From assembly GCA_965202585.1 (NCBI GenBank), contig OZ241828.1, forward strand, positions 71,424,001 to 71,488,000: a stretch of DNA of 64,000 nt, in the 5' to 3' direction. The translations under genes and the position numbers were made by a program. Every line of letters starts with the position of its first letter. Position 1 is the stretch's first letter. Under the pieces are notes generated by a model, which saw only the letters and a list, made by a program, of their open reading frames with translations, was not told the origin of the DNA and did not search any database. The stretch is from Thalia democratica. Its lineage: Eukaryota. Positions 1-64,000 of the stretch are shown in pieces.

Positions 1-118
1 TTGTTACATAACAAAATCAAGTAGCTCTTTCAAACTATTAATAAATAGTTAGTTATTAAAATCTTTAGTTGAGTCTTTAGTTGTACACAACAAATCAAAG
101 TAACTCTTTCAAACTGAC

Positions 119-3100
119 TATATTCCCAACCGAACGGCCCGCGTATCGTCGGCGTTGATGAGATGGAGCCTGAGGTCGCGCGGCGGGTACCCCGTGAAGT
201 AGAGATCGTAGTGAGTGTCGGTCGCTATCAGCGCGAAGAAGGTCGACAGCCGCTTCTGGCACGTGTACCCCGCGCACCAACCGTGGTCTTGCGGTCCTGG
301 GAAAAAGTGTTCAAACTCATATTTGTTAAATTTTTTGAAAACTTCAAATTATTTTAACAATGAAAATCTTGAAATTTTTAAATTGGAATACACAAATATG
401 TCATCTAATTACTTTTACGTCAATAAACGAACCAAGTTATATGGAAAAAAAATATTTAAGTACTTTAACTTTTGTACTTGAGCATTACAAAAAATCAATT
501 AGTTTTAACCTGTTTAAAAATAAAAAAAGTTGTATACAAAAAGAAAAAAACAATACTAACATTCATTGGGATTGATGTAAACTTAGTAACAACACAAATA
601 TTTATTATAATCACACAAAAATGCTGCCTAAACAATTCAAACCAACCATTATTATATTCAAACAAAGTTACATTACAAACTTTATCAAATATTTACAAAA
701 AACTAAACCAAATCAATTCAAACCAACCGTTATTGAGATCGATGTAGCGGTCACCTAACAAAGCCACAGGGGAAAGCCTCCTGAGCTCGGTATCGTCATC
801 CATACTCTCAATCACCAGCATCGTGTAATCCTTCTGAACGCCACCGCTGCAGTCGAACGCCTGCCATTTGTCCTTGTACGTGCAGTTACCCGTGTTCACT
901 ATTCCTGTTTGGTGTAGAAAAATGTTGAATTATTTTAAACAAAAAGTTCAATTAAAGTCCAAAAATTTTCAAAATTGTAACATTTTTGTTTTTTTCTGCA
1001 AAATGTTTGATTATGACGATTGAATAAACACTTTAAATCTACGCAGTATAAACAGTTTCGCTTTTGAAGTTGAAACACATAAAAGGTAATGTAATAAACA
1101 ACAGTGTATAAAGTTGTACTTATTTTCAAATTACATAACAACTCAATTAAGGTGTCATTATAAAACAAATAACTTATCTAACGAAAATTATCGTAAAACG
1201 AGTTAAATCAAATAAATTTAAAAAATAAGTTTTACACATCAGTTTGTTATTTTAAACGTGTTAGATCAAATACAACAAATGCATTATTTTTTATACTAAT
1301 AATTGTCAACTATAACCTCTGTGATCGATTATGTCTCCCACGGGTATCCTGCTTCCGTCCGTTCTTGTCAGCATCGTCTTTGGAATCCTGTAATCACCCA
1401 AGCCCCTCTGCTTCATTGAATCGTCGTCCCAACCGTATGCCGCCTAATTAAATTACTAAATAATATATATATATATATATATATAACACCAAAACATATT
1501 GACAGATGGAAACTATGAAAAAAATAAAAAGATAACTTAATTCACAGTTTTACTTAAGTTTCTTTTAGTAAAATAAAAATTAAGTAATGAATAGTCTGTT
1601 TAGTAATAAAAACTAACATCAGGAATAATGGCCCCGGGCGATCCTAGTAGGGACCCATCCATGTCTTTGATCAAAACGTTTTTGTGTGCATCACATTCCA
1701 TATCAACACAGTCAGATGGATTTATCTTGCTGAAATAACGCAACAGTATTATAAATGTTTGCATAAAGCTCATTTCATCTACATAATTGGATACATTTTA
1801 AACATTTAAAAAACTTTATGTAAGTCTTCTAAATAATTATATTGTCACAAAGAACGTTTTAAACAAAAAAAAAAAAAAGAAACCAAACTTTGCTTTGGTA
1901 GTGTGAAAAAAAACGTTACTTACAAAGCGTTTTTTTTACAGTAATTTACAACTTTGTTAAAATTCTTTTCAACTTTATCAAACATATGGCTTGGCAAAAA
2001 CATACAAATTTTACCAAGCTAATAATACATTTCTTTACTCACCCGAGACCAGGTCTTAAGTACAACACAATAGAATCTTCATCCACGTTGTCCAGCGTAA
2101 TTCCCGACAAGTAGGTGGGAGCGTATGCGTCTTCATTGGACTTGCTTGATTGAAACACCAGATCCCTTGAACCACCAGACGTCGCCTTGAATCCGTAGAA
2201 TGTTGAGTCTGAAGAAACATACGGGGTAAAAAGTTGATAAAAAAGATTAAAAAAAATTGTCAACTACACAAGGAATCACTTAAAAAGTTTGTACAAATAA
2301 ATGGTAGAAACGTTGTTGAAAATATTAATTATCAATGATTTTATGTGTGAAAGTAAATACTTACAAAATTTTGGTCATAAAATTAGTTATTTATTTCTTA
2401 CCAATGTTTACTAAAAACACAGAAGAACGCATTTGCATTAAAGAACTTTATTTTGCGATCAATGCAAGCCATTTATCAAGTTTCATAATTTAAAATTTAC
2501 TTATAATTTCCAGTTTTCCCCTTATAGCCGGGTAGTTCATGTTCTTCAGCCACCCCTTATCAGGCGCGCCTGTTAGCCCACTCTGGAACAACGGCAACAG
2601 TATTCCTATCTTGCCACCCGTCTGCGACCTCGGTGGTTTCTTGCTCGCTGTCCTAAAAACAGTAAGCTTTTGATAATTTAAATTAACTTTATTCTAAATT
2701 TAAAGTAAGAAAATTTACTATAAATACAGAAAATAGTTCAACCTTATATTTTTACCACTACAACAAACTAAATACACATAAATTCAAACATTCTAATTTA
2801 AAATTGATATTTTATATTTATTTAACCAGTCTAAAACTTTACAACTCAACAACGCCAACTAACGGTGAAACGTGGCGGATTATCAAACTCTTGTCGGTGT
2901 TCTCGTCCATGGTGTCAACGTTCTCGTCGAAATGGTCACTTCGCCCAATCAGCAGTAAATTCTCCACTCTGGCGTACTTGTCCTCGTAAGCGTGTGAAAG
3001 TGAGGGTGGTCCGTACACTAGTGGGGTGTAGTCCATATGCTGTTGGAAATACCTTTTTTGAACTTTCTAAATTAGTGGTATTGTGTCAAAATTTAAATAT

Positions 3101-6100
3101 CTTATAACTGCTTTTATTCGCTTGCTTTTAAAAATAGTTTAAATTTTGAATACTGGGATATTAAGATTAAAAATTTTATTTTACGTATTACCCTGGGTGT
3201 TATAAATAAATTCACAACAATTCAGACAAAAAATATTTTGATATGATTCTATAGATTTACTTGTGAGAAAACTTTCGAATATATGTTATTTAAAACAGAT
3301 TTATTTTAGTTTTAATTTTACATGTGTAACTTTTCATAGTACACTAGTAGTCTTTAACTAAGACATGTCAGTATAAATGTTGTCAAGATCCACGCTTATC
3401 TTCGACATTGCTAAGTCAATACAGTTACAACACCTCACCCATGAATCAGCGATGATGGCGTCTTTCAGCACGACACTGGAGGGCGTCTGGTGGTAAACAC
3501 CAAAGTCCCAGTTCTTGTACGCGGTGAAGTCGTTCAGTACAACGCACTTCATCGACCCGTCTCCCTTGAATATGTGGATACCGTGCAAACATCCGTGCGC
3601 TACATTTCCTGTGGATTAGAAAAGTTTAAGATTTGTTGAGGCTTTTTTACAGCTTTTAGATCTTAAATTGGTATTTTAACGAGCTGTATGAACATTCTTA
3701 ACTACAATGATTTATCGATATCTTTCTGAACAAAAATAGTACTTAACTGTTTTAACTTAAAAAACAGTTATTTCATGTAAAAAATAAAAAGTCTTAAAAA
3801 GAAAAGTAAACAGTTCATAATTTTAAAGAATAGTCATCTAACCGCTCCATTTGGTTTCAACGTTGCAGTCTTGCCCGTTCGTCCTGAATCCGAGTCTTTC
3901 TGAACCGGCTGCCACGTTGTTTATGAGGCTCGTGTTCTTACCTTCGACCAATTTGAAGCTTGCGTGCCAATCCTGAATTATAAAAAGAAGCTTGTTTATT
4001 TTTATAAAAAATCCTGTTAAGAATGTGCTGGTGTCAGAATTAGTAAATCCTGAAGGAGAAAAGTTGTTGAATGATTTAAAATTTCTCAAAAATGATTTAA
4101 ATATTTTTGTTTAATTCATAAAACAGAACTATACTGTGTTATTAAACAATGTTTATTTTACCAGGTTGTTTCTTTTTTCGAATCGATCCATCCATGCGCC
4201 TCTGAGCACGGCTTGAGCCACTAAGTTGTGCTCCACTACGATGTTGTTTCCCCCTATTCTTATACCTGCATGAATGTAGCAATAAATAGGATGTTTAGGT
4301 TACTAAACTGACTATTCGTTTTAGATTTTTTTTCAATTTAAATCCATATTACAGCTTGAAGCTTCAAAATACTTTTGGAGATTACTTGTTACTATTGAAG
4401 TAAAAATTTAAAAACACTGTGTAATTAACATTAGTCCTAAGACAAAACCTATGGCAAAAACCACAAACAAATGATACTGAACTAGATAAAGCAAGTTTTT
4501 AAAATGTAATGTTTTTTATAAGTTTATAAGTGCTTCAAAACATTAGTTTTGTCTCAAAAAACAGTTCAATCACACAAACCATCGTGAATGGGCCTGTGGA
4601 CGACGTTGTCCTTCACCGAGATCCCGTCCGCCCCGAATATGCCGATGCCCGTGGAGTAGGTGTCATGGAAACTGCACGCGTGCACGTAAGAGGGCCTGCT
4701 GGCCACCACGGGACCCGTGTTCACCCATGACAACGCGAACCTGGGGTCGTAGGCCTCGGTGAAACCCTCCTGTCCGCACTGGTGGAACTCCACGTTGGTG
4801 AACCGGCCCCAACCTGAGTAATGAAATTTTTCTATAAGTTTTTTTTTAATTTTTAACATACAGTTAAGACATTTCTGAAGACAATAAGATTTAATAAACC
4901 GTTTGGATAGCAATAACTTGAAGAAATAGAATTTTTTAAATAATATCGTAAGTTTTTATATATGCCAAAGTAAAATTTTCACAACTTTAATCCTTTATTT
5001 TAGACTTTTTTTTTTACATAAACTTGATGGTATACTACTGATGAATAAGAGAGTAAATATTAAATAAAAAAATAGAAGTTTAATGCGTTATTGTAAGTAT
5101 GGATACCTAAAATACAGTCTTTACTTACAACGTAGCGTTTTTCAAAGTAGTTGATTATAAAAAGGTATTCAAACAAGTGTTCTTAAAGTTACTTATGATA
5201 ACTTGAACTAAATTTTGATAATATCAACAAACCATAGATATCAGTAGCAGCGGGAATAAATCCTACCAATACACGAGCTCCAAAAGCGTCTCTATCTACA
5301 AAATCGTATCTATCTCCTGCAAAATAGTAATTGTGACGTAATTATAAGAAAGCTGTGTTTATGTACAATTTTTGGCTAGTTTTATCATGAACTTTTTCAT
5401 ATCATGCTGATATAGTTTTTGTAAAATTTGTTTATTTAAAGCAAATTAGATATATCGTTTAAGTTTAAAGAATCACATCGTAGTTCAAGCCAAAGCTTTT
5501 GAAATTATAAGAACCTTCTTTTAACGCAACAAACTAATTAAAATAAATGACAGTGTATTCAAAAAAAAAACATATTAACAACAACTAACCGACAATCTTG
5601 ATGTTTCTAGTGAGCAGGCCGACCTCTGCTCTCATGTTAAACGTCCTGCCGTTTATAGTGTAACTTTCTCCCATGTGCCTGTGATCCAATGCCTTGTTAA
5701 GTTCCAACACTTTGCCCGATTTCGACTTGATAAACCGCTTCTCAGTTTGGCTTGATCTGAATTAAAGTTTACAAAAGATAAAACAGAAATGCTGCGTTTA
5801 TTTTTGTTCTGTAATATTCTATGTTTAGTTTTAAAAGGTTAGCCTTTAAAATTATATCAAAACTGTATTCATATGGCATACAGTTTCATACTACAAAAAC
5901 AAAAGTTTATTTATTATCCAAACTTTAGTATTTATTAAAAGTTCAAATGCAGAATGTCCATTGTTTTTAGTTCTACTGTATATAGTTTATCCTATATTTT
6001 TTTTGGTTCTTGAATCATAGTTATTGAAGTTAAAATGCTTAAAGCTTGATTAAAGTAGTTTAAATAAAACTACAACTTTCATTACTCAAAAATTACCATT

Positions 6101-9100
6101 GCGCAGCTTTTCACAGATGTTTACCGTGTAGTTTGAAATAGTTTGCTTCAGTAAGAAGCTTTTAAAATGTTTATAGTATGCTTTTATATTTTCAACTTAA
6201 AAAAAAAGCTCAAAACAACCACTAACGCGTAACTTGTAGTGGTGATGATAATTTCGTCACCAACGCTCCAATCTACTTCTTCTGTCAGCTTGATACTGGT
6301 GCCTCCAACCTGTACAGTTTCCTCCAAGTTCGTCCAATACACGTTGTGGTTGATTCCATGGAAGTCGCAACCTCCGAAGCAGCCTATGGCTTTTCTGCCC
6401 AGTGTTATTCCTGTTGTAAATGTTATTAGACTGTTTATTATTCTTTATTTTTCAACTATAAGATTTATTCTAATATTTATTTAAAAAAACTTTTGTGCAC
6501 AATGTACTTACTCGTTAATAATCTACAAACTTAATGTATTTTATTATTAATGGAAACATACTAGATTATAATAAAACTCTGTGTAAACTTAAACTTTATT
6601 ATTTTAAATAGTTTATCTATTCTACTTAAGATTTTTTAAGTCATGATTTGGCGTTTTAAGAAAAATGACATATCGAGCACAAATACAGCTTTGCTTATCC
6701 AAAACAAAATTGCATTTAGTCCAGTCGTAAGTTAAATTCCAATTTGTTCAGTAGAACTTGTCGCACGACGACTCAAAGACCGTTTTTATTTTAAGTCGGG
6801 GTTTTTCCTTTACTCGACAGTATATATTTTTTTCTTGTCGTGTTTTTAGTAAGTAAACCACAAGTACACAACGTTAAAACTAGAATTTACAGGGATTTGG
6901 TTTGAAAAACTTCCATGAAAAATTAGGAAAGGTATCAAAAACAATCCAAAGAATGAATATACAAAAAATTTTAAGGGTTTCAAACGCACTACTTTGACTC
7001 AATGTTGAGCTACACATAAAACAATAAATGCATATATTGTAATTGAAGTTAATTTTAAGTAAACGTTTTATGTTTAGTTTCAAGTACAATTGTATAGTCA
7101 ACTCACCCTGGAAGTCAACTTCTTTCACCGTATCAGATCTTTCTCCCACCAAATTTATTGTCAGTTTTTTCAGGAAGGGATCTTCAGGCACGTGGCCAGC
7201 TATTATTCGACCTCCCTGAATAAAAGTTGAGGTTTTTTAGCTGTAACACTAGAAAAATAAAATCTATAAAACTATGTTGACTATAAATCGATAGCTGTAG
7301 ATATAAAATAAAGTTATGAGTTTTATTTTACGAGTTGTAAGAGTTTACTATAGAAAAACCTGAAACACGTTTGTACGATCCTATTACCAAATTGTTGCCA
7401 TATGTTTATTGTTTACATACTTGATGCTAGTATTTTAATGATATGCTTTACCTTAACTTATTTAGACAAGCTCATAATTAAACCGAAGGCTAGAAACATA
7501 AGTTTAGTAGCGAAGTACAGCATACTATAATAGCATTTTTCTTATCTCTTATGTTTTGAAAGTTGTGCTAGTTAACTACTTAAATCAAAGTTAGTCACAA
7601 ATACATCGCAACTAAAATAAATTTGACTGAGGAATTAACATCACAAAAATAAGTTATTTATAAAAGTTCTTACAACTAAGGATCATCTCTTTAAAACTCA
7701 ACTGACGATAACTTGTATGGTGTTGGCGCTGAACGCGAACTCATCGAAATCAACATCCGGTTTGAACTGAACCACCCCCTTGACGATCAGGTGGTTGACT
7801 TGCACGGTTTCTATGTCGATTAGACACCAGCACAGGTCGATGCCATCTGCGGACCTGAGAATTTCAACTGTGATCGAGTCTCCGTCCGTCTGTAAACATG
7901 TATGAATAGTGTTCATTACATTATGTTCAAAACAATTTAAAGTATGGAATTACTTATAAATTCCAAAGATGACTTTTATTTTTACTTTTGTGCACAATTA
8001 CAAAACAAAGTATCATTAAAAGTGTTGAAAAATATAAGAATATACACATATGATAAAATTTTAACTTTTAAAAATATATGTAAAAATTCGCAAAATTAAA
8101 GAATAAAAATCTAAAATCAAGCAAGTTTTAACATAAGCTGTCATAACAATTTCACATAAACATTCAACATTCAAACTAACAGTGATTTCAACGCAGGGGT
8201 GTCCCAATTCCCGCTTCTTCCTTTTGCCACTAGAGGGAAACGTTATATTGCTCCAGTTGAACGCGTCAGCGGGGGTTTCCCTTCCCGGGGGCACCGCGTC
8301 ACCGCCCACGTCAGGTACGCATCCCGCGTTCTTGCAACTGTGAATATGTAAAAAATTATTTTGTTATTGAAATAAAAGTAAAATAACTCAACGCGTTCTT
8401 GCAACTGTGTAAGCATATGAAAGCTTTAAAGTTCTAAGACTGTTTAGTTGCAAACTTAATAAAAATCTTGTAACTATTTTTGTTATATTTAAAAAAAAAT
8501 GTTTAAGTGTTCTTGCAGCTGTTGGTAGAAACTAAGCAACGAAGAATTATAAGTAGAACTTTCACTCAACACAATGACTGTACAACAAATAAGAAAAGAT
8601 ATCTTCATTACTCGCTTAATATTTATAGTAGAAAATTCATTTGCATGTGTTCCTATTCTATTTAGCTATCATAAACGTTTGTTTGTACATACAAGTTTAC
8701 TGTTTTATATGAAAAACTATTAAAGTCAAATAACAATTTACTTTTTTACACCTTACATTATTGCGCAATGGAAGTCAACCACCTTTGAAAAAATATTAAC
8801 AGCTCACCGATAAATCTTGGGCACGACGGCTACGTGCTTTATGTTATCTTCAACAACTTCCAAAGCTCTCTTCTCCTTACCGCCATCCGTGTTGCCCACT
8901 TTGTAGTCCAAGTTCTTCGTGGACGGGTTGAAGTAGAAGTCCAAGTTTTTGCTGTCGGTCGTAAGCGGCACCGAGTCGGCAACTTCTATCGGGGCCGGGC
9001 CCAAGTTGACTCTGAAATGTCGTTAGTTTTTTTCATGTAATAAATAATTTTGCGTTTGTTTTTTTTTTACAGTTCTGCAATATTTTTAAAAGGTTTTCAA

Positions 9101-12100
9101 GTCTGAACAGCATCAAGTTATAGCCGTGTCAAATTGTTTTGAATTAAATATCAAAAGTTTTTTTTTTAGATTTTGTTCACTATCCGTGGCTCTATTTCAA
9201 TATTTAATTCTCATGCACCAACAAAAAAACACTTCTAAAACTAAACTTGTAAACTAACACGTCGGGAGCGGATTCCAGTTCGTGCCTCATTATGACATAA
9301 TCGCCCGGCATGAAGTCGTAATACTTTGAAGTGTACGAAATATTGGTGAACCCGTCCGCACCCCTCCAGTTTATTTCGTGCAACTTCTTACTGTACAGCA
9401 GCGCCATCCAGCCTTTGAAATATATTTTTAAATAAATCGTAATTAGATTGTTAGAATTTTAAAAAACCTTAGCTTATAATAGATTTTACAAAATTTGTTT
9501 CTATTAAAAAAAACTTTGATTCTCTATGATTACATTTAAGAAAAGTTAATAAATTCAGTATTAATTTTAACAAGTATCTAGTTTTTAAGTATTTTGTTAT
9601 CAACTGAAAAAGTGTAATCTAAAGCTTAAATTTCTTAGTTCTTTGTTTTACGAATCATTTATTATTCAACCTGGTTTGTGGGTCATCCTCTTGGGGGCGT
9701 ACGTCACAGACGATGTTCCGTACTCGTTGGTGAGGAGAAGGTCTTTGGTCAGTAGGGATTTAGGGACTGTCCCTTTCATGGCCATCCTGTGAAATCTGGT
9801 CGTCTGAGGGCAGCGGAGAGAGGAGAAACTGCCCCCTGAATATTCCGCACCAGTCAGCATCTGTTAGTTTTTGTTTTAATTTAAGCAAGTTTTGCAAAAT
9901 GAGATTTCGTTTTATAAAACCAAAGCATAAAAATAGTTATACCAAATATTTTTTTATTCTTAGTCACTACAAAAATATAAAAAGCTTTCTACGTATAAAC
10001 ATGTAAGGGAATAAAAAGTTTTTATTTGAAAAATTAGTGTTTTAAAAATTCTTTTAATTCAAACAAAATATTTCAGACAAGATAAATGGCTGCATCGCAC
10101 CATCTAAACAGACAACCTCGCAGTCGGGAGAGTTGACGATGCCGCTCAACGGAACCAGTTTCGATCCCGGCGCGGACCCCGTCAAACTTCCGTCTTCGTC
10201 CTGAAGCACTCCCTCGTGTTCGAACTTCCAATGAACTTTCCTGCTCACGTTCGTCCAAGACAGTCCTGTTGTTTGTTTATAATTTTGTTTGGATCTTTTT
10301 TTCAGGTCGTTTACATGATTACAAAGCTGCTGCAAACGCTTTTACTTTTTAAAGCGTTAAAAACAATGTTGTTGCTTAAAAGAAAAGCTTGATAGTAATC
10401 TTGATCCAGTATAAGTTATAACACATTAAGTTTTAGTAAATGTTAAAGGTTTAGAAAAAACATTTGCTTTTATACTTTTTAATTTTTTTTAGTTGTAACA
10501 CGTAGAGGGGGGGGGGAGTTAGTTCTAAAATATATACCTTTCATGATGTAGTAGAAGCCACCGCACAACTCAGTGCAAGTGCCATCGATTGTTGTCATTT
10601 TGAAAGCAACACCTCCTCTGTTGAAATTGTAAAATTCCAGATCTTCTATCGTAAGCCCCGGTGATAACGGTAACCTCTGTTGTTGAGAATAATTTTTTTT
10701 TGTGTTATTTACCAAGATTTTAGAAATTAATTCTTAATATTTAAATGCAACCCATGCAGATAGGCTATCTTAGCTTTAATATCAAAGTACAAAAAGGGAC
10801 CTTGAAACTGTTTTATTCATAAACTGTATAAGCTCTTTGAACTGACTATAACTACTACAGGTTAAATAAAATCGATATTGAAAGATACAAAAATGTTATT
10901 TTTTAAAGTCAACTCACCATGGCAACCTTGGTTTCGAAGTTGGCGGGCGAAATGGACGCGTGGCCCACCATCAAGCCCCCTTTCACCACGGCCCCCTTCT
11001 CGTAGCCGTACCCCGTGCCCTTGATGAACTTCATGTCAATTGACGCCTTGTCGTTGTTCACCATGACGAAATCTATGAACTGCATCGCCGAGCAGTCCAC
11101 CCACTCGGCCCCCTTCTCGCTGTTCCACGTGGTCAGCGTGCGGAACCTGGCCGGCGAGGGGATCTTCCCCGTACAGCTGTGGAAGGGGAAAGAGTAAGAG
11201 AATGTAGCTATTTTAGACTAAATACAACTGCGGAGGAAAATATTATTGTTGGATTATAGACTTTAAAGTTTTAGATTTTGTGTTTATTGAACAACAGCTG
11301 TGAAATGAAAAATTGACTTTTGAAACTTTTGTGGAAAATTGGTAATTCAACTAAACACTGTACTAAACCGCTTGTTTATTTTTTTAATTGTTTTACTTTA
11401 CTTGTTCCACGTGGTTAATAAGTGTGGAACATTTACTGAACGACTGCGAGAGGGGAAAAAGTGAGAGCTTGTAGATGTTTTAGACTAAAAAATATTTTTT
11501 GCTAGAAACCATTTAAACTTTGTAGGTGCATATTTAAGTCTTAGATATACGTTTTTGAAACATGTTTTAAATTACAAGGACATTTTGAAGTTTTAAACGC
11601 TTTAGGTGCATAAAATTTACATGAAATTTGAAGTATAACAGATATTGAGATTTATTAAATTTTATTTATCCCATTGTTTTCCTTTCCCCGAACAGCTGTG
11701 GAAGAAAATATTAATAACTGTGTTTTTGCCTTTGTTGGATTGGTATTAGACTTTAAAGTTGTAAATGTTTACTTGTTGAACAACAGCTGTGAAACGAAAA
11801 ATATGAATTTTGAAGCTTTTTATAAAGGCGTTTAAATTGTTTTAAAAATTTGAAGGCGAAACTTTTGTTAGCACAAACTGCGTTGTTAAAACAATTCCTA
11901 TAATGTGTTTATTTGAATTTAATAAAAAAAGCTTTTCAAGCTGTATAAACATAAAAAACCTGCTTAAGTCTCAAATGGCACAGAGAAACATACATTTAAA
12001 AAAAAAACAACAAACCTGCTACCGACGACGGGAAAGTACGACTGAAATATCCACAACCCGAACCACCCGTGACTGTGCACAGTGTTATTCCTGAATATGC

Positions 12101-15100
12101 CAAGCTCCACCTTCTGCTGGCACACGTCGGGGGTGTACGAGGGGCCGTCGGGGTTCTTGTGCATCCGGTACCAGAACCCGAAGTGGGTGCCTCCCGCGGC
12201 GTGGTTACCAAAGACCGTGTTGTTAGGGTTAGTCACCCAGTAAGCGGCTGTTAATGTTTTTGTTTAAAATAAAGTAGTTTTCTTTACTTTTCTTATTTTT
12301 GTTTTATTGACAATGATTATGTCGCAATTGTCGAGAACCCTCAAATGTGTTTTATAGGCAGTAGTGAGTTTGTTTCATTTGTTAACGTTGTTCGTTTTAA
12401 TATAAGTAATAATTTATAGTAAAACGTTTAACCCAATTCAGTGTAAACTAGAGAGTACGAGTGCTAAAATTTAAACTATTCTAAATCTGCTTTCTCTGTT
12501 CTAAAAAGTTTATACAAGAATGAAGTTGAACAAACCAGGTGTGACGTCATCGTTCAGTAGCGAAGTGCTCTGCCTGACGAATATTGCCAGGTTGAACTGC
12601 ATTGTGATACCAGTTTCAATTCCGTCCTCGATGAAGAACGCCCCACCCATCACGTCATATATCACCGTTCTGTCGATCAACAGGTTGTCCGTACCTATGA
12701 GTTGTAGTTTGATAAAACTAAAGTAACTCATGAAGATTTAGTAAAAGTTAATTGAGGTATCCTTAATTCGTTGTGCTTCTATAATTTGGCAAGTTAAAAA
12801 ATTAAAAAAATTAAAGCCGTTTGTATTCAAAAACTTCTATAAATTTATAGCGTTATTTTTATAAGCTTAAAAGTTTTGGGCTGTTCTACATTTAAACAAA
12901 AGCATGAAAAAGTGTGGTAATGTTCGTAACTAGATGCATTAAAAAACAAACAAAGAACGTTTTAGTCAAAATCTAATTTTATAAACAATAAAAACTAACT
13001 ATCAAACTTTTACAGAAGTTCCAAAATATTTATATAAGATTTAAACTTATTTAAATTTACAAAGGATATTTTACTTAATTATTTCACATTTATTGTGTTG
13101 TTGAATATCCGGAACGAAATGAAACGTTATGTGTATCAATACCCGATTTGTTAAGTAATATTAAAAGAGGTACTACACATTTTATACAACAAACCGTGTA
13201 TGGCAACAGCCCTGTTGAAAGTCTTGTGAATGGCACATCCTCTCACGTACATGCCACTTACATCTCCCATCAAATGCCAATGAATTGGATACCTGCAAGG
13301 TTAATTAATGTAATCGAAAAATATATTTTACAAGGCATAAAACTACTTTAAAGCATATCGAAACTTATCAACTAACCTCTTTAAAAAAAATGAACACAAA
13401 CATAACTTTTTTTTTAAAGCTTATATTATAACTCGTTTTCAATGTTTGTTATATATTTGTACTACTAAAGTATAACATAACTGATCCAAACTCACCTTCC
13501 GAGCCTGAAAGCCTGCCCGACGTAGGTGAGTTCGACGTACTCGATTTTCGCGACAGCTTTGAAGGAGTTCGCTTCTTTCGCGTGGATCATTATCGAGGCT
13601 CCGAACTGATCAGATCCAACCTCCTCTCCGAATCTTCCCTGGATGATAAATACATTTTAAATAAATAAATTTTGAAAAATTAAAAAAAAATTGTCAAAAA
13701 ATAATAAATACGCTTAGAATTTGTAAATTTTTTTTAAATTTTTTGTGAAAACTTAAAAGAAACAACCTATTAAAGCATTAATAAAATACATTTTTTAGTA
13801 GTATACAAAACTTATCCTAAAAATTAAAAACAAATTTGAAATGTATGCAAGTAAGTAGAGTTTGTAAAAATATCAAAATTTCGTAAATTAAACACGGTAT
13901 GTATTAAAACTTAACAAAGTTTCCTTGAGCTATTGAAAATTTCAAAATATTTAATTGAAACTTCGAAATCATTTTTGAAATGATCAATCTTTTATTTATA
14001 GTGCAAATACGTCAACATCATTATCGTACCTGGAAGCAGGTTTGCGTGGCAAACTCCCCTGTATCGAAACCCTCTTCACACGCGGGAATGTCGTCATGCC
14101 AGGCGGGGTCGCTCGATCCCCTCACAACTATGTTCCTTGACAACAGACCCACCTCGGCTGTGAAAATGTGATAAACTTTGTTGCTATGAAAATTATACAC
14201 CTTGTTTTAATAAAATCGATAAAAAACCTCTGAATTCGACTGTGTGAGTTCCAAACGTTTCGTCAATTCCAAGATGCTCGTATTCTAACGGCTCATCTAA
14301 CGTTAATTCCATTTTGTCTAAAATAAATTAAAGTTGTTTATAAAGGATCGTTAAGTTGTACTAGTTTTTTTTTTAATTTACACTAGTTTTATATAAAGAT
14401 TTTTAAAGGTCAAAACTATTGATAAGCGTAAAAGTAAATAATTCACTTAGTGAGATCACAATATTTTCATACTTTCAAAAACAAAAAAAAGTAAAACTGA
14501 TGAGCTGCAACTGCTTATTACGAAAAACCTACCAGACGATATCGCAGTTATTTTTCTCTTTTCGTTTTCTATTTGCGAGTGCCTGTGACCGGTTGACGCA
14601 ATTGCGATTTCGTCGCCCACTCGCCAGTTTTCAGCAGCATGTTGTAATTTTATCTACGCAGAAAAATCGAATATAGTGTTTTATATTAGTTAGAATATTT
14701 CAAACAGTTGTACATCTTTCAAAGTTTTCCATTATTAAGTCTTAAACTTGTGTTCTGCTGTTTGTTCACTTAAAGTTATAAAAAAATAAAGTTGTTTCGT
14801 AGTTTTATACAAAATTTTAAAACTCGAAATTTAACCACTTTACAAAAAATGTACAATTTACAGTTGCGAATTGCAAACGAACCTTGCTGCTGCCTTTGGA
14901 CGCGGTTTGTGCCAGCTTGGTCCAAGTGAAAGGGATGTGCCTCCCGTGCAGCTCTAGCGTCCCGTCCCTCACACCCAGAGTCTTGGCGCCGTATATGGGA
15001 AGCTCAGGCGATCTCAGCTGGCCGTACAACACGATCTCCGTGTTCCTCTCGTAAGGCTCTTCTTCCGTGCCGACCTGTTTGATGAGTTGAGAAACCGTTG

Positions 15101-18100
15101 TTTCAAATGTTCTTGTTATTGACTTTTATCTTGATGCTTAAAAGTTGTTTTGTTCATATGTTAATTAATTTTGTATCGAGCTTTGTAAACTTTGTATAGA
15201 CTGTAGATTTTAGATAGCCTATAAAGTTAAAAGCTAAATAAAATATTAAAGAAATTATTTCACTAGACTAAATTTTTATACTTTTTATGTTTTGTAAACT
15301 TTTATGGTTAAAGAAGGGAAAAATAAGGATACTTCGAATCATATCAATATATGATTTCAAAATGTGCTGTATTTATCAATATTTGAAATAAAACAAAAAT
15401 AAATTAATCAAACCTGTAAAACTCCTCCGTTTGTGAGGAGGATGTTTTCTGCGTGGAGCGAAACGTCATTTTCGTCATCGAATATCAATTTTCCTCCGTC
15501 AATAAGAAGCATCACTAAAACTTTTGTGTGAGCGTCTAGCAACACTGTTTTACCCTGGTTAGATAATTATACGTTAAAGAAATGATTGTGCAATTTATTT
15601 TTCTTATTATACATTTTAGTAAAAAAATACAAAACTAATTTTATAAGAAACATCTGATACGTTCGTTTAGCACTTCAATGTCCTTATTGAGATTTTAAAA
15701 GTTTTTATACGACTCTTGGTATAATACAGTGCTTCCTCAAAACTATTCTAAGCTTTATAAAAGTTTTGTTTTGTTTGTTTTTTGTCTGTTTTAGTTTTTA
15801 AGTTTCTAAGAAAAATAACATAAACCAAAAAATTAGTCTTCGTTTTTAATTGCATTGCATTACAAGAAAGAGGTTTAGTCTTTAAAGAAAAAACGATGTT
15901 TTGTTTCTGCCGGCTAAAAGCTAATCCGGTCATAATTACAAAAAATCTTGCCAAACATGGCCGGATAAAAGAGGATGCACTGTACTAATGTTTTTGTTTT
16001 TATACTTAAAGAGCTCTCAAATTATTTGTAATTAAAAAAAAAGCTTTTTAACATTTAAAAGACGTCATAATTGCCATACGGCTTGAAACTTAATATTGAT
16101 AAATTATGTTTATGTTTGTAAATTTTGAGATCGTATAGCAAATCAGATTCGGTTTTCTATTGAAAAATTTGATATATTTTTACAAAATATACTTTAAGTA
16201 AAGTTGAAAATTTAAGACAGCTTTTCTAACGTCTTTGTGCATTTAAAGTGACAAAATTGTTTTATAAAAATAAGTTTGTCTGGTGGATGCTCATATACAA
16301 CTGAAACAAACTTTAGGAAATAACAAAAACGTCTTTTGTGGTGGGCACGGGTAACTTGTATGTAAAAATATGTAAAAATAATAACCAACTTTAGGGATGA
16401 CAACAAAGTCTTTAGTTGTTGGAATGGGCTTTCCTCCCCACGTGAACGTTGATGACCACCTGTCAATGTAGTAGAAGTAGGCTGAATCCTGTCTCGCATT
16501 TCCCTTGTCTCCTAACTTCACTTCAACCTTTGTATGAAAGTTTGAACTTGATTGTAAGTGTACTTCTATTTAATTCTTAAAAGCCATAGTAGAGAAGAAA
16601 TACTATTCAATATAATATGTATATGCATGAAAATTTTTGACTTCAATAATCACTGTTCTTGAAAAATTGTTTAGAAAACTCTTTTTCTTAAAGCTGTAAA
16701 TTTTGTAAGTAAATTTGATTAAAAATAAATATTCTAAACTTGTTCGTTATATATCGTTAAGACTAAATTGTTTACTACTTACTTGAGTTTTAATTAATAC
16801 TATGTTTATTTGAATAATCCGTCTTTTGCATATTGTTTTTACAAAATCGATAAATTCAACTTGTTCGCTACTTACTTGAGTTTCAATGCTACCCTCCGGT
16901 CTAGCATCGGTTGTGCACTCGATTTCAGTTTCTGTGGGTGACTTGTTCAGTGGGCACCCGATTCCTCCGATGGTTACCACGATTTCATTCCCACCAAGAC
17001 TAAATTTAATTGAACATTTAAACTAGAACAGTTGCAGATTAAGTTGTTTTGTAAAACAAGAGGAAGTGTGTATACTAAAAGTTTCTGATGCGGTTTTTGC
17101 TCGTAGTTTATGAAATATAAAAGTGTATTAAAAGCAATAAATTAATTTAATAAAATGTTATTTGTTTTTATACCGTTAAAAAAATCTAAATGTAGATATT
17201 ATATGTTAAAAGTTTTATTAGCGTTCTTAAAACAATAATAACTTTTTTTTCAATAAAGAACCAATCTAAAATATAACCTTAGGAATTTCGTCCCTGTTAT
17301 TGTAATTTTGGTTCCACCTCCGGTGCCTCCCCTTCGAGGGGAAACCCCCGATATTACCGCCGTTTCCGCCAATGAATACTCGTAAGTGACGTCATCGTTT
17401 GACGAGGAATCCGGGTTCGTCACTATGACGTCAGCAACGACTGAAGCTGTAACATGTTTTTATGAAGGAAAAAAAAAACTTTTTAAAACTAATCTAAGTA
17501 AAACTTTAGCATTTTCCTCTATTTTAAGCTTTGTTAAAAACAAAGTATTTATTTTGATAATCAAGTAAAGTTTAGTAACAGTTTTTACGTAAAATTAACT
17601 TTTTGTTTACTAAAGTTTTACTATAAAACTTTTACCAGTGTTATTAATACCAAAGTAAGCTAGCTGAGGTGCCGAAAACAAGCCTTACCGCAAAAATTAA
17701 AATAAAAAACATAACTAATTTCTGAAATTAAAAGAGCACAAAACAAATCTTCTATCGGCGGCTCACCAGTAGAATCGTTACCGCTCATTGCCGGGGTCAA
17801 ACACTTGATGGCGCTGTTTGTTACTTCAGTAATTTCGCATGTCAGTCCGCCAATTGTAACTAAACTGTTGTTGGAAAACCCGTCACCGTCAACTAAAACA
17901 AGTTGCTTGCCTCCAAAACTTCCTGTGAAAACATTTCCACTTGAAAAACTTAAACAATCATTTTTTAACATACTAATGTTTTTTTTTAACAAGCCTGGGT
18001 AGCTTTGCCATTAACGCTCTTCAATTAAAAAAGGAAGTTGACTTATTATAACCAAATGTTAATGTTCAAAGTTATAAATGATAAATGTTCCAATTTACTA

Positions 18101-21100
18101 TGTTATCTTTGACCGGTTTGGTGTGAAAAGTTCTAACTTTGTCAAATAATTAACAAAATAATACGTACTTTAGCAAAACTGTTTTTCTTATTGCTTGCCA
18201 AGGTCAGATTTTTTCTCACCGACACCGGTCACAAATAAAATAGTAAATTAGCACATATATTAAATAGATAAGCTTATTACTCAGCAAGTTGAGCAATATT
18301 ATTGTCAACACAAACAATTTTGTCTAAAATCATAGTAAAGAAATCTAAGCAGAGTTATGAAAACGCTTATAACAATTAATGTGCATTTTAGCTCCTAAAA
18401 AATTAATTTTTTATCGAAACTTTTACATATAATTATTTTCCAAAACTCGATGGTTTTCGTAAACTTCTGATTGTAACTTTTTAGATATAAAAAAACAATT
18501 AAAACAAAGTTTTGAAGTTTAAACTTAAAAAAAACATTGGTTTAGAATAATTTAAACAACTTTAACCAGTGTTAGGCGTGATTGATTTTACTTTCAATGT
18601 GTAGTTGAAAGCTGCGTCAACTTTTGTATTTCCTTTTGACGGTATGTACATCTAAGAAAAATAATTCAAATGAAAACTAATCACTTGTATGAAATATAAA
18701 AACAGTACAAATTTATCATTAAACGTAATGTGCTAAAGTTAAAACGCAGGTCTATTAATATCATTCATAATCTTATATTTTAACCAATAAAGTTTAAAAA
18801 CAACTTTTCAGTCCAGTTTTAATCACGTTTTGTAGCTTGTTTATGTTATTATTTTTATTTTAATTTTATTAATACTTTTGTTCTTTACCTTCACATCAAG
18901 TTTCCCGCCCTCGTATTCCTTCAAAACGGCGGTGATCTGCGTGTCGGCGACAGTTTTTATTTCGGCGAAGGGAATTGCCTCCTTGTTCATGGACGACAGA
19001 ATTATGCCTGCTGTCGTGTTGCCGAAGTTCGTACCGTTGATTGTTATCGTGTCTCCCTCGCTACCTGCGTGTTTGTATTGTCACTAGATTGTAATAAGTT
19101 TTTATAGATGCAGTGTTTTACTTGGGCTTTCGTGTAAAACTAATTAAAAGTTATAGAATTTTGAAAGTAGTAATTATTTAATTGAAAACAAAAACAGTAC
19201 TTTTAACCTAAAATTTTTAACTTAAATTAATAAAGATTGATATGTATATTAAATTTAAGTTGTTAAATAAAATTATAAAAAAAAATACTTGTAAATGGTT
19301 TTTACTTATAGTGATGTTTCAAGTAGTTTATCAAATACATTAAATTTTACAAATGCACCACTACAACAAAAGTATTTTAAAAAGTAACATACATACACCA
19401 ATTCTTACAAAACTACTATTACAAATTGAAATGGCTTTAAAATAGTTTATTAAAATTTATTTATTAAGTTTCATCGTACCTGACGACGGTTGTATGCTGG
19501 TTATGGTCGGAGTGACGTCATCGGAGTAAGTGAACCTCGGGTTCTCGTTGTACCTGATCCTGTTCGAGAAAATCTGCACGTTGCCGCCCACCTGTTTGGG
19601 GGACTTCCCCGTCGTGCAAACGATGGTGTCAAGGTCGACTGATTTTACCAGGCAGTCGATCCACGTGATCTTCACCCACATCCTATCGTCCCAAACGAAC
19701 CCGTTTCCTGTGTTGAAATAATATGAACTTTACATTTTTACAAAAATTGAATATATCTGCGTAGAATTGAATGATTTTAACACTTATTTGTTGATACAAT
19801 ATCATTTTTTTGTATTGAAATGTGTTAATATTGGTATGTCGATTGACTAAGATAAAAGGACTTTGCGACTCGTTCGTTGATATAAAACTTTCAGTATTAG
19901 TTTTAAACTAGTTGTCGCTCATTTTTTGGATTAAGCAAGTGTTTTTGAACAACATTACGTGAGCTTGTTAGTTATACGTACTGTATTAATAATTGTATAG
20001 CGTGTAAAAACGAAAATTCTTTTTTAAAAATACCATAAAAATAAAAATAATTTAAACGTTTAAAAAATACTTTTAAGTCGGTGTTTAAAAATCAACTGTA
20101 CTACGACAATATTTATTAAGTGTTTGTTAGTTTGAAATCTTATGTGGTAACTATATTTAGTTGTTCAACCAACCTTTTATTGTAATTTCAGTACCACCTT
20201 CTACGCTTCCTGTGTCCGGTGTTACCGAAAATATTTCACTCCTGCTCACGACTTTCTGACTCAATCCGTCGTCAAACTTCGCTAGACCTGAAAATCACTG
20301 AATTTTAAAAAAATTCTTTAAACAAACTTTTGTACAACCAACAGCATATGTTATAAAAAAACACTTGATGCATTAAATATTTTTAATTCAGAATAAATTT
20401 TAATTTCACTTTAAAACACCCCAACACTATATATATATATATTTAATTAATTAAAATTAAGGATATTTTTTTACCACAAGTTACCTTTTCCTATGATGTG
20501 AACTTTCAAGTCATGTGATCCCACCGGCAATAATGAGTTCAAAACACAAGTAAACTGTTCATCATTTTTTTCCATTGAAGCAGGTATGCATTCGTGACTT
20601 TCACCAATGTGCAGCTTTATACTTGCAGAATTGTTGCCGAAACCTGTCGAAAAAAAAAATTAACTATTTTATTTTTATGGCTTTTTAATATTTTTAGGTG
20701 TAGATAATAAAATAAAAAGGAGTGTTAAGGACCCTTACTATAGAAATTTCAAATATCTTGTATTAAAATATTCATTATTTTTAAACGTTTTCTTATACTA
20801 CCTACCACAAAGCTGTCATTTAGACTAATTAAAAAATTGTAAAAAGTTATAAATGTATATATTGTGCAATTTTTCCTATTTAGTTATCAGGTGGCCGTAA
20901 ATAAAATCACAACACTATGTTTTAAGTACAAATCTATATTTACGTTTGAAAACCAACTCACAGAATTTGTACAAAATAAAAACCTACGGAACTGCTAGGG
21001 ATTAGTTTTATACACTAGGAGAAAATATTAAAAAAACACTGAAGAACTTAATTTTGTTTCATACCTTGACCAGTGATGTTTATGGTGTATGAGACGAAAT

Positions 21101-24100
21101 CATCTGTGACAGTTACGTTTGTAACTTTTGGCGTGTGTGCATCTGAATATTCGAATGCGTTAGATAGGTTTACTTGAACTCCCCTGTATGATGAAAGTAA
21201 ATTAGAAGAACAGTTGACTTGTTGGAAAATTTTTTGTTAATGACCTTTTTAAGTTAATAACATTAAATTTTTTTTTTTAGATTAGAAGTATTTAGTCCAA
21301 AAAAGTATGTTGCTTTAAATACAAATAAATCATACAAAACATAGACCAACTATTTATAGTTAAGCTTTAACGTTGTATAAATTTTTTCAAAAAAATTAAC
21401 AAATTTAAGCAAAACATTACCAAACATGGCATAAGGATAAATTAATTAGTTAAAAAAATTCAGACATCAACTTAAAAAATACTTATTTTAAGTTTTTTTA
21501 AAGGTGTAATGCTAAAGTTGATAAATGAGTTAGATAATTATTGAAAACAACTAGGGTAGTTGATATTTTTATTGCTAGTTTTTCTCACCTCTCAACCACA
21601 AACACATCGAAAGTTTTATCTCCTTTGAACTCTGGTGCCTCGCACTTAATTGTTTTGTACGAAACTTCTTTCACTTCACATTCCAACAAGGATCCGATCA
21701 ACACCTGACTTCTTCTACTGAATCCTGAACCCTAATGTTTGTTGTTTTGACATTTAAAAGTAAGTGTGCTCACTGTAAAATGAGAAACATGGCACACATT
21801 ATAACTGTTGTAATTTTTTACTTGACATCACAACAAAAAAGAAAAACTTTGCAATAAAGTTTCAGTTTTTTTATGCGAACTTTGACTTGATAGATAATTG
21901 AACAAATAATTCACAACTATATCTAGAAATGCTTGTTGTTAGTTTTAAGACCACTATACTTTAAATGTTTTCTGCAGAAACAAAAAGCCACAAGTTTGTA
22001 TTATTAAAGTTGTTTCAAAAAAATATTGTGACTTCACAAACCTGTATCGTCAAAATGGCGCCACCCAGCTGCGACCCCTGCTGGGGAGAAACTGTATCAA
22101 CTGTCGGGTGAATGACGACGCTCCTGCCCTCCAGTGACCGAACTTTTATTAGGGCATTCCCCTGATGTGATTCCACTGCCACCCCGTGACGGCCTGTGGG
22201 AAGTCATAACACGAATAAAGTAATATTGTGACGTAATAAAGAGATTTCCATCAGTCAAGTAAATGAGCTTGCATTTTATATTAGTGTTTGTTTGTTGTTA
22301 AAGTGTTTCTAAAAATAAGGATTGTTTATCGTTCAAGCAAAAAACCTATCCGTTGAGTTAGTCGACGTCATAATAGAGCAGTGTTTAGTTTTTGATTAAT
22401 TTTCAAAGAACTTACAAAAAATAGTTTATTTAATTATTGTTGGTGCCTTATTAGTCCTTGTTATAGACTTTCCTAAACTTTTAATTTATAACAATTAAAA
22501 AAACAAGCTTATTTCATTTATCTGTTTTTTAAGTTAAATTAACACCCTTTCCTCCAAGCTTTTTATTGCAGCTTGAAAAAATTAGGTAAATTTATTGCTA
22601 GAAAAAGTTAACTTTTCATAACAATTAAAGTTGTGACTATAAAATATGTCTTTAAATGATCGCTATTTTAAAATTTAAACTTATAGTTGTTTTAAACAAT
22701 GCTTACAGCTTAAGAAAAAAATTATAGAACAGCAGTATTGCATTAACTTTCAAAAAAATCCTGAATTAAGTGTTAGCCTGTAGTTCTATAGACAATAAAA
22801 ATTCATTGAAATAAAAAAAAATTCTTAATCAAAATTATTCAGCAAGCATAAGTTATTTAATTTTAACCAACCAACAGCCAGTTCACTAGTAGAATTAACT
22901 TTGCAAGTCAAATTGTTGGCGCTTCCTGATTGGACGTGACATTCAACATCTCCAATCTTCACTTTTCCGTTTGGGTCCAGGTTTTCACCTTAAAATAATA
23001 AGTTTGTGTTGTTTTATGAGTTGTATTCAGAGCTAACTTAAATGTAAAACATACGGTTCAAACTAAAGAATAGTAATGATATCTAGATTTTTTGTTCAGT
23101 CTTATTAGATGATTTAAACTTTAAAAATGTTTTTTTGATATAGTTATCCATAAAATTTGCTATAAAATTAAAACTTGTGCTTTGAAAACACTAAATCTTT
23201 CTTTTTTCGAAACCTATTAACAGTTTAAAAAAAGTTTCAAATGCCTATTGAAGTTACCATATTGATAAGATGTTTTAGTAAAGGATATTTTCATAGTTTT
23301 TTAAATTTTTTCTAAAAACTTAATACTCTTTGAAGTAAACAAAACGAAAGACTGTAACTATAAATTTTAGTCATCAACTGTTAAGATTTTAGGTAACTAC
23401 GAAAAATAATTGCTATTTTTTTCTTTTGTTCGTCAATTTAAAAACTTTTACATTAATTTTACTTTGAGTATAAGTTTTTATACAAAATCGTTGTATTTAA
23501 ATTTACACTGTATACATAAATGACTACAGTTTTAGAGCATAGCACAAAATTATTAATAAAAATTCGTTATTATGACTATGATATAAAATGTTTTCCACCT
23601 TTTAATGTGAATACAGTGCCAATATCTGCAACTAATGGAGATATTGAAGTTATAATTCCAGTTTTTTTCATGCTAGACACCACTTGAAGACTAGTCTGTA
23701 TTTAAAAAAGAAATATTTGTGCCAATAAATTAAAAACTAAATAATTATTAATAAGATTATGAATAACATGTTTAACGTACAGTGTTTTAGGGTGTTTGGT
23801 ATCGAAACAGCTTAATTTTTTAACTAGGTTTTATTATTTGTTTTATAAAAAAACAATAACATTTGAGTTAAATTTTTGTTTAAATCTCTAACTTCCTGTT
23901 TTTCACTTCTGAAATTGCTTATCTACTAGTAATTTTAGCTCCATCAAAAATGTTTTACTGCACACATCAGAAGCCTCAATTTTTATAGCTTCAAATGTTT
24001 AGTTTTATCAATTTAATGTCCTCAAAAAAGAAAAACTTTAACATATTTTTATCATAAAACCGAGTCTTTGTATTTTTCGTGTCCGTTTCAAAGTTAAGTT

Positions 24101-27100
24101 ACAAACAATTAAAAATCAAAAAATTGTAGACATATTAAAATTAATATTAATAATATTCACTTGTAACGATAAAAATGTTTCTGAATTACTTTCGACAAAT
24201 ACTCTTTAAGAAAAAAATCTATATGATAAATTAAACAATAAATGTAAATTAAGTTTAAGTTGTTTTTGACAATTACTCTCGTCTAAAATAACAATAAGAC
24301 AAATTACCAAGTTTCCCAATTTCTCAGCTTCGGGGTTTACCCTCACTGTGACGTCATGGGTGATTGGTTCGCGCTCGGTGACGACGATCCTTCCCGCCAT
24401 TTCGCTCCAGTTCCATATGAGGGACTTGAAGTGGATGGTGCCAACCTCAGTCACTCTGTACTTGAACGAACCTGGTGGGTGAGTACTTATGACGTCATAT
24501 TGCTTACGCGTGCGAGTTTATCACTCTGATAAATGCTTTTTGAAGTTTTCATTGCATGTTTCACAAAAAAATAAAAATTGACTCTTTTTAAGTTGAACTT
24601 TAGAATAATTTCTCAAACGTTGCCTACAGTTTTTATAGATACAGCAATGTGTACACACATAATATTTTTTTTTGAAAGCAAATTAGCTTTAAAACCAATT
24701 CAAAGAAAATCCAACAAATAAAAGTTTAAGTGTTTTTAAGAATTCATTTATTAGGTATCGTCTAAACACTTAACACAACTGAACAAATTTATTTTAGAAA
24801 CTCCAAAAAATTTATGCACTCTAAAAACCTTTCTTGGTGGGTTCCACGTTGAACCCGTCCCCGTCGTACTCCTGGGAAACGGGGTCGGAGGTGGTGAAGG
24901 GGCCGATTACGACGTACTGGATGCCTTCGGGCAGCTCCCAAAAAAACTCGATCTCGTCGCCCACCTGGGCGTGGGTCACCCGCGGGTTCCACGCGAACCC
25001 GGTGCCGTAACCTGCGGAAATAAAAAAGTTTTGATGAAATCAGGTTGAAAGTATGACTTTTAAATGAGAAATGGGCAGTTGTTTGAAGCTTGTTGCAAAA
25101 ACCTACTGCTAATTTCTTAAACTGGAAAAAACAAAATTTTGATTTGAATAAAGTACTAGTTTTTGATTTGAGTTTAATTTTACTTGTTGTAACCACAAGT
25201 AGGTTTGATTAAACAAAATGTAAATTAAGTTGGCAGAAATATACTAGGTATATTACTTGATTAATGGAAGAATATTTTTTGAAAAAATAGTTTTTAATAC
25301 AAACAAACTCTTGCTTCAAGCTTTACTACTCTCTTCACAGCTTTTAAACAACACAAATATACAAAGCGTATTACATTCTACTAAGATCTTATTATGACGT
25401 AACAACCAACTTTTGTGGGATCCCTGGTTATCAACCCTGTGGGTCATGGTGGCCGGGGTGGTACGGCATTTCGCTTCGGTTCCATTGGCAATGTAAACTT
25501 CACAGGGTGATTCCCCAACTGTCACCTTTATGTCGTCATAGAGACCCTCCCCATTGATCTTCAGGTTCACTCCTCCCATGATCGACTCCTTCCGCGGCCC
25601 CACCAAATTTATATTGAACGGGTACTCGATGAGGTCCCTGAAAAAAAAAAGTTTTTGTTTTTATTTCTTAATAACTTTTTACAATTTTTAAAGAAAATAA
25701 GTTTATTTTGTTAGTATTCTATTTCAATAAGAAATACTATTATAACTGAAGGTATATAATAAATTGAAGCCCTGTTTTGTAACGGATTTCTAAAAATAAA
25801 ACATTTGTTTCACATTACTCACGTAGCAACCAAGGGGCAACTGTCGCCGTCTACGTTGACGACGAGCCGGTGGTTGCCAGGCAACAGCTTCGGAGTAATC
25901 AAAACGATTTCACTATCATTCCAGCTGGTGATGGTTGCCATGGCGCCACCTACAGTGACCGTCCCGTTCGCACCCAGGTTTTTACCGGATATTGTTATCG
26001 TGGTACCTGAACAAAAGTTATTAAAATAAACCTAAACTTTGTTGACCCTAGTGTAGTATTAATTCTTTAAGCAGCTAGAGTTTAATTACAAGTTGTTGTT
26101 AACTTGAATATGAGGTTAAAACACACTTCTGTGCCATCAAAAATTTTATTTTAAGTATGAGTCAATAATAACAACATAGTTGATCATTTTTTAATACTTT
26201 TTTTATATTGTAACTTAGCCATCACAAACTATATTTATGTATACACAGTGTTTTCTACATAGTGATAGTGGTTGTACGTTTTAAACAAATAATTTCAAAT
26301 CGAAACGCAAACCTCCGATTCTGTCGGACTTGAGAGGCGCCACGGCGGTAACTACCGCTTGAGAACTGCTGAACTTGTTAACATCCACCGATGACTTCTG
26401 CAAGTAAGTTTCGCCGCCCGACATTATTTTCACATCCGTTCCGTTCAACAAGCTGCTGACGTCACCGATTATGACGCACAATACTTCCGTGTAGCTTTTC
26501 GTTGTGACGTCACACGCTGATGAGTCGCCCACTTGCACCGTTAGATCGCCTTCGGGCGGAACAAGACCTAAAACAAACGTTTGTGACGTAATAAGAAAAG
26601 TTATGACAAAACTATTGCTACTGCAAAAGTATTGATACGTATCTGAGTACAACCATCAACTTCATTAATAATTTAGTTGATGCGTTTTATTTATGCGACA
26701 AAAATATTTACATAAAGTTATGCCAAAGTTGAAGCAATTATATTTTTGTTATATTGTTCAAAAATATTTTCAAACAAATAAATATTGTAAGCAAACCTGT
26801 GCCGGTGATTTTAAGAGAAGTTTTACAACCATCGCCGGTATCTATCGACTCAACAGTGTCTATTCCTCCAACCACTTTTATTTTGTCGGTGTCGTTTGCA
26901 AAAGCTGCTTTTCCTAAGTTTTGAAGTAATTTTTTTTACAACAATTTATTCTTAGTTTTAGGTCAAACAAATTGAATGTTTTTATTATTCCTGTATTTTC
27001 TTAAAATCAGCTGTTTCAGAAACGTGTTTACATAAAAAAGTTTTTAAATCTTATAAGTATATGATTTTAACATGAAAAAGTAGAAAAAAAGTTCAAGCTG

Positions 27101-30100
27101 TTAAACAATACTATTTACAAAACTTTTTCAATTATTTCGTTTATCAAACATATGCAAAAAGCAAATCAAAAACTAAAGTTTTTTTAAACAGTTTTTCTTC
27201 GATTTTAACTTTTGATGACACGCACCAGAAGTTTTTATGTAGCTGTAAATTTTTTATTAGTTAAATTACCTTTTCCTGGAACGAGAAGAACGATTTGCTG
27301 ATCATCACCTAGCGGACATTCTTTCACGTAGAAAGAAATAGAAGTTTTGTTTCCACTGTTGCTAATCGATTTAAACTGCAGCTCCACTCCGCCGATCGTG
27401 GCAACCTCTTCGTTACTCTGACCAATCCCAGTGCCTAGATTTTTTTTTTTTTTGTTTTTTAATTTAATTATGGTATATATAATTATATAATTATAATATA
27501 ACATAAAATATTATATACTTATTTAATTGTATATAATTTTGAGGAAAAAAAGCTTTTATAGGTAAACTTTTTATTTCTTGTTAGTTTATTGATGAATATG
27601 TAACAATAATTTTGACTTTAAGGCTATGAATGGAGTAAAGTAAAATTAGTTCAAGCAGTTGATGATATTTTTACATTCACTCAACACTTTGCAGTTAAAC
27701 TTATAGTTTTAATGATATGAAATTAAATTTTTTTGTGTTTGCTTTTTTAACAAATTATAATTTTTTCTATTTCTGCTCCTCCCAAAAGGATCAAGCTTTA
27801 CAAACTACAAAACGAGATTTAAAAGTATTTTCAACCGCTCCGTCTTCAAACTACCTGTCAATTCAACTTCGTCGCCCATCCTAACCTCCCCTGGTGTGCC
27901 GCCTGAAACTTGAACACTTTCAACGTGGGGGGTTTCCGCAGCCAGCCAATCGAAATCGCAGGAGGTAGCGTCGTTTTCGTCATGGTCGGCCGAACACGTG
28001 GACGGTACGTTGTTTATGTAGACTTGCACCTGTGGACCGGATACTCTTGTTGTTTATTTGTTTTGTTTTTGACACATGAACTGACTTTTTACGACTTAAA
28101 TTAAAAAAAAACAATTTGATTGAAATAAACTGCAAACACTTTAAAAAATTATTTTACAAAAATTCAAATTTTCAAAGCAATGTTTAGTTGAAGCACTTAA
28201 CGGTAGACATTATTCAAAATAAAAAATTACACATATGCTAAAAAAAAACAAAACTGTTTAAGCTGCAAAGACCTTACAAAAAAATTTCTCGAAAATTTTC
28301 AAAATCTTTCGAACCTGCGGTTTGTCGTGCGCGGTCCTGAGGAAGTCCCCGCCGATGGGGGCGAGCCTCAGGTATCCCCTCTGATGCTTGTAAGTCGAGT
28401 ATCCCACGTCCACCCCCGTCAACTTGCTCCCGTTGATCTTCAAGTTTTCCTTCCACCCTCCCGGACTGACTATCTGCATCATGTAGTTGTACCTGCGCAG
28501 TTTGTTTGAGACTTTGATTTTAAGAATGAGTTTTATTTAAATAAGGTAGCGTATTATTTCTTTTACACTACTACTTGTTTTTTAAACACCATCAAATTAA
28601 TTAAACCATTGTTTCTTTTTTAGGTACGTTAGCCTATATACCTCAGCTCATCTTATATTACTAAACCAAAAAAACAACAAAAAAAAACTTAATATAAAAC
28701 ATAAAAAATTTACTTACAGTTACAAATATAATAAACTTTAATTACTCTCGTCTTCTTATTTAAAATGAATTTTACTTGATAGTCCGTTTACTACATTTAT
28801 TTTTTCTTAACAATCAAGTTACGAATAGAATTTCAAAAATCTTAACAAAACGGTTAACAAAACAATTTTTAGGTCAAGCACAATTTTTTAACAAAGTGAA
28901 GAGCTTTGTGTAAATAAAACTGTTTTATCAAGTTTCTCAACCAACCCGGTACATGTACCCCACCTCCAAGCTTCAACCTTGTTTATTCCGTCCACGTCGT
29001 AAAACAGCGTTTGAAAATCCCCGCCACTTATGTTGGCGGGAATGTCGAGGATGGGCCCAAACTGGTCGTTTTCGAAACTGAGATCGAACGTGCCGCCGAC
29101 CGGAGGGCTGGCAGTCGATGTGCGGGTCACGGTGACCTGGGTTTGTTTATTTAAATTAATATTAAAATATTATATTTTTGGTTAAAGATCTCTTAGTATA
29201 AAATAAAGTCGGTTAGTCTTTTTTCAAGCACTTTAGTTTAAATACAAGCACGTAATTGTGTCTTTTAAAGAAATTATTTGTGTTAATGTTTTAAATACAT
29301 TATAGCTAACTTTTAGCTTTTCACTCAGCTTATTTGTAAATTATACTGCTGTTAAACACTAGAAAATCTTGTATTTAGTATTTCACTAAAATCAACTTAC
29401 TTATTCTTAAGTTTAAGTATTATACTTCTAAAAACTTTATAAAAGCTACCTTGGATGTTTTTTAAAAACTGCAAGTAAACTGCTCATAAAACTTTGAAAG
29501 CTGTATAAACTTTGAGCAAAACTACTGGAACATTTTTTTTACAGCAAACAAATCCTTTATAAAAAAATATGCAGTTTAAATAAGTGTAGCATTAGATTTT
29601 ATATTACTTTGTTTTTACTCCTCGTGTCTCCATACTGCAGTTTTGATCCTGTTTCGTTTTTATTTCCGAGGAAAGCCAGTTCTAAACAAAATATTGCTTA
29701 CTTTTAGCTTTGTATGTACGAACTTTTACTTTTCCTTAAATCATTTGATTTCATAGGCGCGAAACTCTATAGAAACAATTAAAGCGTGTAACTTGCAATC
29801 TGCGTACAAATATCAAGCAGTTGTTTCAAACTTTTGCAAAACTAAATCCAATGCGTTTTCAGTTAAAAAAGTTTCGTTTGTTTATGAAAGTATGATCGCG
29901 TTTGAAGCTCACCAAGCAACGGGTAGTCGTGACCGCAGTCGTGACTTTTCATCGTGATTCCGAAGAAGTTTTCCACCGTGCTGTTCACCACAACTTCCTT
30001 CAATTTTATGTGGGGCACCGCCGGGGGCGCTCTTTCTTTCAAAAGCCCTTAATATTAAACTCATTTAATGATTAATTTTTTTTTCTAGTATATAAGCTGT

Positions 30101-33100
30101 TTATTAGGTTAAAAAATAATTGTAAAGAGGTTATAATCCTGATGTTTATTTTCACCACTCATTTTTTTTTAATTACATACTTTTTTATTTTGAAAAGTTA
30201 TTTATTCTTCTTCTACATACGTTGTTATACTAGAAATAAAAAGTTTTATAAAACAGATTTTAGTGAAAAACCTTGAATAGTCGCGTTATCAGGGGCGTTT
30301 CTCCCAAAGAAAACGTTATCCACGTATATGGTTCCCCATCTCATCAGAATAAGCCTCTTGATTCTAAAATCTCTGGCGTTGGTAAATTCTGAAAATTAAA
30401 CAGCTTTAAATGACTACCGTTTACTTTAGATCAAAAGTAAACCACTACTTAGAGTATTAAATAGAGATAAAGTAACACATATATTTTTTTAAAAGAACAG
30501 TATATAAGTTACTACTTTTAGTATCACAGACTAAAAAAAAAATTGATGTAATCACATTGTTCATTATATCACAAAAATACAAACACAACATTAGGCAATG
30601 CACGTTAAATACAGCAAGGCAAAATGTTAAAAAAATATAAAACCAGATAAGTTCTAAAAAGTCACAGACCCATGAAAATTATTTTTGTTAGGCATACAAT
30701 GAAAGTTAGAGATAAACATTTACAAACTTTTTCCCAAAAAATCCTTAATGTCCCAGCAAGCGTACGTCCAGTTGTCTCTTATGTCCTTCGGCTTATGCAG
30801 TCCAGGCAGCCAAATGTGCTCGTTTTTGTCCAAAGTTTCTTTTTCCACCTTCATGGTGAACTCCATTCTGACGTAAGGCCTTATATCCCCTCTGTACGCC
30901 ATGCAAAACTGTATACAAAATATACTAAATTATTGTTTGTTCGTTTTATGGTTGCAAAATAAAGTACCAAACAAAACAGAAACTGTTAATAATATACTAA
31001 AGTCCTTTTTTTATTGTCTTTATTTATGTCCCGCTGTACGCGATGCAAAACTGTGAATTCACAGTACTATTTCAATTTATTTTGTTTTGGTTACAAAATG
31101 TTAATAAAATGTTTGCCACCTAACACTTCTAAAACTGTATTTCAAAAAGTTTATTTGTTAAAACTTGTTTTCAAATATTTATTGTTAATAACTAGTTGAC
31201 ATTTTTTTATGTAGTTTTTATTTTTATTTTTAGTGGTTAAGATTTGAAACTTTTTAAAAGCAAAGTTAGACAAACATCTTTGTAAATATTAGTAATGATG
31301 GGTCCCTTGTCAACGTGGAAAGCATCTTCCAGGTTTATGGCTGAGTAAGTTCCGCAGAATGAGTTATCAACACGAGTGCTTCCCTTCCTTGTTTCCTCTG
31401 TTTCCTGATCACTGTTACGTCATAATAAATTTTCATAAGTCGAATAATACGGTAAAAGTTAAAAGAGTTGAACAACACGTAAGAAATAAACAAATTTTAA
31501 ATTACAATCAAAATTACTCTAAGTAAATAACAATGTTTAAAGTATATAATTTTTGATATAACCGATATTTTTTTGAAATTGAAAGTTAACTCAATAAATT
31601 TTTTAGTAAACCTAACATACTTAACAAACTCACTAGAACAAAAACTTGTCTTTCTTCACTCCCTCCAGCGTGAACTCTAGTGGGCAGTGTGGCTCGTAAA
31701 GGTAGCTGATCGCGTCAACTATTTCCTCCTCACTCGCGCCACCCACCGGTACCGGTTTCGAAAGCACGCCCTGGTGCTCTAATGTGAGAGTTTTGAAATC
31801 GGGGATTCCCACAACTGTGTTTTTGAGCTCGACACTGGTAACTCCCACTGAAGGCTCCACGCTCAGGTAATTGAACCAATTGCCTTGATAACAAAGTGTT
31901 AAAGATGTAAGTAAAATAAAGTATTAGCACTTGAAGCAAATGCATTTCTGTTATAAAATATCGGTTATTAAAAACGAAAAAATTATATATTTTTTAAACA
32001 TTGGCAGTTCTACCAGTTTTTCAGTGAACACTAGTAGGTAAGTTCACTGTAGCTTATTTTATTTTTACGAAAAGGGTCATAAGTTTTCGCTGCTTTTTTT
32101 AATGTTCAGGCGCATCTTGATTATGGAAAAAAATAAAGTCTTAAACACGTGCAATTTAGAAAAAAAAAGTTTCCTAATATCAAACAAACCTCTTTTAGAC
32201 TTGAACGTGATTGTGTACTCGACTTGTGTTTCGTTCACCTTGCTCATTGCGACTTGCACCCTTTCGTTGCTTTTCGCGTCCAGAACTTCCAAACCTTCGA
32301 TGCTGTCTTTAACAGATGCCTGGGCCAGACCGACTTTCATCCAAGCTTTGAAAACAAAAAGTTTTAGTTTTTTTTAACTTAAAGTTTAGTTTTACAATGT
32401 TTAATATATATATAGATGCATAGCTACAACAAAGTTTTTCAGTGAGCACTAAGCTTTTCAATCTTAGAAAGGAGAAAGTTAAGATTGAGTAGACATATCA
32501 ACAATCTTTAGAAGTAAATAAAAGAAGAACAATGTATGATCGATTTTGTTTTGATAAAAAAAAAACTTAAAAAAATAACTTTGAAATTAGTTTTTAGCAT
32601 AAATAAAAGCTTAAAAAACTTTTTGATCTCGCAACACAAGCATTTGAACCGCCACGACACTCAAACTGGTTTTTAGTGGTAAAAACTCATACTGGTAACC
32701 AGCAAGCCAGTGGATTTTGTACTTGAACAAGCAAGCACGACAAAATCCAAAACAAACTGAAAAAAAACAACAACAAACCGGTCTCCTTGCCGCCCAGCTT
32801 CACCCTGAACAGCTCGTTCCGGCAATCTCCACCGCACTTCAGCGTGACCTCCGCCTGATCTTCCACTGGCGACCCTTTCTCCCACTCCTCCAGCCGCACC
32901 TCCTGCACCTCGTCCACCACCGTCGAGGACAGGTAGACCGCCATCTTGTCCTTTTGCGAGGCGTCTGGTCGGTGATTTTTGCATAACGTGTTTGGTAAAA
33001 AAGATTTGAAAGTTTACATAAGACGTACTTATTTTTCTTCTTTTAAAATTTTAAAAAGCTTTTTAATTGTTATACACAACACGTCAAACTAAAGCTAATA

Positions 33101-36100
33101 AAAAGCTAAAACCATTTTTAATATTTTATCATTTGTTCCAATAAAAGTATGCGATGTAACTAGATATTTTGGTATCATACGTTTTTCAAACTTCTGATTA
33201 ATTATCTTTTGTACTATAAATATGATTATAAAAAGTTAAGGCTCCGGGTGAAGACTGAAATTAATTGAATCAAACAACCTAATTGGTCTTCGGTGAACAC
33301 GGTGTCGTCGATCCTGACGCTCAGGTGTATTTTCTCACCACAATCGCCACTGGGTGTCGCGCTTGCCACGAAATAATACCCAATGTTTGCTGTCAAGTCG
33401 ATGAAGTCCGACATCTTCTCTTCCTTCGTTACCTCAGTCTTAAAAAGTTGGAAAGTTTAAATTTACAATAACGCAATTTTCAAAGAAAACATAATTGTAT
33501 AAATAATATAAAATAAAAAAAGTTAATAGAGTCTATTTTGGTAAATGAAACATCTATATAATTTAACGGTGAATTTTAATTGAAAGCATCAATCTAAAGC
33601 AAAGAAACATGATCAAATATTTTTTGTCACAAACTAAAAGTCTTAAAATCAAACTGTTTAAAAGTTTATTTTGACCATGAACTAATATAAAATAAGCCAA
33701 CAAACTTACAAGACCGGATCCGAGATCCATGCGCAGCCTGCACGTTTGGCATTTGCCACTTGAGTGGAAGTAGAACCTGTACTTTGAAGTGGTAGTGGGT
33801 CTGAAGAACCCGGAAGCTCTTACCTTAACAACCCCAGTCACGTTGTCATGGTGACACAACTTCACCTCGTCAGAACGGTACGAATGGTAGTCTGAAGATT
33901 GAAATGTCGTGTTTTTATTGTGTTTGTGCAAATTTTTATTTTCGGATTTTTATTATCGTGCACAACAACGTTTAAGTTGTTTTCAATCGGAAATATACAA
34001 GTTTATATTAACACCATAGCAGCTACGGTAAGAATTTATAGTAATTTCATTTTGAAAAATAAGCTAAATTTAAAGCGTGCTTCGTCTACAAGGAATGCTA
34101 ATCAAATGGTGAACCAGAGCTTGTTTTTAAATACAAAAACGAATGAGCTTTAAGTAATTATGATACAGTATAGTTATTATATATACATGACAAACATTCG
34201 GAGTCGGTTTCGTTCCACAACGCACTCTCATTGGTCAAAATTTCAACCAAAACTCCCCGTCCGCCCATGTGAAGCGTCTGATTGGCCGTTTGGGGTTTCG
34301 TGGGAGAAACGCATTTAATTTGCTCGTCCTTCACCTCTGTCACGTCACAATTATCGCTCCCAACTACAACCTGCAGTTTGTTGTTGGAAGTATAAATGAA
34401 AAGATTTATTAAAAATAAGTAGATATAAGGTTCTCACGCAAATAAAAGAGTTTACTTTTTTTAGCTTTCTGTGTTTGAGTTTCACAGAGCTGGCAGTATA
34501 CTTTGTTATCGAACTTGTTTTACTTTGTTAGATTAATTATTCGAGTATAGTTCATCAACTATCTTTTGACTTTATCAATCAAACTATTATTGTTTATCTT
34601 TTCAAAAACTAACTTTTGCTTTTATGCCAGACTTGTCGTCGAAATATTTTCCCTTTATTGTTATTTCTGTGCCTCCCGCTGTACTACCCACGTTCGGTTC
34701 AACACTTTCCACGACTAAAAATAAATTCATATTTAGATAGTATTTTATCTTGTCTGTAATGGTATTTAGGTTGAAGTTTCAACTGTTGGCATACTTTGTT
34801 TAGAAAATGTTTATTATGTTGAAACATGTTCAATATCTGTAACATGTATGTCTTGTTATCGTCTACTTATTTTTTTATCATGTTTCATTTTTTTTGTTCG
34901 CGATAAATACTAACGATATTAATAAACCAAACTGTTTTTAACTTGTGTAGTTACATTAAGCTTCTATATCAATTAACCGGTATGTGTCTGAAACATGTAT
35001 AAATTTGTCAAAACAAATTCAAATAACCGGTGTCCGTTTGAAACATGTACGTACTGTTAAAACACATTCAATTAACCGGCATGTGTCTGAAACATGTAAA
35101 TCTTGTTGTCTGCGCTGACTCTCGTAACCTTCTTGTCAATCCTCGATCTTCCGTACCCCCCAACTATGAACGAGGCGTTCTGGTTACCGACAAATGACGA
35201 TTCAATCTTGCACTTGATGAAGCCGTCGTTCGATTTCTCACCGCTCAGTTGTAACCCGTAGCTGGAAAGATTATCGGTTTACAACATAAAATTTCAAAAC
35301 TGATGGTTGTAAATAGGACATATAATAATTTCCAACTTAAAAAAATATTTGAAAACTCTTAATCGAACTTTTGCATACAGTTTTTTTTGAGAAAAATGTT
35401 AAAATAATCTTTTAAAAGCCGGTAACTCTTAATGCTCCAGTAACATTTTTGTTTTTCAAACACTTACATACACATTTTTGAGAAAATTAAAAAACTTAAA
35501 AACAAAATTTCGAGAAGTTCATTAAAAAAAATAGTATTGTCTTCTACAAATAGCAAAAAAATTATAGCTAGAATCTAAACGTGAGTTTCTCCAACTTTTC
35601 AACAATATTCAAACAAAACAGAAGCAACCGACAACTCGTAACAATTAAATAAGGAACTTTTACATATTTTATCAAAGTTGAAAAAATTATATTAAGTTTT
35701 TCTACTGCAATTATATGTATACTTTTAAAACAGACACAATTATTTTCAAGTAATTCTAAACAAACAAAAACAAAAAATTACAATTAGCTAAATAAAAAAA
35801 AAAACATTCCTTTCCTGTACAAATTACAAACAGCAAAACATATTTGCAAAAATCTAAATGTGAGTTTCCGAAGCGTAAATGTCTTTTCAACAATCTTCAA
35901 ATAAAGCAACTAACAACTCGTCCACCCCCTTGTACAGGTTGCAGTCGCCCGAGGTGAGGTAAACTCTGTTCAGCGTCTGCTCGTTGCCGTTGGTGGCGGT
36001 GGCGTTGCTTGAAGCTATGATGTCGGTGAAGATCCTCCCGTTGATCTGCAGCAGGGAGCGGGGGAGCGTGGAGTGGGACGAGAGGGACGTTATGTACGGG

Positions 36101-39100
36101 GACTTGTCGTCTTTCACCTGTTGGTTTGTAATGTAAACAGTTGAACTTTTTTATTATATTTTATGGGTTCATTATAAAATTGAAATTTTTTAGTAAAAAC
36201 AAAATAATGTCTGTAATTTTACTTAATGAAAGATTTTTATACACAATACTATTAATAATAGTAATAATAAATAATTATACAGTTTTAACATTAATCAAAT
36301 ACTTGAATAAAATTTGTTTACAATAACTGATGATCTCATATATGCAAATATGGAAATGAAACCTTTTTTTGTTGATAACAAACTGTAAATGTAAATATTA
36401 GATAAAAGCTCCTTAAAGCTATTTAAGTAGAGCATATACAAAACTTAATTCATTTTTGTTCATAGCGCATTAATCGAAATGTAACTTTTTTTACGAAAGC
36501 TCTTTATACTAGTTTATTGTTGTCAAATATTTGACACGCAAACACCCACTCTAAATCTGCAAGTGTGGTGGTTCCACCTACTCCTGCACAACTGCCTGTT
36601 CTCCAGCCTGTACCCGTTGACTTCCATCTGTATGTAGTAATCGTCCTGCCTCATGTTAGGCCTGTTTTTTCATTTGTATTATGACGTATACTTTGGCTTT
36701 GTTATATGTTAGGGTATTAAATTTTCATGTGTTTTGAATGTTGACTGAGTTTAGGGTTGATTTGGTTTGCTCCCCTTTTTAATGGGAATAGTTAAACATA
36801 AAAACTTAACTAGCTATATTGTAACAAGTTGCAATTTATTAAATTCTTTACAGAAGTATTTTTTAACAAGTCTAGAAAAATTAATTTTATTGCAAAAATT
36901 GAAAACGCGTGTTTAATTTTTTTTTTAATTCATAAGATAAATAATAAGCCACACTTACGTTTTTACAGTAGAAATTTTCAACGCTTGTAAAACATTAGTA
37001 CAAGTTGGCAACTGAACTTTTGCTTAAAAAATGTCACAAGTACATTTCTAAGGAAACAGCATAAACCAATCATGCAGTTAATACAATGGGAGAGGAAGTA
37101 ATAATAATGAGAAATTCGCATTTATCTTAATCATTCGTCTGTGATACGTGAGGGCGCGACATACAAAGTACATGATGAAAATAAAATGAAAGCCTTTGTT
37201 TTTCAGTTATAAAACCATAAATGTGTTTTGCAAATAATTTTTTTTTTAACAATTTTAAACAAACAACACTATGCTCTCTGAAGAAACTTCATTACAAGGT
37301 TTTGAAGGAAAACCCTAATAGCTATCTAATAATAGAACAGTCAACTTAGTGAAATATTTTTAAAAGATGATCATTGATGAAGTGTATATGTTTGATCATT
37401 AAACTAAGTGCAAGTATGTTGTAAGTAGCTAAAATGAATACAGTGCGGCAAACAACCTACATTAATTAAAGCTAAAACCGTGGTTAATGACTATACAAAA
37501 AATATCACAAACATAATTTCAATAAACACACTTTACGTATTTATTTTAATGTGTTTTTTTTTCTTTTTTGGTCTAAGAAGCGAAAATCTAAGTAACGTAA
37601 GCTGTACTTAAAATAATTTAAGTAGATGAAGTTAAAAAATGTAAAAAAAAATAGTAGTTTAAAAAGTCAATTTAAAATCATAAAAATGTTCATTAAGTTT
37701 TTTAAGTTAACCAAAACCACCACAGTGTAGAGCATATTTATTTTGTATAGTTAATCGTGAACCAACACGGTGTAGCAGACTGCTTGCTGCTCGTCGCTTT
37801 CCGCTTGGTGGAACTCGCACGGGTACTCTCGCACGGCTGAAACGAGGAACATCTTCGTGCGGGGAGACTTCGATCCCCAATCCAGCTCCGCATCGAAATC
37901 TGGGACATCGAAAGTTTAGACGTTTAGGTAATATATCTAATGTTTTTAATTAAAAAACTATAATAAATAAAGCGTTTTTCGACAATATGTTTTTACTAGA
38001 TTGTTAATAAAGGTTTATAAATCATAAAAATCTTATGTACTAGTGCTAGGTATTTTTAACTCTTAGATGTTGAAAGTATCTTTTTTGAACTTCCACGAGA
38101 AAGTTTTCAATACTTGTATTTTATTTATATTTTGATCAAGACTCTTAAATTGTAAAAACTCTATGTAATAACGCGCAGTGTGTTTTAAATTCTTGGATGT
38201 TGAAGGCAAATGTTTTTATTTAGTACGAGTTATTTGTTTTATTGTTTGATTTTAAAGTGTTATTAGTCCTTGTTGAATTTAACATGATAAATTTTCTGTT
38301 TTAACAAAAGCTTTAGCTCAACATTTTATATTTATGAGCAGACATTACAAAGCAAAAGTAGCAAAAAGTTTATCTGCATCCTTTAGTAATAATAAATAAT
38401 CATACAGTTTTAACATTAATCAAACATTTAAGTTAGATTTGTTTACAACAACTGATGATCTCCTACATGCCAATATGGGAATGAAACATTTTTTGTTGAT
38501 AATAAACTATAAAAGAAATAGTTAATAAAAGCTCCTTAAAGCTTTTTAAGTCGAGAAGTTTAAACTGCTTGACTTAAAACAAATTACAATATTAATAAAA
38601 CAGTATAAAAAACAAACTTCTTCCGAAAGCTTTAATTTTCACGCCACCACCGTTACCTCCCTCATGTGGCTCAATGTCGTTTATTTTTATATCTAAAAAA
38701 ATAAATTTATGTAGAAACTGTTTTGGTATCAGAAAGAAAAACTGCTAGATAAATTGTTCATTTTGATAAATGAAAAAATAGATTGTTATTTTGATATATT
38801 TATAAAATTTAAAAAAACTATTTTTTTTCGATGGACGAAAAAAAAAGGTAAAAAAAGATATTTTTATATCCGAAATAATAAATAAACTATCGGTTATTTT
38901 CATATCTAAAAAAAAATGTTGTATATTTCGATATTTAATAGACACTTTTTTTTGATATCTGAATACACATAATTTTTTGAATTTTTTTTTTCTGAAACAC
39001 TAATTTGTTGCAAAGTGTTATTTTTTGATATCTTTAATATAAACATTTTTCTAATTTAATAAATAAATAGCTTGTATATATATTTTTTACAGGTAAGGTT

Positions 39101-41983
39101 CATTAGTGTTTATCTTAAAGATATAATTTAACAATACTGCATACGTCAGCATATTAAAAGTTATAAACTTATTAATTTCTTACTGTTTTAGCTTTTAATG
39201 ACTTAAACACTAGTTTAGAAATTAAAAATAAGCGACATTCTTTAGTCAATAAATGAACTTACATGAACTTTGAGTTAACAAAATTGACGTCATATGCAAA
39301 ACAAATTGCAAACTTATTCGGTAGGATGTAAGCATTTAAAAACTTGGTTAAATTTGTTACATAACATTTTAGTTATTAACTATAACTTTCAGACATAAAT
39401 GACAAAACTTGATAAACTGTTTTTGGACGACAAATTTCAGGTTCAACGCCTTTATGCTTAAAATTGACGTAAAAAAGTAATTTTATTTGTTTACAAAATC
39501 CTTAATAAGCTCTTGTGTTGAATTTATTTCTTTGTGTTGTTATGTTAAGCCGTCTATTGTATAAAGCGTTTTTTTCCCAAACCTTAGAGAACTTATAAAC
39601 TTTCAGTTTAAGCTGGTTTTATGTAAGTATAAATAAAAAGTAGGTCGTTAGCTTATGAAAATTTTCAATTTGTTTTAAATCAACTTATGTACAGTTGGTA
39701 GTTATGAAAATAAAATATTAAAAGTTAACAATTTGAATGTTTTTTAAGCTGCTTAACACAAACAAATCAGAATTAAATTACGTAAAACTTCATGAATCAC
39801 TTATTGTAGGTATAGATTGTTGTATTAAAAACAAACAATGAACTTAAAAAAATTATTTGAAAAGTTTAAACGTTTAGATTTTTTTTGAATATTTTCGTGA
39901 TTATAATTAACATTTTTAACTACCGATAAATGATATACCTAAGAACATAAGAAGCTCTTATTTCAACGTCTTTAATTTATTCTTACTTAGAACCTAGTTT
40001 TTTGAACAACAAGTTTATGTCTTCTTGCTAGTTTAAAATATTACCGTGTTTAAGTAAAATATAAGCTAATAACTTTATTATTTCTATATACTTTTTTGTT
40101 AAACTTTATAAAATTATGTTTATCTATTCTATTTTAATTAAAGTGTCTTCAAACTTTAATGTTTTTTATAATATCGCAAGCTTTAATATTCCTAACTCAA
40201 GGTTGTACTTTTAACTTAATTATAACTAATAGCAACCGTTAGATTAAACATTAAATTGCAAACTTGGTAATTTTTTTTAATGATTTTTTATATTATGTAA
40301 CTGTTGTACAACGTATATACCGATGCAGTTAAAATGTATTTGTAAACATGAAATCATTTCCTATTCAAGCAACTTAAGCTTAAACTGATGCTTGAAAATA
40401 AACTTATTCGTCATTATTATTCTCTTATTTGTTTTCATTAATTTTTGGTATTTTTAACACATATTGGTTACTCAAACAATTTTTTTAATATACTATACAA
40501 AAAGAACATAAAAATTTAAGTTCAAACACCTTAAGAAAAAATTGCAACCACAGTTTAACTTCACAGTTTAAAACATTTTTAAACATAAGTTTACCCAACA
40601 CTTGAATATATTACTTTGAAACCATGTTTACAGTTTAAACTTAATATTCAAGTGCTTGTAATTTTCTTTTCCGTATGGTATTTTAAAACCTTTTATTTGA
40701 GTAATTACTTAATCTAACTAAAAGTAACGGATAAAAAAATCTACATTTTAATTTTCTACAAAAACTAAATTTTATAAAAATTTATACTTATTTTAGAATT
40801 TTTTATAGAGTTGAAGTTAAGTATCTCACTTTGAATCGATGAGCAAAATTTAAAATCTTTATAAAACACTTGTACTAAAAACTATTTGGAAAAGCTCTGT
40901 TTAAATTCGTTAAAGAAAGTTTAGTAAGATACCATTCATGTTGTGTTATTTCTACTAGTAAAACTAAATAGAATTAGTTAGGTTCAAATAAGTTTATTTT
41001 TATTTATGCAAATGATTTCTCAATTGACATAAACTACTAATTCTTTTTTAATTATGTTCACGATAATCCAGTATTTTTTTACACCTAACTGTATAGTAAT
41101 TTTTCAAACTACAAACTTAGTTTTTTATAAGCATCGTTTTCAAGTTTTTAAAACTGTATATCCCTCATTGAAACTTTTAATTTTCACTTTTCAACAGGCT
41201 ACTATGTGTGTGACTATTAAAAATGTTTCGTATTCAACTGTAAATATTTTTATATTGCATCAACTTAACAAACACAAACCGAAAAGTCTTGAATATTTTA
41301 AATAAGTTTAAAACTTTTTATTTTGTAAAACACAATTCTACAAGTTTTAATGTTTGTTTAAACTATAAAGGAAATACTTTATAAACACTTTCAGTGCACC
41401 ATTTTTTAATGAAAAAAATTTTAGATACAATAAACTTCAAAAAATGAACTTTTTCAGTACTTAGCATATCAAAATACTTTTTGTTTTTTGTTATATTTTT
41501 ATAAAATGGAATAGAAAAAAAAGGTAGATATTACTAGAAACTAATACAAAAATGTCTAGTATATAGAATTACATTTTAACGTATTTTATGAATTCAGCTA
41601 GCTTCCGTTACAGTTAACCTATATATCTGTACTTAAAAATTTAAAAACTAATTAGACAAAACTTAAATTTTGATTGATTAGAACTTACTTTATTTAAACT
41701 CTATGCAATACTTTGCATAGTTTTTCTTTCAAAAAAAATATTGAAAAAAAAACAAATAATATCTGATTTATGCTAACTTATATCGACAATTAATGCTTTT
41801 GTTATTAAATTTCTTAAATTAACATAAATTTTTATAGTACAGAAACTAAAAGAATTAAAGTACACATATTTTTTTCAAACATAACTAACTTGAATAATCT
41901 TCTTCCGCTACAGCTTGCCATGCGCAGAAACAAATTGCAAAAATTAAAATATTTGCTGAAAGCCAAGCTTTCATTTTCGTCAT
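119..41983 (-). CDS. PKHD1L1: Fibrocystin-L (PKHD1-like 1) orthologue; 74 in-window coding exons, 3' end outside window
   Basis: Manual splicing gives one open frame (11,480 nt). Peptides match my recollection of the vertebrate PKHD1L1 sequence: GRIFTDIIASS, IYMFQTHA, SPPVGGTFD, WSSTFTWGG (G8), AEVGLLSRNIVVRG, YPIHWH, THFGFWYRM, INPSDCVDMECDA, GPQDHGWCAGYTCQKRLSTF. Exons 5'->3': 41890-41983, 38618-38692, 37767-37899, 36550-36661, 35915-36117, 35077-35261, 34614-34714, 34196-34370, 33710-33891, 33279-33438, 32779-32964, 32190-32345, 31634-31883, 31276-31411, 30728-30908, 30272-30388, 29913-30047, 29608-29681, 28946-29136, 28315-28492, 27855-28029, 27270-27434, 26797-26913, 26313-26567, 25823-26006, 25411-25637, 24829-25011, 24308-24471, 23599-23695, 22872-22988, 22042-22193, 21589-21731, 21065-21183, 20485-20643, 20174-20287, 19480-19707, 18889-19064, 18567-18651, 17767-17922, 17278-17446, 16876-16999, 16390-16527, 15414-15554, 14883-15074, 14533-14653, 14228-14317, 14030-14157, 13496-13638, 13195-13292, 12536-12694, 12016-12247, 10918-11176, 10538-10676, 10117-10265, 9671-9860, 9259-9412, 8808-9011, 8181-8337, 7707-7889, 7107-7215, 6227-6410, 5590-5756, 5233-5316, 4580-4813, 4162-4265, 3843-3972, 3439-3608, 2864-3039, 2501-2652, 2043-2208, 1618-1729, 1317-1443, 728-904, 119-296. 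All are GT-AG with matching phases. Confidence 0.95.
15727..15982. mobile_element. Putative Tc1/mariner-type MITE in a PKHD1L1 intron
   Basis: Ends CAGTGCTTCCTC...GAGGATGCACTG (11/12 complementary), flanked by TA on both sides. Single copy in the window. Confidence 0.5.
18110..18231. mobile_element. Small inverted-repeat element (possible MITE) in a PKHD1L1 intron
   Basis: TGACCGGTTTGGTGTGAAA...TTTCTCACCGACACCGGTCA, an imperfect inverted repeat of about 19 bp that is GC-rich relative to the intron. No clear TSD. Confidence 0.35.
36261..38555. repeat. Dispersed direct repeat of about 170 bp in two PKHD1L1 introns (36261-36432 and 38386-38555)
   Basis: Shared blocks ATACAGTTTTAACATTAATCAAA, TTTGTTTACAA.AACTGATGATCTC, ATATGG.AATGAAAC and TAAAAGCTCCTTAAAGCT. 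Confidence 0.85.
41890..41983 (-). CDS. PKHD1L1: PKHD1L1 first coding exon encoding the signal peptide
   Basis: MTKMKAWLSANILIFAICFCAWQAVA-EEDYS: basic N-region, hydrophobic core and an A-V-A cleavage motif. The phase-1 GTTAGT donor fits exon 2 (38618-38692, start of the first TIG domain: IKINDIEPHEGGNGGGVKIKAFG). Not in the ORF track. Confidence 0.85.
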
Positions 41984-42039
41984 TCAATTTTTTCGAGCAC
42001 GAAAACTTTTAATTTTTATCTTATAACAAACTGTGTGTC

Positions 42040-42155
42040 GCTAAACACACAACTAACTTGCAAGCCAGCACTAACGAGCTTATATGAAGTTAAAGTGACT
42101 CATTTTATCGAGAAAAAAGCACCAACGCATTGTACTGCTACTGTGACGTAACAAT
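42040..42155 (-). promoter_or_regulatory. Putative PKHD1L1 proximal promoter (TATA-like, AP-1, CRE-like sites)
   Basis: TATA-like CATATAAG on the minus strand at about 42079-42086, TGACTCA (AP-1) at 42096-42102 and TGACGTAA at 42144-42151. All lie 100-170 nt upstream of the ATG in a locally GC-richer patch. Motif match only. Confidence 0.35.
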
Positions 42156-43258
42156 TCAACCTGCTAAGCTTGTTTTTGTTTGTTATTGATAGAATTGTTA
42201 TTTTATTAAAAAAAAATAATGGAAGAACTTTAAAGCGGGTTCCAATAGGAAAAGTTTTTAGTTGTAATATTTTAAATATTTCGAGTGACTTTTAAAAAGT
42301 ACAAGTAAAGTCAAAAATAGTAAGTTGTTTAATAACTAGAATAAAAATAAAACGAAAAATTAAAGATCACGAGTCATAAAGTCAACACTACTTCTAAAAA
42401 CTGTATTTTTTATAACATATAATTTTTCTTAAAAACTATCTTGTAAAACATTTATCGAATATAAATAAATAAAACTTTGTTATCATTCTTGAATTTAGTT
42501 TAAGGTCTGCAATGTATTTTTTAGGTAAAATAAAAACTTTTTCTGCACCAAAAATACACTTTTATAACTAATAGCTTAAAATGTGATACTTATACAATTT
42601 GTGACTACATTTTACTTATAAAAAAACTATTTACTTACAATATTGATATTGTAGAGTTTTTTTTATACTAAACTGCCCTCTAAATCTTTTTTTACATGGC
42701 CAGTGGATTAAAAACCTTTCTCACATCTATGTTACTTATCTCTTTTCAAGAGTTTTTTATAAGTTTTTGTAAACATTTTAACTAAAGTTGTTGTTATTCA
42801 ACAGTAAAGGTTTCATAACAAAAGCTTAAACTCTACTCTAAACAATATAATACAAATAAACAATAAAAGAATACAAACTAACCATACCAACAACTGAGCA
42901 ACCTTTTTTTAGTACACAAAAACATTACGTTAATGTTTTTTGAAACAGAAGTTATTGAATATACACTTTATATATTAAGTCTTTATAAACGGTACCATAA
43001 TACTATAAACCAGTGGTATTCAACCTTTTTAAAATCTTTGTACACCAAACTACTGATTCTACTAAATTCTGTGCTCACTAGACAACAAAAAAGTATACAA
43101 AATTATATACAAAAATTAATATACTCATGTTTTGAGTGTCTTACTGTACAATAAATGTATTAAGAATTGGCTTAAATTATAATTTGCTTTTTATAAAAGA
43201 CAAAGACAAAATAAACGTCATTTGAAAAATATTTTTTTTTTTTCAAAGTGTTTTGCGT

Positions 43259-43392
43259 ACAGTAGAATAATTTATATGTACACTAGTGCGCACAGTAGAA
43301 TAATTTATATGTACACTAGTGTGCATAGTAGAACAATTTATATGTACACTAGTGTGCATAGTAGAACAATTTATATGTACACTAGTGTGCAC
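43259..43392. repeat. 33-bp minisatellite, about 4 copies
   Basis: Unit A(C/T)AGTAGAA(T/C)AATTTATATGTACACTAGTG(C/T)GC. It explains the MYTS(A/V)HSR(I/T)I repeats in ORF 43222..43407. Confidence 0.92.
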
Positions 43393-46300
43393 AGGTGCAC
43401 ACCGTGAATATCACTGCTTTAAATGATGCTTTATAGTGTAATTGATATTTTATAAATTTTTTAAATTTAATAGATAAACTTGTAATGGTATAAACTCAAT
43501 TACTTTTTTTTTTCGACCATATAAAGATTTTTCGACCATATTTTTTGTGTTGATTATGTACTGTGTTTAATCAACTACTTTTACAACGAATTTATATTCC
43601 TTTTAACATTTTTTAAAACTATATATTTTTTTATTTACAGTTTCAATAATTTTTATGTGAATGTATACCAGTAAATGAAATATTTAAAACTTCTACCTTT
43701 AAAGCCTTATCAGCTGTTGTAGTAAGTAGTTACAGTTTTGTTTTTTATTTCATTATTTAAATTCTAAAATTTCAAAATAATATAAATTTTGAAATTTAAC
43801 TGATTTAAAAAAATTATTAAATTTATTTACTTTCAACTATAATTTTCGGTAGGCAAAAATTTTTACTTGTTGAATAATTCTAAAAAATATTTCATGTTTT
43901 TTACTTAATCAATTATACAGTACAAAATAAGTTAATGAGACAGAGGTGCTTAATGAGACAGAACACAGTGGAAAAATTAGTTTTTATTTGGCAATTATCA
44001 TTAACAGTCATTTTTTAGTTATTGTAGTTTTTTGATAATTAAATCTGTTTTTAGTTATGGTTAAATAAAATAAACGGTTTTAATTATATTTTAGTTAAGT
44101 TTTTATAAAAAAGTATTGAAAACAAATTGAATTTAAACTTAAACAAGTTTCTTCCTTTCAAACAAAAACTTTGTTTATAAATTAATTATTACTTTGTGTA
44201 ATCAAATATATAAAAAGATTTAAGTAAAGATAGTTTTATATATTTTGTACAAGTTTGGCAAAAAAAGTTTAAAAGACGTGTTTAACTCAATCAAGTTTAT
44301 CATGATAGTTAAAAATCTTATGATTTAACTTTAAATTAATTTTTAACTTTAATATTTGTTTTCTTGTCATATTATAAGGTTATTAAAAAATTTAGCGTAC
44401 TTAATAATTTTTACAAGCAATTCTACGAACTCGAAATAAAAACTTATTTATTCAAACTTTTCTTGTAGCATTCTTATTTAATATTATAAACATCGCTTAA
44501 AAAATTTACTCAAGTTTAATCACCAACAAATACATTACACTAGTATACTAAAGATTGAATACCTTTATTCAAATGTTTGATTTGAATAGTAAAAAGTGAC
44601 ATAAAAATTGTTTACCACTGTTTTTAATTGAAACAAGTATTACATGATTTTTTCTTTAAACTTTTTTTTAAAGTTGATAATCAATCTTAAATAAAAGCAA
44701 ACCTCACTATAACGTTTACAATTCACACAAGCTAATTAAGTCAGTTTAAAATGTTACTTGTTTATTACACTTTGTACATGTATAAAAAGTTTATGGGAGT
44801 TTTACTTGTGAAATTTTTAAAATACCAAAAAACAAGAAGTTTTGTTTTTTTCCAAAACAATTAGAAAGTTAAAGTTAAAAGAATCAACTATAAACGTATT
44901 TCAATGTTTTCAAAATTAAAACATTTGAACAATGCAGCTTACTTAACAAAAAAATATGGTAGAAAAACTTAACTCATCAATCTCATTACGCAGGTAAAAC
45001 TGCCAATGAAAAATTGAAGGCGATTTTTCAAATACAAAGTTAATCTATTTCAAATAAATTTAATACTTTCTCGAAATGTAATTTCTGTTTAAAAATGTTC
45101 AAAAGTTATAATGTTTTAAAATTTTGTAAATTAGCTGTTTTGTTACCTTAGTTTTTTTAGTATCTTTTAAACAACTTTTTATAAGTTGAAAAAAACTTAA
45201 AACTTAATACATTACAGTCGTCATAGAGAGGTTACCTCACTTTTACATTTACCAAGTCTCTCATTGAAAAAAAATTAATGTTAAAATAAAACCTGATGTA
45301 CTCCGACAGAAATTTTCAAGCTTTTTATATGAAAAAACTTAGGGAAAAGCAGGTTGCAAACTGGTGTAGAAGCAGGTTTGCAGATTTATATTTAACACAC
45401 TTATGTTTTTAAAGACAAATAATCAAACAACTACTAAACAAACATTTTTTAACGAAAATTGTAGCTTATACAGAGAATAGGAAAAAGAACGCTGCTAAAA
45501 AAATAACTGAAAAAGGTGCTTTGAAGTTTATCTTAGGTAAGTCCGGCTCTTGATGCCAAATGTCCAAAACTGCTTGCAACACCATTTGAACTGTATGACG
45601 AAGGAATCTGTTCCAGGAAAAAAAAAACAGCGTTTTTAGAAATTTAAACAATATTTTTTGGTTTTCTTCCAAGTTTTTAAGGGACAATTCTTTTTATCAT
45701 AAGTAATAAAATTAGTGATCTACCGAATCCAAAAATTTTGTATTCGGCCAAATCCGAATCCGAATCTAAATTTCAAATTAGGGTTCAGCCGAATCCGGAT
45801 CCAAATCTCAATTTTGAAATTTTAATCCGGCCGAATCCGAGTCCGAATATTTTAATAATTGGAATCAGAAAGATTTAATCTGCTTGTTATGTAAGTACAA
45901 TATAAATTTATAAATAACAATTACGCAATATGTTATCACTTATTTCGTAAAAAAGTTTAAACAATATTTATAACGTGTTGATAAATAGATAATCTGTTTT
46001 AAAAGCGAACAAAAAAACGAATTTATTGCTTGATATACTGTTGGAAAAAAAAATTAAGCTACATACACAAAACTTAAGTTCAATATAATATTTTGATGTC
46101 CATGCAAGCAACATTAACAATTAAGTTGTACTTTCGTTATACATAGTAAATAAATTATAGACTTGAATAAATGCTTAAAGCAGAAAAAAAATCAGAAAAA
46201 AAGTTAAACTTTTTACGTTTAACTTAGAAGTTAGTTTAAATTGTGACCATAAACGAATTAGAACAAACTTTTGCAATTGTTCATATTTAAAAAACAAAGT

Positions 46301-46492
46301 GCAATCGAAAAAACATGGAGCCGTGATTAATATAATACCAATTGTTTTATTGTAGTAAACGCTTAAAAAAGAATATAAATTACAATTGTAATAAAAAAAA
46401 TTTAATTCCACTTAGTACCATTTTCCCATAACAAAACAAATATATAAAACGAACTACAATCTCAAAAGATGTCTCTGTTATACTACAAAAAA

Positions 46493-46940
46493 CTATTCTA
46501 GTTTTTTTATGTTGTGTTGGAGAAATAAAAGTTTTTATATCTTTGAAAGCAATCGATAGCGCTTTTGCTCGTACGATTTCCCAGCTTCAGAAAATAATCT
46601 TTCAGAATACACCGAAGATGGTGGTGCAGCAAGATATTACCTTGCAAAACTGGCAAGATGTGGGTATTTTGTCTTGTTCCAACAGTTTAAGACTTCATCC
46701 TCTTCAGTTTCTATTCAAAAATCCTGTAGCAAAAAAGCCCTTTACTTCTACTTTAATTTCTTTATCAATAGAATCTTGTTTCTCGTCCTCCTGTGTAGCT
46801 GTGTTTGATTCTACCTTAAACAAAGGATAGTAAGTTGAAAACTTCTTCGGATCAAAAATTACAGAGTTTTGTGTTTTTTTTTCCTCTGGTAGCAATATAG
46901 GAGAATCACCACCTTGATTAGCGTCGAACAGATATGCATT
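46493..46940 (-). pseudogene. hAT transposase C-terminal dimerisation domain remnant
   Basis: Reads EVLNCWNKTKYPHLASFAR*YLAAPPSSVYSERLFSEAGKSYEQKRYRLLSKI*KLLFLQHNIKKLE*. This carries the hAT W..K..YP.LA..A..YL..P.SSV.SERLFS.AG motif, with two in-frame stops and a frameshift upstream. Confidence 0.88.
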
Positions 46941-47193
46941 TTATCATTTAATTTTAGCTTTTCTAAAATTAAAAAAATAACTTTATGTTTCCTAGAGTAC
47001 CCTGAGTGTTTGGAAATCCTTGGTTGCTATAATTAATAAAAGCTAACGAACAAATTATTTAAAGATATACGGTTTTGTAAACTATACTTACGAACTAAAA
47101 CAGCATAAAATTAGCCAAATCATTTATTTAAAACTGTTTTATTTAAAGATATATTACTAATAAAGGTCTCCATTCTCCTCTTATTGCTAAAGA

Positions 47194-47567
47194 CAGGGTT
47201 GCCAAATGTTTTGGGCAAATGTTCTCCACCTTTTAAAAAATTCTTCCAGGTTTTCAAAAGTAAACATTTTTGGGTCTGTTTTTAGTTAAAGTTTAAGTTT
47301 TAAAACTGTGTTAAATTGTATAATAACATTGAAAAGGTACTGTAAAGCTACTTTAAAAGTGTGTTTTATTAAAAAAAAATTGTGATGACAAAAAACTTTT
47401 ATCTTTATGATAATTTTTTTTTGTCAAATCAAAACTTTACTACTTAACATGTAAAAATTATTTAAAATTTTACTTTTTTTAGCGATTTTTGTTCAAATTC
47501 CAGGTTTTTCCTGGATTTTTAGTCAAAATTTTCAAACTCCAGGGTTTCAGGTTTTTTGGCAACTATG
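47194..47567. mobile_element. MITE family A, copy 1 (CAGGGTTGCCA TIR), nested inside the hAT element
   Basis: CAGGGTTGCCA...TGGCAACTATG; colinear with copy 2 at 52214; flanks TAAAGA/TAACGA (5/6). Confidence 0.75.
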
Positions 47568-50500
47568 TAACGAGAATGATATAACTTTAATTGTTTTAAT
47601 ATTCTGTTTTCATAACAATCTTCCACTTAAAAAAATAGAGCACCAAATGAAATAATATTTATTACAAATTTGTGAGCTATGGATGTTGGTGGGCCAACAT
47701 CCAAAGTCTCAGTTGGATCTGGTTGATTGTCTGTGGGTAGATTGTCCACCTGATCTTTTGGTCCATGCTTTTCCTGTAGACCGGGTGACTTTCTAGCACT
47801 TTTGTGCTTAGGACCCTCGTCGGGCAGCTTGGTATTTGTATTTCATAAATTGGACATAAAAAGTATAAAATGCTTTTTCACTAACTTATTATAATGTATC
47901 AGTCAATTTTATATATCAGTACTAAAAACTATTCAGACTACTTCATATAAGTTAGGTAAAATAGTTTTGGTGGTGTGTCTACTATACAAAAGAACAACAC
48001 AACATTATTTATTTTTTTACTCAAAAAACATAAGCTGCTTTTAAATCTTTTATACATCACTAGGCAAACTTTTTTTGACGATATGTTGCACTATAGATTT
48101 TAAGCCTTATTTCTCATAACTGCGGTGAGCTCTAAATATTCTCTTAATATTCTGAGCTCAACAATGAACAATGCAAGTAGTTGCAGCAGTTCATTACAAG
48201 TTAATTAAGATTTTGTTACTAACGGTTTTTTTTTCTTAAGAACATTGTTTTCAAAAAAAATTTAAATCTTGGAAGTTATGACATATATGTTATACATTTA
48301 AATTATCAATTTAATAAATAATAAAATATTAACAAAAAGTATACAGCTATAAGTATGCAAGCATCTGCTTTAATGTTACGTATCTAAGTTGCATTTTTTT
48401 CTTTGTATAAATAATGCAGCAGTTCATTACAACGACTAAACATAAGAACTAAACATATGACGAATCAATAAGAACGGTTATCCAAAAAGCTGAAATTAAA
48501 CGCCTTAACTATGTACATAATTTTATTTAAGAGTCTAACAAAAATATCATATCTTAGTTTTTATACTGTGTGAAAAACTCTAAATCAAAATTAGTAAGGC
48601 TTTTATAAGTGCAAAAAAAAACATTTTTTATTCACTCAAGCGTGAAGTCTTTACCTAGTTTTACATTTTATTTAATTTTTGACAAACAATTAAGTAAAAT
48701 TCAAAAAGTTTAAAGTGGTCTACCGAATCCAAAACTTCAAATTTTTCCGAATCTTATTTTGAAATTTAGGATTCGGCCGAGTCCAAATTCGAGTCTCATT
48801 TTGAAATTAGGATTCGGCCGAATCCGATCTTGGATTTGGTAGATAACTAAATGAAATCTAAGATATAAAAAATAATTTAACAGTATGGAATTACTAGATA
48901 GATATTAAAATGTTACTATTAACTTATTTTGTAATAAGTAAAAAAACACTTTATACTATAGTTTTTTTTTGAAAATTAGTGAAATATTAACTTTGATAGA
49001 TTTTTTTTACAATGACTTTTATAAGATAGGGTCAGCATAACAATTTTGTGGTTATTCTACTGATACAGCTGAAGGAAAGTATACGGTTAATTGTAAAAGT
49101 AACAATAGCTTTATTTGTTTTAAAAAATTGTTTTATCATATCACACATTAATTGGCCTTCTTGAACTTAACATTGCATCAAAAAATTTAAAACAAATAAT
49201 GGTTAAGCTATTGTTGAACTGAAATACAAAAATAATAAATGCACATACTAAAAATTATTAAATAAAAAGTGTGTTTAGATTGTATAATTAAACTACTTGA
49301 GTGAGAATGTTTTTTTATTTTCTGTAAATTAATGCTCTGATTTAGAAAAAAATAATTTCAATATAAAGTTCTGAAATTTCCAACTAAATTTAGATAAATC
49401 TGAACATTTGCAATTTTTAAGCAAAAAGTATATGTTATTTCAAAATCTCTAAAAGTAAAAATTATTTATAAGTTTTTATACATGATATTTACTTTAAAAG
49501 GATAAATCTGATATAATTTAATGCTAGTTTCTTATTTATAACTAAGTAGTAATTTTTAAAAATAGCTACGCAGTTCTAATTTAATTTTTATCAGACAACA
49601 TCAAAATGCGTGTTATAGACACATTTTACTAAACAAAGATAAAATTACAAACAGTAAAGATTCAAAGTATTTATACATTGTACTTAATAACTTCTTAAAA
49701 ACATTTATTCGATAAAGAATATAGAAAACCACTATAGTTTGTATTTTAAGTAAGTAGAACAACAACTTTAAAATAAATTACATAAGTGAAAAACCGTTAA
49801 CGATAAAAAAGTATATTGAATTAGGAGGAAAAATATAAATTTTATAATAAACTAAAGACACATGCTTCTAATACTTTTTATTTAATAAGAAACAACACAA
49901 AGTAAATCTACTTAGTATTAAAATGATGGTATACTAAGAGATAACAATAGAAAGAAGTTCTTGACTTGAATAAATATCCAGACTTGAACAGATTCCACTA
50001 TTTATAGTATAGTCTTCAGTATTACCAAAAAGCTCTTTTACAATAACTAACTTTTTTCTTTAAACTCGTCACTTTTATAGATTAGATAAACTACCTTTTT
50101 TAATGCTCTTGAAAAACCTTATTTTTTGAATACTTAGTGTTAATAATCAGTTTTAACTTAAACTTAGGATAAAATAGTAGAATTAAATTTGATATGTTAA
50201 AAATACATACCCCATGTTTAATATAATACTTTTTTTCAGCTTATAAAAATCCGGAAGCTTTAGTTAAGTAATTTTTTGTAAAAGATTAAACAAAAACAAA
50301 CAAGTTAAAATATAAATTTAATTATAAACATAGGCCAAACGACTTTTATTTTCTAAATTATTCACTTACCGGACCAATATTGTTTTTATCATATAAATAT
50401 GCTAATAGGAAAACATAATACATGGATAACAAAAGTCACTGCTAAGTTGTAAATTTGAATGTCTTAATTTGTTAGACGTGAATAAATCGAAAAAGAAAAC

Positions 50501-51522
50501 ATTATTGAATGAAGTCTGTAGTTTTAGACCCGCGACGCATTTTTCTGCTCCAAAACAACTTAAGCAAAACAAATGAGATCGAGCTTTTTTTAAAATATAT
50601 TTGAAATGTGCTCTCAATTTAATTTTCAGTACACATAGTAATTATAAATGGTTGTTATTCCCGTTAGAATCATTACGTTTTAGATTTTTGTATTAAATTA
50701 TGTTTTCAAAGTTCTATAATTCGGTTTTCAAAATCAAACAGCCGGAGTATTTAACAAGCACAGTCAAGAAACTTTTCTGATAAACCTAGACCTTTGACTG
50801 GAAAAGTTCCGAAACCATTTTCAAGTTAGGTATATAAATTTTGCTCAAATTACTAAGTAAAAAGCTTGTTTTAATTTAATTGGTGAACTATAAATTAACA
50901 AAAGTTAGCTAGCTAAATAAAGTTTTTAAATTAACTTTATATTTTAAATATGTCAGTTTTAATATATATTAGTACTAAGACTTATATAAATATTTTTACA
51001 ATTTATTTTTTATTAGGACAACTAACTTTTTTTTATATCTATTTCATGTTAAGTTAAACTTAAAGGTAAAATGTTTAGGATGTACATCTAAAATTCAGTT
51101 TAAATAAATAATGTTGAACATTCAGCATAAAAATTTAACATAGTTTATGGATAAATTTAAATTGTTATAAATGTTTAAAAAATTAAAAAAGAACACAAGT
51201 ACTTGACTTGTATGATTTATTTAAAACTAAACGTTTGTGAAAATAGCTTAACAATAAGCAAATACACCAGGGTTCCAGTAACGTAAACGTTAATGATATA
51301 TAGAGGAAAAACTTAAACTTTTTAAACTGCGAAAACACATTTATAACGATTTTTATAACATAAAAGTGTATAACTTAAATCATATATACTCAAGTTTCAA
51401 ATTATCATAAACAACCTACAACCATAAAATACTACAAAAGTAACAATTCATGATTTAATTCAAAAAAGTCAACAAGAAGGCAAAAACGGAATGAAAAAAC
51501 TCAAAAATCGACTTTTTAATTT

Positions 51523-54500
51523 TCAGTACGTCACAGAGTCTAGCCAATCTTCTAAGTACTGCAAAAAAAGTAATTTATATTATCAAAAGTATTTGGCTAG
51601 TTGTGTTACAGAGACTTAGATATTTTTAGGTTATTAAAATTACAAACTACAGAACAAATTCCAATAAAAACAACTTTTAAATTAAACAAACAATGTAATT
51701 TTAAGTTACAAAAAATTTTTTCCAGTATATAAATTTTTAAAAATGTTAGTTAAACAAAACTCAAAAATATATGCATTAAGTTATTGATTACTTTAAAAAA
51801 TGTATAAGTGTAACATGTGAACATTTTTTACAGAGATTTAAACTTTTTGCAGTGCACAAAAACAAAATTAAATTGATAAAAATTAAAAGTTTATATACTA
51901 AAAAGCAAAACATGCCTCAACTTAAAGTATTTTTTTTAAATATGGTAAGATTAAAAAATTGAAACTTTTCTATTATTAATTTATTATTAATTATATACAT
52001 TAATTTATAGTTTTCATATTAATGACAAACCTGTGAATATTCAGCAGCTTTATCTATTTCTTCCTGATATATGTAGCACCCAGATGTTTCTATTAAAACC
52101 TAAAAAATATATAAACAATTATTATTTATATTATATTACTCATCATATTGTATTAAATATGTAAATACTATAGTTCTATGAATACTAAGTATCGCACAAA
52201 TTAAAACTAATATCAGGGTTGCCACTAGTTTTTTCAAAATTTTTACCAGATTTTTCAAATTTCTTCCAGGCTTTTAAAAGTACACACTTTTGGGTCTATT
52301 TTTAGTTTAAAGTTAAATTTAAGATAAGAAACTGTGTTAAATAGTACAAAAAGATTGAAATGATACTGTTAAGCTACTTAAAATGTGTTTTATAAAAAAA
52401 AATTTTGGTGATGACAAATTTTTTTAATCTATATGATAAATGTTTTTAGTCAAACCGAAATTTTATAACTGAAAATTTTAAAATTCTTAAAAATTCCAGG
52501 TTTTTTGTTCAAAATTCTGGGTTTTTTTTGCCTAAATTGTCAAATTTCAGGTTTTTCCAGGATTCCAGGTTAAGTGGCAACCCTGTAATATGATGAGAAG
52601 TAACATTTTTATAATCATTTTAATTTTGTATATAAAAAAAAAGTTTGGATTAAATTATTAAAACATTAAAAAAGCTTATTTCTTACCTTATTATTGAAAA
52701 TGAAGGTTCTACTTGGTCCTCTATTTTCTTGATTGGATTGTTCTTGCGGTAGAAGAATGGGTAGATTTGGACTTTTTTGAGAAAGATTTGAACTCTCTTG
52801 AGAAAGATTTGAACTCTCCATGGGAGTATTTAAAGATTCTGGAGAAACATTTAGACATTCTGATTGACTTAAGACTTCATACAAATTTAAAACCTCATTT
52901 TTATCAACTGTTTCCAACTTACTTAAAACAGCTGAGTTTTTACAACAACAACTTGAAAAAGCTTTACTGTCTTTGGAAATATCGATGGTTTCACTATAAG
53001 AAATATTCCAAGCAGTAACGTCGGATTGTTTTAAATATGGGACTTTTGGAGTTGATTGAGCCAGACATTTTATTCGACATTGAAAGTTTGATTCATCTTT
53101 ATCAGAACATTCGCTCTCAAAACTGTCAACAACAATGACTTTGTTTGCTTTTAATTCCTTCCCAAAAGGATTGGATTTGGCGGAAAACTTTGTTGGTGAC
53201 TGTTTCAGTTTGTAGTTTCTTACAGATTTCATTGGTAGAATGCCTGAATCTTTAGAAACTTCAGAAGAACTATCATTTTCAGAATCTGAAGATCTCCAAA
53301 GAAGATTGTAATCTGTGTGTTTGTTGTAAGAAATTTCCTCCTCAGAATCTGAATTCAGATACTCAGCAATTTCCGCCTTCAAACTCTGGTACTTAGAGTC
53401 CAGGTCTATTAAATTCTGCTGTCTTTGGTATGAAGTTTTAGCGCTTTTGAACCTTTCGAACAAAGATAGCTTCTTTGGAGATTTTACTAACTCGATTTCA
53501 GTTTTCTTTGAGTGTTTGAAACCGTTTAGTGGTGAAGAGTTGTTGAACCTTATTGAGCCATTTTGGCATTTAAGGTGCAACTTTTTTAAGTTTTTAGGCC
53601 TTTCTGAACACAAATTTTTTCTTTTGTTTTTATTCAATTTTACAGGTATTAAATTGATGTTATCATCTATGACTGGTGTCAATTCAACTGATTTATTAGA
53701 GAAATTATCATTTGTTGTTTGTAATCTGGACATTTTTCTAGGATAGACTTTAGAACTTAGGTATGGCTTAAGTTTTCTAGGACATAGATGTTCACTAACA
53801 ATATTTTTATGAATATCACCATTAACAGCTGAATTAAGATCAGAAGATGTTTTTCTGGATAGTACTTGAGCATTAGAACATTGCTCAATATTTTCAAAGC
53901 TTTTATTTTCAGAGACAGCTGTACTGTCACTAGTTCCTGAAGAACTGTCACTAACAACAGACTGATTGTCACTTGCAACTAATTTTTTGTCACTCACAAC
54001 AGACTTGTTTTCAATTGATTGCTTTTCAGTAGACTTTTTACCTATCAACTCAGGAACTGTAATTTCATGCATGACTGGTTTTTTCCATGAAGACTTGTTC
54101 AAATAAACTGGAACTTTTGCAATTGAAAACCTTTCCAACAAGTTCAATGGTTTCTGCAGCAAATTACCTGATGATTTCTGCTTCTTACTGCACGGTTCTG
54201 TTAATTTGATTTCCAGTGGCTTTCTTTTGATGGGTTGTGAAATTGATGCGTATTTGATATTGTGGCAGCCTTGAACCTATAATAAAAACACAAGTTAATT
54301 TGTTAAAATGAGTACTGTTAAAAATTTGTTTAAGTTATAAAAATTAACAGTTATTTTATATAAATTTTATTTCCTTTAAGAATCAATTACTATCAAGTTT
54401 AGGAGTCAAATTCATTTTTGATTAGAATTTTTGCTATTAGTTTTCTGAGAGATTTGATAACTAGTTCATATTAATTTTACTTTATTTGCGTACAATATAG

Positions 54501-57500
54501 AAAGCTGTTTATAATTCAATTATACTTCACTTAAAAATAAATTGTATTTAAAAATGTATATTTTAATAAGTTTGTTTGGCTGTAAATTAATTACTGAAAA
54601 TAATACTATAAAACTGTTGATAAAACGAGCAATTAGTCATAAAAACTTGACTCACGTATTTTACTTAATAAATACGTAAAAATTGACTAAATGTAATTAG
54701 TTCAAAAAAAAAAAGGTTAATTCAATTTTTTTAATAAATTTAAATAATTTCTTTAAAAAATTGTAAATTAATGAATATTACAATTTATGATCTATGTAAA
54801 TTAAATCGTTTAATAAATTGATAATCAATATTCTTTTTTCATTCACTTAAAATTTTTGTCTATTTAGTATCAGAAATGAAACAAGTGGTTTTCTAGTTGG
54901 ACAGAATCCTGAATTATTTATGTATACTACCTAAACCACTACTTTAGCTTAATACATGTATATGCGTTTTTATCAAGCAAATACAGCTTTTTTTGTGAAA
55001 AAATAAATGTAAAGATTAATTTTAAGAAAACTAACAAACTTTTTGGAGATTTCTTGATTTGCATAGTTCATTTCCAGTTCTACCTGCTCTTTGGTGATTT
55101 CCGCAATCTAATAAAAATTCAACATATTTCAATCATTTATTTAATTATAATTATATCAACAAATTATATAAATAAGCTTCTAATCTGTTTTTAAGTTCTT
55201 ATGATAATTCAGTACATATACTTTTTTAAGTTTTACGTTTCAGGATATATAAGTTTTTTTAAGTTATATCTTGATACAACCGTATATAACCGTATATACA
55301 ACCAACTCTTGGCTAGTTTTGGCGTAATTTTTTAACTGAAATTAGCTTATGTTTTATAAAAGTTTAAAGTTTTATTTACCTTCAAGAGTTTTTCGTAACC
55401 TCGGGAAGATGTAGGCAAGTAATCCTTGTAAACTGGATCATTTGATGGATTGTACTGGCTAATTTTGTCCTGTTGAGAAATTATTAATAATGATTATAAC
55501 ACTATTTAAATAGTTGCGGGTTTAACTACTAATTAAGTTATAATATTATGAATTACAAAAACTAATGATACAATATTAACTATACCATAACAAAAAAATT
55601 ACTTTGACACTATATTTTAAATGAAAAAAGAGGAGTATCTTATTTTTTTATTGGAAACTACCACGTTAGGAAGACTTTTAAAGTTTTCTAGTCTCAAGCA
55701 ATGAAATAATTTTCGAGAAAACGAAAATAGGTAGATTTTTAGTATTTAGAAAACATATTTGTTTTTTAACACTTTCATTATAACAAAACTTAGGTATTTA
55801 AAAAAAGCTTATTTATGTAAAATGATTGAATAACCTAAACAACAAATTAATAAATATAATCATATAAAGTTTAATACAATTTCAATAAAAAAAGTTGCAG
55901 TCCTCATAAACTAGTAAAACTTGTTTCAATCTCTATGCAGTATAAAGCTTAAAAACTAACATAAAGATTTGTAGGAATTCCATTTTTAGAAATTGTATCA
56001 ATAACATCATCCACTGTCTGTAATGCACTTTTCACTTTTTTCTTCTGTTTGTTTTTTTAAATGTATGATTAATTTAAAACATTATTATGTGATACTTAAT
56101 TCATGTGCTTGTGCAGCTTTACTTAAAACTACATGAGCTACATGTTAAAAAAATAGTTTGCACATTTAAAAAATTGTTTGAAACTAATACTATAAAATAC
56201 TTCTGCATTTTAATTTTATAAAAACTGTATCAGCTAAAATAAAAATTAATTTAAGTTTAATTATACGAGCATAACATTCATTTTAATGCAAAGTCATGCT
56301 AGTACAGCATCAATAAACAATTATGAAGCTACAGTATAAACAACAACAAAGGTTCAAAGTACAGGTAACAAAAAGCTTACTTCATTATCAAGGGGTATTG
56401 AAATTTAATAAAAATATAAGCCTCCTATTAAGGGCATAGGGGAGTTAACACCTTTTTTTGGTTTTTGATCTTATTTCATATAGTTTTTACTAAACTACAA
56501 AATGCTTTTTACAGATCATAAAAATTCAAAATTATTTTTGAGATATAGCTGGTCAAAGTTGGAGGCAAAAATAGGTTCCTTAAGGGAGGCGCAAACTAAA
56601 ACGGCAAAAAAAGACTATTTCACTAAAAATCTATCTTCTCCTAAGGTTTTTGAGATAACTACCTCAAATATTTAGGAAATGTTCCTTGATATATTTAGAA
56701 AATTCAGTCGTAAAGAGTTTTAAAAAAATTAAAAAATAAACATTTTTTATAAATATAAACAAAAAAAGGTTTTTTTATTTTTGTCATAAAATTTCTATTT
56801 TTTATTTTTTTAATTTTTGTTCCGACAGAATTTTCTAAATATATCAAGAAACAATTCCTGAAAATTTTTTTTAGATAGATTTTTAGTGATTTCTAGTTAT
56901 TTGCCGTTTTAGTTTGGGCCTCCCATAAGGATCCTATTATTCCCTCCGACTTTGACCAGCTATATCTAAAAAAATATTTTGAATTTTATAATCTGTAAAA
57001 AGCATCTAGTAGCTTAGTAAAAACTATATAAAATAAGATTAAAAATCAAAAAAGGGTATTTACCTCCCTTCCCCCCTATTCCCTTAATGGTTGCTAATAT
57101 TAGAGTCAACAAAACTATTCTGAGTTATCTAGAGCCTTTTTCAAATCCTTAAAAAACTTTTTCTAACTTTTAAAATCTATAAAATCAAGTTTTACAACAA
57201 AACTGGTAATAGAATAACTAAATATTAAAACTTATTCCACAAAACTTAATTCAAAACCTAGAAAAAAATGGGCCAAAGAAACAAAAATTCAGTATGAGTT
57301 TATGAGATAAATGAAAATAAGCATTATAAGTCTAAGACTGAAAAAAGTTACCATTAATCAAGCTTTAGCATTCAATCTTAAATAACCACAACAATAACCA
57401 TAATTTATTCAAAAGTTAAACAAGAAGTTAATTAAGAGGATAAGGGAATCTTACATATTTTTTTTACAAAAATTAACATTGGCTCTTTCATGAAAGCCTA

Positions 57501-59391
57501 AAGTATAAACTAAAAGCCAGCTTTTACACAATACACAAATTTTAATTAGTTTCTGGGACATAGACTTTTTGTAAAGTGTTTCCAATACAAATGTATGGTT
57601 AGCAAAATTTTCAGGATCAATTTTCTCAGAAATTTAAAACAATAAATCTACCTTCTCATTTGTTTTTCAAGCTAAAGACCTCAAATTTTAGGAGAACATT
57701 CTTTTTATAGTTTAAAAGACTTTAAATATTATAAAATAAAAGTTTAGATAAAAAAACAGGTGGTTTTTTTAATAATATTTAAACATTTTCAAAAAAAAAT
57801 CCTGCATTAAATTATTAAAGTATTAGCAATAGACTTACTGAGAAAATTTTAAGAAGATTGGGGAAAAATGAAGGTGATAGTTTTTTTTGTGTTTTTGGCT
57901 TTTGACTTTTATAAGAAACCTATTGAGGTCATCAACTTTTATTGCTCATATCTCAAAAGTTATTTTGAACTTTATTAAGAGGTAAAAAGTGTTTGATAGC
58001 TCAGATTAAACTCTACAAAATAAGATCAACTTGTAAAACATTAAAATACAATTTGTAAGAAAATTAGGGTTGCCACTCTTTAAATTAAAAAAACTGCCTT
58101 GAGTGACCACAAACTATCATGAACTGTCCTAAGTCATATTGAGTTTCAAATCCTTAAAAAATATTTCTTAAATTGATTCAAAAACAATAAAATCAAGATG
58201 TTTAATAAAATTGGTTATTAAATAACTAAATCTACTAAAACTCATTCAAAATCTATAAAAAAATGTCTACAGTTTTTATAAAAAAAAACTTAACTGAGTC
58301 AGCCTGAGTATAAAAAACAAATTAAAAGTATCCTGAGTTTGTGCTAACCCCAAAAACAAGATTCAATTCATTAAAAATTACCCTAAAAAATACCTTCAAT
58401 TTTAAGGCCTAATACACATTCTTGTTTTGTTTTGAGATATTGATCAAAAAATGCTTGTACCTTTCTAATGAATTATACTGATACAATTAATTAAATATAT
58501 TTTTTTAATATTTTTAAAAAACACAACTAACTTTGTATATTTTAATCCCACTCCCAGGCAGAACCACGTAGCTTTGTTCTGATTGGCAGGATTCATTTGA
58601 TCTTTGCTCTGATTGGCCAATAGAACTCTCAAATTTATATGAAGACTTTGAAGGATTCTGCTTGGCGCTGTACTTTTCATCTAATTTGTACTGCCTTATG
58701 AAATCATTCAACCAATCATGGGTGATTCTGAACGCGGGATTCTGCACATGATACCTGAAACAATCCTTAGTGCATTTGCACAAGACAATGGACAAAGCTT
58801 CAATTGATACTTTAGCATGGGTGTTGGCAAATTCACTCTTGACCAGTTCCAATATTATAGGCGTATAAAAATATTTTAAATCTATATTTGAAATGTTTGT
58901 TTGGTTAGATAAACTGTTGTTAAGAAATTTGAAGCTGAACAACTTGATTCTTTTTTTGTGAACAGATTTTTGGCTTTTAAATGAAAAGCTGTTGAAAATT
59001 GTTTCAGAAATTTTCAAAATATTGTAAAGTTTTTCTGTTTCAGGTAAAAAAAAGTTACTGTTAACTTGTTACTCCCTTTAACTAGCGTTCACAAAAAATG
59101 TTTCAAATTGTTCAATACACAGCATAAACCAGTTATAAAACACATATCAAGAAACTAAAATGTGTGCTAAATTATAAGTTTAAAATAGTTGATGATATGA
59201 AATGAACTATTTAATCCCTTGATAAATGTATCTCACATGGTTTAGTCTGCATAAACACTATATACTTATTGGAAATTATAACACTTTAAGCCTATATAAA
59301 TGTTAGCAACAACAATACTCAATATTCTGAGTTAATTGATACTAGTTTAACTTTAATCACACAAACTATACTGAAACTCACTTTCTGTCAT
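51523..59391 (-). CDS. Uncharacterised protein of about 817 aa; possible N-terminal CENP-B-type HTH and a long K/S/N-rich disordered region
   Basis: Exons 59382-59391 (MTE, GTGAGT donor), 58532-59034, 55961-56044, 55380-55469, 55036-55107, 52687-54276, 52031-52099 and 51523-51558 (YLEDWLDSVTY-stop). Total 2,454 nt, phases consistent, all GT-AG. Includes ORF-track hits 52666..54162 and 58514..59017. The first and last exons are the least certain. Confidence 0.7.
52214..52585. mobile_element. MITE family A, copy 2, in an intron of gene 2
   Basis: Perfect 11-bp TIR CAGGGTTGCCA...TGGCAACCCTG and an exact 6-bp direct repeat TAATAT on both sides. Confidence 0.82.
56432..57083. mobile_element. Fold-back MITE family B, copy 1 (TTAA TSD, GGG...CCC ends; Kolobok-like)
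   Basis: TTAA|GGGCATAGGGG...CCCCCTATTCCC|TTAA. The left half is an imperfect reverse complement of the right half over about 300 bp. A second copy is at 59843. Confidence 0.8.
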
Positions 59392-59842
59392 TTTTATGAC
59401 AACTTTACCTTACATAGTTGTTTATGAATAAATAATTTTAAAAAATTGTATGTTTTATAGAAATTTTGTAAAGCTTATATTAGAACTTAGGTTATGCTTG
59501 AAAAAATATACTCTTAAGTACATTTTTAAGCAACTTGTGTAAGTGGACTTTTTATTGGGATAATTTTCAATTTCTCTAAAGTTAGAACTATAAATTTATT
59601 ACCTAAACTTAAGTAAAAGATTCATTTCTAATTGTACATTAATTTACTATCTGCTATATAATTTGAAGAAAATTTAACTATTGCCTAGTACAAAATTCTA
59701 ACTAATTAAGTACAGACTGATTAGAAAATAGGTAAATAGAAAAATTTGTATTAATTTTAAAGTTTTATAAAAAATATAGACTAAATAAAAAAAAAAAAAA
59801 ATTAATAGAGTAAATAAATAGTACTAAAGACTTTTTATTTAA

Positions 59843-60526
59843 GGGTATAGGGGGGTTACACCCTTTTTTGGTTTTTGATCTTATTTTATATAGTTTTTAC
59901 CAAGCTACAAGATGCTTTTGACAGATTTAAAATTTCAAAATAATTTTTGATATATAGCCGGTTAAAGTTGGAGGCAACAATATGTTCCTTATGGGAGGCG
60001 CAAACTAAAACAGCAAATAACTAGAAATCACTAAAAATCTATCTCATCCTACGTTTTTTGAGATATCCACCTCAAATTTTCAGGAAATGCTCCTAGGAAC
60101 ATTTAAAAAATTATGTCAGAATAGAATTTAGAACAATTAAAAAATAAAAAGTTAATAAAAAAAAACAATAATAAAACAGGTTTTTTTTGTTTATTTTTTA
60201 TATAAAATTCTAAATTTCTAATATTTTAAAAATTCCTTCAGAGAGAATTTTCTAAATATATCAAGGAACATGTCCTGAAAATTTGAGGTCGTTATCTCAA
60301 AAAACGTAGGAAAAGATAGATTTTTAGTGAAATAGTATATTTTTGCCGTTTTAGTTTGCGCCTCCCATAAAGAACTTATTGTTGCCTCCGATTTTGAGCG
60401 GCTATATGGCTATATCTAAAAAATATTTTGAATTTTTCAAATCTGTATAAAGCATTTTGTAGCTTAATAAAAACTAAATAAAATAAGATCAAAAACCAAA
60501 ATAGGGTGTTTATCCCCCCTTTGCCC
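59843..60526. mobile_element. Fold-back MITE family B, copy 2
   Basis: TTAA|GGGTATAGGGGG...CCCCCTTTGCCC|TTAA; colinear with 56432-57083; long imperfect inverted arms. Confidence 0.8.
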
Positions 60527-61517
60527 TTAATACAAAACAATTTAATAAAATTTTAAATTTTTGTTAAATTTTTCAGATCAAAAACTGTTCAAACTGCCTT
60601 AAAAACAGCCACCTTAATAATATTGGTTTTATGTTTATACTTTATCTCCTACTAAATATAAAAACTGTACTTTCCTAAACAATTAAAAGATAATTTTCAA
60701 GTTCATTCAGTTTTGCTTTCCTTAAAAAATTGGAAGTAATAAATGTTTTTCTTTTTTAGAGTAAATACAATACCAAGAAAAAAAAATAGTTTCAATTATA
60801 TTTCATCCTTAAATTGGGAAAAACATCAGCACAAGCCTGGACTTTTGTATGCTCAAGCTTAACAAAAGTTCATCAGTTTGATTAACCCTTTTTTTATCTA
60901 AAATTTATAAACTTATATAGTCTTCTTAAAAACACTTTTATATGTATAAATATTTTAAAACCATTTCATAGTAAGTTCATTTATAATATTAGTTAAAGAG
61001 AAATAAACCAAACTTTGAAGAAAATTTTTGGTACTTTTATTTTTATAATCTGTTATTTCAATTTTTTTTAACCATAAAATAAAAATTACTTTCATTCCTG
61101 AAGTTGATAATTATTAATTAAACTGACTGTATATTCCATTAGTAATTAATTTTTTGCTTTTATATAACAAAAAAACTTTTTAAAAGTTAGGAATATGTTA
61201 ATAAATCAATATCAAATTTCTGTGTAATGTGAATCTTTTATCCTTAAAAACTATTAAGAACAAATAGTTTACATATAGAATAAACAGTTTACTGTTGAAT
61301 CAAAATAAATAATTATTAGAAAAAGCATGTATATTTAGTAAACTAAATTTTAAAACTATTCAAACTTTGATAAATATTGATAGATTAATATTTAAACAAT
61401 ATTTTTTTTCATATATCTTATAGCTTTTTTTAAAGGTATTTCAAATAATTCAAGTGTTGTTATATATAAACTGATTGTTATTGAAAATGAAAAACTTTTC
61501 AAAGTGTAAACAAAAAT

Positions 61518-61568
61518 TGTAAACTGAAATATACTTGTTGCGTAGCAACAAGTATATTTCAGTTTACA
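61518..61568. repeat. Perfect 24-bp inverted repeat with 3-nt loop
   Basis: TGTAAACTGAAATATACTTGTTGC-GTA-GCAACAAGTATATTTCAGTTTACA. Confidence 0.95.
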
Positions 61569-62399
61569 CTTTTCTGTATAATTTTGCTAAAGCAAAATTA
61601 CTGTAGAAAAAACGAGAGAGTCAGCTTTTTTTTAATTCTCTCGTTTTCTCTAGCCTAATATTCTACATTACTACACTAAATAAGAAAACTCAAAGCAAAA
61701 AATAAACTTTATTATGTTTCAAAACAAAAAAAAAAGTATCTAAAAAAATGTAAAGTGTAAAATAAAATCTTACTTTATGCTTAAAAAATAAAAATTATTA
61801 AATAAAATTAAACTGTCAACAAAAATTAATTCTTTTAAAATATTATCAAATATAAAACTTCCATCCTTCCAGTTTTCAGAGGAGCAACTGCACTACACTT
61901 TACTTCTGGTTCATGTTGATAGTTTTTCTATAGGCGAATTCATCCACAGAAATTTTCTACATTGAAATCAACTTCTTCTACATGTTCTCCATCTGTAGCA
62001 TTGTTTATATCATTAGCTTGTAAACATTAGCTTTGAAAGACTTAGTTAGAAACACTATAAAACATTTTGAATTCAATTTAAGAACCAGAGATAAACAAGT
62101 ACCAGGGACTAAAAATGATAAATTGAAATGTTGTTTCTTTTATGTTATTACAAATAAAATAACAATTTTTTTATATCATAGAATACTAATAATAAAAATG
62201 TTTTATATTATAATAAAAGAAATAAAACTTTTCTTTACAAAAATCACAATAATAAAATAACAAACTTTTTTAAATTATAAAATACTACTAACAATAAATA
62301 CAGAAAAACTATAATAATAGAAATGAATCCTTTCTACACTAATAAATAGAAAAAAAACAATAATAAATACAATAAATAATATATAAAACAATAAATAAT

Positions 62400-63255
62400 A
62401 ATGATAGTAATAGTAATCAACCATTTTAATAAAAAATTATAACATACCGATATTAGTAATTTTTTATTAATAATGATAACAACAATAATAATAATAATGT
62501 TAGTTATAGTAATTAACGATTTTAGTAAATTTTTTTTATAACATAACGATATTAGTAATTTTTGATTAATAATGATATGATAACAACAATAGTAATTATA
62601 ATAATAGTAATAGTGATTAACGATTTTAGTAAAAAATTTATAACATAACGATATTAGTAATTTTTAATTAATAATGAAAACAACAATAGTAATAATAATG
62701 TTAGTTATAGTAATTAACAATTTTAGTAAAAAATTTATAACGTAACGATATTAGTAATTTTTAATTAATAATGATAACAACAATAATAATAATAATAATG
62801 ATAGTAATGGTAATTAACGATTTTAGTAAAAAATTTATAACATAACGATATTAGTAATTTTTAATTAATAATGGTAACTTATAATAATGATAGTAATAAT
62901 GATAGTAATGGTGATTAACGATTTTAGTAAAAAATTTATAACATAACGATATTAGTAATTTTTAATTAATAATGGTAACTTATAATAATGATAGTAATAG
63001 TAATTAACGATATTAATAAAAATTTATAACATAACGATATTAGTAATTTTTAATTAATTATGATAACAACAATAGTAATAATAATGATAGTAATAGTAAT
63101 AAAAAATTTTTATAAAAAAATTATAACTTAACGATATAAGTAATTTTTTATTAATTATGATAACTTATAACTATTAATAATAATGATAGTAATAGTAATT
63201 AACGATTTTAGTAAATAATTAAAACATAACAATATTAGTAATTTTTTATTAATAA
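62400..63255. repeat. AT-rich minisatellite of about 100 bp, about 9 copies
   Basis: AACGATATTAGTAATTTTT...AACGATTTTAGTAAAAAATTTATAACAT recurs about every 87-102 bp, with variable (AAT/AGT)n tracts. Confidence 0.9.
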
Positions 63256-63260
63256 TGTAT

Positions 63261-64000
63261 TTCTACGGATACTCACGTCGTGCCGAAGACGCATACGAAT
63301 TTTCATCAACAATTACCGAGTAACTTTGCTGGAATCGTGTTCCAAAGCAAAATCCTTGTTTTCTATGGTGACGTCACAATAGTGGTAGAATCAAGCTAAT
63401 TTTCATTTCTACAGATACTCACGTCGTGCCAAGGACGCATACGAATTTTCATTAATAATTATCGAGTAACTTTGCTGAAATCGTGTTCCAAAGCAAAATC
63501 CTTGTTTTCTATGGTGACGTCACAATAGTGGTAGGATCGAGCTGATTTTCATTTCTACGGAAACTTACGTCGTGCCAAGGACGCATACGAATTTTCATTA
63601 ACAATTACCGAGTAACTTTGCTGGAATCGTGTTCCAAAGCAAAATTATTGGATTCTATTTGCATATCCTTGTTTTCTATGGTGACGTCACAATAGTGGTA
63701 GGATCGAGCTGATTTTCATTTCTACGGATACTCACGTCGTGCCGAGGACGCATACGAATTTTCATTAACAATTACCAAGTAACTTTGCTGGAATCGTGTT
63801 CCAAAGCAAAATTATTGGATTCTATTTGCATATCCTTGTTTTCTATGGTGACGTAACAGTAATAGTAGGATCGAGCTAATTTTCATTTCTACGGATACTC
63901 ACGTCGTGCTAAAGACGCATACGAATTTTCATCAACAATTACTTAGTAACTTTGCTGGAATCGTGTTCCAAAGCAAAATCCTTGTTTTCTATGGTGACGT
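63261..64000. repeat. Satellite with 146-bp and 167-bp unit variants, continuing beyond the window
   Basis: The unit start TTCTAC occurs at 63261, 63407, 63553, 63720 and 63887, giving periods of 146, 146, 167 and 167. The long unit has a 21-bp insert TATTGGATTCTATTTGCATAT. Confidence 0.93.

Follow-up and report, generated by a model that had tools for sequence, protein, structure and literature searches.

Predominance of T at donor position +3 in a PKHD1L1-like gene of the salp Thalia democratica, and a candidate matching U1 snRNA paralogue

The window, that is, the whole 64,000-nucleotide stretch of Thalia democratica DNA analysed here, carries on its minus strand a predicted PKHD1L1/fibrocystin-L-like gene whose 3′ end is truncated by the start of the window. 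Its exons were inferred using a Viterbi chain that combined codon log-odds with GT/GC...AG ends and with splice-site weight matrices built without position +3. According to blastp, the predicted protein matches PKHD1L1-type homologues of 3,100–4,600 aa collinearly. Twenty-three full-length homologues were aligned, with at most 44% identity over 2,574 aa, and the end of the predicted protein corresponds to about residue 3,790 in homologues of ~4,450 aa. By sequence, the predicted product is of the PKHD1L1/fibrocystin-L type, including the CEMIP-type β-helix region; in relatives, the orthologous exon carries PF24606. The GC content of the gene is ~50–60% in exons and ~24% in introns. The features of the model are as follows.

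119..41983, minus strand: PKHD1L1/fibrocystin-L-like gene; 73 exons in the window, ~3,790 codons (Viterbi models).
41890..41983, minus strand: exon 1, with the start codon and a predicted signal peptide (hydrophobic N-terminus); it ends ...TCAA|GTTAGT, the donor G being at 41889.
38618..38692, minus strand: exon 2, start of the first IPT-like domain; acceptor TTTTTTAG; donor GTTTGT, with its G at 38617.
4574..4579, minus strand: GTTTGT donor of exon 63 (exon at 4580–4813).
+1 G at 38617, 37766, 36543, 35914, 35076, 34613, 34195, 33278, 32778, 32189, 31275, 30727, 30271, 28945, 28314, 26796, 26312, 25410, 24828, 22871 and 22041, minus strand: first half of the 42 internal +3T donors, chosen without +3.
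+1 G at 20173, 18566, 17277, 16389, 15413, 14882, 14227, 13194, 12535, 12015, 9670, 9258, 8180, 6226, 5589, 5232, 4579, 3842, 1617, 1316 and 727, minus strand: second half of the 42 internal +3T donors, likewise chosen without +3.
+1 G at 33709, 29607, 27854, 27269, 21064, 20484, 19479, 18888, 16875, 14532, 14029, 10537, 4161, 2842 and 2500, minus strand: the 15 +3A donors (Viterbi model).
+1 G at 31633, 29912, 25822, 21588, 17739, 13495, 10917, 8807, 7106, 3438 and 2042, minus strand: the 11 +3G donors, six of which are GTGAGT.
+1 G at 24300, 10113, 7706 and 120, minus strand: the four +3C donors; that at 120 (ATA|GTCAGT) is the last that the window contains.

In the +3-blind model, T occupied position +3 in 42 of the 71 internal predicted donors, followed by A (15), G (11) and C (3). 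Inclusion of the exon 1 donor and the last donor brought the totals to T 43, A 15, G 11 and C 4 (n = 73), which confirms the original prediction of T 44, A 15, G 13 and C 2 (n = 74). The upper coordinate of that prediction, 41889, is the donor G of exon 1; at the other end, a donor is placed at 120 because the homologues run on for ~650 residues further. The commonest hexamers were GTTTGT (12), GTTAGT (8), GTTGGT (7) and GTGAGT (6), and GTAAGT occurred at only two of the 15 +3A donors, 33709 and 16875. Earlier counts of 12 GTTTGT, 9 GTTAGT, 7 GTTGGT and 2 GTAAGT were thus reproduced to within one GTTAGT. Across the 37 junctions that were gap-free in at least three homologues, the distribution was T 24, A 7, G 5 and C 1. 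At exon 63, the coding sequence resembles that of a marine-plankton relative (81% aa identity) exactly as far as the donor, which in the relative reads GTTGGT; a second relative (79% aa identity) has GTAAGT at the same position.

In usual eukaryotic donors, T accounts for a few percent at +3, and the excess observed here is clearly beyond chance when compared with that pattern. Compared with the genome's own neutral expectation, it is beyond chance only modestly. The base following an intronic GT was T in 48–49% of cases, A in 31%, G in 13.5% and C in 8%, and part of the T excess is therefore compositional. Against this GTN background, the donors of the PKHD1L1-like gene alone gave p = 0.07–0.15.

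The genome was further sampled through 11 dynein heavy-chain genes on six chromosomes, which do not constitute a true random set. At +3, the 79 paralogue-supported predicted donors of these genes had T 46, A 23, G 8 and C 2. Two random 10-kb pieces of the genome were almost gene-free. No heterogeneity in +3 was found between genes (p = 0.44), and the combined well-supported predicted donors (n = 116) comprised 60% T, 26% A, 11% G and 3% C. Applied to L099, the orthologue from an unrelated AT-rich organism in which 46% of intronic GTN have T, this +3-blind procedure yielded A 11, T 2, G 2 and C 1. With L094 and L099 pooled, the odds ratio for +3T in the salp was 9.5 (p = 6e-6); these two are method controls and not relatives, because they are only ~40% identical overall.

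We also compared donors with unused intronic copies of the same motifs. The ratio of donors to unused copies was 68/126 for GTTNGT and 16/96 for GTANGT (odds ratio 3.2, p = 6e-5), and 22/33 for GTTAGT versus 8/39 for GTAAGT (odds ratio 3.25, p = 0.016). Overall, the bias from which a shifted splice-site code had been proposed is real in several genes, but the wording was too strong because AT-rich sequence by itself gives about half of the T excess. Position +3 is better described as lacking a purine requirement, with T favoured approximately threefold over A in strong donors.

The remainder of the donor is conserved as A(−2) G(−1) | G T n n G T T. Among predicted donors, G was found at +5 in 74% of those with +3T versus 42% of those with +3A, which supports the compensation by +5G and +6T that had been suggested. 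At +7, T was present in 64–72% of donors versus ~38% in intron sequence. This T matches A2 of salp U1, a pairing potential that was absent from the original prediction. The leading hexamers in the full set of 229 predicted donors were GTTTGT (28) and then GTTAGT (22), with GTTGGT found in 14. Enrichment was highest for GTGAGT (~30×), and was lower for GTTTGT than for GTTAGT and GTTGGT. Pairing between the 5′ and 3′ ends of the same intron was considered and rejected: it averaged 4.94 bases versus 4.87 with the 3′ ends of other introns, and thus showed no excess.

The genome contains two families of U1 snRNA genes distinguished by nucleotide 6, which lies opposite intron position +3 in the U1–donor duplex. 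The canonical family, of 42–44 genes, has the universal ACUUAC (5′-AAACUUACCUG), able to pair with GUAAGU and also, if one wobble is allowed, with GUGAGU. The second, A6 U1, comprises 18 genes with ACUAAC (5′-AAACUAACCUG), perfectly complementary to CAG|GUUAGUUU (GUUAGU). Among the donor hexamers, GTTAGT is thus the exact complement of the A6 arm, and GTTGGT fits it via a wobble pair. In a search in which the first nine bases were left free, 62 U1 5′ ends were found, 18 reading AAACTAACC and 42 reading AAACTTACC; no other change at the pairing bases was present among the 62 except for a C9-to-U class. Of the two variant arms anticipated from the donor bias, ACUAAC therefore exists in the DNA, in 18 genes, and ACAAAC is absent among these 62 ends. 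A metagenome scan for salp-type U1 5′ ends gave no match.

Several features indicate that the A6 genes are, as judged from their sequences, a separate, constrained and structurally intact-looking U1 paralogue. The first 15 bases are identical in all 18 copies. All A6 copies that were scored with the Rfam U1 model (RF00003) reached 104.8–118.9 bits over model positions 1–166, relative to a threshold of 69.5, the remaining copies having been found by pattern search only. In an alignment of 22 U1 sequences, double compensatory changes occurred in 10 of the 43 predicted pairs. Those distinguishing canonical from A6 U1 lie in columns 99–113, 100–112 and 146–160, and consist of GC to AU and UA to CG in stem-loop III and CG to GC in stem IV. 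One further change, A-U to G-C in stem I, was identified by inspection. The A6 copies share their loop I and loop II motifs with the genome's canonical copies, loop I differing from the vertebrate consensus in all U1 classes, and a U-rich Sm-like site is kept. The element TGACGTCA, read in 16 of the 18 A6 copies, lies ~70–78 bases upstream, where canonical U1 genes have it too, and the A6 genes have by this measure a predicted snRNA-type promoter. A single decayed U1 copy, with 72 bits and a degenerate promoter, has the look of a dead copy.

An A6 copy was also present, at multi-copy depth, in independent read-derived DNA contigs, which came from two runs of one sample. The k-mer depth was ~35–60× for canonical U1 versus 2.5–12× for A6. 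Canonical U1 has not been replaced, its 42–44 copies standing beside the 18 of A6, and the genome thus encodes a dual system. Scored in register, the canonical and A6 arms separated donors from decoys equally (AUC 0.88–0.90) in a donor set that is biased, other donor positions having been used to pick it. Pairing counts and energies computed with the canonical, A6 and U9 U1 arms did not distinguish a better-fitting U1.

On the basis of what is observed, namely the donor statistics, the existence of two gene families, the covariation between them and the promoter element common to both, we infer that the A6 paralogue would be expressed, assembled and used on GUU donors beside canonical U1, a reading to which we assign a probability of roughly 0.55. 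Both forms would be made into U1 snRNPs. A6 U1 would start the recognition of GUU donors and canonical U1 would handle GUA and GUG donors, while the A at position 2 of both forms would extend the pairing to +7. More tentatively, the animal may run two parallel U1 snRNPs, with A6 reading the majority GUU class and the first recognition step being split. Some of the data count against an A6-driven reading. The A6 genes are in the minority, yet GTT donors are in the majority. Selection driven by A6 pairing should enrich A at +4 of GTT donors, yet A was found there in only 31% versus 25% in the background. Moreover, the commonest donor is GTTTGT and not the exact complement GTTAGT, and the most enriched hexamer, GTGAGT, fits canonical U1 only.

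Taken over all 229 predicted donors, the +3 composition does not differ from that of intronic GTN (p = 0.82), so that much of the pattern is accounted for by loss of constraint on its own. It is possible, if on balance unlikely, that relaxed constraint is the whole explanation: AT-biased mutation would have filled +3 and +4, and A6 U1 would be a minor, specialised or non-splicing variant akin to most human variant U1s. Canonical U1, with its tolerant pseudouridines, would hold the donor via −2, −1, +1 and +2 and via a helix extended over +5 to +8. The information at +4, only 0.04 bits, is consistent with such relaxation, as are the ~2.4 to 1 excess of canonical over A6 genes in the assembly, which is greater still by k-mer depth, and the strength of +5G, +6T and +7T, on which +3T donors rely more, 74% of them having +5G. 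Relaxation is harder to reconcile with the threefold preference for T over A relative to decoys in strong donors. Furthermore, GTAAGT, the perfect match to canonical U1, is enriched 4× versus 13× for GTTAGT, and the 116 well-supported donors depart from the background (p = 0.039), with C depleted. Finally, the A6 structure has been kept by compensatory changes and its 5′ end has been held constant, which argues against a relaxed variant.

We consider it improbable that +3U is favoured at a later stage and not by U1, whether through U6, in which a U·G wobble would adjoin the ACAGA/+4 to +6 helix, or through U5 or U1C contacts. The geometry of pairing between the U6 ACAGA box and the donor is established, U6 is present in many identical copies, and the ACAG of its ACAGAGA box could base-pair with positions +3 to +6 of GTTTGT. 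By contrast, neither the ACAGAGA box nor U5 loop 1 departs from the universal sequence, and U6 and U5 thus bear no lineage-specific mark. U is not enriched at +4, and the low enrichment of GTTTGT relative to GTTAGT and GTTGGT is likewise at odds with selection by U6. Loss of U6 m6A was rejected as a cause, as an ORF for a METTL16-type methyltransferase is present. Least probable is that modelling from sequence alone mis-called the donors in AT-rich DNA, in which T is the base most often following GT: all donors are indeed predicted from sequence, those without paralogue support resemble the background (T 37%, A 37%) and antisense 'shadow' models also have ~48% T, but +3 was left out of the scoring, the homology- and paralogue-supported subsets are higher in T and not lower, the same pipeline returned an A-rich +3 from a control organism whose background is just as rich in T, and the coding conservation of the relative stops exactly at a predicted GTT donor.

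The pairing of the U1 5′ end with the donor is among the most conserved RNA–RNA contacts in eukaryotes. To our knowledge, U1 is generally unchanged in lineages with odd donors, such as yeasts, Giardia and Trichomonas, and the few reported co-changes of U1 and donor are from amoebozoan protists. If the dual-U1 reading is true, the salp would present a rare instance of joint change in a core splicing signal and the RNA that reads it, and the first animal example, combining GTT introns in the thousands with a multi-copy U1 paralogue to match. This natural dual-specificity system would make it testable how a splice-site code drifts without breaking every gene, whether U1 dosage limits splice-site change, and what share of donor choice is set by U1 versus U6. 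In practical terms, gene predictors trained on GTRAGT will mis-annotate such genomes.

An experimental parallel is the engineered suppressor U1: when a donor is mutated at one position, altering the single opposing base of the U1 5′ arm rescues its recognition. Suppressor U1s are laboratory constructs, whereas the salp A6 would be a natural, multi-copy and genome-wide counterpart. Human variant U1s are similar in forming a multigene family in which expressed paralogues with altered 5′ ends could read non-consensus donors. They are low-abundance RNAs, and no shift of the human donor consensus has accompanied them, whereas the salp variant matches the commonest donor class.

In Entamoeba, the donor GUUUGU(U) occurs with a U1 arm AACAAAC, and pairing reaches +7 via an upstream A (Roy & Bowser 2022, bioRxiv 10.1101/2022.06.08.495308). 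The salp resembles Entamoeba in that a +3T donor is matched by a U1 with a changed pairing arm and that pairing extends to +7. However, Entamoeba is intron-poor, its donors are near-uniform and its only U1 gene has two altered bases, whereas the salp is intron-rich, has heterogeneous donors, differs at one U1 base (nucleotide 6) and keeps canonical U1 in larger copy number. Physarum polycephalum, in data relayed by Roy & Bowser (2022) whose details are unpublished, has both standard and ACAUAC U1 arms, with donors matching the modified form. As standard and modified arms occur together in one genome, the salp dual system is closer to that of Physarum than to that of Entamoeba, although the change in this protist pairs with +4 (GUAUGU) and not with +3.

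Among tunicates, the introns of Fritillaria borealis and other larvaceans are mostly non-GT/AG, and both of their U1 versions have identical 5′ ends (NAR 2026, PMC13326754). In that study, divergent U1 duplication was considered constrained and explicitly not the route taken in Fritillaria. Like these larvaceans, the salp is a tunicate with a transformed repertoire of 5′ splice sites and conserved U6 and U5 elements. Unlike Fritillaria, it has kept GT and possesses a U1 paralogue with a different 5′ end.

Most of the PKHD1L1/fibrocystin-L-like gene lies in the window (C4:71424001–71488000 of the 801.8-Mb assembly), as judged from a predicted exon chain and its homologues.

119–41983, minus strand: most of the PKHD1L1/fibrocystin-L-like gene
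41890–41983, minus strand: signal-peptide exon 1, donor GTTAGT
120, minus strand: final donor in the window, GTCAGT

The predicted protein is collinear with 23 homologues of 3,100–4,600 residues each. Because its end matches approximately residue 3,790 of the ∼4,450-residue homologues, the gene is predicted to run past the window start. The exons are 50–60% GC and the introns ∼24% GC, with a median intron of ∼300 bases. Close relatives of one exon occur in Tara Oceans plankton samples. From 42000 to 64000, the window is 23–29% GC with few GC-rich exons, and contains a possible low-GC gene on the minus strand (∼47677–59391) and short repeated ORFs near 63266–63811.

The exon chain was obtained using our own Viterbi procedure, which required GT/GC...AG ends and drew on codon log-odds together with splice-site weight matrices. 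Intron position +3, counted from the donor GT, was deliberately omitted from these matrices, so the +3 tally cannot be circular. Among 71 internal predicted donors, +3 was T in 42, A in 15, G in 11 and C in 3; inclusion of the exon-1 donor and the last donor, at 120, gave 43, 15, 11 and 4, respectively, over 73. The original prediction, a hand count of 44/15/13/2 over 74 donors, was thus upheld by a +3-blind model, with which its hexamer counts also agreed (in the model, GTTTGT 12, GTTAGT 8, GTTGGT 7, GTGAGT 6 and GTAAGT 2). At the 37 junctions spanned ungapped by at least three homologues, the distribution was T 24, A 7, G 5 and C 1. At one predicted donor, 4579 (GTTTGT), the junction carries a direct phylogenetic footprint: similarity of the coding sequence to that of a plankton relative (81% amino acid identity) ends exactly there. 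The matching intron of this relative begins with GTTGGT and its next donor is GTTTGT; a second relative (79% identity) has GTAAGT at the matching intron.

As the introns of this gene are 76% A+T, the chance level of T at +3 matters. The base following all 1,313 GTs inside these introns was T in 48%, A in 31%, G in 13.5% and C in 8%, and the +3 distribution of the PKHD1L1-like donors alone did not differ significantly from this background (p = 0.07–0.15). Positions +3 and +4 carried 0.19 and 0.04 bits, respectively, and donor information was concentrated at −2A, −1G (0.5 bits), +5G (1.4 bits), +6T and +7T (0.36 bits). Therefore, to a first order, +3 has lost the purine requirement usual among other eukaryotes, and T is not obligatory.

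Donors beyond this gene were sampled from dynein heavy-chain genes. A Pfam search of the genome located 16 of these, and 10 kb was taken from each of 11, on six chromosomes.

Base at +3 in dynein and combined donor sets
All predicted dynein donors (n = 158): T 47.5%, A 33%, G 11%, C 8%; equal to background
Dynein donors, junction spanned ungapped by at least two paralogues (n = 79): T 46, A 23, G 8, C 2
Dynein donors without paralogue support (n = 79): T 29, A 29, G 10, C 11; noise-like, as expected
Combined well-supported donors (n = 116): T 60%, A 26%, G 11%, C 3%

The combined well-supported set differed from background (p = 0.039; T alone, p = 0.02; depletion of C, p = 0.02), with no heterogeneity at +3 between genes (p = 0.44). 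As controls, the same pipeline was self-trained on PKHD1L1 orthologues (∼40% overall identity) of two unrelated organisms from metagenome assemblies. Their intronic GTN background was 43–46% T, yet +3 was A 11, T 2, G 2 and C 1 in one (ENA ERZ25067576 ctg10927), with GTAAGT commonest, and A 5, G 4, C 2 and T 2 in the other (ENA ERZ27241786 k141_218995). Compared with both controls pooled, the salp was enriched in +3T (odds ratio 9.5, p = 6e-6). Since controls with a T-rich background gave little T, the pipeline does not itself produce +3T. The control orthologues belong to marine organisms with an ordinary purine-rich +3, and exon spacing in one is far more compact than in the salp.

A preference for T was evident when predicted used donors were compared with unused intronic copies of the identical hexamer.

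Donor enrichment of hexamers over unused intronic copies
GTGAGT: 30x
GTTGGT: 27x
GTTCGT: 13x
GTTAGT: 13x
GTCAGT: 9x
GTTTGT: 7x
GTATGT: 4x
GTAAGT: 4x

The ratio of donors to unused copies was 68/126 for GTTNGT versus 16/96 for GTANGT (odds ratio 3.2, p = 6e-5), and the composition-matched comparison of GTTAGT with GTAAGT gave an odds ratio of 3.25 (p = 0.016). Strong donors thus favour T over A approximately threefold at +3, and GTAAGT, although a perfect match to universal U1, is not privileged. Donor positions are also coupled: +5G occurred in 74% of +3T donors versus 42% of +3A donors, −1G in 75% of +3A donors, and +4A in 72% of +3G donors.

A genome search with the Rfam U1 model scored 42 copies, whose 5′ ends fell into three classes.

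Class 1: 5′ end AAACTTACCTG, universal pairing arm, A at position 2
Class 2: 5′ end AAACTTACTTG, C9→U
Class 3: 5′ end AAACTAACCTG, U→A at nucleotide 6 (A6)

An A at U1 position 2, found also in nematodes, would enable +7U to pair. Nucleotide 6 is the pairing partner of intron +3, and its change from U to A makes the arm an exact complement of GUUAGU. Genome pattern searches that left the arm free recovered 62 U1 5′ ends: 42 canonical, 18 A6 and two others, with neither ACAAAC nor a further arm among them. Of the two variant arms originally suggested, the genome contains ACUAAC as a multi-copy family under constraint (18 of 62 ends), and ACAAAC is absent from these ends.

The A6 genes are a distinct paralogue rather than scattered mutants. 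The first 15 bases are identical in 18/18 copies, and the TGACGTCA element ∼70–78 bases upstream, as for canonical genes, was read in 16 of the 18. Ten pairs covary in a 22-sequence U1 alignment. Relative to canonical U1, A6 has double compensatory substitutions at two pairs of stem-loop III and one of stem IV and, by inspection, a further compensatory A-U→G-C change in stem I; the loop I and loop II motifs are the same, and a U-rich Sm-like site is present. A nearby U1 copy scoring 72 bits, with degenerate arm and promoter, has the look of a dead copy. The A6 genes usually lie ∼1 kb from a canonical copy, clustered on C4, C5, C6 and an unplaced contig. An A6 copy also occurs in read-derived contigs of an independent data set, where depth relative to the single-copy level was 2.5–12x for A6 and 35–60x for canonical U1.

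The C9→U class comprises at least 11 copies with 5′ end AAACUUACUUG (C4:47268894–47269056, C4:49690569–49690732, C6:57865452–57865615 and others, loci L029, L030 and L042–L051), which show compensatory stem changes particular to this class and share the upstream TGACGTCA element. Its arm would pair with A, not G, at exon position −1. The U1 clusters form large inverted or direct duplications, each with canonical and A6 genes, plus a C9→U copy on C4, in fixed order; this arrangement suggests that the classes were amplified together.

C4: 47265910–47270347, mirrored at 47290703–47295140
C6: 57942005–57945061 and 57977248–57980304

U6 is the same as the universal sequence through ACAGAGA, and U5 loop 1 is canonical. 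The U5 genes occur one per unit in long tandem arrays (period ∼15–16 kb); unplaced contigs carry such arrays, as do C9 and C10 at their ends (arrays on C26, C37, C79, C100, C141 and C208; e.g., C26:7971–8085, every ∼15.1–16.6 kb). The sole METTL16-type match in the genome (C5:38935362–38936207) covers the domain without stops inside a 447-codon open frame; because introns otherwise break up the genes of this genome densely, the match points to a gene lacking introns.

In introns of the PKHD1L1-like gene (119–41983, minus) and the dynein pieces (L074–L084), acceptors approximate CAG|G without a polypyrimidine tract, and A approximately equals T from −20 to −4. Within the final 45 intron bases, ACAAAC/CAAACA is enriched 3–4x and TCTAAC is also enriched, a possible candidate branch-site signal. 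Reverse-complemented, ACAAAC also gives the donor hexamer used most often. The A6 arm ACUAAC (e.g., L060:301–315) has the same letters as the branch-site consensus, which SF1/QKI recognise and with which U2 pairs. This is possibly a coincidence; it raises the idea that A6 RNA might contact branch-site factors as well.

Overall, the GTT donor bias stands and its attribution to a variant U1 is partly supported. We consider a dual U1 system the simplest mechanism, with a probability of roughly 0.55: recognition of GUU donors would begin with the A6 snRNP and that of GUA and GUG donors with its canonical counterpart, and pairing at +5 to +7 would aid both. Our confidence is no higher because A6 is a minority of U1 genes while GTT is the majority of donors; because GTT donors show hardly any enrichment of +4A, and the most frequent donor hexamer is GTTTGT; and because GTGAGT, which fits the canonical arm only, is the most enriched. 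In addition, pairing scores for the canonical and A6 arms separated donors from decoys equally well, and the evidence for A6 comes from DNA. The main rival is that +3 and +4 are simply relaxed under AT pressure; canonical U1 would then serve every donor, and A6 would be a side branch. This rival becomes less likely, though still plausible, given the approximately threefold preference for T over A and a conserved A6 family.

The accessible salp genome papers contain no analysis of splice signals or snRNAs, and our search for literature on salp or thaliacean snRNAs, or on ACUAAC/GUUAGU with U1, found nothing relevant, most subscription journals being outside its scope. In the accessible part of the source on human variant U1s, some have altered arms, but these are rare RNAs. 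In Fritillaria, both U1 versions have identical 5′ ends, and the divergent U1 duplication was argued to be unused (NAR 2026). Yeasts, Giardia and Trichomonas keep the standard arm, and U1/donor co-changes were otherwise unknown (Roy & Bowser, bioRxiv 2022). The closest precedents come from the same study: Entamoeba, with GUUUGU(U) donors and a U1 arm changed to AACAAAC; Mastigamoeba, with a different arm change; and Physarum, said to hold standard and modified U1s. Co-evolution of U1 and donor sites is known; what would be new here, and is partly supported, is a two-reader system in an intron-rich animal.
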